This document shows positions 1 through 64,000 of a stretch of 64,000 nucleotides of DNA, one piece after another. How positions within the stretch are numbered: the stretch's first letter is position 1; the number at the start of each line of letters is the position of its first letter. The notes beneath the pieces were generated by a model. The model ran no database searches. It saw only the letters and a list, made by a program, of their open reading frames with translations, and was not told where the DNA came from. The position numbers were made by a program, and so were the translations under genes. The DNA is from an uncultured virus (IMG/VR IMGVR_UViG_3300001346_000011) (taxonomy: Duplodnaviria > Heunggongvirae > Uroviricota > Caudoviricetes > Kyanoviridae), in the IMG/VR virus record IMGVR_UViG_3300001346_000011, positions 1 through 64,000 of that record; one strand, 5' to 3'.

Positions 1-206
1 GATAATAATTTTGTTTGATATTGAAAAGGTTCAAATATACATTTTCCTCTTACAGGGTGCTGTATAAAAAAGAATTTTTTTGCAAAATAATCGTATCCTT
101 TTACAGGATCTGAACAATGCACTAAATCTGCTATTTGTTCTTCTGTAAATTTTTCCCTTGTGTGTGCTTTTTTGGTAAGGACACCATCTAAACTTTTATT
201 ACTCAT
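1..206 (-). CDS. gp17: Terminase large subunit, N-terminal part (runs off the window)
   Basis: Not in ORF track. Manual translation from ATG at 206: MSNKSLDGVLTKKAHTREKFTEEQIADLVHCSDPVKGYDYFAKKFFFIQHPVRGKCIFEPFQYQTKLL, matching the T4-like gp17 N-terminus (C..DP.YF...I.HP..G...F....YQ). Confidence 0.85.
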   Translation of the reverse strand, partial: MSNKSLDGVLTKKAHTREKFTEEQIADLVHCSDPVKGYDYFAKKFFFIQHPVRGKCIFEPFQYQTKLL

Positions 207-249
207 ATATAATACTTATGCTGAAAATTGGTGGTGTATTGCTTTTTGA

Positions 250-708
250 CTATGCGTTTTTCTTAAAGTCTTGGTAGGCTTGTAGCAAAGTTTCTTTGAT
301 AGAAGATTGAACTTCTTCTTCAGTTTTTTCAAGTGCCATTGGATTATCGCCGCCTGCAACTTTAGGGTATGTTTTTTTGATCTTGTTTATACCGCCTGAC
401 AAATCTTTTGTCATGTATTGTGTGTCTTTGTATTCAGGTTCAGGTGTTGTTGATGCTTTGCCTGGAATTTCTTCTTCTACAGATTCTTCTGGTTTAGGTG
501 TTGGTAATGGAATTGTCATTTCTTTTTCTTTTGGTTCTGGTACGCCTGCACTTTTGAAAATTTGTGCAATTGCCGCCATATCTTCTGGAGTATCTCCGTA
601 CAGCATAACCTGTGATGCTTCTTTAAGATGTATTTTTTTCACATCTTCTTTCATTTGCTCTTTGCTTTGAATAGCATCTATTTTTGTTAAAAAATCTCTA
701 ATGTCCAT
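250..708 (-). CDS. Hypothetical acidic phage protein (152 aa)
   Basis: Track ORF 250..813; more likely start MDIRDFL at 708, 5 nt after a TAAATA late-promoter motif and clear of the upstream gene. Confidence 0.7.
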   Translation of the reverse strand: MDIRDFLTKIDAIQSKEQMKEDVKKIHLKEASQVMLYGDTPEDMAAIAQIFKSAGVPEPKEKEMTIPLPTPKPEESVEEEIPGKASTTPEPEYKDTQYMTKDLSGGINKIKKTYPKVAGGDNPMALEKTEEEVQSSIKETLLQAYQDFKKNA

Positions 709-712
709 ATTA

Positions 713-1297
713 CTATTTACCTTTCGACTTACCTGAAATAGGTGAAGTTGTACCTTTTGAATCTTCTGCGTTTTCTGTGGATCCGCCACCTGGTTTAATT
801 TCGCTTGCGGCATCTGGAGCCGATCTTTCTTTACGAGCTTTTTCTAATTCTTTTAATAATTCCATAACTCTTGAAGTGCCTACTGTTTTTTGTTCGTCTT
901 TGCTGTCTTCATAAGGCGTGTTAAGTTTTGCTTCATACGGTGCATCTGATTTTTCTTCTTGATATTCTTCTTGAGCTTCACCTGGAGTTCTCACTATAAC
1001 ATGACTTTCTGGCACATTGCAATAGTTTTTTATGTACTGTTGTAACACTGTTGCTGTTGTTGGATATTGTAATTCTGTTTCAAAGTATGTTGTTCTTTCA
1101 TTTTCAAGAGCAGGAAAATCCAATGGTCTTTTTGTTATTGGAGTCTTTTTACCGTTGCTCATTTTAACAACTACAAATTTTTCTAATGCTGATTCTAAAC
1201 TGTCAGCGAAACCTTCTGGCAAATCGCCTGCTACACCTATTTTAAAAGGGTATGTTTTTGTGCTTTCTGCTAGGTACTGTTGTAATTTACTTGTCAT
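713..1297 (-). CDS. Hypothetical phage protein (194 aa)
   Basis: Intact ORF in the gp4-gp16-gp17 run, overlapping the upstream gene end. Confidence 0.75.
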   Translation of the reverse strand: MTSKLQQYLAESTKTYPFKIGVAGDLPEGFADSLESALEKFVVVKMSNGKKTPITKRPLDFPALENERTTYFETELQYPTTATVLQQYIKNYCNVPESHVIVRTPGEAQEEYQEEKSDAPYEAKLNTPYEDSKDEQKTVGTSRVMELLKELEKARKERSAPDAASEIKPGGGSTENAEDSKGTTSPISGKSKGK

Positions 1298-1838
1298 TTT
1301 TGTTATCTCTATCTTCTTTGTTGTATTTATCCATCTTTTTAAGTTTTTCCAATAAACTGTTACGGTCTGATATCACATATCCTTCTCCTTGCACCACGTT
1401 TGTGTCGGAATCGCCTGTTTTTTGGTCTTGTTTTTGTTTTTTAAGTTGTAAATCAACCATCTTTAACTTTTTATCCATCTTTGCCACTTTGGCATCTAGA
1501 GTTGTTTTCAACATATTGCCTGCCACTTCAAATATACGAGCCGAGTATCTACTTTCCACATTCATACCCAAATCCATTAAATCTTCGTAAGCAGTAATGG
1601 CACGTGTACTAACATCATCCAATTCTGAATCTCCTAGTTCTCCTAAACCGTCAACTTTTGGTAGTGCCGCCGCAATTTTATCAAACTCTGCAATGTCTCG
1701 CATTGTGGATTGTTGCTGTTCTATGCTTTTGCTTTTGTTTTCTGTTTTTTTATCTTCTGCTTGTGATTTTTCTTGTTCTTCTTTCACAATCTCTTGAGAT
1801 TCTGGAAGATTAAGCAGTTCTTCTAATTTTTTGGTCAT
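1287..1838 (-). CDS. gp16: Terminase small subunit (gp16-like)
   Basis: Helical core RIFEVAGNMLK...KLKMVDLQLKK resembles the T4-like gp16 R(A/I)(Y/F)EVAG motif; lies near gp17. Confidence 0.65.
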   Translation of the reverse strand: MTKKLEELLNLPESQEIVKEEQEKSQAEDKKTENKSKSIEQQQSTMRDIAEFDKIAAALPKVDGLGELGDSELDDVSTRAITAYEDLMDLGMNVESRYSARIFEVAGNMLKTTLDAKVAKMDKKLKMVDLQLKKQKQDQKTGDSDTNVVQGEGYVISDRNSLLEKLKKMDKYNKEDRDNKNDK

Positions 1839-1859
1839 AAGTTATATTTTTATTTAGTG

Positions 1860-2297
1860 TTAACCTTTTTTGGCACCATGAAAAATGTCTTTTTCATTTA
1901 TCACTCTGAAACGAAATCCTTTGTTCTTGCACCACGCCTGAGCACTGCTCCATTTGGCTTTATTGATGATCAGTTGTGCTTGATTGTATCTATTCTTTCC
2001 TACTTTTTCTATCAATGTTTGATTTTCTGGTTTTATTTCTATAATTTCAGCATGCGGTCTTCCATTTTTATCTGTGTATGCGATGAAAAAATCCGGAACG
2101 TATATGGTGTATTTTCCTGTCATAGGATGTTTGTAAGGAATTCTTATAGATTCGTTTGCCCATTTTTGTATGCTGGGACTTTCATCACAAAACTTCATAA
2201 AAGCAAATTCCCAACTGCTTCTATACAAAGGAGTTCGACCACCCACGTACTTGTCTGGATTTTTTATTTGATACTTACCTTGAGCGAACTTCGCCAT
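1860..2297 (-). CDS. gp4: Head completion nuclease (gp4-like, TnsA-type fold)
   Basis: Motifs YRSSWE, W.NE.I.IPY, YVPDF, EIKP, N.AKW..A, F.VINE. Confidence 0.9.
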   Translation of the reverse strand: MAKFAQGKYQIKNPDKYVGGRTPLYRSSWEFAFMKFCDESPSIQKWANESIRIPYKHPMTGKYTIYVPDFFIAYTDKNGRPHAEIIEIKPENQTLIEKVGKNRYNQAQLIINKAKWSSAQAWCKNKGFRFRVINEKDIFHGAKKG

Positions 2298-2301
2298 TGG
2301 A

Positions 2302-2664
2302 CTATACTACTATGTTACGTTTTTCTGAAAGATTTTTTTCAGTTTTAACTTTATAACCAAGTGATGATGTGTTTGATCTGTTGTGATTTAAAATCTCTGT
2401 AACAATATAACTCAACTGCACTGTGTCCATACCTTTTAATGTATCCAACAATTCAAAAACTTTTACACCGTCTATCTTTGCTTGTTGTAGTATCACTGTT
2501 GCTGTTGATATACTTGCAGTTCTTTCAAATCCTCTAGATTCAAAATATCCTACAACAGCATCAACATCATTGCTGGGAAACGATATAGTATCATTGAAAT
2601 AATTATTAAAAAATTCTTTTACTGGTCCACTACTGTCGTTGTTTTGTTTAGGTATGTTTGACAT
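2302..2664 (-). CDS. Hypothetical phage protein (120 aa)
   Basis: Intact ORF tightly packed between neighbours. Confidence 0.75.
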   Translation of the reverse strand: MSNIPKQNNDSSGPVKEFFNNYFNDTISFPSNDVDAVVGYFESRGFERTASISTATVILQQAKIDGVKVFELLDTLKGMDTVQLSYIVTEILNHNRSNTSSLGYKVKTEKNLSEKRNIVV

Positions 2665-2674
2665 TTTATTTCCT

Positions 2675-3805
2675 TTACTTTTTTATAAGTGCTTTAACAA
2701 TTTGTTTTGCACCAGAGCCTATGTTAGATGCACTTCTTCCGATGAAAGTGTTTGGCACACCATAAGACTGATCTGCTGTGTTGCCTATTCTTCCAATTGC
2801 TCCTGTTAATATGTTAAACCCTTCTTGTTTTAATCCTTCTTTAGATAAATTTTTTGCATTTTTTAATCTGTTGGCTGTTCTTATTATAGAACCCAATGTG
2901 ATACCTTGTCTACTTGCACCCAGTTGACTGCCGATGTATGTGTATGGTCCATCATTAGCACCAAACAATCCTGATAACACTCCGCCAGTGCCAAGTAAAC
3001 TTGTAGATCCTCCACCCGATAATGAATTAGGTGATGGTGTTTTGTCGTAATGTTCTTTGCCAAATCCAGCAGGAGCACCGTTGGCTTGTACTCTGCCTCT
3101 AGAATAAAACACTGCTTCATATTCCACTGACATCTGATTTTGTACAGGTGCTGATTCTTGATTATTCATTGAATCATGTTGCCATCTTTGGATTATAGGA
3201 TTAACCAATGTGTAACAAGTGTAAGTTTTTCTTGCCATCTGATAAATTTGAATACTTGTGAAAAAAGGAATATTTGCATTGTTGTCTAATCCAAATCTAT
3301 TTTTAGTGTTTTTATTATTTGTCAATCCACCTGATTTGCTGTAAGGTCTTTCAGTACTTGTGGACTGATTTCCTTGTGTATCTTTACTGGCATAATTTCC
3401 ATCATTGAAATAATATCTATAATAAGTTTCCCATAGTGCTGTGGTTACACCATAGTTGTCGTCATGAAAAGTTATGTTGATTGGATCATACGAAATTTTA
3501 GTTTGTACTTTTCTTTTTACGTTGTACTGTTGTGCTGTGATCATGTCCACAGTGTATTGTGGCAAGTCCACGGCTTTAACCAACATGTTAAGTTCTCGTT
3601 GATGATTGCTTAATGGCGGATCAGTAATAGCCGCTTGTGGATTAATATTGAAAACCACATGATATAAAAACTTTTGTTTGGGTGCTAATCTAAAACTGTC
3701 ATCTACATACAGTCTAGAAGCATGGCTGAAATCTGCTAGATTTCCTTTGGGATTAAGTGTCCCTTTAAGAACATTGTCTAAAAAACCTTTTAGTAAATTT
3801 GCCAT
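2675..3805 (-). CDS. Tail tube-fold protein (baseplate/tube junction, gp48/gp54/gp19-like)
   Basis: VKAVDLPQY...YDPINITFHDDN...YTLVNPII..W......MSVEYE pattern of the tube fold; directly downstream of the tail tube gene. Confidence 0.65.
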   Translation of the reverse strand: MANLLKGFLDNVLKGTLNPKGNLADFSHASRLYVDDSFRLAPKQKFLYHVVFNINPQAAITDPPLSNHQRELNMLVKAVDLPQYTVDMITAQQYNVKRKVQTKISYDPINITFHDDNYGVTTALWETYYRYYFNDGNYASKDTQGNQSTSTERPYSKSGGLTNNKNTKNRFGLDNNANIPFFTSIQIYQMARKTYTCYTLVNPIIQRWQHDSMNNQESAPVQNQMSVEYEAVFYSRGRVQANGAPAGFGKEHYDKTPSPNSLSGGGSTSLLGTGGVLSGLFGANDGPYTYIGSQLGASRQGITLGSIIRTANRLKNAKNLSKEGLKQEGFNILTGAIGRIGNTADQSYGVPNTFIGRSASNIGSGAKQIVKALIKK

Positions 3806-3811
3806 ATACAG

Positions 3812-3818
3812 TATTTAT
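3812..3818 (-). promoter_or_regulatory. T4-like late promoter (ATAAATA), representative copy
   Basis: The motif or its TAAATA core recurs upstream of many genes (714, 4538, 7825, 7891, 26000, 26464, 31000, 31718, 32715, 40899, 46076, 52440, 56632, 59437); resembles T4 TATAAATA. Confidence 0.8.
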
Positions 3819-3846
3819 GTAAGGGAAAAATGTGATGTTTTAAAAA

Positions 3847-3872
3847 CAAAAAAGGGGCCTAAGCCCCCTTTT
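3847..3872 (-). terminator. Rho-independent terminator after the tail tube gene
   Basis: Minus strand reads AAGGGGGC-TTAG-GCCCCTT followed by a T run. Confidence 0.85.
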
Positions 3873-3895
3873 CAATTTATAAATGCTTACGAAAA

Positions 3896-4522
3896 TTACG
3901 CACCGCCGCCCGTAATTAGCGTGTTTGTGGTTCTGCCTACAGCAGTACCTACTCCTGTTCCTTGTGGAGTCTGGATAGCATTGTCGTATCTTAATGCTAA
4001 CGTTACAGTAACAGGCTCTGATGTTTGATATGCTAATTGATTGTAGTTTGCTGATTCAATGTAGCAACCATACAGTTCAAATGTTTCTAAAACATTTACT
4101 GTGTTGGCACCATTTGCACCGTCTGTAATTTCTATTCTTGTTACGAATTTGTAGTCTGAACCTGAAGCCGCCGCACTCATTTCAAAGAAGTCAAATTGTT
4201 TCTGTAATTGTTCACCAACAAGTTTTTGTACGTTGTTGCTGACATCTTCTCTTAATGTTAGTGTAACAGTTTCCCATGTGTGTTTACCTGCTAGATATAC
4301 TTTAGAGTTATAAACGTCAATGGTTGTTGTTTCAAAACTTAAATTAGGTCTTGTAATATCTACAACTTGCTTTGTAAGTTCAGTAGTTGGTGTAGATACA
4401 CCAAAGTTTTCTAGTGATACTCTAAAACGATACTGTAACTTTGGCATTAACAGACCTTGGTTAGAAGCAGATTGGTTACTGTCTAAAGGTACTGTAATTT
4501 TTGATAGTGTAGATATACTCAT
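3896..4522 (-). CDS. gp19: Tail tube protein
   Basis: PKLQYRFRV, RPNLSF, YLAGKHTWE.VTLTLRED, FELYGCY, L.YDNA; follows sheath; AGGAG RBS. Confidence 0.9.
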   Translation of the reverse strand: MSISTLSKITVPLDSNQSASNQGLLMPKLQYRFRVSLENFGVSTPTTELTKQVVDITRPNLSFETTTIDVYNSKVYLAGKHTWETVTLTLREDVSNNVQKLVGEQLQKQFDFFEMSAAASGSDYKFVTRIEITDGANGANTVNVLETFELYGCYIESANYNQLAYQTSEPVTVTLALRYDNAIQTPQGTGVGTAVGRTTNTLITGGGA

Positions 4523-4547
4523 TTGTTTCTCCTATAATATTTATCTA

Positions 4548-7500
4548 TTATAAACCTGCTATTTCGCCAGTATTTTTCAATCTTAATGGTACGTAGATGA
4601 ACTCTACTGCTTTGACTGGTTCAATCGCAATATCTAAGTACAACTCGTTTCTGTCTATTCTTGTTGATGTGTTGTTTGATTCATCACACACTACTAAGAA
4701 ATCAAAAATCGCTCTGTTACCAACTAGTTCTAGTAATAAACTTTCTGCTTGAGCTTTGATTTCATCTCTTGTGATTTTATCATTTGGCTCAAATACATAA
4801 GGTCTCGCTAATTTGTTTAATTGGCTTCTTAGGTAGATTACTAATCTAGCAACATTGATTCTGTCTAGTGCAGAACTACCAGCAAATCTTGTTTTTTGTC
4901 CGTAGTTGACTAAGCCAGCACCTGTTATGAAAGTAATTGGGTTAACATTGTTTGAATACAATGTGTCTCTTTGACCTTCATTTAATGAAGTTGAAACAAA
5001 TTCGCCTTCATTGCTGATGTAACCTGTTGAAGTAGCATTTGTAATTCCACCTCTTCTTGTACCTGCTGGAGCAAACCATGGGAAAGAAACTTGATCGCTT
5101 AATGCAATTGTTCTTAACATCATGTGACTTGCTGGAACAACTACATTGTTACCGAAGTTATCACTTGTGAATCCTGATGGATAAAATACTCCAAGATATT
5201 CGTCTGTGCTTACAAGTCCATTGTCGTTGTCTTCAACTGCTAGGTTAACGTTTGTTGCCCAGTTTTGTAAACTTGTTGCATCTGGTGTTAATCTCATTGG
5301 TGAGTCACCAATTATAAACGCTGACAATCCTCTGTCATTGTTTAATGAAATCATTTCGCCGATTAATTCTGGATATCCTGGTGTTGCCATGATGTTAAAC
5401 AATCTAGATTCATCATCTCTGATTTCTTGATTGCCATTAACCATTGCTTGTAGTTTTTGCACAATAACTTTTCTTTGTGCTTTTCTACCAAATGATCCTG
5501 AACCGTCTGCCTGGTTCGCTGATTCTGTTACCCATCTGTGTGGATAGTAAGCCGCCATTGATGAATCTACATCTGAACCTCTTTGGTTATCTGCTGTAAC
5601 ATCAACATAATTTCTTACAAATTTCTTAACATTGAATCCAGAACGTCTTGTGTTCCACAACAACATACCTTTTGGATATAGTGCTGGATCTGGAGCATCA
5701 GTGTCTAAGAAGTCACTTGCTAGTAATTCTTTTATTGTTCCTTTAGGAGCCACAGATGCTGTTCCACCTGTTGTTCCGTATCTTGCATCTGCAAATACGA
5801 TTCCATTTTCCGTTGTTTGGTCACCTGAATCAACTTGAATCCATTTTAATGAAGTTGCATTCCATTTGTAAACAATTGGATAATTTTCTAAGTCTGCTGT
5901 TGAAATCCATATGTCGCCTTCAACCAATGCACCACCGCCTGACGCTGTGGATTGTGTAGTTGGAGCAGTTGCTGAAACTTGAGGACCTTCTGAGTCTGTA
6001 CCAGATACTGCTGAATAACCTTTCCAGTTTGTACCGTTGTGGTATAAAATATCCACTTCATCAACTATTGATGAGTACCATAATTGTCCATCTACCGCAG
6101 TTGTTGTTACTGCTGTTGCACTTGCTGTGTAAGTTAAAATTTTCCAGTTACTTGCTCTGAATCCAGCAGTTGTTGTGTACAAGTTTGCTGTACCTGCCTT
6201 GGTTGTGTAGTTGTAACCAGTGAAACCTGCTTCACCCAAAGTACCATCTGTGTCAACAATGTCAAATTCTCCACCGTCGTTGTGTTCGATTGAAACTCTG
6301 TTCTGTGAATCAACACTTGCAACAATGTTGGTAAAACCTGAACCGTTAATAGCACCTGCTATTAAATCTGCATCAGTTGCCGCACCTGTTGGAGTNACAC
6401 TTACCGTTATTGCTGAGTTTAATGCTAATTGACCAACAATTGATTCTGCAATAGTGAATGATTTACTACCTGCTGTGATACCTGTTGTGATTGCTGTACC
6501 TGTAACTTTTGTTGAACCTGTAGATTCTCTTCTATGAATTGTTTGCTCTAGAGCATTTGTTCCGTTGTCATGGTCAACATACAAAGTGCCTACAGCAAGA
6601 TTTACTCCACCACCTGTTCTGTCTAAATTGTATAGAGCAGTTTCGGCATTTTCGTAAATTGGTGCTGTTACATCTTCCCAAAGTTTAGTTGTACCATTGA
6701 ATTTTTTAACTGACCATTTTGCACCTGCGTTAGGTGTTGTTGTTTTCACCCATAAAGAACCTGTTGGTCTTGATTCTGTGTCAGCAGTTTTGTATGCTGG
6801 TACAGAAGTGTGTGGGGCAGTTGTTAATTTTGGAACGTAATATGTTGCTGGTGCAATACCTAATACTGTTTCTGTGTTTAATGTACCACTTGCAATTTGA
6901 ATATCATCATCATTAGCACCATTGTAATAGATTGCTAATCTGTTGCCTATTACTCTTGCTGATAAACCTGAAACACCTGCTCCTGTAATATCTGACGCCA
7001 CGTCAGTAACTGTTGTACCTGATGTTGTGATTGTAGTGTCGCCACCATTAATAGTGATTGTAAATGTTGTACCACTTGCGATTGTGCCTGTTGTAGAACC
7101 TACCACAGTTGGATTTGAACCTGTCCAATCCTGTGTGCCTACACCTACCCAAGTACCATCATATTTTTTGTAGTACATTTCGTTGGCATCTGTTGTTGCC
7201 ACGATTGCGTAATCGCCTGCTTGTCCGAAAGAAGTCTTTGGAACACCAGCACTTAAAAGTGTAGTATCTGTTATAACGCTAGGAATTTTGTTTGTGAATG
7301 TTTGTCCACCAGTTGTTGATGCACTTGCACCATTCCATTCAAATATTCCAAATTTTGAAACTGCTGTGTCAAACCAGTAAGTTCCTGATTCTGGATTTGC
7401 CGCTGGTGCTGTTGCTGTTGCTTCTAATTGACCTAGGTCAACATCTGCTCTTACAACGTATGCTCTGTTGGCAACACCTAAATAACTGTATGCCGCTTGT

Positions 7501-7781
7501 AATCCGTATTCATTTGTTTCACCACCATTGATAGGATTATTGTTAGCATCAGTTTTAAAAACTGGATCACCAAATGTTTCTGCTAATTCTCTTTGTGAAG
7601 TCATTAAGAATACTTTGCCTGCGTTAGCGGCTGTTGTACCTAATGCTGTTCCTGTTCCTGAACTGTTTGTTTTGTCTTGTGCCGAAGCAACAAATATCAT
7701 TGGGACTGTGCCCGGTTCTGCTGGTGTGTAGAAACTTTCGTCTATTACACTAACCTGTACTCCTGGTGAAACTAATGCCAT
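4548..7781 (-). CDS. gp18: Contractile tail sheath protein, expanded (1077 aa)
   Basis: N-terminal LVSPGVQVSVIDES; C-terminal WFAPAG..RG, NPI, GQKT, ALDRINVARL, FEPND..TR, VCDESNN...IDRNEL..DI.I.P.KAVEFI. Confidence 0.95.
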   Translation of the reverse strand: MALVSPGVQVSVIDESFYTPAEPGTVPMIFVASAQDKTNSSGTGTALGTTAANAGKVFLMTSQRELAETFGDPVFKTDANNNPINGGETNEYGLQAAYSYLGVANRAYVVRADVDLGQLEATATAPAANPESGTYWFDTAVSKFGIFEWNGASASTTGGQTFTNKIPSVITDTTLLSAGVPKTSFGQAGDYAIVATTDANEMYYKKYDGTWVGVGTQDWTGSNPTVVGSTTGTIASGTTFTITINGGDTTITTSGTTVTDVASDITGAGVSGLSARVIGNRLAIYYNGANDDDIQIASGTLNTETVLGIAPATYYVPKLTTAPHTSVPAYKTADTESRPTGSLWVKTTTPNAGAKWSVKKFNGTTKLWEDVTAPIYENAETALYNLDRTGGGVNLAVGTLYVDHDNGTNALEQTIHRRESTGSTKVTGTAITTGITAGSKSFTIAESIVGQLALNSAITVSXTPTGAATDADLIAGAINGSGFTNIVASVDSQNRVSIEHNDGGEFDIVDTDGTLGEAGFTGYNYTTKAGTANLYTTTAGFRASNWKILTYTASATAVTTTAVDGQLWYSSIVDEVDILYHNGTNWKGYSAVSGTDSEGPQVSATAPTTQSTASGGGALVEGDIWISTADLENYPIVYKWNATSLKWIQVDSGDQTTENGIVFADARYGTTGGTASVAPKGTIKELLASDFLDTDAPDPALYPKGMLLWNTRRSGFNVKKFVRNYVDVTADNQRGSDVDSSMAAYYPHRWVTESANQADGSGSFGRKAQRKVIVQKLQAMVNGNQEIRDDESRLFNIMATPGYPELIGEMISLNNDRGLSAFIIGDSPMRLTPDATSLQNWATNVNLAVEDNDNGLVSTDEYLGVFYPSGFTSDNFGNNVVVPASHMMLRTIALSDQVSFPWFAPAGTRRGGITNATSTGYISNEGEFVSTSLNEGQRDTLYSNNVNPITFITGAGLVNYGQKTRFAGSSALDRINVARLVIYLRSQLNKLARPYVFEPNDKITRDEIKAQAESLLLELVGNRAIFDFLVVCDESNNTSTRIDRNELYLDIAIEPVKAVEFIYVPLRLKNTGEIAGL

Positions 7782-7903
7782 CTTTTTTATCTCCTATTAA
7801 AGTGTAAAACTTTATTATTGCTAGTATTTATGACAATATGTCAAATCAAGCCGTATTAAGGTTTATAAAAAAGGGGTTGAAAAGGGCAGGTAAATACAGT
7901 TGT

Positions 7904-8245
7904 ATGAGACCGTTATGTACTAAATGTAGTCAAAGACCTTCCGCTGTGAACTATAAAAAAGGCAACAAGACCTATTATAGAAAGCAGTGTGAAATGTGTT
8001 TGAAGTATGGAGGTCCTAGTGGATATCATCCCAAGTGGTATGTTGCCGGATATAGAGTTAAAACAAAATGTGACAAATGTGGACATTCAAGCAAGTATAA
8101 ACAGCATTTCAATGTGTTTCATGTGGACAGCAATCTTAATAATTGCAAATTTAACAATCTAAAAACAGTGTGTGCTAACTGCCAAAGATCTTTGCACCTT
8201 GAAGGGATCCGTTGGCAACAAGGCGATCTTGTACCTGATTTTTAA
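7904..8245 (+). CDS. Zn-finger / HNH-like protein
   Basis: Start MRPLC at 7904, 7 nt after TAAATA; four CxxC pairs and HNH-like FHVDSNLNN...NLKTVCANCQ. Confidence 0.7.
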   Translation: MRPLCTKCSQRPSAVNYKKGNKTYYRKQCEMCLKYGGPSGYHPKWYVAGYRVKTKCDKCGHSSKYKQHFNVFHVDSNLNNCKFNNLKTVCANCQRSLHLEGIRWQQGDLVPDF

Positions 8246-8801
8246 GTTCAGCAATGGTGCTGTTGTTGGATAATTCTGCATCAAAATCTGTGTTCGCCCA
8301 TGCCCATTCAGATGGATGTACATCTTTGGGAGTTTTTCCAATATCTTGATACATTCTGAACCATACAGGAATTTGACCTCTTTTTACCCACCACACTTCT
8401 CCATCAATTTCTTTAATCATGTTGGCTTCATTGTCAAACCGCACATCTGGTATTACCCAATTGGTGCCTGGATTGTCTAAAATTTTCTTTTTTGCCAGGC
8501 TCACCCATACGCCATCATAAAATCCATCACGCATACATTCTGTGCCAAACACTTGAAGCACATGTCTGGGTGTGATATCTTTGCCCATTTCTTTGCTCCA
8601 GAATTTGTCTGCTTGTTCTCTCCAGGCTCTGCTTTCATCTGTTTTTCCGTCCAACAGTTGTCTGTCCCAATCAAACATTTCAGCCACACTGTCTTTCAAT
8701 TTGTCAGCAAATGACAATTTTTCAAAGTTGTTTTCTTTTACTAAAAAGTCAGCGATGGTGTCTTTGCCCGAACCTATCAGTCCGCATATTCCTATAATCA
8801 T
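8175..8801 (-). CDS. Deoxynucleoside monophosphate kinase (T4 gp1-like)
   Basis: P-loop GLIGSGKDT, SFADKLKD, TPRHVLQVFGTE, IPDVRFDNE, HPSE. Confidence 0.9.
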   Translation of the reverse strand: MIIGICGLIGSGKDTIADFLVKENNFEKLSFADKLKDSVAEMFDWDRQLLDGKTDESRAWREQADKFWSKEMGKDITPRHVLQVFGTECMRDGFYDGVWVSLAKKKILDNPGTNWVIPDVRFDNEANMIKEIDGEVWWVKRGQIPVWFRMYQDIGKTPKDVHPSEWAWANTDFDAELSNNSTIAELKNQVQDRLVANGSLQGAKIFGS

Positions 8802-9436
8802 AATTGTAATTGTGTTGTGCCTACTCCTACCTTACCTTTAACAAAAAAATTAAATGCTAAACTTAATCTATCTTTGTCTGCATCTTGCGGAGGCACTGTG
8901 TGTTCTAACCAAGATGGAAACATATACAGATCATTTTTTTTAGGCTTCATGCCGTAATAATCTACATTGTATTGATTTTGATTTTTATTTCTAAAAGTTG
9001 GTTTAATTGTTTCGTGAAAAAGATTTGTGTAAAAATAAGGCTTGTTAAATATTATAGGGGCTGATGTGTCATCACTTTCAACATAATATACTCCACTGAT
9101 CATTGCATTTGGATGTGAATGTTGAACAATATGATCACCCTTTCCATTTTTGTTTACCCAACTTGTTGTTAATTCAAAATCTTGTTCAATATCTAATACA
9201 TCGCTTACAAAATGATTCATCACTTTCAATATCTGTTGTCTAAGATTTTTTAATTGAGGCTGATTTAATACCTGCATTCCTGCATTTTTTGGTTCTTCAT
9301 TTTTGGCGTCATATAAACCAACACTTTGTGGAGGAAATTTTAAATTTTTTATCCAAGATTCTTCCATAGGATCCAAAGGATCCAGAACAGTTTTGTATAA
9401 TGGTACTGAAAATAATGGAGTAACTTGATGTTTCAT
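8798..9436 (-). CDS. Putative 2OG-Fe(II) oxygenase
   Basis: SWVN...HSHPNAMISGVYY...FPSWLEHTV...RLSLAFN pattern. Confidence 0.85.
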   Translation of the reverse strand: MKHQVTPLFSVPLYKTVLDPLDPMEESWIKNLKFPPQSVGLYDAKNEEPKNAGMQVLNQPQLKNLRQQILKVMNHFVSDVLDIEQDFELTTSWVNKNGKGDHIVQHSHPNAMISGVYYVESDDTSAPIIFNKPYFYTNLFHETIKPTFRNKNQNQYNVDYYGMKPKKNDLYMFPSWLEHTVPPQDADKDRLSLAFNFFVKGKVGVGTTQLQL

Positions 9437-9443
9437 ATAGTGT

Positions 9444-9472
9444 ATATTACTATATGTTTAGTTGATTGTCAA
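9444..9472 (-). promoter_or_regulatory. Sigma70-type promoter of the oxygenase/dNMP kinase genes
   Basis: TTGACA-17 nt-TAATAT on the minus strand, ending 7 nt before the ATG at 9436. Confidence 0.6.
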
Positions 9473-9479
9473 CTAAGAT

Positions 9480-10238
9480 TTAACCAATTGCGAAGGAATA
9501 TCCTTGACCACCACCAGTTTGTGTTTTGACTTCTATTTCGAGTCTTTCCATTTCTGCTATGGCTTCTTGTTTTAATGCATCACCATTTAGTGATGTTCCA
9601 CCTTGTGGACCTGCTATTGTGTTGAATTTGCTTCTGGCTTCACCCAGCATGTATTTGCATTTGGCAAGTGTATAATCCTTTAACCATTTTTTTGCCAAAT
9701 AATCTTTAAGCAATTCTGAATCTGGTCTGTAATTGTAAGCCTCTAGTAATACTTCTTCACCTTGTCTTGGTCTTTGAAGTATTGTTAAATTTTTGGTTGT
9801 TGTGTTCCATTTAAATTCTATGAAAGAACCAAACATTCTTCCAACCAATTCTTGATATTGAGCAAACATATTGTATGTTGCTACACCACCCATGTTAGAA
9901 CTTGCTAATAGGTATGTGTTTGTGTATGCCATATTGAATGGTTCGAACAATGTACCACCATCTCCACCGCCTGATCTTGAACCTATTGATCTTCTGTAGA
10001 TTTGTCTAACTTCTATCACCTCGTTTGGAAGTGTATAATCGTTTTGATCCTTCACTAAAGGCAGAAACATATAACTTTCTTCAACAGAATTATCAGATCT
10101 CTGGCGAAATCTGTCTAATGCATCAGTTAATGCTGTTTCATAGTGTACAGGGTCTAATTCTACGTCTACCATACCGCCACCTAGGCTAGTGTGAACGTAG
10201 TCAAATACTTCTTGTTTTTGTGTGCTTAAATCACTCAT
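9480..10238 (-). CDS. gp13: Neck protein gp13-like (head-tail adaptor)
   Basis: LGGGMVDVELD, W.KDYTLA.CK..LGEARSKF..I.GP.GG..LNG..L..EA..E...L; start MSDLST at 10238 with GAGGA RBS. Confidence 0.85.
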   Translation of the reverse strand: MSDLSTQKQEVFDYVHTSLGGGMVDVELDPVHYETALTDALDRFRQRSDNSVEESYMFLPLVKDQNDYTLPNEVIEVRQIYRRSIGSRSGGGDGGTLFEPFNMAYTNTYLLASSNMGGVATYNMFAQYQELVGRMFGSFIEFKWNTTTKNLTILQRPRQGEEVLLEAYNYRPDSELLKDYLAKKWLKDYTLAKCKYMLGEARSKFNTIAGPQGGTSLNGDALKQEAIAEMERLEIEVKTQTGGGQGYSFAIG

Positions 10239-10254
10239 ACAGTTTTCCTCATAC

Positions 10255-10276
10255 ATATTTATCGTCCGATAAATAT
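10255..10276. promoter_or_regulatory. Back-to-back divergent late promoters forming a palindrome
   Basis: ATATTTATCG-TC-CGATAAATAT carries one ATAAATA on each strand, between divergent gp13 and gp14. Confidence 0.75.
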
Positions 10277-10282
10277 ATGTAT

Positions 10283-11440
10283 ATGCCGAGATTAAGTCTT
10301 TATAAACCAGAAAAAGGGAACGACTACACATTCTTAGACAAAACAGTGGTGGAAATGTTCACTGTGGGTGGAACCGATGTATTTGTACACAAATACCTAG
10401 GACCTAAAAATCCTGATGAAGCAGATGCCACTCCAGCAGAGCCTAGATATGATGCTGTCAAAGAAACCAACATACAAGACATGTTGTTCCTTGAAAACAG
10501 AGACAGAAAATACAGTCAAGATGTGTACAGTTTAAGAGGCATATACAATGTGCAAGATATTGATTTTGACATGAGTCAATTTGGACTATTTTTACAGAAT
10601 GACACATTGTTTATGACCATTCCAATCACCAGCAGTGTTAAAACATTGGGTAGAAAAGTTATGCCAGGTGATGTGTTTGAATTACCTCATTTGAAAGATG
10701 AATATGCACTGAATGATTTCAGTGTGGCACTTAAAAGATTTTATGTTGTGGAAGATGTCAGCAGAGCGGCAGAAGGATTTTCACAAACTTGGTATCCACA
10801 CCTATACAGAGTTAAACTGAAACAAATATATGACTCACAAGAATTTAAAGAAATATTAAACAAAGATGCAGGTGCAGGTGATGGTAAGACATTGCGAGAT
10901 GTATTATCTACATACGAACAAGAAATGCAAATCAATAATGCAGTCACTCAACAAGCAGAAGCAGATGCACCTAAGTCAGGATATGATATAGCACATTTTT
11001 ATACACTGCAAGTGGATGATAAAGGAAAACCAGAATTGGTCACAACTGATACATCAACACTAGACACATCTACTCAAAACACATTAGCGGACAGAGTAAA
11101 TCAAACTCCTAGCAAAGAAGGTTATGATGGATATTTGTTAGGTGATGGCATTCCACCCAATGGAGAACAGTTTGGATTTGGTATCAGTTTTCCAGGCACA
11201 TCGGACACAGGAGATTATTTTTTACGTACAGATTTTTTACCAAACAGACTGTTTAGATACAACGGTGGACGTTGGGTAAAAATGGAAGATAATGTACGCA
11301 TGACATTGACTAACACTGATACAAGAAACACACAAAAAGGTACGTTTGTTAACAATACTAAAACTTCAACAATTGCTGGTGAATCAGTTACTGAAAGACA
11401 GAGTTTATCAAAAGCACTAAAACCAAAGGCGGATAATTAA
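10283..11440 (+). CDS. gp14: Neck protein gp14-like (head closure)
   Basis: Start MPRLSLY at 10283; DMLFLENRDRKY, FDMSQFGLFL, GDVFELPHL resemble gp14-type proteins; position between gp13 and gp15. Confidence 0.7.
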   Translation: MPRLSLYKPEKGNDYTFLDKTVVEMFTVGGTDVFVHKYLGPKNPDEADATPAEPRYDAVKETNIQDMLFLENRDRKYSQDVYSLRGIYNVQDIDFDMSQFGLFLQNDTLFMTIPITSSVKTLGRKVMPGDVFELPHLKDEYALNDFSVALKRFYVVEDVSRAAEGFSQTWYPHLYRVKLKQIYDSQEFKEILNKDAGAGDGKTLRDVLSTYEQEMQINNAVTQQAEADAPKSGYDIAHFYTLQVDDKGKPELVTTDTSTLDTSTQNTLADRVNQTPSKEGYDGYLLGDGIPPNGEQFGFGISFPGTSDTGDYFLRTDFLPNRLFRYNGGRWVKMEDNVRMTLTNTDTRNTQKGTFVNNTKTSTIAGESVTERQSLSKALKPKADN

Positions 11441-12894
11441 TGCAATTTTTTTACGACGGACAAATTAGAAGATATATCACACAAATAATTAGATTGATGA
11501 GTAATTTTTCTTACAAAGATGGTGATGGTGGATTGAAAACTATACCTGTTATGTATGGAGATATTTCTAGACAGGTGAGTCACATCATAAGAGACAACTC
11601 AGAAAACAAATTACCGTCTGTTCCAAGAATGGGAATATATGTTACTGCATTAGAAATGGACAGAACACGTTTAGCAGATGCAAGTTTTGTGAGTAAAATT
11701 CATATTAGAGAAAGAGCATTTGACAGCAACAACAATGAATACTTGAACGAACAAGGTAAAAATGTTACTGTTGAAAGATTGATGCCTACTCCTTACACAT
11801 TATCATTGAATGCAGATATTTGGACATCCAACACAGAACAAAAATTGCAAATAATGGAACAGATAATGATGTTGTTTAATCCATCACTTGAGATTCAAAC
11901 CACAGACAATTATGTTGACTGGACCAGTTTGAGTGTTGTTGAATTAGCAAATATTGGTTTTTCATCAAGAACAATTCCACTAGGCACAGAAACAGAAGTT
12001 GATGTTGCAACATTAGGATTTACAACACCTATATACATATCACCACCAACAAAAGTTAAAAAACTAGGAGTGATTACTCATATTATCACAAGTATTTTCA
12101 ACGAAAAAACAGGCAATGTAGATTTGAGTCAAACAATGCCTGAACTTAATGCATATCAAGACGGAAATGATTTTGATATCAAAGCAAGTATCACTACCAA
12201 TGCAGATGGTTCTGTAGACACAAGTGTTGCCACAAGAAAAGACACTGACGCTGTGTTAGGTACAACAGGTATAAATTATGATGTTTACGTTTTAAACAGT
12301 GTTGCTCAAATAATTGAAAAAGGTGTTATAGGCAGTGTGGTTTGGACAGGAAATGTGCAAACTATTCCTAATTATAAAGATGGATTGAGCAAAATTTATC
12401 TAAACAGAGAAGGCATAGATGCTCCTGTGGTAGGTACTGTTGCAGTAAACGAAGCAAATCCATTCCAACTTTTAGTTGAGTGGGACGAAGATACAATCCC
12501 AACTGACACTGTAATTGTTGGACCAGTAACAACAAGTGGTTCTGTAGATTTCATAGTGGATCCTACCACATTCAATCCATCCAATGTAAAACAAAATGGA
12601 AAAAGATTGTTGTTACTTAAATCAATAGGTGATTCCGATAATGAAGATGGAGCAGATGCATGGAAAGGTGACAGCAACATAGATTTAGTTGCAGGTGCAA
12701 ATGACATTATAGAATGGAATGGCACAAATTGGGAAAATATTTTTGATGCAAGTGCTAATCCAAGCACCAATACCAATTTCTCAGAATCATTTATTACCAA
12801 TTTAAATACTGGTGTGCAGTACAAATGGAATGGTACAGAATGGTTATTGTCTTTCGAAGGTGAATATCGTAAAGGCACTTGGAAGATCCAGTAG
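11440..12894 (+). CDS. gp15: Tail terminator / sheath stabiliser gp15-like with C-terminal extension
   Basis: FFYD.QIRRYI.Q....SNF, IPVMYG, VPRM, PTPY.L....DIW..N.EQ.LQI.EQI...FNP. Confidence 0.85.
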   Translation: MQFFYDGQIRRYITQIIRLMSNFSYKDGDGGLKTIPVMYGDISRQVSHIIRDNSENKLPSVPRMGIYVTALEMDRTRLADASFVSKIHIRERAFDSNNNEYLNEQGKNVTVERLMPTPYTLSLNADIWTSNTEQKLQIMEQIMMLFNPSLEIQTTDNYVDWTSLSVVELANIGFSSRTIPLGTETEVDVATLGFTTPIYISPPTKVKKLGVITHIITSIFNEKTGNVDLSQTMPELNAYQDGNDFDIKASITTNADGSVDTSVATRKDTDAVLGTTGINYDVYVLNSVAQIIEKGVIGSVVWTGNVQTIPNYKDGLSKIYLNREGIDAPVVGTVAVNEANPFQLLVEWDEDTIPTDTVIVGPVTTSGSVDFIVDPTTFNPSNVKQNGKRLLLLKSIGDSDNEDGADAWKGDSNIDLVAGANDIIEWNGTNWENIFDASANPSTNTNFSESFITNLNTGVQYKWNGTEWLLSFEGEYRKGTWKIQ

Positions 12895-12910
12895 TCACAT
12901 AATTAATTGT

Positions 12911-13345
12911 ATGAACAGTAAGATTGTAGGGTGTGGAGCACTCTTCTATACACTAGATACAAAAAGATTTTTATTACTACACAGAACTCAAAGCAAACAA
13001 AATAATGTTTGGGGATTGGTTGGTGGTACTACAACTTCAGATAAAAATTTGTGGGAAGGTCTTCAAAGAGAGATTCAAGAAGAAATAGGCACTCAACAAA
13101 TTAAGAAAACTATTCCAATGGAAACGTTTATCAGTAATGATGAAAATTTTTTATACCACACCTATTTGTGTGTGGTAGAAAAAGAATTTATTCCAACACT
13201 AAACACAGAACATGATGGCTATGCTTGGGTTACTTTTGGTAACTGGCCCAAACCATTACACCAAGGATTGCGTAAGACATTCCAAAACAAAACAAACCAA
13301 ATTAAATTAGACACTGTGTTTAAAATGCTTAAATTAATCAAATGA
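12911..13345 (+). CDS. NUDIX hydrolase
   Basis: WGLVGG...REIQEEIG Nudix box (first Glu replaced); LNTEHDGYAW; start MNSKIV at 12911. Confidence 0.85.
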   Translation: MNSKIVGCGALFYTLDTKRFLLLHRTQSKQNNVWGLVGGTTTSDKNLWEGLQREIQEEIGTQQIKKTIPMETFISNDENFLYHTYLCVVEKEFIPTLNTEHDGYAWVTFGNWPKPLHQGLRKTFQNKTNQIKLDTVFKMLKLIK

Positions 13346-14592
13346 AAATAATTGGAGATGTAATGCTGGATGTGTGGGTACAAGGTGATTGTACCAAAGT
13401 ATCACCGGAAGCATCAGCATTGGTATTAAAAGAAAATGACCGCAATTACAACATAGGAGGGGCAGGAAACCTCGCTTTAAACCTATCAAATCTCGGCGTA
13501 GACACGCATCTTTACAGTGCCGTGGGCAACGACGCCCCGGGTCATAGAATACAAGAAATACTGCTTAAAAACAACATCAAAACATTCATAAGCAATGATG
13601 CTGTAACCAGCACTGTGAAAACACGCATGATTGGTGCAGACGGACAACACCTGTTGAGGCTGGATCGTGAAGAACAATACACTCAATCTGAGCCCATGAT
13701 TAATTTGGTAAAAAATTTACAAAAAGATGATGTAATTTTGATCAGCGATTACAACAAAGGAGTAATCAACCAATCGTTGGTTAATGACGTTGTGCATCTT
13801 GTCAAAAGAGTTTATGTGGATCCAAAACAAAATCCTGAATCGTATACAGGTGCATATTTGGTTAAACCCAACATGAAAGAATATGAACAATGGTTTGGAA
13901 AATTTGATTCTAAAACTGCTGATCAATTCAGAATAAAATTTAATTGGGATTGGTTAATTGTGACAGATGGCGGCAACGGTATTCATGTTGTTGGTCAAGA
14001 TGAATATCAACATATCACTGGTGATGCTGTAGAATTAGCAGATGTTAGTGGTGCAGGAGATACTGTGTTGGCAATTATTGTAAAATACGTTGAACAAGGA
14101 TACAGCATGACAGATGCTTGTACGTTGGCATTAAAAGGTGCCAGTAAAGTGGTACAACATCGAGGCGTTACAGTGGTACAGATCAGCGATATAGAAGACA
14201 CAGTGGTTTGGACCAACGGTGTGTTTGATATTTTACATCAAGGACATTTAGAATTATTAAAATTTGCTAAAAGCCATGGAGACAAATTGATTGTTGGAAT
14301 AAATGCAGATGAAAGTGTAAAAAGATTAAAAGGAAATGATAGACCATTGAACAATACATTGATTAGAAAAAAACAATTGATGGAATTGCCTTGGGTAGAT
14401 CAAGTGGTTGTGTTCCATGAAGACACACCTATAGAAGCATTGCAAACAATCAAACCTAATGTGATTGTGAAAGGTGGTGATTACACAGTGGCAACCACAG
14501 TGGGAAATGAGATGGCTGAAGTTGTGATATTTCCAACTGTAGACGGTTTTTCAACCACAAATATTTTAGAGAAAGTTAAAAATGAAAATTGA
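13342..14592 (+). CDS. hldE: Bifunctional heptose-7-phosphate kinase / heptose-1-phosphate adenylyltransferase
   Basis: GDVMLD, SPEA, GGAGN, SDYNKG, VDPK, KPN, DVSGAGDT (PfkB) plus TNGVFDILHQGH, VG.N.D.SVKRLKG..RP, VKGGDY, STT. Confidence 0.93.
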   Translation: MKIIGDVMLDVWVQGDCTKVSPEASALVLKENDRNYNIGGAGNLALNLSNLGVDTHLYSAVGNDAPGHRIQEILLKNNIKTFISNDAVTSTVKTRMIGADGQHLLRLDREEQYTQSEPMINLVKNLQKDDVILISDYNKGVINQSLVNDVVHLVKRVYVDPKQNPESYTGAYLVKPNMKEYEQWFGKFDSKTADQFRIKFNWDWLIVTDGGNGIHVVGQDEYQHITGDAVELADVSGAGDTVLAIIVKYVEQGYSMTDACTLALKGASKVVQHRGVTVVQISDIEDTVVWTNGVFDILHQGHLELLKFAKSHGDKLIVGINADESVKRLKGNDRPLNNTLIRKKQLMELPWVDQVVVFHEDTPIEALQTIKPNVIVKGGDYTVATTVGNEMAEVVIFPTVDGFSTTNILEKVKNEN

Positions 14593-15184
14593 AATAAGAA
14601 ATAATAGAATGTTATGCACAGATGTACTGGCAAAAGAGCACTATGAATATATTTTTAAAACCATGACCAATGATACATTTACTTGGAATTACAATGATCA
14701 CGTGGTTAAGAAATCAGAATTTGATACAGAAGAAAAACATCAATTGCAGTTTGTTCATAAGTTTCACGAAGTCAGTCAAATTTTGACTACACCAGAATAT
14801 TGGCAAATGTTGTTTCCTATATTTGAAGTGCTTCAGCCTCACACCTTTATCAGAGTAAAAGCAAATAATATTCCAAGTAAAGAAAAAATTATCACTCATG
14901 GAATGCATACTGATACTGGAATACCATTGAGTTACACAGCAATCTATTATGTGAACACAAACAATGGTTTTACAGAGTTTGAAGATGACAAAATCGACAG
15001 TGTTGCTAATTCAATGGTTGTGTTTCCTAGTTACATGAAACACACAGGATCTACTTGTACAGATGCTAGGAGCAGAATCAACATAAACATAAATTTCGTT
15101 GCTGATCATAGAAGCGAATTTATAAAACCCATTGTGCCCAATGAAGCACATGATACAATTAAACTTTGGAGAAATCACGAATGA
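14582..15184 (+). CDS. Putative 2OG-Fe(II) oxygenase
   Basis: RVKAN, HTD, TAIYYVNTNNG.T, N..V.FP....H, R.NININF. Confidence 0.85.
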   Translation: MKIEIRNNRMLCTDVLAKEHYEYIFKTMTNDTFTWNYNDHVVKKSEFDTEEKHQLQFVHKFHEVSQILTTPEYWQMLFPIFEVLQPHTFIRVKANNIPSKEKIITHGMHTDTGIPLSYTAIYYVNTNNGFTEFEDDKIDSVANSMVVFPSYMKHTGSTCTDARSRINININFVADHRSEFIKPIVPNEAHDTIKLWRNHE

Positions 15185-15996
15185 AAATTTGCGTAACAGG
15201 AGCGGAAGGATTTATAGGAAAAAATTTGTGTAAGCATTTAAATGATATGAATTATGAAGTGACCATGTTTGAATATGCTTCTAACACTTTTCCTGATCCC
15301 AGCCTGTATGATTGGGTAATTCATCTTGGAGCAATCAGTTCTACAACAGAAAGAAATGTAGAATTAATCATGGATCAGAATTATGAATACAGTATGAAAT
15401 TGTTACAGATGTGTGACACCATGGGAGTAAACTTTCAATATGCCAGTTCTGCTAGTGTGTATGGCAACACAAACAGTTTTGTAGAAAATGGTCCTGTTTA
15501 TCCTCAATCACCATATGCTTGGAGCAAATATTTGTTTGATAGATTCATTCAACAAGCCATGGGAGAATTTAAAATATTAGTACAGGGGTTTAGATATTTT
15601 AATGTGTATGGACAACATGAAGAACACAAAGGTGATCAAGCATCTCCAGTAACTAAATTTTCAAAACAAGCAAAAGAAAGTGGTGTGATCAAGTTATTCG
15701 AAAATAGTGACCAATATCTTAGAGATTTTGTGTGTGTAGATGATGTGTGCAATGTGCAGTGTCAAATGCTACAAAAAGACATCAGTGGTATCTACAATGT
15801 TGGTACAGGTACAGCAACGTCATTTCAATCAGTAGCAGAATCTGTGGCTAAAAAATACAATGCCAAAATAGAAACAATTCCTATGCCAGAAAAATTAAAA
15901 GGGCAATATCAGTCTTACACCTGTGCAGATTTGACAGAATTAAATAAAAATGTTACAATAAATTATAAAACAGTTGAGCAATATCTAAATGATTAA
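15181..15996 (+). CDS. hldD: ADP-L-glycero-D-manno-heptose 6-epimerase
   Basis: TGAEGFIG, HLGAISSTTE, YASSASVYG, YAWSK, FRYFNVYG..E.HKG.QAS, RDFVCVDD, YQSYT.AD; start MKIC at 15181. Confidence 0.92.
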   Translation: MKICVTGAEGFIGKNLCKHLNDMNYEVTMFEYASNTFPDPSLYDWVIHLGAISSTTERNVELIMDQNYEYSMKLLQMCDTMGVNFQYASSASVYGNTNSFVENGPVYPQSPYAWSKYLFDRFIQQAMGEFKILVQGFRYFNVYGQHEEHKGDQASPVTKFSKQAKESGVIKLFENSDQYLRDFVCVDDVCNVQCQMLQKDISGIYNVGTGTATSFQSVAESVAKKYNAKIETIPMPEKLKGQYQSYTCADLTELNKNVTINYKTVEQYLND

Positions 15997-16366
15997 TAAA
16001 GAAGGTAAAGTAGACAAAGGTTGGGGATACGAATTAATTTGGGCTTCCAACGACAAATACTGTGGTAAAATAATGGTGTTTGAAAGAAAAGGTGCTAAAT
16101 TTTCAATGCATTTTCATAAAACCAAAGATGAAACTTGGTTTGTAAATGAGGGTAAATTTTTGTTAAGTTGGATTGATACTCAAACTGCAACGTTACTTAC
16201 AAAAGAACTTAAAGAAGGCGAAACATGGAGAAACTTACCTCTGATGCCACACCAAGTACAATGCTTAACTGATCGAGGTAGCATCACTGAAGTGAGCACT
16301 GCTGACGATCCAGAAGACAATTATAGAATCATTCCTGGCGATTCACAAAAAATAGAAGAAAAATAA
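15989..16366 (+). CDS. Cupin-fold sugar isomerase-like protein
   Basis: KGWG.E.IW, SMHFH..KDETW, PH, EVST....DNYR...GDSQ. Confidence 0.85.
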   Translation: MINKEGKVDKGWGYELIWASNDKYCGKIMVFERKGAKFSMHFHKTKDETWFVNEGKFLLSWIDTQTATLLTKELKEGETWRNLPLMPHQVQCLTDRGSITEVSTADDPEDNYRIIPGDSQKIEEK

Positions 16367-16367
16367 T

Positions 16368-16955
16368 TTATTTTTTTTGATGTATCCAGACGTGATCTGG
16401 GTGTTTCTTATAATCGTTGCCAAAATATTTTTGTACTGCTTTTTTTACTCCTGACAACCAGAAGTCGTGTCCTGTTATAAATCCACCAGATTTAACTTTT
16501 GGTGTCCATTTTTCAATATCTTGCGAACATCCATCAAATCCATGATCAGCATCTAAAAACACAAAATCTAATGAATTATCTTCAATTAATAAAGACGCAT
16601 TTGAAGTCCAATCTTTTATAAATTGAGCTCTTGTTCCAAATTCATTTTGTAACTCTTTTATGAAATTGTAATACAGTGAGTGATCATAACTAAACCCCAT
16701 ATGAGGTTGATCATATGTTCTTTTTCGTTGAGGATCAGTACTTCCATTTGGTTGACTTTCGTACAAATCTACACCAATCAGGGTAAGTTCAGGACAATGA
16801 GATAACAAAAAATAATAAAGTTCGCCGCTTCTAACTCCTAGTTCAGCGCCTTTTTTTAAATTGTGTTTTTTAATTAATTTTTGTAAAACAAAACATCGTT
16901 CAGGTTCTTTGTGTGGGTTTTCTCTTTCCAGTACACGAAGCCTATTATAATTCAT
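16368..16955 (-). CDS. Class I SAM-dependent methyltransferase
   Basis: GAELGV..G, GVD, DFVFLDADH, W.PKVK.GG...GHD; start MNYNRL at 16955. Confidence 0.88.
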   Translation of the reverse strand: MNYNRLRVLERENPHKEPERCFVLQKLIKKHNLKKGAELGVRSGELYYFLLSHCPELTLIGVDLYESQPNGSTDPQRKRTYDQPHMGFSYDHSLYYNFIKELQNEFGTRAQFIKDWTSNASLLIEDNSLDFVFLDADHGFDGCSQDIEKWTPKVKSGGFITGHDFWLSGVKKAVQKYFGNDYKKHPDHVWIHQKK

Positions 16956-16959
16956 CTTA

Positions 16960-17082
16960 TCAGTCTTTGTTAATACATTCCTTACAAACACAGTCTGGAC
17001 AATCTAGACATTCTCCACACGATTTTTTGCAGTGTTGTTCACACCCACACGTCTCGCATATATGTTTGATGAGTTGGAGCAT
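16960..17082 (-). CDS. Small Cys-rich, metallothionein-like protein (40 aa)
   Basis: Not in ORF track. MLQLIKHICETCGCEQHCKKSCGECLDCPDCVCKECINKD; ATG overlaps the upstream stop (TAATG) and the ORF fills the intergenic gap exactly. Confidence 0.75.
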   Translation of the reverse strand: MLQLIKHICETCGCEQHCKKSCGECLDCPDCVCKECINKD

Positions 17083-20000
17083 TAAGCCTGTGCTTCTGAC
17101 CAACGCAGTGTAACTGTTGCGGATACATCGCCTGTACCAGCAGTTCTAAATACATTGATCGCTAACACGTCAGGACCATTCGGGAACGTACCTCTACCTC
17201 CCAAGGTAGTGTTAGTTAATGCTTTGATCTTGTCTAAGGCAAGTGTTGCTCTTTCACCCGGTTGTGCAACAAAAGAGAAAATAGTTTCACCTGGTTGTGC
17301 ATAAGGAGGTTGACCAAAGTTAAATGATATACTGCTTGCCGCGGCAATCGTTCCATTGAATGTTTGGTTAAAGTCAACTCTGTAGTATTCTGTTGTCCCA
17401 AACACAGTTTTAGCCTGTACACTTTGTACAGTTGTGCCTGGTGGAAATTCAGTTGTTGTTGCTGTATCCACTTCAGTACCTGCAACAGCGTTTGAGGCTT
17501 CCCATGATGTTGGATCAAAGAACAAGTAGTTAGTACTTGCAAAGTCACCACCAAATGCAAAGTTCACAGCATCACCGCCCGATACACCTGTGTGTCTGTT
17601 TGAAAATCTTACAAAGTAATATGAACCATTATCACTAATCTGTGTAACCACTGTGTTGCTAGGGAATTGTGCTGAGGTTACACGCATACCTACCACGTGT
17701 CCTTTGCCTTCCCATTGTGCTTCCAAGAAATACATATAGTTTCTGTTACCACCCAAGTTAAACCAGTGAGTAGATGAAGATGTCATTTCTGCTATCGTGT
17801 CTGCTGTCGCAGTTGTGATTGATGCACCACCGTTCCAGTTAACTGAACCACCCGGAGCAATCTCCGCAAAACTTGGTTGTCCACCTTGTGCTGTTCCTTG
17901 TAGTCCTGTCCAACCTATGTCTGCTGGATCAATTGGATAGTTTTGTGGATTAATAATTCCTTGAATCACCAACTGACCTTGTACACCACCTGCCGCAACT
18001 GGCTCTGTGGTAATCTCAATACCATCCAGTAGCAACTGGGCTCTGTTCAATAGATCTCTGTCTCCCAAGTCACCTGTTAAGGCATTGGATACTGAAGGAG
18101 CCAATCTCATTAAGAATACAGTTTGTCTAATTGTTGATAGTCGTAATCCTTGACCTGAGTAACTGAATAGATATCCTCTATCTTCGTCAAAGTTACCATC
18201 TGTTAGATATGCTGATCCCCAGTGTGATATGATTGGAGATGCTGTGTTTGATATCAACACAACTCCAGTGTTTCTAAAGTGTGCCGCCGCCGCACCCGCT
18301 GAATAGTTTCTTGTGGCACCTGCCGCAAAGTTTGTAAGTTGTGCCGCTCTAGTACAACCTGTCAATGTGTCACCTGTGATACCTGTAAATGTTATAATTT
18401 CGTTATCAATGTACACAGTACCACCTGTTGTTGGGAAGAATGAAGCGTCTTCCACTGTAAGTGTGGTTTGTGTTGCATCCATATTTTCAAATAATTTTGC
18501 ACCAGGACCTTCGTTGGTTACTTCATAACGTACAGGTTGGTTACCTGTTCTCATAAATGCTTCTGTGTTAACGTTTGAATTTCTCATTCTGTGTACAAAA
18601 ATAAAGTTACCTGTTTGACCTCTAGTCATCCAATCGATGAATCCAGCCCCGTACCATGAAAACTGTATCCCAATCATCTGCATCTTAGACACGTCCCATT
18701 TGTATCCACTTGGTCCTGTTCCGTCTAATACATCTTTGTTAAATTCTGATTGTTTTGCTTTTTTGTCTACCACAGCACACATCTTCACACCTGATGATGT
18801 GTTAACACCTCTATAATCTGGAGTAACACTCATTGTTGTGTTGTCTGTAATTCCTGATACCACGTGTGTCATACCTCTGATTACAACTCTGTCACCTGCT
18901 TTAATTTGTTCTCTGAATCTTGTACCCACACCTGTCACATTATTTGAATCTGGTGTAACTGTGATTGTGCCTGCCAATTGTCTTGTTGCAGTTCTTTGCA
19001 CAGCATTTGTGTTTTGTCCATCATACTCCCAGAAAATTCCGTTTTGATCATCAAATATACCTGATCTTACAGTGGCACCATTCCATTGATACAATGACAC
19101 TTGAGGTTGATCTGTAAATTCTGGAGTAGTTCCTCCCAAAGTGATTTGTGCAATCACTGTGAATGTTCTTTCATTTGTTATTGATGTGATAGTGTATGTT
19201 CCATCATAACCTGATGTTGCAATACCTACTAATCTAATAATAGCACCTACCTGTAAATTGTGGTCAACATCATCTGTTGTTACAGTGATTGTAGAACCTG
19301 ATGCTGTGCCATCTGCTGATAAATCAAGTATGTCATAACTTGGAGCAAATAGAGCACCAGTGGTATACATACAACCTTTACCTGATTGATATCTGATATA
19401 TTTTTTAGATTGACGTATTGCTTGAGCACCGTGAGCCGGTCCACCTGTTCCTAATTGTACACCACCATCAAATGGTCTGTGTATAAAGAATGAATCTGGT
19501 CTACCATATATAGATCCTTGCCAACCAGCATCTGTGATAGCACCTGGTGATCTCACTTGATATGTTAAACTTGTTGGTGATGGAATTGATGTTGCTAAGA
19601 ATGGTCCTGAAGCCAATATGTGATTGTTTGATCCGTCATCTGATTGTATCACAACTAAAAATGCATTACCTGGCACAAGTCCATGTGGTGTTGTGAAATT
19701 AACTCTCATTGTTGCCAATGCAGAATATGATATTGTTGCAGATAATGGAATTGCTTGTGAAACTGGATCTGAAATTGTTACTGAAGAGTATACACTGATA
19801 CCAGTTCCTCCAATTGCTGTTCCTGAATGTGTGTTGTTAACCACACCACCGAATGAAGTGATCGATTGTACACGAACAGTTATATCATTGGCTGGTGTTG
19901 ATCCACCCAGACTTGCTCCACTAATTACAACTTTGTCTCCAACTGCATAGTTTGATCCATCTTGAACCACAGTGACTTCTGTGTAATCCGTTGATGAATC

Positions 20001-23000
20001 TGTGTCATTGGTTCTAGTAATACTGAATTGAGCACCAACACCTATTGGAGCTCTGTTTGAACCTGCCACATTCAATGCATTACCTGTGCCTGTGTTTGCA
20101 GTTCCAGTTGCCGCTGACACTGATGTAACTTGACCTCCTACTACAGAATTTATACCTGCAATTGTGAATGTTAAATCATTTGTTGGTGATGCACCAAACA
20201 CTGATGTACCTTCAATTTTGTATGTTTGATTTAAACCATATCCGCTACCACCATTTGCAATTGCCAATGTGTATGATCCACCAGACAATGTTACATCCAT
20301 TGTTAATCCTGACGGTGTTCTTGCTGATTTGTTTACATCTGTGAATGTTTGTGTGTTCACTGCTGTGCCTGCCACAGTGTACGTGGCTATTGCACCTGCT
20401 GTCACTGTGTCAACTGTGATTGTGACATCATTGGCTGGTGTTAATCCGCCAACTGCTGTTCCTAAAATTGTAATTGTGTCTGCCGCGGCAAATGAAGCAC
20501 CTGTGTTTGTGAAAGTCGCTGTGTACACAGTTCCTGTTCTGTTAATGTCTACAACTGCACCAGTACCTGAACCACTAGTTGTCCAAGTAGCACTGGTATA
20601 ATCTACATTGGCATCTGTGCCTGTTCCGCTGATTGTTAATGCTGTGATACCACCATTGCCGTTCACTGTGCTTACGGATACATATGCATCGTTGGTTGGT
20701 GTTGCCGCACCCAAGTCTGTTCCACTTACAAAGAATTGATCACCAACTGTGTAACCTGATGTTCCTTCTAATGCCGCTGTACCTGTTGGCGTAATTGTTG
20801 CAATTCCACTTGCACCTGTGCCTGTCACTGTGTCAATTACTATTGTTACGTCATTGGCTGGTGTTTCTCCACCTAAACTTGTTCCTTCGATTGTATGTGT
20901 TTGTCCAACACCATAATCGTCACCTGCATTGTTTAAAGTTACTGTGTAACCAGTTCCAGAAATTGCCACATCAAAAGTAGCGTTGGTTCCTGATATGTTA
21001 GTGCCTGTGTTTTGATTTGGATATGTTTGAGTATTAACAGCCGTACCTGCTACTGTGAATGTTAAAATTCCACCATTACCATCAACTGAATCAACAGTGA
21101 TTGTTGCATCGTTGGCTGTGGTTGCACCACCAAGTTGTGTTCCTAATATTGTAAGCACATCTGTTGCTGAATAACCTGCTCCAATTGTTGTTACCACTGC
21201 AGAGTATACTGTTCCTGTTCTTGTCACAGTGAATGCCGCTGTAACTCCTCCAGCACTTGGAGTTGTGTATACTGGTGATGTGTAATTTACAGTTTGATTC
21301 GGTGCTGTACCTGCCACACTGATTGTTTGTATTTCACCTGAACCGCCCACAGCAGTTACTCTTATGTCTAAATCATTTGCGCCTGTTCCACCAAATGTAG
21401 AACCGCCTAATCTTACCACATCATTCACAATGTATCCTGTTCCTGCTGTGTCCACTGTCGCTGTGTATACACCAGCATCTACATCTATATCAAAAATTGC
21501 TCCTGCACCTTGTGATCCTGCATAAGAGGCAAGACCAACACCTGTGTATGAAGGACTGTTCAATGCCACTGTGTATGAGCCTGCATTTTTTGTTACATTA
21601 ATCTGAGCACCTGTTCCGTTATTGCCTTGCAATTGTGTGGCAACTGCTGATGCTGTGCCTGTGCCTGTGAATGCTGTTCCTGTGACAGATGCTGTTAAAA
21701 TTTCTCCGCCAGTGTCAACTGATTCCACAGTAACAATAGCGTCATTGGCTGGTGTTGCTCCACCTAAATCAGTTCCGCTTACAACTATTGCATCTCCTAC
21801 TGCATAATCTTGTCCTGAACCCACTTGTCCATTTGTAACTAGCGACACAGAATATGATCCGCCCACTCTGAAAATGTCAAATCTTCCTAACTGTCCTTGT
21901 GGTGTATAATTTGTTCCTGCTAGACCTGGATACTGTGTGATGTCTCCAATTAAATCTTGTGTCAAAGGTGCACTCAATGTCAAATCGTTTCCTGCCACAC
22001 TGATAATTGTTACAGCAAATCCGTCACCTCTGTCAATCACAGAGTTTTGAATTATGCCCGCAGAATCTTGCACAGTGATTGCTGTTGCACCTGCAACATA
22101 ATCTCCTGTTACTGTCGGTGATGCTAGTGCTCCACCAGATCCGTTAACTGCTGTAATTTGTGTACCTGTTTGAATTCCTGTTCCTGTAAGTGGTGCTCCT
22201 ATTTCTGGCTGTACACCTGTGTATGGTAAAATTGTAGCACCTGATAATGTTGCTAGGCTGGTTACAAAGTTTCCTGAAGATCCATTTGAATCAATACTGA
22301 ATGACGGAAATCCAATTGCCGCACCTGTGTAAAAATCACCTTCTCTTAATTGTGTAAAGTTTGTGGAAATTGTTGTAGGATTTACTGATCCCACTTTTGC
22401 TTTTCCATAATAGGTAAATGACAGTGAATTTGGCACTGTGTTTACCACAAATGATCCTGCGGCTCTACTTGCGCCTGCCACAGAATTATCAAACCCTGTG
22501 ATTGTAAATGGTTGTCCTGCTTCAAAATTGTGTGGTCCAATTGTTGTCACTGTGATTAGTGATGAACCAATTCCTTGTGTTCCTGCTGAAGCATCTGATG
22601 TTACTGTTTGAATATCAAAGTCTGTGCCTGGAACTTCATAAATTGATGGATAACCTCTTTGTGTTGCAATCGCTTGCCACTTCGTTGGCTGAAGTCCGTA
22701 TTCAAAGTCAGCATCCAGCATTGATTCTGGTTGTGCTACTCTTAATCTTTCAATGGCATCTGTTCCAAAATCATATGGACGTGTTCTTATTTCATCGTCT
22801 TCAATAAAAATTTGTAATTGATCTGTTGCGTCGTCTGTTGATGTGTCAGCATTTAAAAATATGGTTGTGATTGTGTCATTGCCATGAAATGCTTTAGGAA
22901 AATCTGGATCAACAAATGCTGTTGGATTTGATGTGTCTTCTGGATACTCTCTTTTATATGTTACTGTGGCACCTTTTGCAGGATCGTTGAATGTGTACAA

Positions 23001-24116
23001 CACTGCATTTGATGAAGTGTTTGTGATCAGTAATATTTCTGATAATTCTACTCTTTCAGGAATTTTAACACTTGAAATTCCGTTGGTTACAAGTGCTGGT
23101 AGATTGTCCAGTCCGTTTGTGATCACATCTGTGATGATTCCAACTAAAGAAGTTACTCTTGCAGTTGCTCCTGACTCTCCTGGTGTACCTAAAATTGTTT
23201 GTTGTGTAACAACTGGTGACTGTCTTGAAGCGTATGCAGTGCCAGGTATTACGTAATTGTTGATGATGTTTCTAATTTCATTTTTAGTTGCTATCTCAGG
23301 TTGTCTATCACCATCTAGTACAGAAACTGTGCCGACCCAGTAAGTTGAAGCATTGTATCTTGATTGCTCATTTCCACCATATCTGATATCTTTTAAAAGA
23401 CCATCAATATTGTACCCCATGTCTCTTTCACAAAGGTAAGAATCATATACAAAATTGGCAAACACATAAGCGGAACTTTGTAATGCTGGTAAATTTAAAA
23501 TACCATTGTCCACAACATTATCAATTACAGCCATGTTTGCCGCGAATCCTGTCTTACCAGCCGGTTCTGCATTTGAACCTGATGTGTTTTGTGACAGTCC
23601 ATCTGTGTTGATACTGCTGTATGCTAAACCTGTAAAGATGTATAAATCTATAATTTGTTTCGCTTTTGTCCAATATGCTAATTCAGGTTCTCCAGCAGAT
23701 GCCAATTGAAGTACTCCGTCAACATAATAAGTTTGCGATTGTTTTCTAATATTTTCATTACCGCCATATCTCATATCAAGATATGCCGCTTGTATAACTG
23801 CTTCTACGTCAGTTTTGATTTGTGTAGCAGTTTTTGTATAACCAGCAAATGGTGAAATGTTTCCAGCAACTTGTACAGCAACCCATGCCGCCACTTCTGC
23901 TTTAACATATTCTCTGTTGTTAAGATATCTTAATGATGAGTTTGGATATAAATCTGCCGCTGTGTCTGTAACAATTTTTGCATCTATAAAAGCGGTGGAT
24001 TCGTCTTTTAACCATTCTTTGTTGGCATTAATTTGAGCCCATGCATTAGGATAAAGATTTCCGCTTTCTGGTATTCCTGGTGTAAATTTGTATGTTTGTA
24101 TACGTTTTTTTGCCAT
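17082..24116 (-). CDS. Giant virion structural / fibre protein (2344 aa)
   Basis: G/T/S/A/V-rich, eight G.T.LGG.TPAND.TITV-type repeats, N-terminal helical repeats; lies in the tail module. Confidence 0.85.
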   Translation of the reverse strand: MAKKRIQTYKFTPGIPESGNLYPNAWAQINANKEWLKDESTAFIDAKIVTDTAADLYPNSSLRYLNNREYVKAEVAAWVAVQVAGNISPFAGYTKTATQIKTDVEAVIQAAYLDMRYGGNENIRKQSQTYYVDGVLQLASAGEPELAYWTKAKQIIDLYIFTGLAYSSINTDGLSQNTSGSNAEPAGKTGFAANMAVIDNVVDNGILNLPALQSSAYVFANFVYDSYLCERDMGYNIDGLLKDIRYGGNEQSRYNASTYWVGTVSVLDGDRQPEIATKNEIRNIINNYVIPGTAYASRQSPVVTQQTILGTPGESGATARVTSLVGIITDVITNGLDNLPALVTNGISSVKIPERVELSEILLITNTSSNAVLYTFNDPAKGATVTYKREYPEDTSNPTAFVDPDFPKAFHGNDTITTIFLNADTSTDDATDQLQIFIEDDEIRTRPYDFGTDAIERLRVAQPESMLDADFEYGLQPTKWQAIATQRGYPSIYEVPGTDFDIQTVTSDASAGTQGIGSSLITVTTIGPHNFEAGQPFTITGFDNSVAGASRAAGSFVVNTVPNSLSFTYYGKAKVGSVNPTTISTNFTQLREGDFYTGAAIGFPSFSIDSNGSSGNFVTSLATLSGATILPYTGVQPEIGAPLTGTGIQTGTQITAVNGSGGALASPTVTGDYVAGATAITVQDSAGIIQNSVIDRGDGFAVTIISVAGNDLTLSAPLTQDLIGDITQYPGLAGTNYTPQGQLGRFDIFRVGGSYSVSLVTNGQVGSGQDYAVGDAIVVSGTDLGGATPANDAIVTVESVDTGGEILTASVTGTAFTGTGTASAVATQLQGNNGTGAQINVTKNAGSYTVALNSPSYTGVGLASYAGSQGAGAIFDIDVDAGVYTATVDTAGTGYIVNDVVRLGGSTFGGTGANDLDIRVTAVGGSGEIQTISVAGTAPNQTVNYTSPVYTTPSAGGVTAAFTVTRTGTVYSAVVTTIGAGYSATDVLTILGTQLGGATTANDATITVDSVDGNGGILTFTVAGTAVNTQTYPNQNTGTNISGTNATFDVAISGTGYTVTLNNAGDDYGVGQTHTIEGTSLGGETPANDVTIVIDTVTGTGASGIATITPTGTAALEGTSGYTVGDQFFVSGTDLGAATPTNDAYVSVSTVNGNGGITALTISGTGTDANVDYTSATWTTSGSGTGAVVDINRTGTVYTATFTNTGASFAAADTITILGTAVGGLTPANDVTITVDTVTAGAIATYTVAGTAVNTQTFTDVNKSARTPSGLTMDVTLSGGSYTLAIANGGSGYGLNQTYKIEGTSVFGASPTNDLTFTIAGINSVVGGQVTSVSAATGTANTGTGNALNVAGSNRAPIGVGAQFSITRTNDTDSSTDYTEVTVVQDGSNYAVGDKVVISGASLGGSTPANDITVRVQSITSFGGVVNNTHSGTAIGGTGISVYSSVTISDPVSQAIPLSATISYSALATMRVNFTTPHGLVPGNAFLVVIQSDDGSNNHILASGPFLATSIPSPTSLTYQVRSPGAITDAGWQGSIYGRPDSFFIHRPFDGGVQLGTGGPAHGAQAIRQSKKYIRYQSGKGCMYTTGALFAPSYDILDLSADGTASGSTITVTTDDVDHNLQVGAIIRLVGIATSGYDGTYTITSITNERTFTVIAQITLGGTTPEFTDQPQVSLYQWNGATVRSGIFDDQNGIFWEYDGQNTNAVQRTATRQLAGTITVTPDSNNVTGVGTRFREQIKAGDRVVIRGMTHVVSGITDNTTMSVTPDYRGVNTSSGVKMCAVVDKKAKQSEFNKDVLDGTGPSGYKWDVSKMQMIGIQFSWYGAGFIDWMTRGQTGNFIFVHRMRNSNVNTEAFMRTGNQPVRYEVTNEGPGAKLFENMDATQTTLTVEDASFFPTTGGTVYIDNEIITFTGITGDTLTGCTRAAQLTNFAAGATRNYSAGAAAAHFRNTGVVLISNTASPIISHWGSAYLTDGNFDEDRGYLFSYSGQGLRLSTIRQTVFLMRLAPSVSNALTGDLGDRDLLNRAQLLLDGIEITTEPVAAGGVQGQLVIQGIINPQNYPIDPADIGWTGLQGTAQGGQPSFAEIAPGGSVNWNGGASITTATADTIAEMTSSSTHWFNLGGNRNYMYFLEAQWEGKGHVVGMRVTSAQFPSNTVVTQISDNGSYYFVRFSNRHTGVSGGDAVNFAFGGDFASTNYLFFDPTSWEASNAVAGTEVDTATTTEFPPGTTVQSVQAKTVFGTTEYYRVDFNQTFNGTIAAASSISFNFGQPPYAQPGETIFSFVAQPGERATLALDKIKALTNTTLGGRGTFPNGPDVLAINVFRTAGTGDVSATVTLRWSEAQA
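19870..21810 (-). repeat. Eight imperfect protein repeats (Y..GD.I.I.GT.LGG.TPAND.T.TV)
   Basis: Copies end in TPANDA, TGANDL, TTANDA, TPANDV, TPTNDA, TPANDV, SPTNDL, TPANDI; a ninth copy lies in the 1716-aa gene near 45250. Confidence 0.85.
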
Positions 24117-24123
24117 GCTTTTT

Positions 24124-25986
24124 TTATACTCCTAATGCTATCGCTAACACTGTGGCTGTGTTATCGACATACTGCTTTTTAGTTACATCGTTAGCATTGG
24201 TTGGGTCACTGGTTACAGTTGCTCCTGTAAATGCCGCCGACGCCGCTGATGTTAATCCTATTGTAGTGTTATTTAACGTTCCTTGCGAAGAATTCAATGT
24301 TGAAAAGGTTCCATTTCTTGGTATTACTGAACCTATTGTAACATTATCGACCACACCTATGTCTGTGGGTCTTACTGTGAGCGTTCCACCTGCTTGTGGG
24401 CTCAATGTTACGTCTGCATTGGGTGTTAAAGTTACTTGTCCACTGGTTGATAAATTTTGTGCATTGATGTTCATGTTGTTGATTGTTCCTAATGTGGCAG
24501 GATTAATTGTAACTGTGCCTGTTCCTGTAGGTTGTAATCTAATTTGTGCATCAACTCCTTCTGCTAGTAAATCACCAGTGTCTAATATTGAACTGAAAAC
24601 ACCTGCTCCAATGATACTTGGTTGATTAACTGTTAGTGTGCCATAAGGATTACCATCTGTATCTCCATAAAACAGTGAATCAGGAGCATCAACTGGAACT
24701 GCATAAGTTAAAGTTCCTGATTGTTTTCCTTGTGCTTCTGCTTCTGTTAATGTTGTCGCAACTGGTATGTCAAGATACGTGCTTGTGGCAATTTGAGAAT
24801 TAATTCTTGTTCTAATACTGTTTTGATATGTTGTAAAATTATTTGCAATTCCAGTGAATGCATACATTCTTACAGCATCATTATCATAAGAATAACTTTC
24901 ACTGCCATCTGCTTCTGTGGTTCCTGAAACTAATTTAATTTCTATTGATGAATCAGCTCTAGCCATTCCGTACACAGTGTCTTCTGCACTGTAAAATTCT
25001 TGTCCAGCAATTGTTCCACCATTGAAAAGATATTGTAAATCGTCTTTACCATTGAACATTAAAACTTTTTTATTTCCCAAAGGTGTAATTGGTGTCCAAT
25101 TTATAATTGTCGATTCATCTTGATTCTGTGCTTCTAGTGAGTAATTGTAAAAACTATGATCAGTTGAAAGATATTGATCAACATTTAATAAACCATTAAA
25201 TGTAATAATATTTTTTATTGATGCATTTTGTGTGTAGTTTGAATATTGTAATGCCAACTGTGCACCATTACCGTAACCTATTATTGTGATGTCTCTGGTA
25301 TCCACATTATCATATAAACTAAAACTGGAAATTATAGAATCAATCAAAGCAATATCATCTGCTTTTGATGTGTTGTATCCTACGTTCCATTCATTGCCAT
25401 AACCTTGTGGAGCAATTAAAATTTTATCTGAAATAAAGTTTACATTTGCAATTCCGTTTGCTTGATCAAAACCTTTGTCGTGTAATGAAATCACAACAGG
25501 TATTTTCTTTTGTGCTAAGTCTGTATCAGTTGTGTCAGGAACTACCACTTGAGCTGTTCTGTTGTAGCCTGACTGTTGTTGTTGCCAAGTCTGAGAAAAA
25601 TTCAAAATTCCTGATGCTAAATCTAATCCTGTAACTGTGTTGGCATGAGATAATCCTTCGTTGTACAAATTACCTGGAACACTTGGAGTTGCAACATCTG
25701 GTTTAAAAATATTGAAAGCAAGACTGGATGTGTCTAATACGAATGTGTATGTTGTTCCTCGTTCAACTGAGATAGTTGGATTGTTACCAACCACTGCTGT
25801 GCCTTTGTTTAAAATTGTAAATGCACCTGCAGTTTCATTGATGTTGAAATCTGGTGAAGGTGGAATAACTGGCGGTGTGTATGTATTCGTAATAGTACGT
25901 ACTGTAACATTTCCGTCAACGTCAACGGTGAATCCGGGTGATTTGTATCCGTAATCTGTTTCGAAAGGTTTAAAAACTACTGCCAT
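24124..25986 (-). CDS. Virion protein with inserted alpha/beta-hydrolase-like domain (620 aa)
   Basis: PVVISLH, LIAPQG...WN, DDIALI, IIGYGNGA, NGKDD esterase pattern; fibre-like C-terminus (TKKQYVD...AIALGV). Confidence 0.8.
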   Translation of the reverse strand: MAVVFKPFETDYGYKSPGFTVDVDGNVTVRTITNTYTPPVIPPSPDFNINETAGAFTILNKGTAVVGNNPTISVERGTTYTFVLDTSSLAFNIFKPDVATPSVPGNLYNEGLSHANTVTGLDLASGILNFSQTWQQQQSGYNRTAQVVVPDTTDTDLAQKKIPVVISLHDKGFDQANGIANVNFISDKILIAPQGYGNEWNVGYNTSKADDIALIDSIISSFSLYDNVDTRDITIIGYGNGAQLALQYSNYTQNASIKNIITFNGLLNVDQYLSTDHSFYNYSLEAQNQDESTIINWTPITPLGNKKVLMFNGKDDLQYLFNGGTIAGQEFYSAEDTVYGMARADSSIEIKLVSGTTEADGSESYSYDNDAVRMYAFTGIANNFTTYQNSIRTRINSQIATSTYLDIPVATTLTEAEAQGKQSGTLTYAVPVDAPDSLFYGDTDGNPYGTLTVNQPSIIGAGVFSSILDTGDLLAEGVDAQIRLQPTGTGTVTINPATLGTINNMNINAQNLSTSGQVTLTPNADVTLSPQAGGTLTVRPTDIGVVDNVTIGSVIPRNGTFSTLNSSQGTLNNTTIGLTSAASAAFTGATVTSDPTNANDVTKKQYVDNTATVLAIALGV

Positions 25987-26005
25987 TGTGCTATATCCAT
26001 ATTTA

Positions 26006-26440
26006 TTATTCTGTTACTTGCGTACCTCCAACCAAAGCATTCAATGTGGCAAAATATGTTGCACCAAAGATAATCTTAGAACCAGTGTATTTTTCTGTTC
26101 CTGATTTATCTTCTGGATTTATCTTAATTCTAACATATGAATTGTTAACTTCACTTGCAATCTTGATTAATTTATTACCTAGATTTGATCTACCATATAT
26201 TGATAGACTGCTTTGATTTGGACTTGCTGATACAAGTACTTTTAAAATTTCTTTATTGTTTGTGTCATAATCTACACTGATTGTGTATTCTGCTGTACTG
26301 AATGTGTTCACATGCCATTGGTCTAAAATCATGCCTTCTTCGACCACAGAATATGGACCGTTGTAAGATAGGTTTAACCCATTCTTCATCAACAGAGTAT
26401 TTCTGTCACCTTTTCCAAAAAATCTTGATACATCAAACAT
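26006..26440 (-). CDS. Hypothetical structural protein (144 aa)
   Basis: Intact ORF with TAAATA motif and AAGGA RBS upstream. Confidence 0.7.
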   Translation of the reverse strand: MFDVSRFFGKGDRNTLLMKNGLNLSYNGPYSVVEEGMILDQWHVNTFSTAEYTISVDYDTNNKEILKVLVSASPNQSSLSIYGRSNLGNKLIKIASEVNNSYVRIKINPEDKSGTEKYTGSKIIFGATYFATLNALVGGTQVTE

Positions 26441-26509
26441 ATAGAATAATCCTTATTATAGTGTATTTACCTAATTTGGAACTATTGTATTACTACTGTA
26501 TTTTGGGTA

Positions 26510-27490
26510 TTACTGCTTGTTTTTACTGTGTTTAAGCATCTTTTCAACAGATCTAATAACATCATCTTCTGCTCGATCATCCATAGCCATGATACCTTCA
26601 TTCAATCTGTCACTCAATTCGTCTGAAGTGATTCTTATGGGAGAATACACTCTATCTTCAGATCCAAGATCAATAATATCGAAATTATCTGAGTCAGGAA
26701 ATGATGTGTTTATGGGATATGTAGAACCTATCAACACCGTAGCAGTTCCATTAAATGCGTATGCAAGGTGTTGTCCAACAGAGTCGCAACCAACAAAATG
26801 ATTGGCTTGTTTAATCACAGCCATCCATATTCTTATGTGTACATTCATTGGTGTTGCCACAGGAGCCGACATGTGATGTTTAAATTCTAGTGGGAATTCA
26901 CTCATCATCATAACTCCATATTTTTTAGATAGTTTTTTTACAATGCTCCAAATATTTTTTAGTTCAATACTTCTGCCAGTGACGTCTGTGATGTCTGGCT
27001 GTTTGCCGTCTTTCATTTGTTTTTCAGTAATGTTTTCAGGCTGAGCACCTCGTCCAAATGGTTGAACCACAACAATTTTGTTTTTGCCTGTTTTTTCCTT
27101 TACTTCAGCAATCATTTTTCTTGCCATTAGTATCTCTTCTTTGCTCAGTCTAATAGTTGGTGCTGGCAAATCTCTAATACCTTTGTCATTGATGGCAATG
27201 TCGTATGCTTGAGCAAGGCTACATTTTTGATTGTAATATTCCCAAATTCTGTATGGCTCAGGACTGATTAATTCTCTATCTTTAAGCAGTTCTTGAAATA
27301 AATTTTTATGCCAACTGTCGTAGGCTCTAAAATACAATTTAGGGTGTCCTTTGAAAGCATCTGTTCCACCTTCGCACACTAGTATTGGATCCTTTTCAGG
27401 ATTTTCTTCAAGATATTTTTCTACTGCTGGGATAGAACTTATCATTCTACCAGCACCACCATTTAAAAATATCGCTGTTTTTTTGCTCAT
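26510..27490 (-). CDS. GT9 / heptosyltransferase-like glycosyltransferase (paralogue 2)
   Basis: N-terminal NGGAGR.I...PA; C-terminal IK.A.HFVGCDS.GQHLAYA, resembling GT9 D(S/T)G..HLA.A. Confidence 0.7.
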   Translation of the reverse strand: MSKKTAIFLNGGAGRMISSIPAVEKYLEENPEKDPILVCEGGTDAFKGHPKLYFRAYDSWHKNLFQELLKDRELISPEPYRIWEYYNQKCSLAQAYDIAINDKGIRDLPAPTIRLSKEEILMARKMIAEVKEKTGKNKIVVVQPFGRGAQPENITEKQMKDGKQPDITDVTGRSIELKNIWSIVKKLSKKYGVMMMSEFPLEFKHHMSAPVATPMNVHIRIWMAVIKQANHFVGCDSVGQHLAYAFNGTATVLIGSTYPINTSFPDSDNFDIIDLGSEDRVYSPIRITSDELSDRLNEGIMAMDDRAEDDVIRSVEKMLKHSKNKQ

Positions 27491-29316
27491 TTGTTTGCTA
27501 CCTTTATTAATTTATTGTATTCAGGCAAAAACAAATATTCTATTTCACTGTGTACTAATGTTCTCACAGCATCTTCTAATGTTTCTACTAATGGCTCTCC
27601 GCCTAAATTAAATGATGTGTTGAAAATTATCGGACATTCTGTTTGCTTATGAAACTCTTTAATCAAGTCATAATACAACGGATTTTGTTCTCTTTTCACA
27701 GATTGTATTCTGCAAGTTCCGTCAACGTGTATGATGCTAGGTATTTTTTCTTCAATTCCTGGCTGACAATTTACTGCATACATCATGTGAGGGGTTTCGT
27801 CCATGCCTCTTAAATCGAACCATTCATGCACGTATTCATGCAATATGGTTCCAGCAAAAGGTCTGAAATATTCTCTATGTTTCACTTTGTTTACATGATC
27901 TTTACCGTTTGGATCTCTTGGATCGTATAATATTGATCTGTTACCCAATGCTCTAGGACCGTTTTCACTGGCTCCTTGGAACACTGAAACAATATTTTTA
28001 TCAGTGATAATTTTTACTACTTCTTCATTGGTTGCATCTGATAATTCTACACCGTCTTGTTCACACACTTTTTCAATTTGATCTGATGTGTATGTTCTTT
28101 TTGGTCCAAGGTATAATGTAGGTTCATCAACTTTCTTTTCTTTTGATTGAGTGAGACTGTAATAAAACAACATCGCCGCACCCATTGCCGTTCCTGCATC
28201 ATTTGATACTGGTTCAGCATAAAAGTTTATGCCATCTTTTCTTAATTGTTCTAGATAATAATAATTAGCAACACAGTTCAATCCGTATCCTCCTGAAAAT
28301 ACAACGTTTTTACAACCACTTAATTTTACTGCTTTGTAAATTAAGTCTAAACATTCTTTTTGTGATTCAGTTTGTACTGCATATGCTAGATCTCTCCTAT
28401 TTTGTAATGTTGTCCAATCGTCTTTGGCATCTGATTGAGGGTTTTCATCAATATAAGGATAAAGTCCACTGTTCACTATGGAAGCATTTGGATATGTTGG
28501 TATAATAAAATTCCTATCTGATAAAGAATAATACCCTTCCTTCTTAAAAAGTTTAGGAACCATGTCATTTGGTTTTCCATAAGGAAATAATCCCATTGTT
28601 TTACCTGCTTCGATTGCCGAGAATCCACAATACTGTGTAACTGCTTCATAAACTTTTACAATACCAGCATGGTCTGTGAACAATGCTTGGTGTGTTTTGC
28701 CTGGCTCGCCTATGGAATCAGAAGCAAAGTCTGGATAAAATGCTCCTGGACTTGCTTCTCCCGTACCATAATGTTTATACAATGCAAAAATATCATTTGG
28801 ATAATCACAACTGAAAATACTTTCAACTTCAAACACTGTGATTTCTCCAGAAATACTGTTTTTAATTGGAATAAAAGTTCCAGCACCGTCAACTATAACT
28901 GCAACTGCTTTGTCAAATCCTGATCTATAAAACGCACATGCGGCATGTAGTTTGTGATGAATGTGTGCTAAATCTATCACCTGAGGATGTTTTGTGTCTT
29001 GCACGTGTCTATCAATTAATCCTAATTTTCTTGCTATCCCTGTGTACACATCGTCACCTGAATAATCAACTCTACCTGTTGATCTATCATCTAAACCTTG
29101 TGTGTGAGCAACAACAAGATAATCAATCTTGTCTGTGTATTTTAATATCTCCACCATGGATGCATACGGCCCACCATCATATTTTCTTCTAGATAAACGT
29201 TCTTCTTCAATTGAAAAAACCACTTCACCGTCTTTTAAAAGACAAACACCTGCGTTGTGTCCTCTGGCTATTGCGGCAATATATCCCGTTTTGTTATATT
29301 TTTCTATATCATCCAT
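27487..29316 (-). CDS. Carbamoyltransferase (NodU/CmcH/TobZ family)
   Basis: EEERLSR.K, HH..HA..AFY.SGF, DGAG, SGG..LNCVAN, GPRALGNRS, VK.RE.FRPFA, HVDGTCRIQ, NTSFNL.GEP. Confidence 0.95.
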   Translation of the reverse strand: MDDIEKYNKTGYIAAIARGHNAGVCLLKDGEVVFSIEEERLSRRKYDGGPYASMVEILKYTDKIDYLVVAHTQGLDDRSTGRVDYSGDDVYTGIARKLGLIDRHVQDTKHPQVIDLAHIHHKLHAACAFYRSGFDKAVAVIVDGAGTFIPIKNSISGEITVFEVESIFSCDYPNDIFALYKHYGTGEASPGAFYPDFASDSIGEPGKTHQALFTDHAGIVKVYEAVTQYCGFSAIEAGKTMGLFPYGKPNDMVPKLFKKEGYYSLSDRNFIIPTYPNASIVNSGLYPYIDENPQSDAKDDWTTLQNRRDLAYAVQTESQKECLDLIYKAVKLSGCKNVVFSGGYGLNCVANYYYLEQLRKDGINFYAEPVSNDAGTAMGAAMLFYYSLTQSKEKKVDEPTLYLGPKRTYTSDQIEKVCEQDGVELSDATNEEVVKIITDKNIVSVFQGASENGPRALGNRSILYDPRDPNGKDHVNKVKHREYFRPFAGTILHEYVHEWFDLRGMDETPHMMYAVNCQPGIEEKIPSIIHVDGTCRIQSVKREQNPLYYDLIKEFHKQTECPIIFNTSFNLGGEPLVETLEDAVRTLVHSEIEYLFLPEYNKLIKVANK

Positions 29317-29318
29317 TG

Positions 29319-30272
29319 TTATTCCTCTATTGGTTCACCATTGACTGCGGCAATTACATAATCTTCTATTTCAGGCGACATTGCCATTATTTTTTCATTT
29401 TTTCTGCTGATTCTTTCATCCATTGTGATTCTAATTGGATCATATTCACGTTCCATTTGTCCTAGATCAATATGATTAAAGTTTTCTGATTTTTTATATG
29501 AAGTATTTTCAGGATATGTTGCACCAAATATCACACTTGATGGTACATCTAAACTGTAAGCAAGGTGCTGTCCTAAAGAATCACACCCTAAAAAATGATC
29601 AGCATGTTTTATAATTGCGGCCCATTGTCTTATTGATACTTTTTCAGGCATTGCTACTTCGTCAGGGAATCCTGCATCTTTAAAGTCTATACCAAACTCA
29701 CTCATCAGCATAACTGCAAAATCTTTTTCCTGTAATTTTTTGATTAAATTTTTTAAATTAAAAAATTCAATACTTCTGTTTGTTTTATCAACAAAAGAGC
29801 CATCAATTTGTTGTATTGCTCTTCCAAAGGGTTGAATCACAACAACTTTTTCTTTTTTTAATTTTTCTTTTACTTCGATTATTGCTTTTTGTCCTGCAAT
29901 TAATTCTTCTTTGTTTAACACTAATGTTGATTTAGGTAATTCTCTAATACCTTTTTTGTTTATCAACATATCGAATGCCTGTGCAATATTACATTTTTGA
30001 TTAAAATAATCATGCACTCTGTATGGTTCAGGACTTACAATATCCATGTTGACTAGTTTTGTGTGGAATAAATTTTTATGATACATGTCATAAGTTTTTG
30101 AATCCAATGTTGGATGTCCTTTTAGGATATCACATTCACCTTCTATCACAATGATAAAATCTGGATCGTTTCCTTCTTCTTGATATTTTTCTAAGGCAGG
30201 TATAGCAGATATAATTCTTCCTATTCCACCATTGAGTAAAAATGCTTTGGGTCTTTTTTGTTGTGTATTCAT
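29319..30272 (-). CDS. GT9 / heptosyltransferase-like glycosyltransferase (paralogue 1)
   Basis: Clear paralogue of 26510..27490 (NGG.GR.IS.IPA.EKY, SPEPYR, QPFGR, RSIE, HF.GCDS.GQHLAY, PIRIT.DE). Confidence 0.7.
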   Translation of the reverse strand: MNTQQKRPKAFLLNGGIGRIISAIPALEKYQEEGNDPDFIIVIEGECDILKGHPTLDSKTYDMYHKNLFHTKLVNMDIVSPEPYRVHDYFNQKCNIAQAFDMLINKKGIRELPKSTLVLNKEELIAGQKAIIEVKEKLKKEKVVVIQPFGRAIQQIDGSFVDKTNRSIEFFNLKNLIKKLQEKDFAVMLMSEFGIDFKDAGFPDEVAMPEKVSIRQWAAIIKHADHFLGCDSLGQHLAYSLDVPSSVIFGATYPENTSYKKSENFNHIDLGQMEREYDPIRITMDERISRKNEKIMAMSPEIEDYVIAAVNGEPIEE

Positions 30273-30321
30273 TTGTACAATTACTTATAGATTAATATTT
30301 TGTATGAATGTAATAATGACT

Positions 30322-30990
30322 CTATGGTTTGATTAATGGCATGTCAGGATATTTTAACTTCCAATGAAGCACATGACTAAAATTGTCTCGTATAACTATC
30401 CATTGTGCTTTACAATTTTCAATGGCTGTTCTTTCATTGTCACGGTAAACTAAATCTCTTGCCAATTCTCTGTCACACATTTCAATATGCTTGACAACAT
30501 CTCTGTGTACTTCTTCATTTGTGTGTTGATGCAGTCTGAATCTAGGTTTTACAAATTCACCATTGATGTATTTTAAATCGTTTATGTAATAAATCTGATT
30601 CAACACATGACCCCAAGAATAATCCCATATTATAGGATTGCCATCACTGTCCACTTGCCCTACATCTTCTTCGTAGTTAGGCACTTCGTCGTGTGAGTAT
30701 GTGTTTCTAATATATGCCGCTTCCCATGGATTATTTCTAGCATCTATTACTAAAGTAGAATGCCCTGGCTCGGGATGACAGATTCTTTGTTCAAGCAGTT
30801 CTAGTGATTCTGCCGCCCACAAACATTCTCCAATCAAACCAGTACTGTCTTCAACAGCCATTTTTAAAAATGTTTCTCCGGTGTAGTGGGCTGTATGTGT
30901 ACGTCCTTGACTAAAATTATCCACATAGGGTTCGTCAGGAATTTCCATTTGGAATGTAATGTGATTAAGATTGCTGGTGGCTAAACTCAT
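30322..30990 (-). CDS. Putative fibre assembly chaperone-like protein (paralogue 2)
   Basis: Shares P.EP.V..FS.G, IDA...P..AA.I, Y.ED.G..D.DGN...W, WK..(Y/F)P with 31039..31695; chaperone role inferred from position. Confidence 0.55.
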   Translation of the reverse strand: MSLATSNLNHITFQMEIPDEPYVDNFSQGRTHTAHYTGETFLKMAVEDSTGLIGECLWAAESLELLEQRICHPEPGHSTLVIDARNNPWEAAYIRNTYSHDEVPNYEEDVGQVDSDGNPIIWDYSWGHVLNQIYYINDLKYINGEFVKPRFRLHQHTNEEVHRDVVKHIEMCDRELARDLVYRDNERTAIENCKAQWIVIRDNFSHVLHWKLKYPDMPLIKP

Positions 30991-31038
30991 AACTAGAAAT
31001 ATTTATTGCTAGTTAAAGTTGATGACTGTTAAAAGTGA

Positions 31039-31695
31039 TTACTTGAAGTCAGGTGATGCTGGAAAAGGAATTTTCCAAAAAGACACACCATCATACTTTG
31101 TTGATATACCTTCCAACATTGTTTTGTGTGCTGTGATTGCCGCCGCTTCGTCTGTAGTATAAACACCAGTTCTAGCCAACTCTGTTGTGCAGTTTGCTAT
31201 CATGTTGGTTACACTTTCAGTAAACATTTCTTCTGTAGTTCCATGTTCTTTGAACGTTGGTGCTACAATGGCATTGTCTACGTATTTTATTGTTTCTAGA
31301 TCCCAAATTTGTCCAAGAAGACCTTGACCGTCTATCCAAACAAATCCCCAAGTTTCAGCATTGCCGTCAGCGTCTGTTGTACCTAAATCTTCTGAATAAT
31401 CTGCTTTTTCGCCTGAATCATACCATTTTGTGATCATTGCCGCATGTAGTGGATGTGCTTGTGCATCAATTATTCCTGGAAGATGACCTTCCATACAAGG
31501 ACCTTCATTTTCAGTCATTTCTTCTTGAGTGTCACCGTTTCCAATCACGTTTTTAATTACGCCTGTAGTTGCATCGTATTGGAACTTGATCCATCTTTCA
31601 CCGTTGTAGGTTGCCGCTTGTTCGATACCATCTGAAAAATCATTCACGAATGGTTCATTTGGTACTGCTATTGTAAATGCTTGTGCTATTGCCAT
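31039..31695 (-). CDS. Putative fibre assembly chaperone-like protein (paralogue 1)
   Basis: Paralogue of 30322..30990; immediately downstream of the Cys-rich trio. Confidence 0.55.
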   Translation of the reverse strand: MAIAQAFTIAVPNEPFVNDFSDGIEQAATYNGERWIKFQYDATTGVIKNVIGNGDTQEEMTENEGPCMEGHLPGIIDAQAHPLHAAMITKWYDSGEKADYSEDLGTTDADGNAETWGFVWIDGQGLLGQIWDLETIKYVDNAIVAPTFKEHGTTEEMFTESVTNMIANCTTELARTGVYTTDEAAAITAHKTMLEGISTKYDGVSFWKIPFPASPDFK

Positions 31696-31737
31696 TGTTT
31701 ATATCCTCTTATACTTTTATTTATCATTCTGTTACTA

Positions 31738-32709
31738 TTAACTAGCAACAAACTTGATTCTTACTCCACCAAATCCACCTCTAATTCCGTGATCTCTAAC
31801 ATCCGGACATGGGTTTGGTGATAGTCCTCCTGCTCCCACAGGTAGGTAATTGTTACAACCTTGCATCTCATAACATCCGCAAGATCTAGTTGATCTCCAA
31901 CAGTGTGCATCTGGCGTACCTTGTCTTGGTGTTTTTGTTGCCAAGTTAAGTGCCGCATACCACTGAAATAATTGGTTTCCTGACCATTGTGACATTGGAG
32001 TTCCATCTGATTCTTTTTGGAACGTGATCAATGCACCTTCGTCTGCAAATAATCCTGCTGGTGTAGCCACGTGTTGTTGGAATCTACACTTACAGTGTGG
32101 ACAACATCCAAAGAAACTAGCACATGAAAACTGTCCGCAACAGTTTTTGCCAGTGTCTCCGCCGTATCCTAATGAACACCAGTGTCCGTTACACACGTTA
32201 CATACTAATCCACAGTTGTCGTTGTTACATTTTGTATAACAAAAACCTTGTGCTCTGAAACAACAGAATAAAGATGATCCTGTTGTACACATTGATTTAC
32301 CACCAAATCCACCTCTTGAACAGACACATCCGTTTCCATTTGCGGCTGTGATCCAACAAATTTCTGATTGTTCTGAACATCCTGAGTGACATAGTGGGTG
32401 AGCATAACAACTGTGTCCTGTTTGACCTGTCATTGTGTCACCTGCTTCTACTGTGATTGATTTTTTAACATAGGCTCCTGCGTTACCTGGTAATCCGTCA
32501 CCACAACAACACATTCTTGAACCTGATCCACCTGCTCCCCAAACTTCTATTTCTGCTGTACCGTCAACTCTTGCTGTCCAACAAATACCATTACAGAATT
32601 TTGTGTAGTTTGTGCCTGATGTATATGAATAAATGTAACCAGTTTCGAGATTGTCTTCAATCATCTCTGCTGGGTTTCTAGTAGTTAATAATCCTTTTAA
32701 ACTTGCCAT
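31738..32709 (-). CDS. Cys-rich, Gly-rich domain protein (paralogue 3)
   Basis: About 32 Cys in 323 aa (manual count); EVWGAGGSG.MCCC, GAYVKK.I, RGG.GGVRIKF. Confidence 0.85.
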   Translation of the reverse strand: MASLKGLLTTRNPAEMIEDNLETGYIYSYTSGTNYTKFCNGICWTARVDGTAEIEVWGAGGSGSRMCCCGDGLPGNAGAYVKKSITVEAGDTMTGQTGHSCYAHPLCHSGCSEQSEICWITAANGNGCVCSRGGFGGKSMCTTGSSLFCCFRAQGFCYTKCNNDNCGLVCNVCNGHWCSLGYGGDTGKNCCGQFSCASFFGCCPHCKCRFQQHVATPAGLFADEGALITFQKESDGTPMSQWSGNQLFQWYAALNLATKTPRQGTPDAHCWRSTRSCGCYEMQGCNNYLPVGAGGLSPNPCPDVRDHGIRGGFGGVRIKFVAS

Positions 32710-32736
32710 AATAATATTTATCCTATCTCCTGTGAC

Positions 32737-33753
32737 CTACGGTACTGCTGGTAGATCGTATTCATCTGTTGGTGAAATAAATTTAATTCTCATTAATCCG
32801 TGACCACCTCTGTGTGCGTGATCTCTTACTCCATCACACGGTGTTGGTCCTTGTCCTCCAATACCTGCTGGATAAAAAGTGTTACAACCTTGCATATCGT
32901 AACAACCACAACTTCTGTTACCTTCCCAACAACCAGTGTAAGGACCGCCTGTTGTAGGGTTACGTGTTGCTAGGTTGAAACCATGTGAAGCATTCATCCA
33001 ACCGCCCATTCCTGACCATTGTGATCTTCCGTTGTCTGAATCCATTGTGTAGTGTACTTCACCACCCTCTGTTGAAATCATTCCTGGAGGAAATTTATTA
33101 ACTGGAACCTGTCTACAGTTACAGTTTGGTTGACATCCTCTAAAGTAATGACAACTAAATCCACCATAACAGTTTGTGTCTCCACCATATGCAAAAGCAC
33201 AGAATTGAGGACATGATGCTGAATCCATAAAGTTACAAACAATTCCGCAATAAGTTCCGCCACCCTGTGTGTTACAGAAGTTAGCCGCCACTGCACAACA
33301 GTAGATTGAACTACCAGTTGAACACCAAGTTCTTCCACCTATACCACCTTGGGCACATATACAACCATCACCACCTGCGTCACCAAACCAACACACTTGA
33401 GTTGGTTCTGAGCAACCTCTAAAACAAAGTGTGTCTGAGTTACCACATGACAGTCCAATAATTGCACAAACGTAACAACCTTCAGCCATTGCGATTGTTT
33501 TCTTAGCATAACCACCTGGGTTACCTGGAATTCCTCCACCGCAACAACACATTTTTCCGCCACTTCCACCTGCTCCCCATATTTCTATGGTTGCTGTACC
33601 ATCTGATGGTGCAACGAAACACACGTGACATCTAAAGTTTGTTCCTCTTGATGTACCTGGATAATATTGATAAATTCTACCTTTTTCAAGGTTAGTCTCA
33701 TTTCCTACTGAAAAATCGTATTTGGTTTGAAGTAATGTTGTTAAACTAGCCAT
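32737..33753 (-). CDS. Cys-rich, Gly-rich domain protein (paralogue 2)
   Basis: Same motifs: EIWGAGGSGGKMCCC, CGCY..QGC, PC..VRDH..RGG.G. Confidence 0.85.
   Translation of the reverse strand: MASLTTLLQTKYDFSVGNETNLEKGRIYQYYPGTSRGTNFRCHVCFVAPSDGTATIEIWGAGGSGGKMCCCGGGIPGNPGGYAKKTIAMAEGCYVCAIIGLSCGNSDTLCFRGCSEPTQVCWFGDAGGDGCICAQGGIGGRTWCSTGSSIYCCAVAANFCNTQGGGTYCGIVCNFMDSASCPQFCAFAYGGDTNCYGGFSCHYFRGCQPNCNCRQVPVNKFPPGMISTEGGEVHYTMDSDNGRSQWSGMGGWMNASHGFNLATRNPTTGGPYTGCWEGNRSCGCYDMQGCNTFYPAGIGGQGPTPCDGVRDHAHRGGHGLMRIKFISPTDEYDLPAVP
33403..33447. repeat. 45-bp exact repeat, second copy at 34370-34414
   Basis: tggttctgagcaacctctaaaacaaagtgtgtctgagttaccaca in two Cys-rich paralogues. Confidence 0.9.
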
Positions 33754-33757
33754 AAAA

Positions 33758-34720
33758 TTAACTTACGAATTTGATTCGTACTCCTCCGTGTCCACCTCTG
33801 ATTGCGTGATCTCTAACACCTGGACATGGGTTAGGTCCTCTTCCTCCTGTACCAATCGGCATCTGAGGTATACAACCATCGTTTTGATAACATCCACAAG
33901 TTCTTCCACCGTCCCAACAACTTGCCCAAGGCACACCGCCTGTTGGAAATCTTCCTGAACCTAAATTTGCTAAATGGTGATAGTGTCCCATACCTGACCA
34001 ATTCTGTGTTCCATTATTGTCATCATTTGTGTAAGTGATCATTCTACCAAGTTTAGAACCCATTCCTGCTGGAGTAGGTATGTGATGATGGAACATACAA
34101 ATACATGATGGATAACAACCAAATGCTGATACACATGAAATTCTTCCACACACGTTAGTTTGACCACCGTATGCTTGAGCACACCATGAACCATCGCATT
34201 GGTTACAAACAATTCCGCAGTTGTCGTTGTTTGTTCTTGTTACACAGAAACCGTTTGCTCTGTAACAACAATAAAAACTGGCTTGAGATGAACAATAAGT
34301 TACTCCACCTTTTCCGCCTTCTGCACAAGCACAAGTCTCTGCGCCTGATATACAAAATCTTACTTGAGCTGGTTCTGAGCAACCTCTAAAACAAAGTGTG
34401 TCTGAGTTACCACAACTTAAACCTGTACATCCGCAGATGTAGTCTCCTGGAGACATTGAAATTTCTTTTTTAACATAAGCACCTGCGTTACCTGGTGTTC
34501 CAAATCCACAACAACACATCTCTGCACCTGATCCACCTGAACCCCAAGTTTCAACTATTGCAGTCCCTGCCACGGCTGGATGGAAACAAAATCCACACCA
34601 TAATCTAGAATAGTTTGCTCCGTTTGTGTAAACGTAGATACGCCCTTTCTCTAGGTTGTTTTCTTCAACCGATACGAAAGCGTCCTGTTTTGTTCCGAGT
34701 AATGATTTTAAACTAGCCAT
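33758..34720 (-). CDS. Cys-rich, Gly-rich domain protein (paralogue 1)
   Basis: ETWGSGGSGAEMCCC, CGCY, PCPGVRDHAIRGGHGGVRIKF. Confidence 0.85.
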   Translation of the reverse strand: MASLKSLLGTKQDAFVSVEENNLEKGRIYVYTNGANYSRLWCGFCFHPAVAGTAIVETWGSGGSGAEMCCCGFGTPGNAGAYVKKEISMSPGDYICGCTGLSCGNSDTLCFRGCSEPAQVRFCISGAETCACAEGGKGGVTYCSSQASFYCCYRANGFCVTRTNNDNCGIVCNQCDGSWCAQAYGGQTNVCGRISCVSAFGCYPSCICMFHHHIPTPAGMGSKLGRMITYTNDDNNGTQNWSGMGHYHHLANLGSGRFPTGGVPWASCWDGGRTCGCYQNDGCIPQMPIGTGGRGPNPCPGVRDHAIRGGHGGVRIKFVS

Positions 34721-34778
34721 TGTTTTTGTTTCTCCAAGTATTTAAATGTTGTAAATTTAATATAATAATTATAAAAAA

Positions 34779-35111
34779 TTATACAGCACCAATTATCCAA
34801 CCATAAGTCGGACCAGTGTAAATCAAAGTTGCGATTGCACCATTTAAGTCCATTGTTAAGTCGTCTGCTGAACCTTGAATTAGTGAACCGTTCCTAGCAA
34901 CTGTAACCGCGTTAGTTCCAAAGTTCGAAGTTGCATCAATGATTTGAATTGTGTCATTGATCAACAAAGAAGCATTTAGAGGTAACGTGATTGTGAAAGT
35001 GCCTGAGGCACTATCTGCTAAGATTCTATCATTTACCACTGCTTGGTAAGTTGTTGCCACTTGTCTAGTGACTACGCCAGCAGTTCCAGTTGTTGATATG
35101 TATCTTCCCAT
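34779..35111 (-). CDS. Small virion structural protein (110 aa)
   Basis: D...G.FTITLP...DTIQIID...F..N..TV.RNG..I.G...DL...LIY......GW pattern, common in T4-like fibre domains. Confidence 0.75.
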   Translation of the reverse strand: MGRYISTTGTAGVVTRQVATTYQAVVNDRILADSASGTFTITLPLNASLLINDTIQIIDATSNFGTNAVTVARNGSLIQGSADDLTMDLNGAIATLIYTGPTYGWIIGAV

Positions 35112-35168
35112 TGTCTTTGTTTCCTTTATTAGTACTCTTTTATACTATTTATACTATTTACCTTAAAA

Positions 35169-35489
35169 TTATGCTGTACTTGTTTCAATACCACTCACAA
35201 CTGCACTTACATTAGCGGCACTTGAACGTGCTACCAATAACTGCGTTGCAGACAGTACTAAACCAGTTCTTTCCAACACACCATGACTCATAATTTCTGT
35301 TTCATATTCAACATATTCTGAGTTATCCGGTGTAGATGTATCCGCTACCGCTAGTCTAACTGTAACCGCTTGGTTACCTCTGTTACAAAACGAGACCGTT
35401 GCCACCGTAAAAGTGTCAGCAGGCGTTGTATATACAGTCGTATTAGTAGCGGCTAAAAGATCTGCTTTTCCTATTCTTCCTGAAGCCAT
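35169..35489 (-). CDS. Small structural protein (106 aa)
   Basis: Same family pattern as 48239..48571 and 57454..57780 (T.VY..P.....V...N......V.L...LVL...Q.L...S). Confidence 0.75.
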   Translation of the reverse strand: MASGRIGKADLLAATNTTVYTTPADTFTVATVSFCNRGNQAVTVRLAVADTSTPDNSEYVEYETEIMSHGVLERTGLVLSATQLLVARSSAANVSAVVSGIETSTA

Positions 35490-35502
35490 CGTATTTTCTC
35501 CT

Positions 35503-38500
35503 TTAACTATGTATTAAGTAGTTCATCGCAATCGGCACACCAGTAACTCCTTTTTTGAAGTTAGTGACGCTTTGGAAATTGATCCCTACGTTGTTACTTG
35601 TACTTATCGTATTACCAGTAATTACCACTAATCCCGCAGTAATCAAGTTAACATTGAGCGAACTAGCACCACCACCAATTTGAGAAGCGATATAAGTTCT
35701 TATTGCTCTTTGTGTCGGAACAATTGCGTCTGAATTAGCCGCCATTGTACCATCAGTTGAGAATTCATTGATAGAAGCACTTGTTCCACCTAATGCCAAA
35801 TCGCCCAACTGTAATTCTTGTAGTCCTGATATGTTAAATGCATCTGCATTCAATGAAGCAATACCAGTTGCTTGTTCTACTGAGAATAAATCTCCTACTC
35901 TAAAGTTACCATCTTGGTCTGTAGAAGTAAAGAACACTCTTCCTCCGCCACCTTCAACAACTTCGTTTGCTGGTATTGGATTTTTAGCAGGTAGACCTGG
36001 ATAATTGGTGCTAGTAATATTACCTGTACCAATATCTAAGAAGTCATGTCCTGTTAATCTAACTTGTGAATATCTAATTCTCATTTCTACAGTTTCGCCG
36101 TGTTCTGGTGCTTCATAAGATTTAATGTCTGGTGAAACTTGTAACAATCCTGTGAAAGGAGTTTTCGTTCCAAGTTGTTGATTTACAACAACCAGTTTGA
36201 AATATTGTCCCGGTAGATGACCGAACTCAATGTTTGAACCTGCTCTTGGAATCGATGTTAAATTTTCAACAGCAATGTATTTGCCAGTTTGATAGTCGTC
36301 TCTAAAACCACCAAATGTTTCTGCTGTTCCGCCACTTGTATATGCTGTGTAGGCAGTTGAATCAATTGCTACTGTTAAATCATAGTCTGCATAAATTTCA
36401 AATGTATCTGTTGTTAAAACTTTAACATAATAAAATACTCCAGAGTTTAAATCAGTCATTCCAATAATGCCGCTAAATTTAACTTTGTCATTGGTGTTAA
36501 AGTTGTGTGCCGCTGTGGTTGTAATCACTGCTGGCGATGCCTGAGTAATTGCATTTACAGTTGCTTGTACACCTTGTTCTGTGACTGTTGCTGAAGCAGT
36601 TACATAATCTGATCCTCTTGCAACGTATGTTGGTTGACCTAATACACCATCTCCAATGTATGCTTGTACAGGTGCGTCAACAGAGTTGTTTGGATCTACA
36701 AATGTTACAGTTGGTGCACTTGTATAAGAAGCACCACAATCTAGTATTTTAACACTTGAAATAACATCTCCTGTAACCACTGCTCTAGCAACTGCCTGTC
36801 TAGGAGTTGTTGAACCATCGTTATCTGGAGCACCTATAACCACTCTTGGAGTGATTTCGTAAATTGTTGTTGAATCCAATGTTGCCTCAACTGCTTTGCC
36901 ACCTAGTGTGTCCCAACCTGCTGAATCATCTGAGAATTTTTTAATTGTTGCAACTTTGCTTGAAGAAGTATAAGTGTCAATGTAACCGTACTGTCCAGCA
37001 CCTTTACCTTCTGTAACAAACAATGCCATTCCAACATAAACTGCACTTGCCGCCGAATCTGCCGCCGCCAAAGTGATTTGTGTTGTTGTACCTGTTTGTC
37101 CTGAGTTTGTTGTTGTAACATATCCGTCACCACCTAAATCTGATGGATCTGAAGCAGGAGTTTCTGTTAATCTAATTCTGTAAACTCCACCTGTGTTGTA
37201 AGTTGCTGTGACTGTGTTTAATCCAAACCCATCACCTGTGATAGTTATAGTTGCGTTTGAATATTCTCTACCTGCATTTCCAAATTCAAGTGCAAGTATT
37301 TGTTCACCATCAGTGAACACACTGTCAATTGTAGCATCAGTTGATCTGTTGTTAACAAGACCTGTTACAGGAATTTCAGTTGGGTCAACACCTTCTGCCA
37401 CACAACCAAAATCACCATATGATGAGTTACCGTTTGTTGCACGTATTTTTCCACCTGTTTCTGCAAGGTATCCAATGTGTCCGTAGTATGAGAACACAGA
37501 TACAAGTTCTGCTCTTCCTAAATTTGTAATCCATGCACCAATACCATCTGATATTACTTGAGTAAAGTCATTTGATACCATGGAGTCATTTCCACCTGCG
37601 TGTAAATCTCCGTCAATTTTTTGTCCCACAGCACCTGTTCCAAATGTTGTAACGTTTTGAATGTAAGGTGATCTTCCACCTGCACCGTTCAGTGCACCAA
37701 TCCATACGCTTTCATCTGCTGTGCCATATCCTGGATCAAGAGAAACAAAAGCACCCGCTGTTGGACGTTTTGTACCATAACTGTTTGCGGCTCCTAATGC
37801 TCCTGATAAACCTTGTANAGTACAGTTTCTTAAACCTGTTGCGTTTCTCATGTAGAACATNTCTGAAAGTGTTGAACCTTCTACAGCATTCACATACCAT
37901 TTAGCACCTTTCAGTGACATATAGTTTCCTGTGTACTGTAAATCGTAAATAATTCCGTCTACATAATCTTTAATATCGTCTTCACAGTCATTTTGACCAA
38001 ATGAGTAACCTGGATTTGCTCTTTTCACAAATTCAGCACACTCTTTAGCAATAAAATCTCTGTTGGCTAACAATCTTAGACGTGCATCTGTGTATCCAGC
38101 ACTGACTTCTGCTGTGTTTGAACCAGTCAATGCTGGTTCAGTGCCATTGTCATTGATTTTGAAGTCAATGTATTTTTCAATATTATCAGCAATCGCCGCC
38201 GCCGCTGTACCTGCCGCACTTGAACCTGCTGGCACTGCCAAGTTTTGTGTGACTGTGTTTCCTGTTGTCACTGTTAACACTTGGAATGTGATTGTTTCAC
38301 CAATTGCTGTGTCACCAGTACCCGGATTGTTGATTGTTTCTGTTGAAGGAATAGTGATTGTTTCACCTACAACATAATTTTGTCCTGGAGTTAACACAGT
38401 TAATCCTGTAACAAAACCAAATGCGTTGGTTGTCAATGTAAATGTAGCACCTGTTCCTGATCCTGATGCTGTTGTGTTAACTGTGCCTGTACCTTCAATT

Positions 38501-40872
38501 AAACCAGCACCTTGGTAACCTAAACTTGCACCAGTTGGCACTGTGATGATACCACCTGATGGTGTTACTGTAACAGCATTGTTTTGAATTACATCTGAAA
38601 TAATTGCTTCCATACGTTGAATACCTTGTAAAGAATATTGAACATCACCGTTTGCAACTACTGAAGCCGCCGGTCTGATGTTGGTTGATCTCAATTCATC
38701 TCCAACCACAGCACAATTTGCCGCAACACTCATTGGTAAAATTTCGTTGTATATACCTGTTTTCACATTCAGTGTGATTTGAGGTTGTGATTTTGCAGGA
38801 ATGCCTGTGATAACTCCAGCCGTTATAGCATCTGATGAAAGTGTCATCAATGTTTCTATGTCTGCTACCACTGTTGCTTCTGCAACTTTTGTTAAATCTG
38901 ATACTTGTAATGTTGTTGCTTGATCTGGCGTGTAACCTGTAGAATTTACAACCACTTGTTGAGCAATGTATGCCGCTCTTACAATTGCCGCGGCAGTTTC
39001 TGCTTCTTGTCCTGCAACATAACTAGCACCTAAATCTGTAAAATAAGAAAGTGCCGCTTCTCTTGATTTGACATTTCCGCCTTTTTTCAGATCATTAATT
39101 GTTGCATCAATAATAATTCCTATATCTCTTCTACATTTCACAGCGTCATAAGTGAACGCATTTGTGAATGGTGAAATATTTCCTGTAATTTGATCATTGA
39201 TCCATGCAATTACTTCGTCTTGTATGAATGCTTTGTTTCTGGTTAATAGATTTACACCTTGTGGATTTCTTGGTCCTAAATCAATTTGGTGTAGTGCATA
39301 TCTAATGTTTCTGAATGGTCTGTCCAATGTTACACCTGCGTTAGGCGCCGGTTCATCAGTTCCATTTGGTCCTACATAGTAAACTTGATCTACTTGTCCA
39401 ACAAATCCCCATTCAGGTAAAGTACCTGCAGAGTTTACAACAAGTGCTTGTCCTGAAGCACCAATTGGTAATCTTGCTGGTCCTGAAGCACCGTAAATTA
39501 AAATGTCACCTTCTGATTCTAAAACATCATTTTCTGGACCACCTGATAACAATTGCCAAACAGATGTATCAACACCAACTCCTGGTGCATAATCTGGTTG
39601 GTTGATTGTTGCTGGTCCAACATTGTTTGCTGTGTGTGATGTTATACAAATATAAGATGTGTCTGTGTTTACAGATCCTCTTACAATATCACCTTTGTCG
39701 TAAACATTTGCGTTAGCCCACGTGCCTCTCCAGTATAAACCCTCGTTTAATTTATCCCAGTGTAGTACACTTGGTGGTCTGTTTCCTGTTGTGTCAGCAA
39801 TAGCAATATAAGTTGTACCACCAACTCTAACTACGTCACCTGTTTTGTAAGCAGTTGCGTTGTTGTAGTCACCTTTTAAACTGAAACCTGTAACAAATAT
39901 ATCCCAATCAGCCGTTTCAGTTGATGGAACTTTGTTTAAGTTATTTCTTAATCCAACGTATTGGTAACCTCCGTAAGTAACAATGTCACCTGGTTGGTAC
40001 TGCGTTGAGGAATCCCATGAATCTTCAAATTCTAAACCTGGAATAAAAATGTCCCAGTTGGCTTCGTCAGCCGCCAATGATGCGCCTGCTGTGTGAGCCG
40101 CTGTTGCAATCCATAAGTTAGCACCATATTTTGCAACGTCATTTACTTTGTATCTTGTTGCTGTTACCCAATCGCCTAGATATTCAATACCTTTGTGTAG
40201 GTATTGCCATTTTGCTTGATCGTTTTCTAATCCTAATGCAACTGTCGCCGCTGAAGTGTGTCCAGTGATACAAACGTAAAGTTGTCCACCATATCTTACT
40301 GTGTCATTTGGTTTGTATCTTGTGTTGATAGCCCAAGTGTTTAACCAGTTAAATCCTTTTGCAAACACTTCCCATTTTGCAAGGTCTAATTCTAATCCAT
40401 CAGATAAAGTTGATGCTGATGTGTGTTCAGTTACACAAAGGTATACGGTTGCACCGTATCTTACTAAATCGTTTACTTTGTATCTTGTGCTGATTGCCCA
40501 GTCTGTTTTGTAATCAAAACCTTCAATGAAAAGATCCCATTTTGAAAGATCACCTTCTAGTCCAATGTTAACATCTGCGTTTGAGGCATGACCTGTGTTA
40601 CAAATATAAATGTAACCACCGTATTTTACAACGTCATTTGGTTTGTAAGTTGTGTTGACTCCCCAATCGCCTTTCCATTCTTGACCATCGGACATCAATG
40701 CCCAGTTTGCCGCTGTTAAATCATCTTGGAATTCTGCCGCAGAAGTGTGGTTTACTATACAGATGTAAGTTCTACCACCATATCTTACAACATCATCTAC
40801 AGAATAAAGGGCACTTGTATACCAAGCACCTTTCCAAACAAAACGTATTCTACCTAATTTAAACTCAGCCAT
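35503..40872 (-). CDS. Large modular virion protein (1789 aa)
   Basis: N-terminal Trp/Tyr repeats (W.....Y..nDvV.YGG..YiC...H), beta-helix-like core (VGDELRST, SPYIQNVTTFG, NDFTQV), C-terminus shared with 40908..46058. Confidence 0.88.
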   Translation of the reverse strand: MAEFKLGRIRFVWKGAWYTSALYSVDDVVRYGGRTYICIVNHTSAAEFQDDLTAANWALMSDGQEWKGDWGVNTTYKPNDVVKYGGYIYICNTGHASNADVNIGLEGDLSKWDLFIEGFDYKTDWAISTRYKVNDLVRYGATVYLCVTEHTSASTLSDGLELDLAKWEVFAKGFNWLNTWAINTRYKPNDTVRYGGQLYVCITGHTSAATVALGLENDQAKWQYLHKGIEYLGDWVTATRYKVNDVAKYGANLWIATAAHTAGASLAADEANWDIFIPGLEFEDSWDSSTQYQPGDIVTYGGYQYVGLRNNLNKVPSTETADWDIFVTGFSLKGDYNNATAYKTGDVVRVGGTTYIAIADTTGNRPPSVLHWDKLNEGLYWRGTWANANVYDKGDIVRGSVNTDTSYICITSHTANNVGPATINQPDYAPGVGVDTSVWQLLSGGPENDVLESEGDILIYGASGPARLPIGASGQALVVNSAGTLPEWGFVGQVDQVYYVGPNGTDEPAPNAGVTLDRPFRNIRYALHQIDLGPRNPQGVNLLTRNKAFIQDEVIAWINDQITGNISPFTNAFTYDAVKCRRDIGIIIDATINDLKKGGNVKSREAALSYFTDLGASYVAGQEAETAAAIVRAAYIAQQVVVNSTGYTPDQATTLQVSDLTKVAEATVVADIETLMTLSSDAITAGVITGIPAKSQPQITLNVKTGIYNEILPMSVAANCAVVGDELRSTNIRPAASVVANGDVQYSLQGIQRMEAIISDVIQNNAVTVTPSGGIITVPTGASLGYQGAGLIEGTGTVNTTASGSGTGATFTLTTNAFGFVTGLTVLTPGQNYVVGETITIPSTETINNPGTGDTAIGETITFQVLTVTTGNTVTQNLAVPAGSSAAGTAAAAIADNIEKYIDFKINDNGTEPALTGSNTAEVSAGYTDARLRLLANRDFIAKECAEFVKRANPGYSFGQNDCEDDIKDYVDGIIYDLQYTGNYMSLKGAKWYVNAVEGSTLSXMFYMRNATGLRNCTXQGLSGALGAANSYGTKRPTAGAFVSLDPGYGTADESVWIGALNGAGGRSPYIQNVTTFGTGAVGQKIDGDLHAGGNDSMVSNDFTQVISDGIGAWITNLGRAELVSVFSYYGHIGYLAETGGKIRATNGNSSYGDFGCVAEGVDPTEIPVTGLVNNRSTDATIDSVFTDGEQILALEFGNAGREYSNATITITGDGFGLNTVTATYNTGGVYRIRLTETPASDPSDLGGDGYVTTTNSGQTGTTTQITLAAADSAASAVYVGMALFVTEGKGAGQYGYIDTYTSSSKVATIKKFSDDSAGWDTLGGKAVEATLDSTTIYEITPRVVIGAPDNDGSTTPRQAVARAVVTGDVISSVKILDCGASYTSAPTVTFVDPNNSVDAPVQAYIGDGVLGQPTYVARGSDYVTASATVTEQGVQATVNAITQASPAVITTTAAHNFNTNDKVKFSGIIGMTDLNSGVFYYVKVLTTDTFEIYADYDLTVAIDSTAYTAYTSGGTAETFGGFRDDYQTGKYIAVENLTSIPRAGSNIEFGHLPGQYFKLVVVNQQLGTKTPFTGLLQVSPDIKSYEAPEHGETVEMRIRYSQVRLTGHDFLDIGTGNITSTNYPGLPAKNPIPANEVVEGGGGRVFFTSTDQDGNFRVGDLFSVEQATGIASLNADAFNISGLQELQLGDLALGGTSASINEFSTDGTMAANSDAIVPTQRAIRTYIASQIGGGASSLNVNLITAGLVVITGNTISTSNNVGINFQSVTNFKKGVTGVPIAMNYLIHS
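36022..36072. repeat. 51-bp exact repeat, second copy at 41526-41576
   Basis: acctgtaccaatatctaagaagtcatgtcctgttaatctaacttgtgaata in both paralogues. Confidence 0.9.
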
Positions 40873-40907
40873 GGGTTAATATATCCTCTTATTAAAGTTA
40901 TTTATCA

Positions 40908-43900
40908 TTATTCGCCATATCCATTAGAACTATCAATAGCACTGATTGGATCTCCTTCATTTAGTTCCGTACTTGCTGTTCCACCAGTGAAAAAATTCAA
41001 TGCCATCAAGTAACCGTCAATTCCACCATTTAATTTCGCAACTCTATCAATAACAATTTGTCCTGTTTCCGGAAATGCTTCATTAAATATCTCTTTATTT
41101 CTTACCTTAATTTGACCTGCTCTAAAACCTGAAACATTCAAGTTAGCACCACCACCTGACACTCTTGAACCAATATAAGTTACAATCGCTTTTTGTGTTG
41201 GTACAACATTGTCTGAATTTGCTGACATTGTAGGATCAGTTGAAAATTCTCTAATAACAACTTCTGTTCCACCTAGTACAACACCACCTAGTGCTAATTC
41301 TGATAGTCCTTGAAGATTGAATAAGTCTGCGTTAAGTGTTACAATACCAGTTGCCTGTTCTACTTCAAACAATTCACCAACACGGAAGTTACCATCTTGG
41401 TCAGTTGATGTATAGAACACTCTACCACCGCCGTTGTTGGCAGTTTCTCTGTTTGGTTGAGATTCGTATCCTTCTGTAAATCCTGCATTAGTATAAAGTT
41501 CTGGATAGTTTGTGGTTGTCACGCCACCTGTACCAATATCTAAGAAGTCATGTCCTGTTAATCTAACTTGTGAATACTGTTGTCTAATTGTTACTGATGT
41601 GTCATGATCCGGAGATTCATTTTCTTTTAGACTTGGTGAAATTCTAAATTGTGCTGTTAGATTTGGAGCAACTCCTGTAACTTTTGTAATTTGTGTCACT
41701 CTGTAAATTTGATCAGCAATTCCATTGATGTACAACAAGTCACCTGGTCCAGGTTCTCTTGATAATTCTTTCATTTGCATAACTTTTCCAATTTGGTATT
41801 CGTCTGCAAAACCGTCTCCATCCACTGTGGCACTTACATTAATAAATCCTGTACCTCTGTTTGTGAATGTTGGTTGACTCAATACACCGCTGGCAATTCT
41901 TGCTTCAACAGCCACATCTAAAACATTTACATTGTCTTGAATTGTCACTGTCGGTGACGTTGAGTATCCTGATCCTGTGTCTAACAGTTGTATTCTAGAA
42001 ACTTTACCTGCATTTGTGATAACTCTTGCCAAAGGTGGAGCACCTTTTTTAAGTATTGTTAAATCTGTCATTGTTCCTTGTTTTAACGGAACAAAATATC
42101 CACCAGTTTGTCTTCCACCCACAATGCCTGTGTAAGTTCCTGACAGTGTTGTCAACTGTTTCCAACTCACTGCATCATATGAATAAGCAACCTCACCATT
42201 GGATGTGATTGCTATAAAAGTTCCTTGAGAACTTGTAACTTTTAAATATGGTCCTGTGTGTGGAGGAGTTTCAGATTCTGTCCAAACTGTGACAGCACTT
42301 GTCGAACTCTGTGCCGCGTTAGCATTTGATACAAAGAATTTATTTCCTGATGTTGAATCATCAAACGGTGAATCTTGTACTGATGCTATAAATTTGTCTC
42401 CAGTGAATGTTAGATGTTGCATTAAAAATTTATCGCCACCTACATCAGCCGCTAATTCAAAAGTTGAACCGCCGTCTACTGATTCCCAAGTTTGTCCAAA
42501 GTCGTTTGCAATTATAATTAAACCATTACCTGCCGCAATGTGTGTAAACACTGGCGTTGATCCATCGTATGGTTCTACTTGACTAGAAGTCCATGATTGA
42601 CCTTCATCGCCCGATATGTACACAACACCTGTTTCTGAAACTACAACCCATTGTGCAGATACATTTTCCCATGCACAACCTCTGAATATGTCTGCTCCAA
42701 TGTTGCCTGAAAGATCACTCCAATTGGCACCGTCTTGTGATCTTGCAAGAGCACCTGTGGCAGAAGTTGCCATAAAGTTATTAGCACCACCCACTAAACT
42801 GTTCCAGTTTTGTGTTGGCACACCATTTCCTACTGTCCAAGAACTAGAATCAACTGATCTTAATCCTCTTCCATTACCTAACAATGCAGTTACATTTGTG
42901 CTTCCTACTCTTCTTGAAGCGCCTATTAAATATTCTCCACTTAATGAAATAGATGCTGTAGAATTACTGTATGGTGGTTCACTGAATGATATTCTTGGTT
43001 CAATAAAATATTTTGTTGACGGATCTAATTCTTCTTCAATTTTAAATCCACCTAAAAAGTGTTGGAAACCGGGTGTGTTATCAAATTCTTTTTTGACTGT
43101 ACAAGTTTTTGTTACTTCATCGAATGCATCAATGATTCCGTATTGTCCTCTTCCTGTACCTTCCCAAATATAAATTCTTTGTCCAACTGTTTGTGCTGAT
43201 GTTCCTTGAAACTGTTGGTTCAATTGAATTGTTGTTGCAGTACCTGTGATTGCAGGTCCTGATTTACTTGTATATGCAGATCCCCCTGCTGGTGTTGAAT
43301 CACCTGGACCTAAAATTCTTACTTTGTTTACAGCACCATCTCTTGTGTTTTCATAATTAATTGTTGCCGACGCACCTTCTCCTGAACCTGCTATGGCAAT
43401 TGTAGCAGAAGTATAATCTTGTCCTGCATGGTCATAAGCAAAAGCAAATATTTCATTTTCATCGTTGTAAACTGCATCTACTTGAGCTTCTTGTGTTCTG
43501 TTATTAAATTTTCCTGTGATAGCCGTTTCCGTAGGAGTAACTCCTTCTGCAACTGATCCCCAATCTCCATAAGAGTTGTTTCCATTTGTTGCTCTTGCTT
43601 TACCACCGTCAGTAGCAAGATATCCTATGTGACAGTAGTAAGTGAACACAGATACAAGTTCTGCTTTACCTTCACCGTTAACCCAGAAACCAATACCGTT
43701 ATCAATAACCTGTGTAAAGTCATTGGCAACAATTGATTTATTACCACCATTGTGTAAATCTCCGTCAACTTTTAAACCTACACAACCTGTTCCAAACGTT
43801 GATACGTTTTGTACATAACAAGAACGTGTTGTGATCCAAGCCGCGGCATCTGACGCACCTGACCCAGGGTTTAGTGAAACAAACGCTCCACCTGATGGTC

Positions 43901-46058
43901 TTTTTGTTCCGTATTGATTGATTGCTCCTAATGTTCCTGTTAATCCGCTCAATGACATGTTTCTAATGCCTGAACCGTTGTTAACATAAAACATATTTGA
44001 TGTTTCGTAACCCGCCGCTGGTTTTACTTCTGTGCTTCTCAGTTCATCTCCAACTAATGCTGTGTCTCTTGGCACAGTGATGGGTAAAATTTCTTGATAT
44101 AATCCTGTTTTTATAAAAATTGTTGCAGGTGATCTAGTGGCTAAGTCGCCATTGATGTAATCACATGCAAATTTAATTGTTTTGAAAGGAGCCGCCAATT
44201 GACCTCCTTGTGTTTCAAGGTCTTTACCTTCTGGCGATACATAATAAACTTTTGGAGTTACGTCAAAGTCTTCCCAGAAAGGAATGTCATTTGATCCAAC
44301 TTTTAATAATTGTCCTGATTCACCTACACCAATTCTTAATCTTGTTGAATCATCGTTTTGAGTTTTGATATCTCCAGGATATTCCAACACGTTTGGTGTG
44401 TGTCCTGTTGCTAACAGTTGCCAGTAAGGTCCAACATTTTCAGATTCAAAATCCAGTGGCGGTTTTGCATCTGATGAATTTGCTTCATGTTTTAAAATAC
44501 ATTTGTAGAGTGTGCCTGCCACTGTGACAACATCACCCGGGAAGTACGTTGATTCGCCTGTGAGACCATTTAAATCTTGTTCTTTCCAAGGTCCTTTGAA
44601 TGCATTACCTGTTACCAATAATTGCCAAGGCCATGGATCATCAGATCCTGGATCATATGCACTTCTTGTTGAAGGATCTACACTTTCATTGTCTCGTGTT
44701 GCAATATATAAATCACCACCAGCTCTTACCACATCACCAGTTTTGTATGGAAATGGTTCTGCTTGATCGTTAACAATGTAAGTTGCTACCCACTCACCTT
44801 TGAATGTGTAACCAGCCACTTGTAATTCCCAAGTTGCAGTGGCATCTGTAACAGCAGGTTCAACACCAATGTTACTTTGTAACGCAACATATGTGTAACC
44901 TCCATACAGTACAACATCACCTTGTTGATAGTATTGAGAAATTGTCCATTCGTCTTCAAATTCGTAACCTGGTATCCATAGATTGAAATTGCTTTCAACC
45001 ATGTTGACATCAGTAGCCCAATGACCTGTGGTCACTTGCCACATACCTGGAGACCATCTTACAAGTTCTCCTACTGCATATCTTTCTCCATGAGCATAAT
45101 CGCCTCTATATTTAATTCCTGTGAAAACAGTTTCCCATTGGGCACTGTTTGCCTCTAGTCCATCAGCGGCATCATTGGCAACACCATTTACTCCGACTGT
45201 GGTTATAGCACCATTGTCGACTGTGTTGATTGTGATTGTGATATCATTGGCCGGTGTTGCTCCGCCCACTGCTGATCCTAAAATTGTAAAAGTTTCTGAA
45301 GCAAGATAAGTTGAACCACCGTTTGTAATTTTGATATTGTAAGTTGCTCCAACTTTAAAAATAAAAAATTGAAATCCTGTTCCTTCTGCACCGCCGTATG
45401 TGGCAGTAGGATTTACAAATTTATTAGAAGCGGCTGATCTGTGTCCTGTTAGACATCTAAACACTGTACCACCATAATACACAATATCATCTGGATAGTA
45501 TAATGTGTTGGAAGTCCAATCACTTCTAAAATTGTCTGATCTAGAATATTGATCCCAGTAGTCTGCATTGAATTGTAAACCGTCATCAGCAGTTCCTGAA
45601 GTGTGTGCTGTGTTACATTTCCAAATTGATCCACCGTAAATTACTGTTTGGTCAACGTTGTAAAGTGTAGCAGGTGTCCAAACACTTTGCCAATCTTCTC
45701 CACGAGCAAAGTACACCCATTTTAATTCATCTCCTAGTACACCATTTGATGCAGATGAATTTGAAATATGTCCTTCAATACATTTGTAAATTAAACCACC
45801 AACTTTAACCAGTTCGCCAATTTTATAAAATGTTGAAGGTGTCCATTCGCCAGTCCAACTTTGACCGTCCATCATTTGAGACCATCTTGGAGTTGCGTTG
45901 TTTAAGTCGTTGTAAAAGTTTGTGTCTGATGTGTGTACTTCAACACATACAAATACTTTTGCACCGTATCTTAATACATCATCTTTTACATAAAGAGTGT
46001 TGGCTGACCAATCACCTCTCCATCTAAATCTAATTCTATCTATTCGAAAATCTGCCAT
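40908..46058 (-). CDS. Large modular virion protein (1716 aa) with Asp-box propeller-like insert
   Basis: Paralogue of 35503..40872; Asp-box-like SQDGANW, SGDEGQSW, SVDGGSTF, SYDAVSW. Confidence 0.88.
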   Translation of the reverse strand: MADFRIDRIRFRWRGDWSANTLYVKDDVLRYGAKVFVCVEVHTSDTNFYNDLNNATPRWSQMMDGQSWTGEWTPSTFYKIGELVKVGGLIYKCIEGHISNSSASNGVLGDELKWVYFARGEDWQSVWTPATLYNVDQTVIYGGSIWKCNTAHTSGTADDGLQFNADYWDQYSRSDNFRSDWTSNTLYYPDDIVYYGGTVFRCLTGHRSAASNKFVNPTATYGGAEGTGFQFFIFKVGATYNIKITNGGSTYLASETFTILGSAVGGATPANDITITINTVDNGAITTVGVNGVANDAADGLEANSAQWETVFTGIKYRGDYAHGERYAVGELVRWSPGMWQVTTGHWATDVNMVESNFNLWIPGYEFEDEWTISQYYQQGDVVLYGGYTYVALQSNIGVEPAVTDATATWELQVAGYTFKGEWVATYIVNDQAEPFPYKTGDVVRAGGDLYIATRDNESVDPSTRSAYDPGSDDPWPWQLLVTGNAFKGPWKEQDLNGLTGESTYFPGDVVTVAGTLYKCILKHEANSSDAKPPLDFESENVGPYWQLLATGHTPNVLEYPGDIKTQNDDSTRLRIGVGESGQLLKVGSNDIPFWEDFDVTPKVYYVSPEGKDLETQGGQLAAPFKTIKFACDYINGDLATRSPATIFIKTGLYQEILPITVPRDTALVGDELRSTEVKPAAGYETSNMFYVNNGSGIRNMSLSGLTGTLGAINQYGTKRPSGGAFVSLNPGSGASDAAAWITTRSCYVQNVSTFGTGCVGLKVDGDLHNGGNKSIVANDFTQVIDNGIGFWVNGEGKAELVSVFTYYCHIGYLATDGGKARATNGNNSYGDWGSVAEGVTPTETAITGKFNNRTQEAQVDAVYNDENEIFAFAYDHAGQDYTSATIAIAGSGEGASATINYENTRDGAVNKVRILGPGDSTPAGGSAYTSKSGPAITGTATTIQLNQQFQGTSAQTVGQRIYIWEGTGRGQYGIIDAFDEVTKTCTVKKEFDNTPGFQHFLGGFKIEEELDPSTKYFIEPRISFSEPPYSNSTASISLSGEYLIGASRRVGSTNVTALLGNGRGLRSVDSSSWTVGNGVPTQNWNSLVGGANNFMATSATGALARSQDGANWSDLSGNIGADIFRGCAWENVSAQWVVVSETGVVYISGDEGQSWTSSQVEPYDGSTPVFTHIAAGNGLIIIANDFGQTWESVDGGSTFELAADVGGDKFLMQHLTFTGDKFIASVQDSPFDDSTSGNKFFVSNANAAQSSTSAVTVWTESETPPHTGPYLKVTSSQGTFIAITSNGEVAYSYDAVSWKQLTTLSGTYTGIVGGRQTGGYFVPLKQGTMTDLTILKKGAPPLARVITNAGKVSRIQLLDTGSGYSTSPTVTIQDNVNVLDVAVEARIASGVLSQPTFTNRGTGFINVSATVDGDGFADEYQIGKVMQMKELSREPGPGDLLYINGIADQIYRVTQITKVTGVAPNLTAQFRISPSLKENESPDHDTSVTIRQQYSQVRLTGHDFLDIGTGGVTTTNYPELYTNAGFTEGYESQPNRETANNGGGRVFYTSTDQDGNFRVGELFEVEQATGIVTLNADLFNLQGLSELALGGVVLGGTEVVIREFSTDPTMSANSDNVVPTQKAIVTYIGSRVSGGGANLNVSGFRAGQIKVRNKEIFNEAFPETGQIVIDRVAKLNGGIDGYLMALNFFTGGTASTELNEGDPISAIDSSNGYGE

Positions 46059-46086
46059 TGATTAATTCCTATATGTATTTATTTCC

Positions 46087-46461
46087 TTATGTACTATAAG
46101 GTTCCACATATCCTGGATATGTGTGAGCCTCGTTAACTTTTAATACTAATTCGCCTTCACTATTCACGTAATAAAACAGGTTTCTACCATCCCATTTGTA
46201 CTGTTCGTACACTAAATTTGGAAAGTTTTTTCTGTGTTGCTGATCCCTACCTTCAAAAAAGTCTTCTCCTCTACTCCAATTATTGTAGTTTTCATCAATA
46301 TTGCCTGGTCTATTCAATTGTACTCCATCTTCTAGTCTTAATAAATCTGATTTCACCATGTATAATTCGCCAGCATCTGTTCTACGCAAACCATAGAAAT
46401 ATCTATTGTTCGCCAGTGTCTTTTGTAATTCGTCTATGCCTACGCCAAATACTTGTGCCAT
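46087..46461 (-). CDS. Hypothetical virion protein (124 aa), paralogue of 47776..48237
   Basis: Shared RYFYGLRRTD.G.L, PGNID.N, DFFEGRD, NL.YEQ..WD, YY.NSEGELV. Confidence 0.8.
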   Translation of the reverse strand: MAQVFGVGIDELQKTLANNRYFYGLRRTDAGELYMVKSDLLRLEDGVQLNRPGNIDENYNNWSRGEDFFEGRDQQHRKNFPNLVYEQYKWDGRNLFYYVNSEGELVLKVNEAHTYPGYVEPYST

Positions 46462-46467
46462 TATCTA

Positions 46468-47757
46468 TTAACTCACTATGTTGATTGTGTTACCCATTGC
46501 TGAGTGAATTGTACATTGGTAATACAGTGAACTTGGAGCATCCATAGGAACTTCTAAAACCTGTGTTCCTGTTTTGCTTCCACTTACACCTGATGTGTAT
46601 TCTGCACCACCGTTTGATACTCTAAATTCGAATGGGTGACTAGCACCTGTCGAATTTACAAAAACATAAGTGTGTCCTCTCATCAAGTATAAAACAGGAT
46701 CATTGGTTGAAGCCGAAAATCCTGGACCTGTAAAAGTGTAATTAGATGAACCTGCGGCTCCAACATTCCATCTCATTGTTGGACCGTTTTGTTTCACCCA
46801 GTTTGTTCCGTTGTAGTACAATACATCACCTTGTTCTGGTGTTGATATTGTTACATCAGTTAAATCATTAAGAGTACTTGCTCCACCGCCTGCATCTGCA
46901 ACAAATTCTAATGCTGTTCCACCTGCGTTTACTTTAACTGTTCTTCCTGCCGAACCTGAAAAAGTTGAAGGAGTATCTGTCAATGTTAATATTGAAGTTG
47001 GAACAGTTGGTTTGTTGTTCAAGTTGTTGTAGTTCAAATAATATGTGCTGTCTAATCCATCAAGAGTGTCAGCATCTGTACCACCGCCACCTGTTGTTGC
47101 ATCATCACCAGGTACCCATGCTGTACCATTCCATTTTAGAACTTGTCCTGAAGTAGGCGAAGTTGTTGTTGTGTCAACATCTGAAAGTTTATCAATTGAA
47201 AACGCCGCAACAATTTCTAACGCATCTGCAGTGCCGTTTACTTGTAAGAAACCTCCTGCTAGTCCTGAGAAAGTTGCTGGAGTGTCAGTCAATCCAGTGA
47301 ATGCAGTTGCACCACCGCCACCACCACCGCCACCTGCGGCAACATCACCTGGTTTCCAAGTTTGTGAACCTGCATCATAAATCAATGCTTGTCCGTTGGT
47401 TGCTGTTGCTGTCAGATCAACATCTGAAAACATTCCGATAGATTTATTCGCATCTGCAATTTTTACCCAAGCACCTGCGTGAGCATAGTAGGAAGCATTC
47501 TCACCGTGTACGTGAGCAAACATACCATGATACGTTGCCGCACTTGGTAAATCTGCTAGAGTTGAATATAAAAAAGTAATTTTGTTTGCACCAGTGGCAG
47601 TAATCAAATTGTTATTGACTATTGTCAATGCTGTTCCGTTTCCAAGAGCTGTGTACAATTCTTGAAAATTGTTGTTCATTTTTCCACCAGCGTCCCTTAA
47701 CGAGTCTCCTTGACCGTCATTTGGAATAATACCAGTGTTTATAAGTTGTCGTGTCAT
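46468..47757 (-). CDS. Baseplate/fibre protein with C-terminal cupredoxin-like domain (429 aa)
   Basis: N-terminal NDGQGDSLRDAGGKMNNNFQELY (T4 gp9/gp10-like); LTDTP/LSDV repeats; C-terminal HPF...YYQCTIHSAM. Confidence 0.8.
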   Translation of the reverse strand: MTRQLINTGIIPNDGQGDSLRDAGGKMNNNFQELYTALGNGTALTIVNNNLITATGANKITFLYSTLADLPSAATYHGMFAHVHGENASYYAHAGAWVKIADANKSIGMFSDVDLTATATNGQALIYDAGSQTWKPGDVAAGGGGGGGGATAFTGLTDTPATFSGLAGGFLQVNGTADALEIVAAFSIDKLSDVDTTTTSPTSGQVLKWNGTAWVPGDDATTGGGGTDADTLDGLDSTYYLNYNNLNNKPTVPTSILTLTDTPSTFSGSAGRTVKVNAGGTALEFVADAGGGASTLNDLTDVTISTPEQGDVLYYNGTNWVKQNGPTMRWNVGAAGSSNYTFTGPGFSASTNDPVLYLMRGHTYVFVNSTGASHPFEFRVSNGGAEYTSGVSGSKTGTQVLEVPMDAPSSLYYQCTIHSAMGNTINIVS

Positions 47758-47775
47758 TCGTTTTTTCCTCCTACT

Positions 47776-48237
47776 TTATCCTCTATCGAATGTTATTTCA
47801 TTACTGTCCATTAAGTAATTTGTTCTATCCAAAGTGAATACTGTTTGTTCTACAATCACAGTTTCGTCTGTTTGTGGATATGTAATTGCTCCATCACCTA
47901 CGTTACTGTTAATTCTTACAACCAATTCTCCTTCGGAATTAATATAATAATTTAAATTTACATCGTCCCATCTAAATTGTTCGTATCTTAAATTTTTAAA
48001 TGGTTTAGCATGATTTAAATCTCTACCTTCAAAGAAATCATAACCTTGATCAAATTCTTTAAAGTTGTCGTCAATGTTTCCTGGATTGTTTATTGATACA
48101 GGATCGTTGGCAGATAATTGGTCAACCTTACCGATGAATAAAGTTCCTTCGTCGGTTCTTCGTAATCCATAAAAGTATCTGTCTTTGATACCATTTTGAA
48201 GATATACGGAAGTATCCTGACCAACTGTGTTTGACAT
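47776..48237 (-). CDS. Hypothetical virion protein (153 aa)
   Basis: Paralogue of 46087..46461. Confidence 0.8.
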   Translation of the reverse strand: MSNTVGQDTSVYLQNGIKDRYFYGLRRTDEGTLFIGKVDQLSANDPVSINNPGNIDDNFKEFDQGYDFFEGRDLNHAKPFKNLRYEQFRWDDVNLNYYINSEGELVVRINSNVGDGAITYPQTDETVIVEQTVFTLDRTNYLMDSNEITFDRG

Positions 48238-48238
48238 C

Positions 48239-48571
48239 TTATGTTATCTCCACGTAACTCAACACACAATCTAATGAGTCGTTGATGTTTGATTTTACAT
48301 TTAAACTGTTTTGACTTGCCACAATTAATTTTTCTCCTGAGTTCAACACACGTAAACTAGAGTTTGGTGCAATTAAAACATCTTTTACAATAAATCCTGT
48401 AACTGAATCTGGAGTTGCTGTCAATGTTACACTGGCTTCTACAACTGATTCTGTCAAGTTTGCTAAAACCATTCCAATGATTGTTGTGTATGATCCTGGT
48501 GCCGCTTCGTACACAGCCGTTGTTACAGTTCCTACACTTTTTGTTACAGAGTTTCTAAAATTTGTTGCCAT
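48239..48571 (-). CDS. Small structural protein (110 aa)
   Basis: MATNFRN..., GEKLIV, D.VLSYVEIT; family shared with 35169..35489 and 57454..57780. Confidence 0.78.
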   Translation of the reverse strand: MATNFRNSVTKSVGTVTTAVYEAAPGSYTTIIGMVLANLTESVVEASVTLTATPDSVTGFIVKDVLIAPNSSLRVLNSGEKLIVASQNSLNVKSNINDSLDCVLSYVEIT

Positions 48572-48578
48572 ATTTTTC

Positions 48579-51500
48579 CTATCCTAATGCCAGTGCGTAT
48601 TCCACTGCTATTTCTGTTGCGTCAATAATACTTACAGCACCTGATGAACCTGCGATTGAACCCCAAGCATTACCATCATACAGTTCAACACGTTGATCTG
48701 CGGTGTTGTAACGTATCATACCTAATATAGGCGTAATCGGTCTGTTTGCTGTTGTTCCAACCGGAAGTACAAACCCACCAGAATCTGACACATCAATATA
48801 TCCCGTTCCAGTTGTTTTTAATACAAACGGACTAGATATAATATTAGTTATCGCATTTCCTTCAAACTTGAAGTCTTCAATTCTGATACTACCGTTTCCT
48901 TGAGCATTCAGGATCAAATCTTGGTCAGTTCCTGTGGTTGTGACTGTATTTCCACTGATTGTAATGTCATCCACCTGTAAAGATGTGACATCAAACCTTG
49001 TTGCATTTACATTTGCTACCAAAGTATTGCCAGCATAAAATCTAATTGTGTCATCATCTGCACCAGGTGTGGCTTCAGCAGTGATGTAGGTGTCTTTGTC
49101 TAAATCATACACACCAGACAATGCCAACCAATTTGTTCCGTTGTATCCTTCAAACACTGAATCATCAGTGTTGTATCTCATCATACCTGCTGATGCAGAA
49201 CCTGGTCTCTGAGCAGTTGTACCTGTTGGAATTCTAACAGATCCAGTACCGTCAACTCTGAACACACCTGAAGCAGGATTAATTGTGAAGTCTCCTGAAT
49301 CGTTTGTTATTGTATCTCCTGACACTGTGAAATTTTCAACTCTTACTCCACCAGTTCCATTTGATCTTAAATCTAAATCAGCATTTGTATTATTACTTTG
49401 AATTAAATTTCCTTTAATGTTTACACTGTCTATCTGTGCTTCATTGGCAAATATTGTGTTCCATCTTTTTGTAGATGAACCGACATTGTAAGTATTGTCT
49501 AGTGCAGGAATAATATCAGAACCAATACCTGCTGTAATATTAATTGAATCTGTTGTTTCGTCACCTATTGTAACATTTCCACCTATTGTGATATCTCCTG
49601 TAATATCTAAATTTCCAGTAATGTTTACATCGTCAACAAAATTAATTTGATTATTAAATGAATCAATGTTCAAATCTCCTGATGTTGTTGTAATATTATT
49701 TCCAGATATTTGAACATTTCCTGTTTCAATTTTATCTCCTGATATAACTGTAACGTTAGGTCCTGATGTAAATGTTAATGCTTGATCAACATCTATATTA
49801 AGTGACGCTGATGTAAACGCAACTTGTCCTGTTTCTTGATTAACATAAAATTGATCACCAACTCTAAAATCACCTTTATGGTCAACTGATGAATAATAAA
49901 TTTTTGCATTATTATTTGTAACAACTTCGTTGGCTTGAACCACTGTTGTTGCATCGTTATCGACTTCGTAATCGTTTCCAATGTAAGCAAAGTTGTGTGA
50001 AATCAAATACATTTTTACACCAACACCGTCACCCACAGCACCAAATGTTCCGTAGATAGATGCAGATGCAATTGATCTTACTTCTGCTCCAAAGTCTGTG
50101 TAATCAACTAGAGTAAAGTTTGTTGCTGTTGCTCCTGCTGATGTTCTAATGTCTTGAATTGGTATGTTAGTATCTAAAAATGAAGTTGATAAATTTGGTC
50201 CATTAAATCTGCCTACTAATACTGTGTTTGGATTTCCAATTGCTTCTGTTGTTGGTGGAGTAAAGTTTCCTGAACGTATTGCTGAACCTTTATAAATTAT
50301 AAAGTCGTCCATGTTTCCAATAAATCCATTATTGGCATCATAGTTGTTACCCATCACCAATGGTTTTGCCGCACCTAAATCATTTGCAACTGTTGCCGAT
50401 CCAACATTTTGTCCTGCAACATACATCGTTACAGTGTTACTGCTTCTTACCAACGAGAAGTGAGTCCAAGCATTCAAGTTAAATCCTTGACTACCAATGA
50501 TTACATTTGCTCCGTTAACATAAAGTTTAGGACCATTGTTTGTCATGTACAGCATTAAAGAATATTCTATTGATGCGTTGTTTCTAAAATCAAATAATGT
50601 CGTTGATTGTAATTGTGTTGGGTATGCCCAAAATTCTATTGTAAAATCTCCAGTGCCAAATCCAAAGTCTGCTGTTGTTGAAATAGATGCACTGTCTCCA
50701 ACACCATCTAAGAGTAAACTGGATTGTCCAAATTTTTTCAATGATGTTGATAATTTTGCATCACCGTTGGCAGTGATTTGTTTGCCTGTTGTTTCTGGTG
50801 GCATTGCAAATCCTGTTGATTTCCCATCAATTATAATTTTATCTCCATCTACAGATTCAACTGTGCCTGATGCCAATAGAGTTACATTGTCTGTGTCGTA
50901 GTATGATACAACGTGTCCTGCTTGGATTGCCGTACCCAATAAACCTGAAACTTTTAATTGTGTTTTACCATCTTCAGCCAAACCAGTTGTGCCGTCAACA
51001 GCATAGATACTTCTTGCCGCAAAATATGTAAATGAGTTTAACCATTCTATTCTTACACCATTTGTAAGTGTGACTGCATCAACACCTGGAGTAATAAATG
51101 TTGCATTTTGAAACAAACAACTTGCTTCATTGGATGCAGGAGTTGCCACTGAACCATCTAACAATGCACCTTTTCCAGCATCAGCAGATCCAAATCCTCT
51201 AGGATCTTGTGCTGTTGTCACTGTTCCTTGTGTAATGACAGTTACGTTTCTTATGTAAGGTGATCTTGATGTAACTTGAAATCCAGTTGAATCATCTGCA
51301 CCTGTTGGATTAAATCTAAATGCGTGTCCTGTGTTGGCAACAGCATTGTAATAGAATCCAGTGATTGTCATATCTTCAACAGTGGTTTCACCGTTCAATA
51401 TAAAAGCGTCATTGCTGTTTGTAAGAACACTTGGTTGTACCTTTACTGCTCTAATACCATCACCTCTTATACTAACTCCAGTTGGAATTGTTAAAGGAAA

Positions 51501-52310
51501 ATCTTCTGTGTATGTGCCTGGATAAATGTAAACATGATCTCCAGCAATAGCCACTGATAATGCTTGTTCAATTGTAGCATATGGATCATTTTGGTGAGTT
51601 CCTGATTTAGAGTCATCACCGTTGGTTGCTACGTATATTACTTTACCTGGACGTGCTGTTAAGTTTAGTCCTTGTACAGTGATGTTTCCTGATAGTGCCA
51701 GGTTGTCCACTGTTAAATTGTTGGCATATGCTTCATTCCAACGTTTTGCCGCAGTTCCTAAATTGTATGTGTCACTGGCATCAGGTATTATGTTTGATGT
51801 GATGTCAGCATTGATTGTGATTGAATCTGTGTCATTATCACCAATAGTGATGTTACCATCTGCTCTAATGTTTCCTGTTGCGTGAATATTTCCTTGTACT
51901 TCTGTGTTACCTATAATATCTACAACACCTGTTCCGCTGGTTATAATCTCAAAGTTTTGGTTGGTATCAGTTGCTCTGATAGTGTTGTTAGTGATCACAA
52001 GATCATCTACATGAATTTCATTGTTGTACACAATGCCGTCTACGGCTGAAAAATTTAATTGTGATGATGTGGTTGAAATTGTGTTGCCAGTTACTGTGAT
52101 ATTGCCTACGTCTACTTGTCCAGTAACTTCTGCATTTGTTGTACGTGCTGTTCCGTTTATATCTAGCGGATATTGAGGAGTGCTGGTCTTAACACCAATC
52201 CTGTTGTTATTAACATCAATGTATAACAAGTTAGTCTCAAAAGCCAAATCTGCTCCATTACGCAGAAGATTGGACTTCAAGAGCTGACCTGATATTCGAC
52301 CTACAGCCAT
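48579..52310 (-). CDS. Tail fibre-like protein with LamG/ConA-like domain (1243 aa)
   Basis: GRISG.LLK.NL.R N-terminus, beta-helix core, GTGDFTIEFW...WTHFSLVR...GNMDDF LamG pattern, P.GTTA.RP...G..RYNT repeats. Confidence 0.85.
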   Translation of the reverse strand: MAVGRISGQLLKSNLLRNGADLAFETNLLYIDVNNNRIGVKTSTPQYPLDINGTARTTNAEVTGQVDVGNITVTGNTISTTSSQLNFSAVDGIVYNNEIHVDDLVITNNTIRATDTNQNFEIITSGTGVVDIIGNTEVQGNIHATGNIRADGNITIGDNDTDSITINADITSNIIPDASDTYNLGTAAKRWNEAYANNLTVDNLALSGNITVQGLNLTARPGKVIYVATNGDDSKSGTHQNDPYATIEQALSVAIAGDHVYIYPGTYTEDFPLTIPTGVSIRGDGIRAVKVQPSVLTNSNDAFILNGETTVEDMTITGFYYNAVANTGHAFRFNPTGADDSTGFQVTSRSPYIRNVTVITQGTVTTAQDPRGFGSADAGKGALLDGSVATPASNEASCLFQNATFITPGVDAVTLTNGVRIEWLNSFTYFAARSIYAVDGTTGLAEDGKTQLKVSGLLGTAIQAGHVVSYYDTDNVTLLASGTVESVDGDKIIIDGKSTGFAMPPETTGKQITANGDAKLSTSLKKFGQSSLLLDGVGDSASISTTADFGFGTGDFTIEFWAYPTQLQSTTLFDFRNNASIEYSLMLYMTNNGPKLYVNGANVIIGSQGFNLNAWTHFSLVRSSNTVTMYVAGQNVGSATVANDLGAAKPLVMGNNYDANNGFIGNMDDFIIYKGSAIRSGNFTPPTTEAIGNPNTVLVGRFNGPNLSTSFLDTNIPIQDIRTSAGATATNFTLVDYTDFGAEVRSIASASIYGTFGAVGDGVGVKMYLISHNFAYIGNDYEVDNDATTVVQANEVVTNNNAKIYYSSVDHKGDFRVGDQFYVNQETGQVAFTSASLNIDVDQALTFTSGPNVTVISGDKIETGNVQISGNNITTTSGDLNIDSFNNQINFVDDVNITGNLDITGDITIGGNVTIGDETTDSINITAGIGSDIIPALDNTYNVGSSTKRWNTIFANEAQIDSVNIKGNLIQSNNTNADLDLRSNGTGGVRVENFTVSGDTITNDSGDFTINPASGVFRVDGTGSVRIPTGTTAQRPGSASAGMMRYNTDDSVFEGYNGTNWLALSGVYDLDKDTYITAEATPGADDDTIRFYAGNTLVANVNATRFDVTSLQVDDITISGNTVTTTGTDQDLILNAQGNGSIRIEDFKFEGNAITNIISSPFVLKTTGTGYIDVSDSGGFVLPVGTTANRPITPILGMIRYNTADQRVELYDGNAWGSIAGSSGAVSIIDATEIAVEYALALG

Positions 52311-52321
52311 TGTTTTTGCTC

Positions 52322-52446
52322 CTTTATAGCACGGGGATCTTGTCCCACCAACCTGATTTTCACCTTACATTATTCATAAGTTCTTCGTCGGTTGACCACG
52401 GTTTGTCCTGCTGAATCTGGTCAGATTCTGCATTAGTATTATTTAT
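52322..52446 (-). ncRNA. Candidate structured 5' leader RNA of the 1243-aa gene
   Basis: GC-richer non-coding stretch between a late promoter (52440-52446) and RBS; stems GAATCT/AGATTC, CAACC/GGTTG, CTTAT/GTAAG, GGGA/TCCC. Confidence 0.5.
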
Positions 52447-52484
52447 CGGTCTTTTGGTATTATATTGTACAAGGTTAATTTATA

Positions 52485-55400
52485 CTAGTTTAATATGAGG
52501 TTGTAAACCACATTGAGTTCAGCCGCAATTTCGTCTGTAACTGTGACAGATTGCACACCAATTGAAGAAACCCAACCATCCACTGCTCCAGCATACACTT
52601 CTAAAAGACCACTGTCTGAGTTCCACCATATTGCTCCTAGTCTAGCAGTTATGGCATCACGTTGTACAGTTGTTCCAAATGGTCCTATATATCCGTTGGT
52701 TGAATCAAATGATATTGTTCTATTTTGTTTTAACCCTGTTCCTGTGAATGTGATATCTTGGTTGACTAATTTGTTCTCAATAGTTGCCCCAGAAATTTCA
52801 AGATTAGCAGTGTCTAGCACCACTTTACCAGTTCCGTTTGCTGTGAAACCTGCTTGAGGATTTGAGGCACTGCCCACACCTATCGTGTTGCCATTAATAG
52901 CAACCTGATCTTGACTAGAAAAACTAGGCACAATTAAGTTACCTGCACCGTCTATTTCACCAGCATATCCATTGGCTGTGTAAAAAGTAAATTTGTTACT
53001 GCTTAAATCAATATTAGTGTCTCGGTCACCATCTTTTATTCCATTCAGTGCTATTTTACCTGTTGAAAATAATTCAAATTCATTTATACTTGAATCAAAC
53101 CTTACAGCATTTCCTTGATTAGGATTTTGTGCTGAGGTTCCTGATGGTAGAGATAGATGACTTGTGGAGTTAATTATTGTGTTGGTTGTTCCTCCACTAA
53201 ATGCAACATCTCCTGATGCAGATGTTATATTTGTTTTGAATCCAACAGTGCCTAAATTAACTTTACCTATACCACTTGCTCTCAATTCTAATTGTGAATT
53301 TGTGTCTGTGGTTTGAATAGTATTATTGTGAATATCAATATTGTCTAAAGTTATTCTTGATGAATTTGTTTCTTTCCAATTTTTTGTTGCACTACCTATA
53401 TTGCTTTGAGTATCTTGACTTGGTAGTAAATCTTGTTCAAAATCCATTGCAAAATTTACAGTGTCTCCAGCATCATTTCCAAAATTTAATCCTGATCCAC
53501 CTATTGTGGCATTTCCTGTGATATCAACTTTAGGCATTAAAACATTTGCAGTTAAATTTACAGCATTGGATGATCCAACAGCACCTATCGAGAAACTGTT
53601 GTTTAATGTTTGAATTGTGTTGTTAGAAATTCTAAAATTTGGTACATCTATTTTTGTAGCATCAACAAGAGTTTCTTTACCTTGTACACCAACTGTCAAT
53701 GTTGACGCACCTAATTCTCCATCATTCACTGCTATTGAAGTTGTACCTTTTCCTAAATCTACAATAAAATTATCGCCAACTCTAAAATCTCCGCCTTGGT
53801 CTTGACTTACAAAATGAACTCTTGCATTATTTGTTGTTACAACTTCATTTGTTTGATCAATAGTGTCTACATCATTTTCTACATTTTTTCCTGAACCAAC
53901 ATAAGCAAAGTTATGACTGATCAGATATGCTAAACTTCCATTACCATCTGCTACAACACCCTGATTACCATAGATTGTTGCACTTGCAATTACTCTTGCT
54001 TCGGTCATTGTGCCTTCTGTTACAGCATTTGCAGTTGCACTTTTAAATAGATGTGCTGTTACGTTGCTTGATATACCAACGTTACAAGTAATAGATGTAG
54101 CAGTTGTTTCTGTGATTGTAATTTTTTTACCTGAATAAGGATCTGATGGTCTTGGGTAAGTGTGATCTGTTGCATGACCATCCATAGCACACGTGAAAGT
54201 TAAACTGTTGTCTGCAATAGTAATTGTTTCGTTAACTCTTATTGCGTGGTTGCCGATAGTTAAAGTCATTACACCAGTTGCAGGATTATAACTTCCCGCT
54301 GTTGGAGTGTATTGATTTAATGTGTGTTGTAGATACAAACCTCTATTTGCAAAGTAAGTAAAGCAATTGATAAACTCTATTTTTGATCCGTTTTTAACTG
54401 TTACTGCATCTGCACCCGGAGTAATAAATGTAACCATATTGAATAACATTGATGTTCTTGGTGACGCTGTATCTAAAACATCGCTATCTACCAATGCGCC
54501 TCTACCTGCATCTCCTGAATCAAATCCTCTTGGGTCAGTTGCTGTTCGTGTGTCTCCTTGTGTTACCACTGAAACATTTTGTACGTATGGTGATTTTGTT
54601 ACAATGCCGGCATTGTCTGAAAATCTAAAACCGTAACCACGATCAGTGTTTGCATCGTAATGGAAATCTTTAACAGTTAAATCCGTTACAACTGATGCAT
54701 CATTCATTAAAAATGCATCTTGATATCTATTAGGCACATCTGGTTTGATTGTAACTGATCTGATGCCTGCACCTTTAACTGTGACATTTGCTGGTACTTC
54801 TAATGGAAATTGTTCTGTGTATGTGCCAGGTAAAATGTGTAGTTCATGTGGACCTGCTGTGCTTTCTTCAATGTATGACAATGCATGACGTATTGTTCCA
54901 AACGCAAAGTTAGGGTGATTACCTGCCAGTTGATCTGTACCATTTGTACTCACATACCATTTGTTTGCAATACCCAAGTTAACAGCAACACCTGATAAAG
55001 AAATTGTGTTATCGATTGTGATATCATTCAAACCTGTCATGGTTTGTACGTGCATATCTCCCCAACGTTGACCGTCGGAACCTATGTCATATGTGCTAGT
55101 AACATCTGGAATCAAATCAGATTCTATGTCACCATTGAAACTTAAAGTATCTTCTGGACCATCACCGCCTATAAAAATATTTCCATCAAAAGAAATATCT
55201 CCTGTGGCATGAATATTTCCTGTGGTGTTTAGGTCCGATGGAATTATTACTTTACCTGTTGTTGCTCCACCAACAGAAGTTGGAACATATCCCGATGCAC
55301 CTGCTAGACTTGGATCGTCTTGTGCTGGTGTGTTACCATCTTGGAATATGCTTCTAATTGTTGCAAGTGACGGTTTACTAATAACCGGAGCAATGTATGT

Positions 55401-56615
55401 GTTATGAAATGCATAACCTAACGGATTGTTTGTTTGAATGCCTGCTTGTGTACGCATATCGTCTGTCCATTCCGGAGCAAGACTTCCACCGTCCCATAAT
55501 TCTGTGTATTCAAACATAGCAAAGTTTAGTAGGAACAAATATTCTTTTGCGGCTACTTCAAATGCATCTGCATCTGTTTTCCAATCATCTGGATTTACTT
55601 GATAACCTGATGGATCCCACTTGCCGGCATCGTATGCTTCTTCCATTGCGGCATACAAATCACCTGTCTGCCAATCAGCGGCTAAGAACTGATATAGTTT
55701 TATATCATCTGCAGGTAAACCATGCATGTGTAGTGTGTGGAATACGTGTTCAATAACTTCTTGTGCGTCTATATCACCGTCGCCATAGCCGTCACCAGTT
55801 GAGTTTAAATACCACACCATATCATTTTGTACGTGAGTATCAAACAAGTTGGTTAGGTTCCAACTAATAACACCTGCGTCAGTTAAGAAGTTTGGAGTAT
55901 AATCTGCTCCTGCACCTCTGGCTACTCTTTGTATAGTTGGCTGGCCTGCGTGATAAGTTCCTGTGTCACCACTTAATGTTTTAATTAACGCTCTTTGATA
56001 TGATTGGTTAATGCCTGCACCAGTTGAGTCTGTAAACAATTCAAACATACGTGCTACTTTTTCTAACCACGCATCTGGAACTGCTGTTTGTCCACCTACT
56101 GTGCCAGCACCCATAACTCTTACACCATTAACAGTAACTTCGCGTTTAAAGAAATCGCTACCATCACCTGTGACATTAATGATTGTGCCATTGTTATATT
56201 CTGCATCTGCTACTCCACCGCCTGCACCAGGACCTGGTTCGATTCTGATATCTCCACCATTGTATGCTCTAATTCCACTGTTGGTGAATGCTAAATTTCC
56301 TGTACGCAATTCCGTCATTTGGAAATTTGTTGTCGCAACCATATTGATTGGACCAGTCAATGTGGAAAATGTGTCTGTTGGTCCGTCTATGTTGATGTTT
56401 CCAATTGAGGCTGAGTTTGTGGCAATTAAATTGCCTCTGTAAATTGCATCACCGGATACTAGAAATTCTCTTGTAGGAGCATCATTTTTGACACCTATTC
56501 TGTTGTTGATAACGTCAATGTACAATAGATTGGTTTCAAAAGCCAAATCTGATGTTCTCGTAAGATTTGCCTTCAATAATGGTCCCGATATTCTACCTAC
56601 ATTGGTTACTGCCAT
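52485..56615 (-). CDS. Tail fibre-like protein with ~320-aa inserted domain (1376 aa)
   Basis: Paralogue of 48579..52310 (GRISG.LLK.NL, GNIHATG.I, SPY..NV.V.TQG, TFITPG.DAVT, GDFRVGD.F). Confidence 0.85.
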   Translation of the reverse strand: MAVTNVGRISGPLLKANLTRTSDLAFETNLLYIDVINNRIGVKNDAPTREFLVSGDAIYRGNLIATNSASIGNINIDGPTDTFSTLTGPINMVATTNFQMTELRTGNLAFTNSGIRAYNGGDIRIEPGPGAGGGVADAEYNNGTIINVTGDGSDFFKREVTVNGVRVMGAGTVGGQTAVPDAWLEKVARMFELFTDSTGAGINQSYQRALIKTLSGDTGTYHAGQPTIQRVARGAGADYTPNFLTDAGVISWNLTNLFDTHVQNDMVWYLNSTGDGYGDGDIDAQEVIEHVFHTLHMHGLPADDIKLYQFLAADWQTGDLYAAMEEAYDAGKWDPSGYQVNPDDWKTDADAFEVAAKEYLFLLNFAMFEYTELWDGGSLAPEWTDDMRTQAGIQTNNPLGYAFHNTYIAPVISKPSLATIRSIFQDGNTPAQDDPSLAGASGYVPTSVGGATTGKVIIPSDLNTTGNIHATGDISFDGNIFIGGDGPEDTLSFNGDIESDLIPDVTSTYDIGSDGQRWGDMHVQTMTGLNDITIDNTISLSGVAVNLGIANKWYVSTNGTDQLAGNHPNFAFGTIRHALSYIEESTAGPHELHILPGTYTEQFPLEVPANVTVKGAGIRSVTIKPDVPNRYQDAFLMNDASVVTDLTVKDFHYDANTDRGYGFRFSDNAGIVTKSPYVQNVSVVTQGDTRTATDPRGFDSGDAGRGALVDSDVLDTASPRTSMLFNMVTFITPGADAVTVKNGSKIEFINCFTYFANRGLYLQHTLNQYTPTAGSYNPATGVMTLTIGNHAIRVNETITIADNSLTFTCAMDGHATDHTYPRPSDPYSGKKITITETTATSITCNVGISSNVTAHLFKSATANAVTEGTMTEARVIASATIYGNQGVVADGNGSLAYLISHNFAYVGSGKNVENDVDTIDQTNEVVTTNNARVHFVSQDQGGDFRVGDNFIVDLGKGTTSIAVNDGELGASTLTVGVQGKETLVDATKIDVPNFRISNNTIQTLNNSFSIGAVGSSNAVNLTANVLMPKVDITGNATIGGSGLNFGNDAGDTVNFAMDFEQDLLPSQDTQSNIGSATKNWKETNSSRITLDNIDIHNNTIQTTDTNSQLELRASGIGKVNLGTVGFKTNITSASGDVAFSGGTTNTIINSTSHLSLPSGTSAQNPNQGNAVRFDSSINEFELFSTGKIALNGIKDGDRDTNIDLSSNKFTFYTANGYAGEIDGAGNLIVPSFSSQDQVAINGNTIGVGSASNPQAGFTANGTGKVVLDTANLEISGATIENKLVNQDITFTGTGLKQNRTISFDSTNGYIGPFGTTVQRDAITARLGAIWWNSDSGLLEVYAGAVDGWVSSIGVQSVTVTDEIAAELNVVYNLILN

Positions 56616-56656
56616 GTGACTCCTTTTTTAGTATTTATTGATTTTTGGTAAAGGAA

Positions 56657-57454
56657 TTATTTGTCAAAGTTGTGTAAAACAGTGACTGGTTTTCCTGTAG
56701 GAACTGCTGTTCCAAATGTTATGTACTGACCTGATGGATACGATGCGTTTGTGATTGAACTTTTTCCATCCACATTGAATGTGTTTCCACCAACTGAATT
56801 GGCTTCTGTAAACAACAATTGATCAACACTTAAATGACTTGGTGTTACTGCTGTTACTGTGTATGTTCCGTTGTTGGTTTGTGAACCTGTAACAACAATT
56901 TCTTGTCCAATATGATAACCTTTTGATTGCCAATCAATCAATGCCGCATTAGCACTTACAAAAGCACCAACACCTGTTGAATTGTAATCTCTCACTGCAC
57001 TTATGATGTTGCTGTTCACATCACATGGATTTTGTGTCAATGTGTAGTTGGTGTTTGGAATCTGTAAAACATTTTCCACCATCACTAAAATATTTTCTGG
57101 TGCTTGTGGATATCCTAATCCTGATCCAAATCCATCGTCAAGCAATCCAAAATTAACTTCTGTGTCATCACCATTACTTAAATTTTGTATCACAATATTT
57201 TGTGGCTCAGATAATCTAAACTGTTTCCATACTGGAGCACCGCCGCCTAATGATTCATAAACTTCAAGTTGTCTCAATGTTGTGTTGAATCTTAATTGTC
57301 CTTCAATTGGTGCAACAGGACGTTCTGCTTGAGTTCCTTTAGGAACTAAAAATGCACCTGTTGAAGATGCTTCAATTGTTTCGTACTGAGTGTATATTAA
57401 ACCTTTACCGTTTAATAATCTTTTATTAGTGGATTGACGTTTTAGATATCTCAT
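56657..57454 (-). CDS. Virion structural protein (265 aa)
   Basis: VPKGTQAERP...GQLRFNT, ILVMVENVLQIP..NYT, TVLHNFD. Confidence 0.78.
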   Translation of the reverse strand: MRYLKRQSTNKRLLNGKGLIYTQYETIEASSTGAFLVPKGTQAERPVAPIEGQLRFNTTLRQLEVYESLGGGAPVWKQFRLSEPQNIVIQNLSNGDDTEVNFGLLDDGFGSGLGYPQAPENILVMVENVLQIPNTNYTLTQNPCDVNSNIISAVRDYNSTGVGAFVSANAALIDWQSKGYHIGQEIVVTGSQTNNGTYTVTAVTPSHLSVDQLLFTEANSVGGNTFNVDGKSSITNASYPSGQYITFGTAVPTGKPVTVLHNFDK

Positions 57455-57780
57455 TACACCTCCAAGTAACTGACCACAACTGATAAGTTGTTAGCACCTG
57501 ATTGAGCAACTTTAATAACGTCACCAGCACCCAACACTATTTTTTCTGAATCTAGTGTGAATGTTTCTGCTCCTGGTAGTAATGCGTTGTTCACTATCAT
57601 TGATTGGTTTGCAACGTAGGCTCCAGTTACAGCATACAGAGTAAAGTTACTGTCTTCACCTCCTGTAGCATCTTCTGGACCAACATTTGTGATCAATATA
57701 GATGTAACAGCATAACTTTTACCTGCAGGTACTGTGAGAACATCTTGTGTTCCATTTACGTTTGCGTTTGTTATTGCCAT
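57454..57780 (-). CDS. Small structural protein (108 aa)
   Basis: EKIVL..GD.I, VVSYLEV; same family as the other two small genes. Confidence 0.78.
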   Translation of the reverse strand: MAITNANVNGTQDVLTVPAGKSYAVTSILITNVGPEDATGGEDSNFTLYAVTGAYVANQSMIVNNALLPGAETFTLDSEKIVLGAGDVIKVAQSGANNLSVVVSYLEV

Positions 57781-57790
57781 TGTTTCTCCT

Positions 57791-58822
57791 TTAAAAAATT
57801 AATCCAAAAAGTAGTGCTCTGTTCTTGCTGATCACTTCTCCTCTTGTGTCATTAGTATTTACAAAATATAATCCTGTATCTCCACCAGATGGTGTTTTTG
57901 CATACAATTTAACGCCATTGGCGTCATACAACGGGTCTATTGCTGAATCTTGCACACTTGGTCTGTTGCCAATCACAAATGAATCATTTGCCCTTACTGA
58001 CCCCGTTCCCGGTGCAACCAGCTCTAAATCTTCATTTGAATTAAGACTGCTGATGGTGTCACCTTCGATTCTTATGCTACCAATATCTGTGGTTTGTTGA
58101 TACAATTCTAATCTAGTTGGTTCCCATAATCCTAATAAATTGTTATCAATTTTGATTTCAATTTTTGATGTGTTGCCTGATGAACTGTTGTCTGTGATTT
58201 TAACTTCTGTGTCACCGTCTACAATTCTAGGAAATGCCGCGCCAATCACAACTGCGTTGATTTCGTCATCAACATATTTTTTATTTGGAATATCATTGTC
58301 ATCATTCATTCTAGTGATGTATGTTGCAGGAGCGATACTTGAACCCAATCTCAATGTGCCTGTTCCGCCTGGCTCAAAATAAATTGCATTGTTGTTGTTG
58401 ATGTTGGACACTCTCAATGCCATTATGTCATTGCCGTCTGATGAAGAAACTTTGAAAGATCCGTAACCTGGACCTTGAGGTCCGCCTGCACTTGGACCTT
58501 GTGAAATTGTTTGTGTGCTTGGATTGTTCCAAGCAATTGATTCATCGTAAACCATATGAACATCATTTTGTGTTCCTCTGTCTACTTCAATACCTGCTTG
58601 ATAATTATTGACTGCATTAACACCACTGCCTGCTTCTCCCGAATTAAGTGTGATAATATTGTCTGTGATTGTGGTCACAGTTGATTCAACTGTGGTCATA
58701 GTACCTTGTACTGTTAAATTACCTTTAACTAAAGTTGCCGACGAATCTAATTCGATTATGTTCGTGGCATCTGCTACTTTAATTTTGTAATTACCTGTTT
58801 CTAAATAAACTGTTTTTGCCAT
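57791..58822 (-). CDS. Virion structural protein (343 aa)
   Basis: GNLTVQG..TTV.S....I.DN.I.LN.GE, AGIEVDRG, NKKYVD fibre-type motifs. Confidence 0.78.
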   Translation of the reverse strand: MAKTVYLETGNYKIKVADATNIIELDSSATLVKGNLTVQGTMTTVESTVTTITDNIITLNSGEAGSGVNAVNNYQAGIEVDRGTQNDVHMVYDESIAWNNPSTQTISQGPSAGGPQGPGYGSFKVSSSDGNDIMALRVSNINNNNAIYFEPGGTGTLRLGSSIAPATYITRMNDDNDIPNKKYVDDEINAVVIGAAFPRIVDGDTEVKITDNSSSGNTSKIEIKIDNNLLGLWEPTRLELYQQTTDIGSIRIEGDTISSLNSNEDLELVAPGTGSVRANDSFVIGNRPSVQDSAIDPLYDANGVKLYAKTPSGGDTGLYFVNTNDTRGEVISKNRALLFGLIF

Positions 58823-58837
58823 AGTTTTTTATAATTC

Positions 58838-58857
58838 AGGGAGTGTTGCCACTCCCT
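58838..58857 (-). other. Perfect GNRA-loop hairpin between genes
   Basis: Minus strand AGGGAGTG-GCAA-CACTCCCT; no U tract follows. Confidence 0.7.
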
Positions 58858-58872
58858 AAACTGTATTTTATA

Positions 58873-59331
58873 TTATGCGTCGTCTGTGAAGTCGTCGTCA
58901 TCTGTGTTAGCAACGTCGTCATCACCCGCTTCTTCAACTTTAACTTTTCCAGAACTAGCCGTCGCAAAATCCCATGCAAGTTTTGTTCCATCTAATGCAT
59001 TTGATCCTGTTGCACTTGGTTGTGCTACTGTTAAAGTACGTCCTGAAATTTTACTTACACCGTAAGTTTCATTGTCAGAACCTTGTACTGAAATTGTCAT
59101 TTCACCTGCAACTAAAGCCGCTGGTAATTTGCCAGTTGTTAACGTACAAGTAACCTCAGTATCTGTGGCACCTGTTTCAGCAACAACAAACTTTTTAGTT
59201 CCTTTTTGTCTGACAATAGTACCTTCTACAACACTTGATCCATTGTGAAAGTTAACTTTGATTTCATTTGCACCAGCAGTTGCACCGCCAGCCGCTGTTG
59301 TAAACAGTCTTTTATTAAGTGGTCGTCCCAT
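58873..59331 (-). CDS. Probable virion protein (152 aa, MGRPLNKR...)
   Basis: Late promoter and strong AAGGAG RBS; A/T/G-rich composition. Confidence 0.8.
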   Translation of the reverse strand: MGRPLNKRLFTTAAGGATAGANEIKVNFHNGSSVVEGTIVRQKGTKKFVVAETGATDTEVTCTLTTGKLPAALVAGEMTISVQGSDNETYGVSKISGRTLTVAQPSATGSNALDGTKLAWDFATASSGKVKVEEAGDDDVANTDDDDFTDDA

Positions 59332-59351
59332 TTGTTTTCTCCTTTTTTAGA

Positions 59352-59431
59352 AGTCCAATCCGGGTTCTAGCCGGTACGCAGTGGGTTAATACTGCATAAG
59401 ACTTTGACACTAGTCAAAGTGCGTTTGAACT
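59352..59431 (-). ncRNA. Candidate cloverleaf (four-way junction) 5' leader RNA
   Basis: P1 AGTTCAA/TTGGACT, P2 ACTTTGAC/GTCAAAGT, P3 TATGCAGT/ACTGCGTA, P4 CCGG-CTAGAAC-CCGG; lies between late promoter (59437-59443) and RBS. Confidence 0.7.
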
Positions 59432-59439
59432 AAAGGTAT

Positions 59440-59712
59440 TTATCGTTTGCTGAGTGATGCTATCAGTTCAACTTTTGAGAATTTTTTTGCTAAATTTATG
59501 GCTTCCACAAGCACAGCATTGGCTTGTTCTAGATAGTGATCTCGCTTGGTTCTGCGATAATCTATCAATATTGTGGTGTATTCGTCATACATTTTGTTCA
59601 GTGTGTTTTCTAATTTTTTAATGTCTTTGATGAACATGCCATGATTTTTCTTCCAAACCTGCAGTCTGTCCATGTACTCTCTGAATTCTAATAATATCTG
59701 TTCGTGTTCCAT
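59440..59712 (-). CDS. Hypothetical helical protein (90 aa)
   Basis: Intact ORF 1 nt downstream of the hemB-like stop. Confidence 0.7.
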   Translation of the reverse strand: MEHEQILLEFREYMDRLQVWKKNHGMFIKDIKKLENTLNKMYDEYTTILIDYRRTKRDHYLEQANAVLVEAINLAKKFSKVELIASLSKR

Positions 59713-59713
59713 A

Positions 59714-60514
59714 TTAAATTTTTCCCATTATATCTCTTGCTCCATATGTGACTAAAAATTTAGCACCTGCTTTGTGATACACTTTAGCAATTTCAATTTG
59801 ATGTTCTATGGTTGGCAATCCTTTGTATTCATCAGACACTTGATACACACCAACAGGAATATATGATCCTGCATTTATCAAACCTAATTCACTCAAACTG
59901 TGTTGTGCTGGTTTAAGCAGGAGATAATCTGCCTTTTGAGTTTTAAATTTATTTGCTGTGGCAATCATTTCTGAATCACCATTGATGGGCAATTGGTATA
60001 TTCTTTCAGTGGTTGGTGTACTGTCTGCAAGATCTCTAAATGAACTGTAAAACACACTTCTATATTTCACATATGCCATCACTTCACGATTGGTTTCAGA
60101 TTTTAAATTATGCACTGTGTTGTCTCCCATGTCCGATGGAGCCAATATGTCTGCACCTGCTGATTCTAATTTCTTACCCAAATCAATCAACAATGCTTCA
60201 CTGGTGTCTGGTTTATCCATTACTCTACAATGTCCATCTGGCAAAGTAGAACACAAACATACATCTACAATTAATTGTATTTTAGGAAATTTTGTTTTTA
60301 TTTGATTTACAATTCTTTGATTAAAACTCCAATCAGGAGTCCAAGTTTTATATTGTGGTGTGATAAACAACAAGAAACTGTCAACACCTTTGTCTACATC
60401 TTGTTGTATCTGATCGTTAATTAAGATTTCGGAAAAACTACTATTGTGGACGCCTAATCCAGCCGTTTCTGTTCTGCCTTTTTCGTTGACAAACAATGGC
60501 TGGATTAAGTCCAT
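59714..60514 (-). CDS. hemB: Porphobilinogen synthase (ALA dehydratase)-like protein, shortened (266 aa)
   Basis: DLIQPLFV, DVCLC.....GHC (Zn), GADILAPSDM, KY.S.FY..FRD, YQ, LLKPA, YQVS.EY, GA....TY.A; start at 60514. Confidence 0.88.
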   Translation of the reverse strand: MDLIQPLFVNEKGRTETAGLGVHNSSFSEILINDQIQQDVDKGVDSFLLFITPQYKTWTPDWSFNQRIVNQIKTKFPKIQLIVDVCLCSTLPDGHCRVMDKPDTSEALLIDLGKKLESAGADILAPSDMGDNTVHNLKSETNREVMAYVKYRSVFYSSFRDLADSTPTTERIYQLPINGDSEMIATANKFKTQKADYLLLKPAQHSLSELGLINAGSYIPVGVYQVSDEYKGLPTIEHQIEIAKVYHKAGAKFLVTYGARDIMGKI

Positions 60515-60518
60515 ATGA

Positions 60519-60722
60519 TTACTTCTCTTCTTTTTTAGGAAGTGCCGCACACTGTTCTTCGTCTGCTGGCAGACCAGTGTTTTTATCATAGATCCAAACA
60601 TACGAATAAGTGATGTTGTCATCAGTCATTGAACATTTTTTTCCAAATGATACTCTTGGTTCTTTAATAGAACAAGCCGACACTGTGAAGAAAGTTAATA
60701 TTAATATTGCAATACTTTTCAT
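60519..60722 (-). CDS. Small lipoprotein (67 aa)
   Basis: MKSIAILILTFFTVSAC: signal peptide with lipobox; two further Cys; AAGGA RBS. Confidence 0.75.
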   Translation of the reverse strand: MKSIAILILTFFTVSACSIKEPRVSFGKKCSMTDDNITYSYVWIYDKNTGLPADEEQCAALPKKEEK

Positions 60723-60750
60723 TGTAGTCCTTGTTAGTGTTTCCTCATTA

Positions 60751-60779
60751 ATTATACAACATTTTGGTATAAAAGTCAA
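60751..60779 (-). promoter_or_regulatory. Near-consensus sigma70 promoter
   Basis: TTGACT-17 nt-TATAAT on the minus strand. Confidence 0.85.
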
Positions 60780-60798
60780 GTCTTGAACAAAAAGTCAA

Positions 60799-60825
60799 TA
60801 AAAAAGGGGGCCGAAGCCCCCTTTA
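60799..60825 (-). terminator. Rho-independent terminator after the major capsid gene
   Basis: AAAGGGGGC-TTCG-GCCCCCTTTTTT (C-UUCG-G loop). Confidence 0.92.
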
Positions 60826-60847
60826 ATGTGTAAGTTGTTACTGTTGA

Positions 60848-62020
60848 TTATGCAAACGAAATGTTTGACATAGCAACCTCACCAACATAGTCCCCAGCAT
60901 TTCCTAGTGAAGATGCTGTGTTGTTTAACTCTACATAACCATATCTAGTCATGAAAGAAACAACTGGTTCAAAAGTTGATGGGTCAAGTACAACACCGCT
61001 AGACATTAACGGAATGTATGGGCAATAGAACGCCGCCGCATCTGCTTCAGATGAGCCTTTGTATCCTACCAATACAGCCGAATCGTCTGCCGCATATGTG
61101 TCAACATAGATTTTCATCGCACTGTTTAAAGTTCCAACCATTTTTTGGTTAGTTGGTGCTTCAAAAGAACCTTCAGTTGTTCTTGCGAACGCTGAAGTTG
61201 TTGCAGATTGAAGTACAGTTAAAGCCTGTGGTGATACCACAGCCCAGTTACCTGCACCACGTCTTGTTCTTTGTGCAATTTTATTAGCAGTTCTGTTGAT
61301 TAAAACAGCCAAAGCCGCGTGTTCATCACCTACGAATGTTGCCGTACCTGATACTGCCGCTTGGTTGAATGTTTCTTCAGTTGCCGCTAAAGTTCTTAAC
61401 GAGTTGATGACTTCTTGGTCGATTTCAGCAGTAATTTCTTGTGCTAATGCCGCCATGATTTCAGCCTCTACGTCAATACCTTGTTGAGCTTGAGCGTCTT
61501 GAGCAGATTCAAATGTCCATCTTGCTTGTAACTTTCTGCTTTTTGCTTCAACAGTTTGTTTCAAGATTTGAATTGACATTGCTTTACCACCAGTACCTTC
61601 TTTAGTGGCTGTTGCGTCTGCATTACCATCTGGATCTGCTACATCGTTACCTGAATAACCTTGTGCAATTGCAAATGGTGATAATGCTTCAGCCCCTGCC
61701 GCTAGTCCGCCGCCTGATGTTGCCGCTTCTGCATATCTTACTCTTAGTGTGTGGATTTGTCCAACTGGGCCAGTCATCGGTTGTACTCCAACCAATTCGT
61801 TAGCAATTACAGTAGGCATAACCCTTCTTATCACAGGTAGGATCACTCTGTTTAAAGTTGCAACGTTACCGGCAGATGTAGCACCTGCTGTTGCTGACTC
61901 TGAAAGATACTGTTTAGTATTTTCTAAAGTAGCCGCCATAACTGCTTTTTTATTTCCAGTTAGACCTTCTAATAACGCACTCTTTGTGTCCTGCCAGCGA
62001 GTTTCTGTTAGTTCTGACAT
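60848..62020 (-). CDS. gp23: Major capsid protein (T4 gp23-like, 390 aa)
   Basis: LPVIRRVMP..IA...VGVQPMTGP.GQI..LR, VEAKSRKL.ARWT.E.AQD, EI..EID.E, FYCPYIPL, F.P...FMTRYG; start MSELTE at 62020 with AAGGAG. Confidence 0.96.
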   Translation of the reverse strand: MSELTETRWQDTKSALLEGLTGNKKAVMAATLENTKQYLSESATAGATSAGNVATLNRVILPVIRRVMPTVIANELVGVQPMTGPVGQIHTLRVRYAEAATSGGGLAAGAEALSPFAIAQGYSGNDVADPDGNADATATKEGTGGKAMSIQILKQTVEAKSRKLQARWTFESAQDAQAQQGIDVEAEIMAALAQEITAEIDQEVINSLRTLAATEETFNQAAVSGTATFVGDEHAALAVLINRTANKIAQRTRRGAGNWAVVSPQALTVLQSATTSAFARTTEGSFEAPTNQKMVGTLNSAMKIYVDTYAADDSAVLVGYKGSSEADAAAFYCPYIPLMSSGVVLDPSTFEPVVSFMTRYGYVELNNTASSLGNAGDYVGEVAMSNISFA

Positions 62021-62039
62021 TGTGTTTTTCTCCTTTTTT

Positions 62040-63128
62040 TTATATCCCAGCAAGTCTTCTAATATCAACGATGTTGCTATTGAATTGATTGCTGTTTACA
62101 ATGTTAATTTGTTTATCGCCTGTTACTTCTGTGCCTTCATTTATAGCCTGTTTTTTCGCTGGAGTCCTACCGTTTAGAACAGATGGTATGTACTTTTCGA
62201 ATTGCTTTCGTAAAGCACCCGTCTGCACACTCTCCAGTAGATTGTTCATTATTTCTTTTTGTTCTGTGTTCAATGGTTGTGTTAACTCATTGATCACTTC
62301 ACTTCTCTCTGCCGCTTCTTTAATTGTAGCAATTTCTTGTTCTTTTGCTTCAATTACTTTTTGCTTCTCATTGACAGTCTTCATCGCTTCTTCTGCCTGT
62401 AGTTTCGAAATGTCCACTACTTTTAGAAGTTTTGCTGTTTCACCTTTTTCGTTCAAGAATGATTGTGAAAATTCTTGTTGATAAGATTCGAACAGTCTGC
62501 GACCAAAGTCGTTTTTGCGAGCCGCTTCAATGTCTTCTTTTAATGAACTAATCTCTTGTTTAAGAGTTTTGCCCACTACTTCTGACACTTTTTCAGCACC
62601 TTTTTTCACAAAGTTACTTCTAACTTTTTCAAAATGTGCTTTCGCTTCTCTGATAAGACGTACTTTTGTTTCAGCAACGTCTTGTTTGTCTTTTTGAAAT
62701 TCTGAAATTTCTTTAGACAGAGCTTCTACCACGAAGTCCTCAAGTTTAACAAAATTTTCTGCCATAACTTTTTGGTCTGAGTGTAGTTCAGCAACTTCGC
62801 CTTTAAGTTGATCAAAAACAAATGCTTTTAACTTTTCAGTGTGTTCACCGATTTGAGTAGCATACTTAACTTTTTCTTCTGCAAGTTGCTTCTTGTCTTC
62901 TGCGAACTCTGCCATTTCTGCTTCGATTCTTTCAGATACCATTTTATCAACAGCCTCTGTCAAACTTGCTTTGTCGTGTTCATACTTCTCTGCAAATTCT
63001 TTACGAAGATCAGCAGTGGCAGAAAGTTTGTTTTCTTCAACCTTCTGGTTCCATGCGGATTCTATTTCTGCTCTGATCTCTTCCGAAATTCCGTTATTTT
63101 CAAAAAGTGATTTCAGTGCTTCTAACAT
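62040..63128 (-). CDS. gp22: Prohead core scaffolding protein
   Basis: Coiled-coil, E/K-rich; position between protease and capsid. Confidence 0.8.
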   Translation of the reverse strand: MLEALKSLFENNGISEEIRAEIESAWNQKVEENKLSATADLRKEFAEKYEHDKASLTEAVDKMVSERIEAEMAEFAEDKKQLAEEKVKYATQIGEHTEKLKAFVFDQLKGEVAELHSDQKVMAENFVKLEDFVVEALSKEISEFQKDKQDVAETKVRLIREAKAHFEKVRSNFVKKGAEKVSEVVGKTLKQEISSLKEDIEAARKNDFGRRLFESYQQEFSQSFLNEKGETAKLLKVVDISKLQAEEAMKTVNEKQKVIEAKEQEIATIKEAAERSEVINELTQPLNTEQKEIMNNLLESVQTGALRKQFEKYIPSVLNGRTPAKKQAINEGTEVTGDKQINIVNSNQFNSNIVDIRRLAGI

Positions 63129-63137
63129 TCTTTTCTC

Positions 63138-63761
63138 CTATTTAGATTGGAGTTTTCCAATTATGTTTATTAGTTGTTCTTTTAGATATTTTTGTGCCTT
63201 TGTGTCCCTTGCTGAGTTAAATGCTTTTAAACCACCTTTTGTATTCATTAGATGCTCGTATATTGGCTCAGGATATGCTCCTGGCGCCGATGGTTGTGCA
63301 ACGATATCTACTGTGATGATTTCAAAATCTGATACTTTACCGGATCCGTCTTCTTTAACATTACCAGAACCCCTGGATGAAACTCCTAATTTAACTCCGC
63401 TGTTAAGCATTGTTTCAACTAGTTGTCCCATCGGGGTTGGTAATACTTTTAATTTTCCGTATCCGTTTGGTCCGTCCATCCACATTTCATTTACCATGTG
63501 GCTGACACGGTCTAGGTTAATATTAAGTCCTTCTGGATGATCCACTTCGCCCAACACCGAGTATCCACCAGTGATTTGATCGTTAAGTGTGCTGACAGCC
63601 CTCTGGATTTCGTTAACAGGATACACTCTCTGGTTGGCGTTTTTAACACCTCCCTGAATGCAGATTCCCTTCATGTAAAGGGATTTACCGTTGTGTTCGT
63701 CCTTAGTCTCAACGACTATTCCCGCCTGGTCAAAAGTCAGCGTCTCACGTAATGATAACAT
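63138..63761 (-). CDS. gp21: Prohead protease
   Basis: N.N.RVYP, LGEVDHP, INLDRVSH, TPMG, LGVSSRG.G, DIVAQPSAP.AY. Confidence 0.95.
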   Translation of the reverse strand: MLSLRETLTFDQAGIVVETKDEHNGKSLYMKGICIQGGVKNANQRVYPVNEIQRAVSTLNDQITGGYSVLGEVDHPEGLNINLDRVSHMVNEMWMDGPNGYGKLKVLPTPMGQLVETMLNSGVKLGVSSRGSGNVKEDGSGKVSDFEIITVDIVAQPSAPGAYPEPIYEHLMNTKGGLKAFNSARDTKAQKYLKEQLINIIGKLQSK

Positions 63762-63783
63762 CCGTTTTCCTTATATTACCTTA

Positions 63784-63999
63784 TTAACTGCCAATTGTTG
63801 ACTTTGCAGAAGAATCATCTTCTGTGCTAGTCTTGGCCTTTGGTGCCGCAACAGGTTTCGCTTTAGCGCCTGGTACATTAACGTTACCTGCGTTGTCTTC
63901 TTTTGGAGCAGGTGCTTTACTACCTGTTTCCTCACCGCCTTTAGCGATGTTAGAAGCCGTTCCGCCCATATCGTTTTTGCCAGCAACTGGTGATTTAGA
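63784..63999 (-). CDS. C-terminal part of a low-complexity protein upstream of the protease (prohead core-like), truncated by window
   Basis: Frame stays open to the window end: SKSPVAGKNDMGGTASNIAKGG...KSTIGS. Confidence 0.6.
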   Translation of the reverse strand, partial: SKSPVAGKNDMGGTASNIAKGGEETGSKAPAPKEDNAGNVNVPGAKAKPVAAPKAKTSTEDDSSAKSTIGS

Positions 64000-64000
64000 G

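Follow-up and report, generated by a model that had tools for sequence, protein, structure and literature searches.

The locus lies on a 71,575-base contig (about 21% of the genome) from a large uncultured T4-like phage. We analyzed a window of 64,000 nucleotides, positions 1 to 64,000 of IMG/VR record IMGVR_UViG_3300001346_000011, with these features:

10270..10275, plus strand: TAAATA motif ahead of gp14 at the start of the plus-strand run, putatively late-promoter-like
10283..11440, plus strand: gp14-like neck/virion protein (context; PHROG 11591)
11440..12894, plus strand: gp15 tail sheath stabilizer (context; PF16724)
12812..13345, plus strand: Nudix hydrolase (PF00293)
13342..14592, plus strand: HldE, heptose-7-phosphate kinase and heptose-1-phosphate nucleotidyltransferase by homology and catalytic motifs
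14582..15184, plus strand: 2OG-Fe(II) oxygenase-like protein, accessory (HxD/H/R motif)
15166..15996, plus strand: HldD, ADP-heptose 6-epimerase (TIGR02197, identity to E. coli HldD, motifs)
15989..16366, plus strand: metal-binding cupin, candidate sedoheptulose-7-phosphate isomerase (invariant residues, gene context)
16368..16991, minus strand: Methyltransf_24 SAM methyltransferase, accessory (PF13578)
17082..24116, minus strand: 2344-aa virion structural/fiber protein, possible acceptor (PHROG 5838, composition)
24124..25986, minus strand: 620-aa protein, weak esterase-like domain (matches below cut-off)
26006..26440, minus strand: 144-aa conserved protein, no function assigned
26510..27490, minus strand: GT2, GT9-like paralogue with Arg at the catalytic position, lineage-specific duplicate
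27487..29316, minus strand: NodU/TobZ-family carbamoyltransferase of a GT-linked phage branch (PF16861, PF02543)
29319..30272, minus strand: GT1, GT9/TibC-fold transferase with R19 where WaaC has D13 (PF01075, model fold)
30322..31695, minus strand: two paralogous acidic proteins (222 and 218 aa), possibly fiber chaperones (position, conservation)
31738..34720, minus strand: three Cys/Gly-rich paralogues with 31-32 Cys each, candidate fiber-tip adhesins and acceptors

A first-pass annotation of this DNA had described hldE, hldD, the cupin, the Nudix and the 2OG oxygenase genes as tightly packed behind gp14/gp15, and this was confirmed: from gp14 (10283) the order is gp15, Nudix, hldE, 2OG, hldD and cupin (end 16366), and all six successive junctions overlap, by 1, 83, 4, 11, 19 and 8 nt. 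Two GT9-like paralogues indeed lie on either side of the carbamoyltransferase (GT1, carbamoyltransferase, GT2, minus strand), and the methyltransferase gene does come next after the giant fiber gene. The donor block and the transfer block are about 10 kb apart. The Cys/Gly-rich paralogues fall beyond the span that had been annotated (10283..30272). The late promoters proposed ahead of the run need correcting. A single copy of the T4 late promoter TATAAATA stands in the window, fewer than expected by chance, and the real motif is TAAATA, which was present in the 40 nt preceding 13 of the 26 genes examined (background 0.98%); within the run it stands ahead of gp14 and Nudix, not hldE or hldD. 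GT1 is preceded by the variant TAAGTA, and TAA(A/G)TA was found upstream of GT1 in 21 of 30 orthologous loci and was absent in the other nine. A sigma-70 scan gave nothing above chance.

The bacterial pathway to ADP-L-glycero-beta-D-manno-heptose consists of GmhA, HldE, GmhB and HldD, and the phage encodes homologues of HldE and HldD with their catalytic motifs. HldE, 36.5% identical to the E. coli enzyme, joins a PfkB kinase domain to a cytidylyltransferase-like domain and retains the motifs GDVMLD, SPEA, GAGDTV, HxGH, KGGDY and STT. Its scores against the NCBIfam models HldE, TIGR02198 and TIGR02199 were all under the cut-offs (311.5/521, 222.7/345 and 147.1/181.5 bits), yet this family was the top NCBIfam match by a wide margin. 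The STTR5 motif marks NTP-promiscuous HldE enzymes (PMC11573728); the phage protein reads G-F-STT rather than G-R-STT, and ADP-heptose is the expected product. HldD is 44.9% identical to E. coli HldD, has GxxGxxG and YxxxK, and scored 255 bits against TIGR02197 (cut-off 274.6; next unrelated family 80). GmhA and GmhB had been noted as absent from the window, and neither was found on the whole contig; a search of five close relatives likewise did not find GmhB.

In place of GmhA the phage fragment carries the cupin. Residues H41, H43, E48, H88 and K46 are invariant, and the protein has the H-H-E-H metal site with the YCxK and KxET motifs of D-lyxose/D-mannose isomerase cupins. These enzymes (PDB 2y0o, 7nzo) were the top PDB sequence-profile match (E 5.9e-7) and share YCxK and HxH..KxET with the phage cupin, which at 125 aa is shorter. 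Their aldose-ketose stereochemistry is the same as that of the GmhA step. A fold search did not tell cupins apart, with CapF first (Z 15.7), 7nzo at Z 13.2 and many ties. Lacking the SIS fold and a TIGR00441 match, the cupin is not itself a GmhA, but it may work like one. Because GmhA was present in 0 of 26 phage records and the cupin occupies GmhA's position in 17 archaeal/CPR loci, we consider it a probable replacement for GmhA as sedoheptulose-7-phosphate isomerase, judging from sequence and gene context. Our literature search returned no report of D-lyxose/D-mannose isomerase cupins acting on sedoheptulose 7-phosphate. The first-pass annotation had listed the cupin although it left the GmhA gap open. 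The cyanophage annotation 'phosphoheptose isomerase' was rejected, as it stands on DIDGT proteins of 106-114 aa whose only matches are weak and of HAD type. If the cupin is the isomerase, its phage database name, 'cysteine dioxygenase', is wrong, as 'phosphoheptose isomerase' would be for a HAD phosphatase, and genome surveys that rely on gmhA undercount heptose producers.

The core of the module does not include the Nudix hydrolase, the 2OG protein or the methyltransferase. The Nudix was considered as a GmhB substitute and rejected, since it accompanies gp15 whether or not heptose genes are present and also occurs together with GmhB; among 39 distant Nudix-bearing loci, 38 had gp15 and none had hldE, and the gene travels with gp15 and probably lies outside the sugar module. 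The 2OG gene at 14582-15184 has the HxD..H..R motif and a PHROG 274 match, a family that also weakly matches another, Pfam-confirmed 2OG gene in the window; it gave no Pfam or NCBIfam match and was found in 46 of 80 cupin loci. The Methyltransf_24 gene was rejected as a core component because it was present in only 10 of these 80 loci. Of the carbamoylated or methylated glycan suggested earlier, the methylated part is accordingly weak.

GT1 matched PF01075 across 55 residues (28 bits, cut-off 22); GT2 had no Pfam match and is 52% identical to GT1. The pair is a local duplication, as distant relatives have a single GT. The GT1 sequence had no PDB match at E 10, and a 96-row GT profile returned only weak WaaF/WaaC matches and spurious CLK3 matches. 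A structure model of the GT (pLDDT 95.5) bore out the predicted GT-B/GT9 fold, with GT9/TibC-type matches at Z 19.6-23.4: the GT9 protein 3tov (Z 23.4, rmsd 3.5, 283 aligned), WaaF (Z 21.4, rmsd 3.7, 270 aligned), TibC (PDB 4rap; Z 20.1, rmsd 3.4, 270 aligned) and WaaC (Z 19.6, rmsd 3.7, 253 aligned). The fifth match was 7wff, a non-enzymatic chloroplast NDH subunit (Z 18.8), and the first enzyme outside GT9/TibC scored Z 11.0.

These proteins are not the ordinary heptosyltransferase-like enzymes that had been supposed, in that the catalytic Asp is Arg throughout the family. At the position of WaaC D13, 88 of 96 aligned rows had Arg, four had Lys and none had Asp, and a set of 104 GT clusters had Arg in 96 and Asp in none; with this residue lost, activity could be absent. 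WaaC K192, D261 and H266, which we take to be donor-binding residues, align with GT R166, D231 and H236 (95, 94 and 94 of 96), and these three residues, like the family motif EPY, hardly vary at a mean identity of 25%. Compared with the LPS heptosyltransferases WaaC and WaaF (PF01075; PDB 2h1f, 1psw, 3tov), the phage GTs share the fold and the C-terminal D..H motif but are only 12-15% identical, have Arg for the catalytic Asp, and form a branch apart from eight cellular GT9 proteins (FastTree, long branches); their acceptor probably differs from the Kdo-lipid A of WaaC/WaaF. The catalytic-domain fold is also common to the protein heptosyltransferases TibC/AAH, and by analogy we propose that the phage GTs act as these do, on an adhesin encoded adjacent to them. 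TibC/AAH presumably have a four-Cys iron finger and an N-terminal barrel. The GT alignment opens at TibC residue 88, so that the N-terminal part is missing, and the catalytic Asp is lacking. Each GT has only three Cys, none conserved, so the phage GTs have no iron finger.

The carbamoyltransferase has both Pfam domains (PF16861, PF02543) and the metal/catalytic motifs of the NodU/TobZ family. Of 36 GT-linked carbamoyltransferases, 33 grouped in a single clade (quick tree, SH-aLRT 99). In a search of 401 genomes, the best cellular matches reached only 31-41% identity, and nearly all of these covered just the C-terminal two thirds. At the level of Pfam families and motifs, the phage enzyme resembles NodU/TobZ and Pseudomonas WapO, a putative HepII O-carbamoyltransferase. 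Carbamoylation of heptose is known from the Pseudomonas LPS core, as the available text of PMC8005017 describes, and has a further precedent in PMC13552734.

Linkage of donor genes, GT and carbamoyltransferase was found in related phages. The locus scan was run on four GT sub-alignments, the 96-row alignment being too diverse. A full-length GT was present in 23 INPHARED records; the same 23 came out on top when the carbamoyltransferase was searched for, and the cupin was present in 22. Across 75 distinct GT clusters, a carbamoyltransferase was within the flanks in 41 and hldE in 21. Thirteen of 35 cupin-bearing records had no match to the phage GT, indicating that other sugar clusters use the donor genes as well; among 33 related contigs, 10 gave no hldE match and one gave a weak match, all of these being fragments. 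The module is carried by the cultured phages S-CAM1, S-CAM3, S-SSM7 and P-SSM2; in the last three, fiber, small genes, GT, carbamoyltransferase and heptose genes form a single cluster, which in P-SSM2 and S-CAM3 includes Cys-rich protein homologues. Cys-bearing tail proteins also adjoin the GT in Aeromonas phage HJ05 and Vibrio phage D505, which have no hldE. The same genes make up the cyanomyovirus 'LPS gene' cluster T4-GC 302-308 (P-SSM2, S-SSM7, S-CAM1/S-CAM3; Sullivan et al. 2010, PMC3037559), with identities of 41-52% for the GT, 46-62% for the carbamoyltransferase, 37-39% for the cupin and 39-47% for the epimerase. The uncultured phage differs in its two split blocks, a fused HldE instead of two genes, a duplicated GT and no small HAD. 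In its available text, PMC3037559 reports that GCs 304, 305, 307 and 308 co-occur as LPS genes of unknown function, naming neither the GT nor a virion target.

Candidate acceptors of the sugar are the giant fiber protein, which is 21% Ser+Thr, and, as the most likely ones, the neighboring Cys/Gly-rich putative fiber-tip proteins. A same-strand Cys-rich ORF was within 5 kb of the GT in 40 of the 75 GT clusters, compared with two of 34 control windows, one of which was the module itself. Among the 35 clusters with no such neighbor, many of those inspected lay amid other glycan enzymes, and six were close to genes for ribonucleotide reductase, to thyX, or to size-matched homologues of these. The S-CAM3 homologue matched PF21722 above cut-off, and Gly_rich_2 matched two of 23 Cys-rich proteins weakly. 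Neither the Cys-rich proteins nor, by profile, the 222/218-aa acidic proteins matched any PDB sequence, and a suspected kinship with Pam3 gp24/gp25 was accordingly left unconfirmed.

The gene content, folds, residues and linkage described above are observations, and on them we build proposals for the enzyme activities and the acceptor. With most of the ADP-heptose genes, and with two unusual GTs and a carbamoyltransferase among its fiber genes, the phage probably sugar-coats its own tail proteins; we give somewhat better than even chances to heptosylation and carbamoylation of virion fiber proteins by the module. The two blocks would work as one functional unit. The cupin may turn host sedoheptulose 7-phosphate into D-glycero-D-manno-heptose 7-phosphate; HldE, on strong grounds of homology, would phosphorylate this and, after a phosphatase step for which no gene was found on the fragment, adenylylate it; and HldD would very likely epimerize the product to ADP-L-glycero-D-manno-heptose. 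GT1/GT2 would then attach the heptose to virion tail proteins by a mechanism that dispenses with the usual carboxylate base, and the carbamoyltransferase may O-carbamoylate it, by analogy with Pseudomonas HepII. Phage-encoded GTs also decorate virion proteins in mycobacteriophages (Freeman et al. 2023, as cited in PMC12619734); there the capsid and tail-tube C-termini are modified, and the available text of PMC12619734 does not mention a dedicated heptose supply or carbamoylation. More tentatively, and at less than even chances, we suggest a widespread, unpublished phage system in which carbamoyl-heptose is put on Cys-rich receptor-binding fiber tips by a base-less GT9 branch (possibly with sugar onto cysteine sulfur), with a cupin-type second isomerase class shared with DPANN archaea, such that part of the cyanophage LPS genes are virion-tailoring genes. 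Our literature search, mainly of papers outside subscription and without supplements, gave no report of such a system, only the 'LPS genes' label. If true, this would answer what cyanophage 'LPS genes' do, a question left open in the available text of PMC3037559, and why viruses encode heptose-making enzymes, left open in PMC11573728.

The published view of cyanophage sugar genes (PMC3037559 and PMC12801897, available text) is instead that a host surface glycan (LPS, EPS, S-layer or pilin) is remodeled in infection, for example against superinfection or grazing. The closest GT folds are LPS heptosyltransferases, the Pseudomonas LPS core has carbamoylated heptose (PMC8005017, in part), and many distant GT loci lie amid GT2/GT25/GT4, sulfotransferase and methyltransferase genes. 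We nevertheless find this unlikely: the GT stays by tail genes in the unrelated Aeromonas and Vibrio phages and belongs to a branch apart from cellular GT9 proteins, without the acidic catalytic residue. Moreover, heptose and Kdo are both lacking from the LPS of marine Synechococcus WH8102 and CC9311 according to the available text of PMC4515613, and of 151 genomes sampled from the cyanobacterial host family only 19 had the heptose kinase, so most hosts of the cyanophage relatives would lack the normal acceptor and donor; this argument covers those relatives only. Less probable again is that the GT-fold proteins are dead, or mere ADP-heptose/glycan binders acting as fiber-tip assembly factors or partners, with the donor genes and the carbamoyltransferase working for other transferases. 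Arg or Lys at the base position (92 of 96 rows), the existence of non-enzymes with this fold (7wff) and donor genes without this GT fit such a loss, but the near-invariance of D231, H236, R166 and EPY and the linkage of the GT to donor genes and its own carbamoyltransferase branch speak against it.

Two further readings dispense with a protein glycan. The module might make a small carbamoylated heptose-derived molecule (a signal, an anti-defense compound or a nucleotide conjugate), given that the solved carbamoyltransferase relatives TobZ, GdmN and NovN use small molecules, that natural products such as septacidin draw on NDP-heptoses (PMC11573728), and that oxygenases, halogenases and methyltransferases vary as accessories in the cluster. 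We think the chances of this slim, as the place among fiber genes is conserved, Cys-rich neighbors are frequent, and no dedicated scaffold-building enzymes were seen. Slimmer still are those of DNA hypermodification, with heptose and/or carbamoyl on 5-hydroxymethylcytosine, even though phage heptose and phage carbamoyl on 5hmC are both published (bioRxiv 10.1101/2023.12.21.572611 and PMC8670742, available text) and some distant GT loci are near nucleotide-metabolism genes. The 5hmC carbamoyltransferase system, as far as the available text of PMC8670742 goes, has a thymidylate-synthase-like dCMP hydroxymethylase partner, which is missing beside the phage module, and the C5 cytosine methyltransferase of 5mYOX/TET-linked DNA glycosylation (Pyle et al.) is missing too: P-SSM2, S-CAM3 and S-SSM7 had no PF00303 or PF00145 match while controls matched, nor did a 335-kb related contig, and a ThyA-like gene was found in 0 of 261 GT loci. 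The published DNA routes, raised as an alternative in the first-pass annotation, are therefore unlikely, the needed enzymes being missing from three complete cyanophages. In a search for TET/JBP dioxygenases the controls themselves gave no match. The DNA heptosyltransferase of the published route is similar to T4 beta-GT (bioRxiv 10.1101/2023.12.21.572611, available text), which was absent among the 50 fold matches listed for the GT, and the net charges of GT1 and GT2, -8 and 0, also speak against DNA as the acceptor.

The donor block (hldE, hldD and the cupin) and the transfer block (the GT9-like transferases GT1 and GT2 and the carbamoyltransferase) form one module, which is real and conserved and can be seen as a variation on established themes: GT9-fold transfer, NDP-heptose supply and, as its probable outcome, virion glycosylation. 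GT1 matched 53 INPHARED records, with at least 80% of GT1 covered in 23, and the best 23 carbamoyltransferase matches there (44.8-62.4%, next 40.0%) fell in these same 23 records. All but one of them, a 4-kb fragment, belong to the 35 INPHARED records that carry the cupin (22 of 23). The 23 are not independent cases, since many are re-isolates of about five phage types, together with four single-cell fragments. P-SSM2 and S-CAM3 share the order fibre, small genes, Cys-rich proteins, GT, carbamoyltransferase, nucleotidyltransferase, kinase, small HAD, cupin, epimerase; S-SSM7 has the same gene set plus insertions, and its upstream proteins gave no BLAST match to the Cys-rich proteins of the window. 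An hldE match was present in 23 of 33 related IMG/VR contigs (one weak), the other 10 being fragments; in two of these, Nudix-gp15 directly adjoins the giant fibre gene without the donor block. On one contig (locus L138), the donor genes nearly adjoin the GT block. Arguing against strict coupling, 13 of the 35 cupin records lack a window-type GT, and in the five of these that were inspected the cupin sits within a more extensive sugar cluster that includes other transferases.

The window covers the opening 64 kb of a virus contig of 71,575 bases whose completeness is about 21%; among its genes are those for the sheath, tubes, neck proteins, baseplate wedges and fibres, together with a major capsid protein of T4-like type. 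Because a relative represented by a contig of 335,231 bases shares the gene blocks of the window and has a capsid protein that is 80% identical, this is a large T4-like phage. The jumbo phage contig of that relative lies, with a 153-kb copy of it, in the bin of a bacterial MAG (L158/L159; G059:C57, C77), and several further GTDB cupin matches in MAGs resemble cyanophage DNA (L177, L186, L209).

Every gene named in the first-pass annotation was found at its position. Aligned with its E. coli counterpart over 414 columns, HldE shows 36.5% identity, with the motifs of kinase and nucleotidyltransferase intact, and HldD is 44.9% identical to its E. coli counterpart across 267 columns; their NCBIfam scores were just or well under the cut-offs, yet far above those of every other family. 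Neither the 71,575-base contig nor five close relatives (each a fragment, 19-37%) yielded GmhB, the enzyme of the phosphatase step; in more distant relatives, GmhB or a small HAD adjoins the cupin. The late promoters proposed for this run hold as a TAAATA motif (13/26 genes examined vs 0.98% background) and not as the T4 consensus; from its location ahead of structural genes, we infer that the motif is a late promoter. The genes for gp13 (9480-10331, minus strand) and gp14 (from 10283, plus strand) are divergent, with TAAATA motifs overlapping on both strands at 10261 and 10270. Variable passenger genes fill the slot between hldE, hldD and cupin in relatives (L063, L064, L123-L126), among them PurN-like and class I aldolase-like genes (both by eye) and tryptophan halogenases.

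The cupin probably performs the GmhA step in place of GmhA. Residues H41, H43, K46, E48 and H88 were invariant across 15 diverse members, and the best PDB sequence match was D-lyxose isomerase (E 5.9e-7), whose aldose-ketose stereochemistry is that of the GmhA step; the fold search did not discriminate among cupins. The 80 viral cupin loci, 70-100% identical and thus not independent, held hldE in 80, hldD in 79 and GmhA in none. The GmhA model TIGR00441 had no match in 26 phage records, eight of them complete cyanophage genomes, with controls matching in 8 of 14. Across 261 GT loci, the cupin occurred in 60 and GmhA in two, both on one cupin-less contig. In phage Bellamy, the cupin is flanked by HddA-like and HddC-like genes of the other heptose route, which also requires an isomerase. 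As a GmhA-like gene was present in just 27 of 151 genomes from the same family as a Prochlorococcus genome, most hosts would be unable to supply this step; heptose kinase was found in 19, with both genes in 18 of the 19. GTDB cupin loci (n=53) had hldE nearby in 31, HddA in one and GmhA in the flanks of none, and 19 combined hldE, hldD and gmhB (17 archaeal or CPR, two phage contigs). Against the replacement, heptose genes are missing from the surroundings of 21 of the 53, and among 20 such archaeal/CPR genomes five have a GmhA-like gene at another site (92-124 bits against a cut-off of 209), in two cases beside HddA; this count includes the unpublished genomes G034 and G045, for which the depositors' permission is required. 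The main alternative, with the cupin as a C3 or other epimerase as in CapF, is the less probable. In the article text searched, we found no published account of the cupin replacing GmhA, or of the module as a virion-modifying system; these viral enzymes may appear in the supplements of Tang et al. 2024. Woesearchaeota-type genomes (GTDB loci L171, L183, L190, L199 and others) have an operon of the order cupin-hldD-kinase-gmhB-nucleotidyltransferase close to a GT9 bearing QLWG(I/L)GE, although archaea lack LPS. Among database labels, the cyanophage cupin is called 'cysteine dioxygenase', and cyanophage genes called 'phosphoheptose isomerase' (L001:18024-18368, L002:15930-16250) encode small DIDGT HAD-like proteins.

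The first-pass description of the GTs as heptosyltransferase-like was borne out in resemblance, but they lack the catalytic base that GT9 membership calls for. An AlphaFold2 model from 96 sequences (mean pLDDT 95.5) had as its top fold match among 48,161 chains a Veillonella GT9 (Z 23.4, rmsd 3.5, 283 aligned), followed by WaaF (21.4), TibC (20.1), WaaC (19.6) and a chloroplast NDH subunit (18.8), and then a drop to 11.0; Foldseek agreed. When E. coli WaaC and WaaF were added to the 96-row alignment, R19 aligned with WaaC D13, which we take to be the catalytic base. Whereas WaaC has Asp here, the window family has Arg in 88/96 rows, Lys in 4/96 and Asp in none, and 104 GT clusters from four wider scans gave R 96, K 1, other or unparsed 7 and D 0; archaeal GT9 proteins fetched for comparison mostly have Glu or Asp. 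In a FastTree phylogeny that carries long-branch warnings and P-numbered rows of unstated origin, the family branched apart from eight cellular GT9 proteins. The GT1/GT2 pair is a duplication present in close relatives; cyanophages and loci at about 62% identity or less have a single copy. One 558-aa protein (P0252) fuses a GT-A-like N-terminal domain, recognized by eye, to this family.

Both Pfam domains and the motifs typical of the family are present in the carbamoyltransferase. In a quick tree, 33 of 36 carbamoyltransferases from GT loci, the window's included, formed one branch (SH-aLRT 99) apart from 16 cellular rows, and 401 Pseudomonadota genomes yielded no close cellular relative. Pseudomonas HepII bears a carbamoyl group credited in PMC8005017 and PMC13552734 to the putative enzyme WapO, which is a precedent for a phage carbamoyltransferase acting on heptose, not evidence of it.

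Of 261 GT loci, 259 had a GT ORF and gave 104 clusters at 70%; we counted the 75 with at least 5 kb on both sides and dropped 29. A Cys-rich neighbour (same-strand ORF, at least 10 Cys per 100 residues, within 5 kb) accompanied the GT in 40/75 clusters vs 2/34 ten-kb stretches taken from the 335-kb contig, and one of these two is the module. Other genes nearby were carbamoyltransferase (41), hldE (21), hldD (21), cupin (18), GmhB (13) and small HAD (7), with GmhA in 0/75. The 61 proteins chosen for scanning comprised 60 neighbours from the 35 clusters without a Cys-rich neighbour and a single protein of the 335-kb contig. Near the GT, three of these loci carry adhesin fibres (Gly_rich_2 or GP38); glycan-tailoring enzymes occur in many and an Mrp/NUBPL ATPase in two. 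In Aeromonas phage HJ05, the GT immediately follows a tail protein whose last 160 residues contain 16 Cys, and in Vibrio phage D505 the GT is directly followed by a tail protein with 41 Cys. hldE was not found in either phage, and no Vibrio or Aeromonas phage was among the cupin or carbamoyltransferase matches listed; their hosts produce ADP-heptose. The Cys-rich proteins of the window had no PDB match; their position and Gly-rich motifs, a lead from ESM Atlas and the PF21722 score of one homologue, which exceeds the cut-off, make them candidate fibre tips. In two viral loci (L326:10905-11687, L496:10930-11715), the gene immediately behind the GT encodes an Mrp/NUBPL ATPase of the Fe-S carrier type, possibly a sign that Cys-rich tail proteins contain metal clusters. 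One GT sub-branch adjoins ribonucleotide reductase or thyX genes, not fibres, Pfam-confirmed in three loci (L293, L309, L323) with a like layout in three more (L291, L304, L308).

On balance, we lean towards a virion protein as what the module modifies. That it acts on the host surface is unlikely, that the GT-fold proteins have a non-catalytic role is quite improbable, and a small molecule as the product is more doubtful still. Modification of DNA, with heptose or carbamoyl placed on 5hmC, has precedent for both chemistries in published reports (heptose, bioRxiv 10.1101/2023.12.21.572611; carbamoyl, PMC8670742), but searches of P-SSM2, S-CAM3, S-SSM7 and the 335-kb contig gave neither the dCMP hydroxymethylase-like nor the C5 methyltransferase gene that it would need, and we consider it very improbable. 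DNA could be reached by other means, through a novel route or one relying on a host methyltransferase; in the TET search, the control itself failed.

Right behind the major capsid gene lies a HemB-like (porphobilinogen synthase) gene (59714-60622, minus strand; NF006762 131.6 bits, below the cut-off of 297), with no match on the 335-kb relative. Outside the window, the same contig carries one further ORF:

G000:C1 70888-71457, plus strand, 189-aa ORF, HemD-like by eye

By eye, we take this ORF to resemble uroporphyrinogen-III synthase (HemD), and with the HemB-like gene it hints at phage tetrapyrrole genes.

Follow-up and report, generated by a model that had tools for sequence, protein, structure and literature searches.

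Phage messages are known to carry, in their 5' leaders, structured sites whose loop or bulge letters are read by a phage protein in translational feedback, as exemplified by the T4 gene 32, gene 43 and regA targets and by the MS2 coat-protein hairpin. The ompA leader is a 5'-terminal stabilising hairpin, a class of element that needs no invariant letters, and the put RNA of phage HK022 is a cis-acting RNA made of tandem hairpins that are encoded immediately downstream of a phage promoter. In T4, boxes of the ATAAATA kind serve as late promoters, with transcription starting about six bases downstream. Rfam also catalogues a structured RNA under the name freshwater-2 (RF02980), for which, to our knowledge, neither carrier organisms nor genes could be named from the public description, and a search of the literature found nothing on this family. 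Its source we take to be Weinberg et al. 2017 (NAR 45:10811); the word 'freshwater' is mentioned 0 times in the main text of PMC5737381.

The locus described here lies in the window, i.e. the whole stretch of 64,000 nucleotides that was analysed, which belongs to a 71.6-kb record of an uncultured virus (IMG/VR IMGVR_UViG_3300001346_000011). A scan against all 4227 Rfam families matched the minus strand at 59329-59419 to RF02980, a family of the Cis-reg type, at 73.9 bits (E 4.8e-11), where the gathering score is 49.9, the alignment covering model positions 1-84 of 84 and not being truncated; no other family exceeded its threshold anywhere in the window or in the 71.6-kb record. The Rfam consensus comprises three hairpins (P1, P2 and P3, the last with a UAGAAC loop), the Shine-Dalgarno sequence and the AUG; the outer stem (P0) and the GGACU box of the window were absent from the model when the two were aligned. 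Besides its score, the copy in the window shows the other marks of membership in RF02980, namely three compensated hairpins, the invariant letters and a position in a leader with Shine-Dalgarno and AUG, and among 20 diverse relatives 11 passed the family cut-off as well. We regard it as practically certain that the element is another copy of the catalogued freshwater-2 RNA. The initial annotation had called it uncharacterised and had named beforehand a match to a described Rfam family as refuting novelty; given a full-length match above the threshold, novelty is refuted by that annotation's own criterion, and its proposal of a cis-regulatory RNA agrees with the Rfam typing. The RNA family is thus already known; the present analysis adds which phages carry it, in what promoter context it stands and which gene it precedes.

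Reading of the sequence located all four stems of the initial annotation on the minus strand within 59332-59443. At the 5' side, an ATAAATA box resembling T4 late promoters (59437..59443, minus strand) overlaps the TAA stop of an upstream 90-aa ORF, and is followed by AGUUCAA (59425..59431), the 5' strand of P0, which in the minimum free energy (MFE) structure pairs with the 3' strand UUGGACU (59352..59358) in 7 bp including one G-U pair; the 3' strand holds part of the GGACU box that marks a long-leader subtype. Between both strands, RNAfold and the Rfam alignment place the hairpins P1 (59401..59420; 8 bp, UAGU loop), P2 (59375..59398; 8 bp, with a UAUG/CGUA base including a U-G wobble, and a C-rich loop) and P3 (59360..59374; a CCGG/CCGG stem with a 7-nt CUAGAAC loop, N-UAGAAC in the family). 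The Shine-Dalgarno AAGGAG (59339..59344), an A-rich spacer and the ATG of the 152-aa ORF (59329..59331) occupy 59329..59344 on the same strand and correspond to the final positions of the Rfam model, up to 84. The four-way structure is both the MFE and the centroid in RNAfold, and its -30.7 kcal/mol compares with -17.6 +/- 3.0 in 200 dinucleotide shuffles, none of which was as stable (z -4.34); stems, box and ribosome-binding site are therefore confirmed by sequence and folding where they had been placed. The MFE additionally pairs CCUUU, just 3' of the box, with part of the Shine-Dalgarno, bases which would presumably fall upstream of the transcript if its start is of the T4 late-promoter type.

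Relatives of the leader were gathered by two independent routes. The protein route yielded 46 viral loci encoding homologues of the 152-aa protein, and motif and upstream TAAATA box were present in all 46. The RNA-pattern route retrieved at least 121 matching stretches, 80 of which were taken with full flanks; in these 80, Shine-Dalgarno and ATG follow without exception and the product begins with MGRP in 78. Of 168 sequences (the window and L002-L168), all but L154 matched a regular expression for the motif, and these 167 gave 140 unique leaders. As a negative control, the same RNA pattern run on a prokaryote genome collection gave 56 matches, nine of which combined paired P2 and P3, box, Shine-Dalgarno and a MGR(P/A) product, the other 47 being without that combination. 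A covariance model (R1) built from seven leaders matched 89 of 96 sources with less than 90% mutual similarity. In the resulting alignment, which is fitted to the model and in which two P2 columns are fixed by the fetch pattern whereas P1 and P3 are unconstrained, 97.0% of cells are paired versus 67.7% in shuffles, the covariation score being 0.640 versus 0.144, a value reached by 0 of 500 shuffles. When the partners were slid by 1-3 columns, pairing fell to 27-50%. Two-sided changes among the 89 relatives affect all seven modelled pairs of P1, all four of P3 and two of the seven of P2, whose other five never vary; P2 is paired in 100% and P3 in 97.6% of cells, and about 50 variants of the P3 stem occur among the 140 leaders. 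MAFFT alignments mis-register P1 and the 5' flank, and were left out of these pair counts. The three hairpins are kept by compensatory change, and the folded RNA in front of the gene is real and strongly conserved, in line with the conserved structured 5' leader that had been proposed.

Letters are conserved besides helices. The protein-route leaders, 26 of which are unique, share 29 invariant columns including UUAUG, CGUA and the UAGAAC of the P3 loop. A mutual-information scan ranked only helix pairs among its top 11 column pairs, and below them only register shifts of the Shine-Dalgarno; it showed no pairs beyond the three hairpins, the loops being aligned too poorly to exclude a pseudoknot. 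Two further pairings were considered and dropped, one between CCCA of the P2 loop and UGGG at the start codon, where codon 2 hardly varies, and one between the P3 loop and UUCUA of the GGACU box, which is not conserved in ACU variants. In 129 of the 140 leaders the ATG is preceded at 11-13 nt by an AGGA, which follows P3 at a distance of 0-18 nt (median 10). The Shine-Dalgarno falls outside every conserved helix, with a mean predicted unpaired probability of 0.63.

The genomic neighbourhood identifies the carriers. A gp23 major capsid protein is encoded at 60848-62068 (Pfam Gp23, E 3.8e-100), with a prohead-core-like protein of 362 aa upstream of it and very large baseplate or fibre-like proteins encoded downstream; as far as sequence comparison can tell, the genes around the element are a T4-type head module. 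The best cultured-phage matches of the capsid protein, at 62-69% identity, are the jumbo phages Phosso, PA5oct and XaC1 and a 349-kb Vibrio phage. The record of the window is rated 21% complete, and related contigs of 318 and 328 kb are rated 91-92% complete; every one of the five records searched carries one copy of the motif. Both near-complete genomes show a scaffold-like gene, the capsid gene and at most one small ORF followed by the motif and its gene, and in the window the capsid gene and the motif are separated by an ALAD-like gene plus the 90-aa ORF. Judged by these matches and contigs, the carriers are uncultured aquatic jumbo phages of about 320 kb with a T4-type (gp23) capsid, that of the window being marine. 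Among cultured phages, a blastn search with the leader returned one 23-nt chance match only, and the R1 model found nothing in the capsid-gene regions of the Vibrio jumbo phage, Phosso and PA5oct.

The gene behind the leader (58873..59331, minus strand) encodes 152 aa and belongs to a family that we name after its MGRP N-terminus. The protein has no Pfam or PHROG match and no tblastn match in 50,697 phage records. It has 1010 metagenomic homologues, which among the 120 matches listed are named 'hypothetical protein' or bear a bare coordinate label; a search of cluster representatives gave 161 at E <= 0.001, many with long unrelated C-terminal parts, and one homologue of 7702 aa repeats the domain 56 times. 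Its AlphaFold2 model (pLDDT 83.9) predicts two small beta-barrels and a disordered acidic tail. Foldseek searches with the model gave no PDB match at E <= 0.001, VIA-align retrieved from solved structures only generic Tudor/SH3-like barrels (Z up to 5.8), the matches among predicted viral structures were uncharacterised phage proteins, two of them from jumbo phage Atu_ph07, and the ESM Atlas offered only the protein's own cluster plus leads under 0.9. The proteins behind the motif commonly start with MGRP(L/I)(N/K)K, and only about 11 N-terminal residues are common to all of them; Arg-3 is encoded 65 times by CGT and 60 times by AGA, and such mixed codon usage implies that this N-terminus is conserved as protein, not as RNA. 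A family profile found a 234-aa Phosso protein that begins MGRPLKK and EST35_0383 of PA5oct, which begins MGRPIK and is annotated 'structural protein, ESI-MS/MS'; the PA5oct paper (PMC7318152) reports 93 gene products linked to virions by mass spectrometry. The 152-aa product is, by this family relationship, a probable virion protein, in keeping with the structural protein that the initial annotation had offered as an example. Read by eye, the PA5oct and Phosso genes each follow an [AC]TAAATA box, and no hairpins were seen in their short leaders. Leader and MGRP gene strictly co-occur, yet the MGRP N-terminus is also found in these two phages without the RNA, and hence the peptide does not need it; it appears that the RNA was inserted, within an uncultured aquatic clade, between the promoter and the ribosome-binding site.

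The promoter context is equally regular. On the coding strand, 16 of 17 [AC]TAAATA boxes of the window lie 5-129 nt upstream of a gene start, though the window is 97% coding, which favours the late-promoter-like box that the initial annotation had seen ahead of the RNA. The raw count of ATAAATA does not exceed chance (16 vs 17.9 expected), and it is therefore the placement of the boxes, not their number, that is telling. The ATAAATA at 59437-59443 fits the T4 late-promoter pattern of a TATAAATA-like box just upstream of late genes, and a TAAATA box stands within 75 nt upstream in 134 of the 140 unique leaders, four of the six exceptions being cut by a contig end. Leaders in the window usually measure 5-43 nt, the exceptions being that of the MGRP gene (105 nt) and one of 129 nt (52311-52439), the latter not structured (z -0.36). 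Transcripts may have been sampled in four marine metatranscriptome runs of one study, where even-depth contigs bridge the leader, these contigs having neither ends nor strands and DNA carry-over being possible; the RNA libraries matching the region are marine, estuarine and salt-marsh. Just past the stop of the MGRP gene, RNA folding predicts a 13-bp hairpin with a GCAA loop (58833..58862, minus strand), a stretch in which a terminator scan called no minus-strand terminator. Of 57 unique 3' regions, 49 have stable structure behind the gene (<= -10 kcal/mol within 70 nt), and the MGRP gene therefore often looks like a small transcription unit of its own.

We consider it very likely that the leader acts in cis on expression of the MGRP gene. 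The best explanation as a whole, which we hold to be likely, is that freshwater-2 is a cis leader of this gene that is recognised by a protein and whose 5' end is paired. That the stems change freely around frozen letters argues for specific recognition, and a protein is the simplest reader, since no conserved junction or pseudoknot that could form a ligand pocket was seen. The invariant base of P2 (UAUG/CGUA with its U-G wobble), the adjoining P3 and the UAGAAC loop would make up the putative recognition site. The reader would most simply be a late protein of the phage, possibly the MGRP product itself, and once bound it would set the level at which the MGRP protein is translated. The first helix (P1, or P0 in the lineage of the window) would keep the 5' end of the mRNA paired and hence long-lived. 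Taking the sixth nucleotide after the box as the start, at most three 5' nucleotides are unpaired in 104 of 134 leaders, compared with 326 of 670 in which the 5' part was shuffled; this suits message protection, the enrichment being modest (78% vs 49%) and the start site assumed. The narrower proposal of a protein-read operator we put forward tentatively, as having less than an even chance. It is tempting to speculate that freshwater-2 is a feedback operator at which a jumbo-phage virion protein reads its own mRNA, and we judge that version, with the gene's own product as reader, to be unlikely. The MGRP product would then bind P2-P3 through its basic, universally conserved N-terminus or a small barrel domain, free protein in excess of capsid uptake would shut off its own translation, and in the lineage of the window the closing stem would place the ribosome-binding site beside the bound protein. 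The Shine-Dalgarno lies 0-18 nt from P3 and is predicted to be mostly open, so that in some leaders it would stay exposed even with a protein bound.

Several other readings of the same leader have to be weighed against recognition by a protein, and that of a tRNA mimic, i.e. a cloverleaf recognised by tRNA-handling enzymes or the ribosome, depends on P0. In the window the MFE is a tRNA-sized four-way junction that is closed by 7 bp and whose last arm carries a 7-nt loop, features that the initial annotation had read as a cloverleaf. P0 is real in the window and its near relatives, but the GGACU box that provides its 3' half is found in 46 of the 140 unique leaders and missing from 94. For the 42 of these 46 that also have the promoter box, the duplex of 5' flank and GGACU box reaches <= -5 kcal/mol in 13; most other long-type leaders keep only a 3-bp GUC/GAC core, and in six the 5' flank is too short to test. 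In whole-leader MFEs of 41 long-type leaders, the 5' flank pairs with at least five bases of the box in 21 cases and with 0-2 bases in 11. A second covariance model (R2), which includes P0, was aligned to all 42 long-type leaders. In this alignment P0 pairs in 75.5% of cells versus 100% for P2 and P3, and shows no covariation, its pairing being matched by shuffles (75.2%, with 195 of 500 reaching the observed value) as is its covariation score (0.113 vs 0.117). One of its seven pairs is unpaired in 24 of 41 cells, and the GGACU box is conserved even in leaders lacking the 5' partner. One subtype thus retains some of the complementarity, and P0 is missing from most of the family. The covariation check that had been proposed upheld P1, P2 and P3 in the 89 relatives and gave nothing for the 7-bp closing stem; the cloverleaf shape is a lineage-specific addition outside the functional core. 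ARAGORN called no tRNA or tmRNA in the window, in agreement with the lack of tRNA hallmarks that the initial annotation had itself recorded, and no tRNA in 60 loci, and no tRNA model appeared among Rfam matches up to E = 10. With no covariation in P0, its absence from most leaders and no tRNA detected, the tRNA-mimic reading is unsupported, and we give it hardly any credence. A riboswitch, with a small ligand enclosed by the three hairpins and setting how strongly the gene is expressed, would account for the conserved structure of the 5' leader and for its invariant unpaired letters; riboswitch-like motifs do occur in phages, and in one locus (L028) the element has a manA RNA immediately upstream. 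The four-way junction, in contrast, is not conserved, nor is any other junction, no pairs are seen beyond the three hairpins, no alternative helix sequesters the Shine-Dalgarno or forms a terminator, the element is present once per genome before the gene of a particle protein, and Rfam types it as Cis-reg and not as riboswitch, all of which makes a ligand sensor very improbable.

Two other roles have also been considered. The hairpins could be a pure 5' stabiliser and translation enhancer, protecting a very highly expressed monocistronic late mRNA against decay that depends on its 5' end and keeping its ribosome-binding site open with no specific factor involved. A helix starting no more than 3 nt from the assumed 5' end, as seen in 104 of 134 leaders (49% when the 5' part is shuffled), the strong hairpin after the gene in 49 of 57 cases and the location of the Shine-Dalgarno outside all conserved helices would be expected of such an element, as would the short leaders of the RNA-less relatives PA5oct and Phosso if it were an optional booster of expression. 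A stabiliser, however, needs helices and not letters, whereas 17 letters of P2 and P3 are invariant in the leaders retrieved through the protein, including the wobble pair and six loop bases, while the stems around them change freely; moreover P1, the most 5' helix, is missing according to RNAfold from 16 of 134 unique box-bearing leaders. We therefore hold this explanation to be rather unlikely. The element might also be a promoter-proximal RNA that acts on RNA polymerase like put of HK022, giving late read-through of downstream signals. In 134 of 140 leaders the promoter box immediately precedes the element, which has tandem hairpins with invariant letters, and in the window the three genes that follow, up to the next box at 56632-56638, lack one of their own and are separated from the MGRP gene by the 3' hairpin. 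Translation control is nevertheless the better fit for an element so tightly linked to one gene family and to Shine-Dalgarno and ATG (with AGGA 11-13 nt ahead of the ATG in 129 of 140 leaders). A T-rich stretch follows the last helix in only 7 of the 57 3' regions, and no put-like family is among the Rfam matches up to E = 10; we consider an action on polymerase improbable.

Recognition of the leader by a protein remains our preferred reading, and the context given here may make an orphan motif testable, placing freshwater-2 in gp23 jumbo phages of about 320 kb, in one copy, behind a late-type box and before one gene family that adjoins the capsid gene. If a protein does read the RNA, the locus would add a new and compact case in which the dosage of a phage particle protein is controlled; were the element only a stabiliser, it would be ordinary.

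Comparison with known systems sets the element apart to different degrees. With freshwater-2 as modelled in RF02980 it shares the same three hairpins, the invariant UUAUG/CGUA and UAGAAC, and a Shine-Dalgarno and AUG that close the model on its 3' side; the lineage of the window adds the outer stem and the GGACU box, and otherwise nothing distinguishes it. The carriers found in our analysis come from marine plus other aquatic samples. To a tRNA it is similar in size and four-way shape, and this in the window only, but it fails tRNA detection and its acceptor-like stem is not conserved. With put of HK022 it has in common the tandem hairpins just behind a promoter, and differs in being tied to a start codon and one gene family. 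Like ompA-type stabilisers, it has a helix at or near the predicted 5' end, a probably abundant message and a 3' hairpin as boundary, but unlike them it has many invariant letters. With the phage operators of T4 gene 32, gene 43 and regA and of MS2 it shares a short structured site in the 5' leader with sequence-specific letters; it belongs to none of those families, and whereas their sites overlap or abut the Shine-Dalgarno or AUG, the conserved part of freshwater-2 ends 0-18 nt before the Shine-Dalgarno. A feedback operator read by the MGRP product would amount to the logic of the MS2 coat protein transferred to T4-like giants.

In the long-leader subtype of the freshwater-2 RNA (RF02980), the GGACU box that follows P3 directly lies in the window at 59352-59358 on the minus strand. 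This box, which holds the 3' half of the outer stem P0, is retained without a complementary 5' flank in several related loci, these including L056, L073, L110, L112 and L127, among others, and in many leaders the 3' end of P1 also reads GGAC, immediately before UUAUG.

The gene behind the leader encodes the 152-aa MGRP protein. One related locus (L032) carries a second ORF, beginning with MGRPLPSRFFG approximately 25 nt past the stop codon of the first MGRP gene, which is a tandem paralogue with its own Shine-Dalgarno sequence but without a freshwater-2 leader. This protein's barrel domain also serves as a repeat module: 56 stretches of the 7702-aa protein P0171 match it. Downstream of the gene, a strong hairpin (58833-58862, minus strand) has counterparts in 49 of 57 related 3' regions, its loop often being GNRA or UUCG and its sequence varying between lineages; a T-rich stretch follows the hairpin in only 7 of these 57 regions.

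Besides the window phage, the leader was found in other carriers. Nine true freshwater-2 copies (L190, L193, L196, L202, L216, L217, L220, L227 and L229) reside on contigs that are filed under metagenome-assembled genomes from widely differing bacterial groups; one of these contigs measures 335 kb, and two pairs of copies derive each from a single bin. The contigs probably belong to phages and were binned together with bacteria, so that their bin labels are uninformative on the host. A further carrier came from X3, one of the four metatranscriptome runs, where, at the ribosome-binding site (59347), an RNA-library contig diverges from the sequence of the window and, on the other strand, runs on into a different freshwater-2 leader; the X3 sample holds a second carrier strain. 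In locus L028 a manA RNA (RF01745; 1136-1349, plus strand; score 68.2 bits, cut-off 55.2) is placed about 80 nt upstream of the freshwater-2 element; these two neighbours are both catalogued RNA motifs of phages.

A 302-aa homologue of delta-aminolevulinic acid dehydratase (porphobilinogen synthase; 59714-60622, minus strand; Pfam ALAD, E 2.3e-43) is encoded in the interval from the capsid gene to the leader. The head module of this jumbo phage includes in it a tetrapyrrole-pathway gene.

Within the window, which is 97% coding, 16 of the 17 coding-strand [AC]TAAATA boxes are placed 5-129 nt upstream of gene starts, their positions providing a usable late-promoter map for this phage. Apart from the freshwater-2 leader, the only long leader behind such a box spans 129 nt (52311-52439, minus strand) and precedes a 1243-aa ORF; its folding was no better than that of shuffled sequences (z -0.36). 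The MGRP homologues of the cultured phages PA5oct and Phosso (L233, 2840-2890; L235, 2660-2720, minus strand) likewise have a box 25-30 nt upstream of the ATG, which reads CTAAATA or ATAAATA. Since these genes combine the box with the MGRP N-terminus, both features extend to cultured jumbo phages of Pseudomonas and Sinorhizobium.
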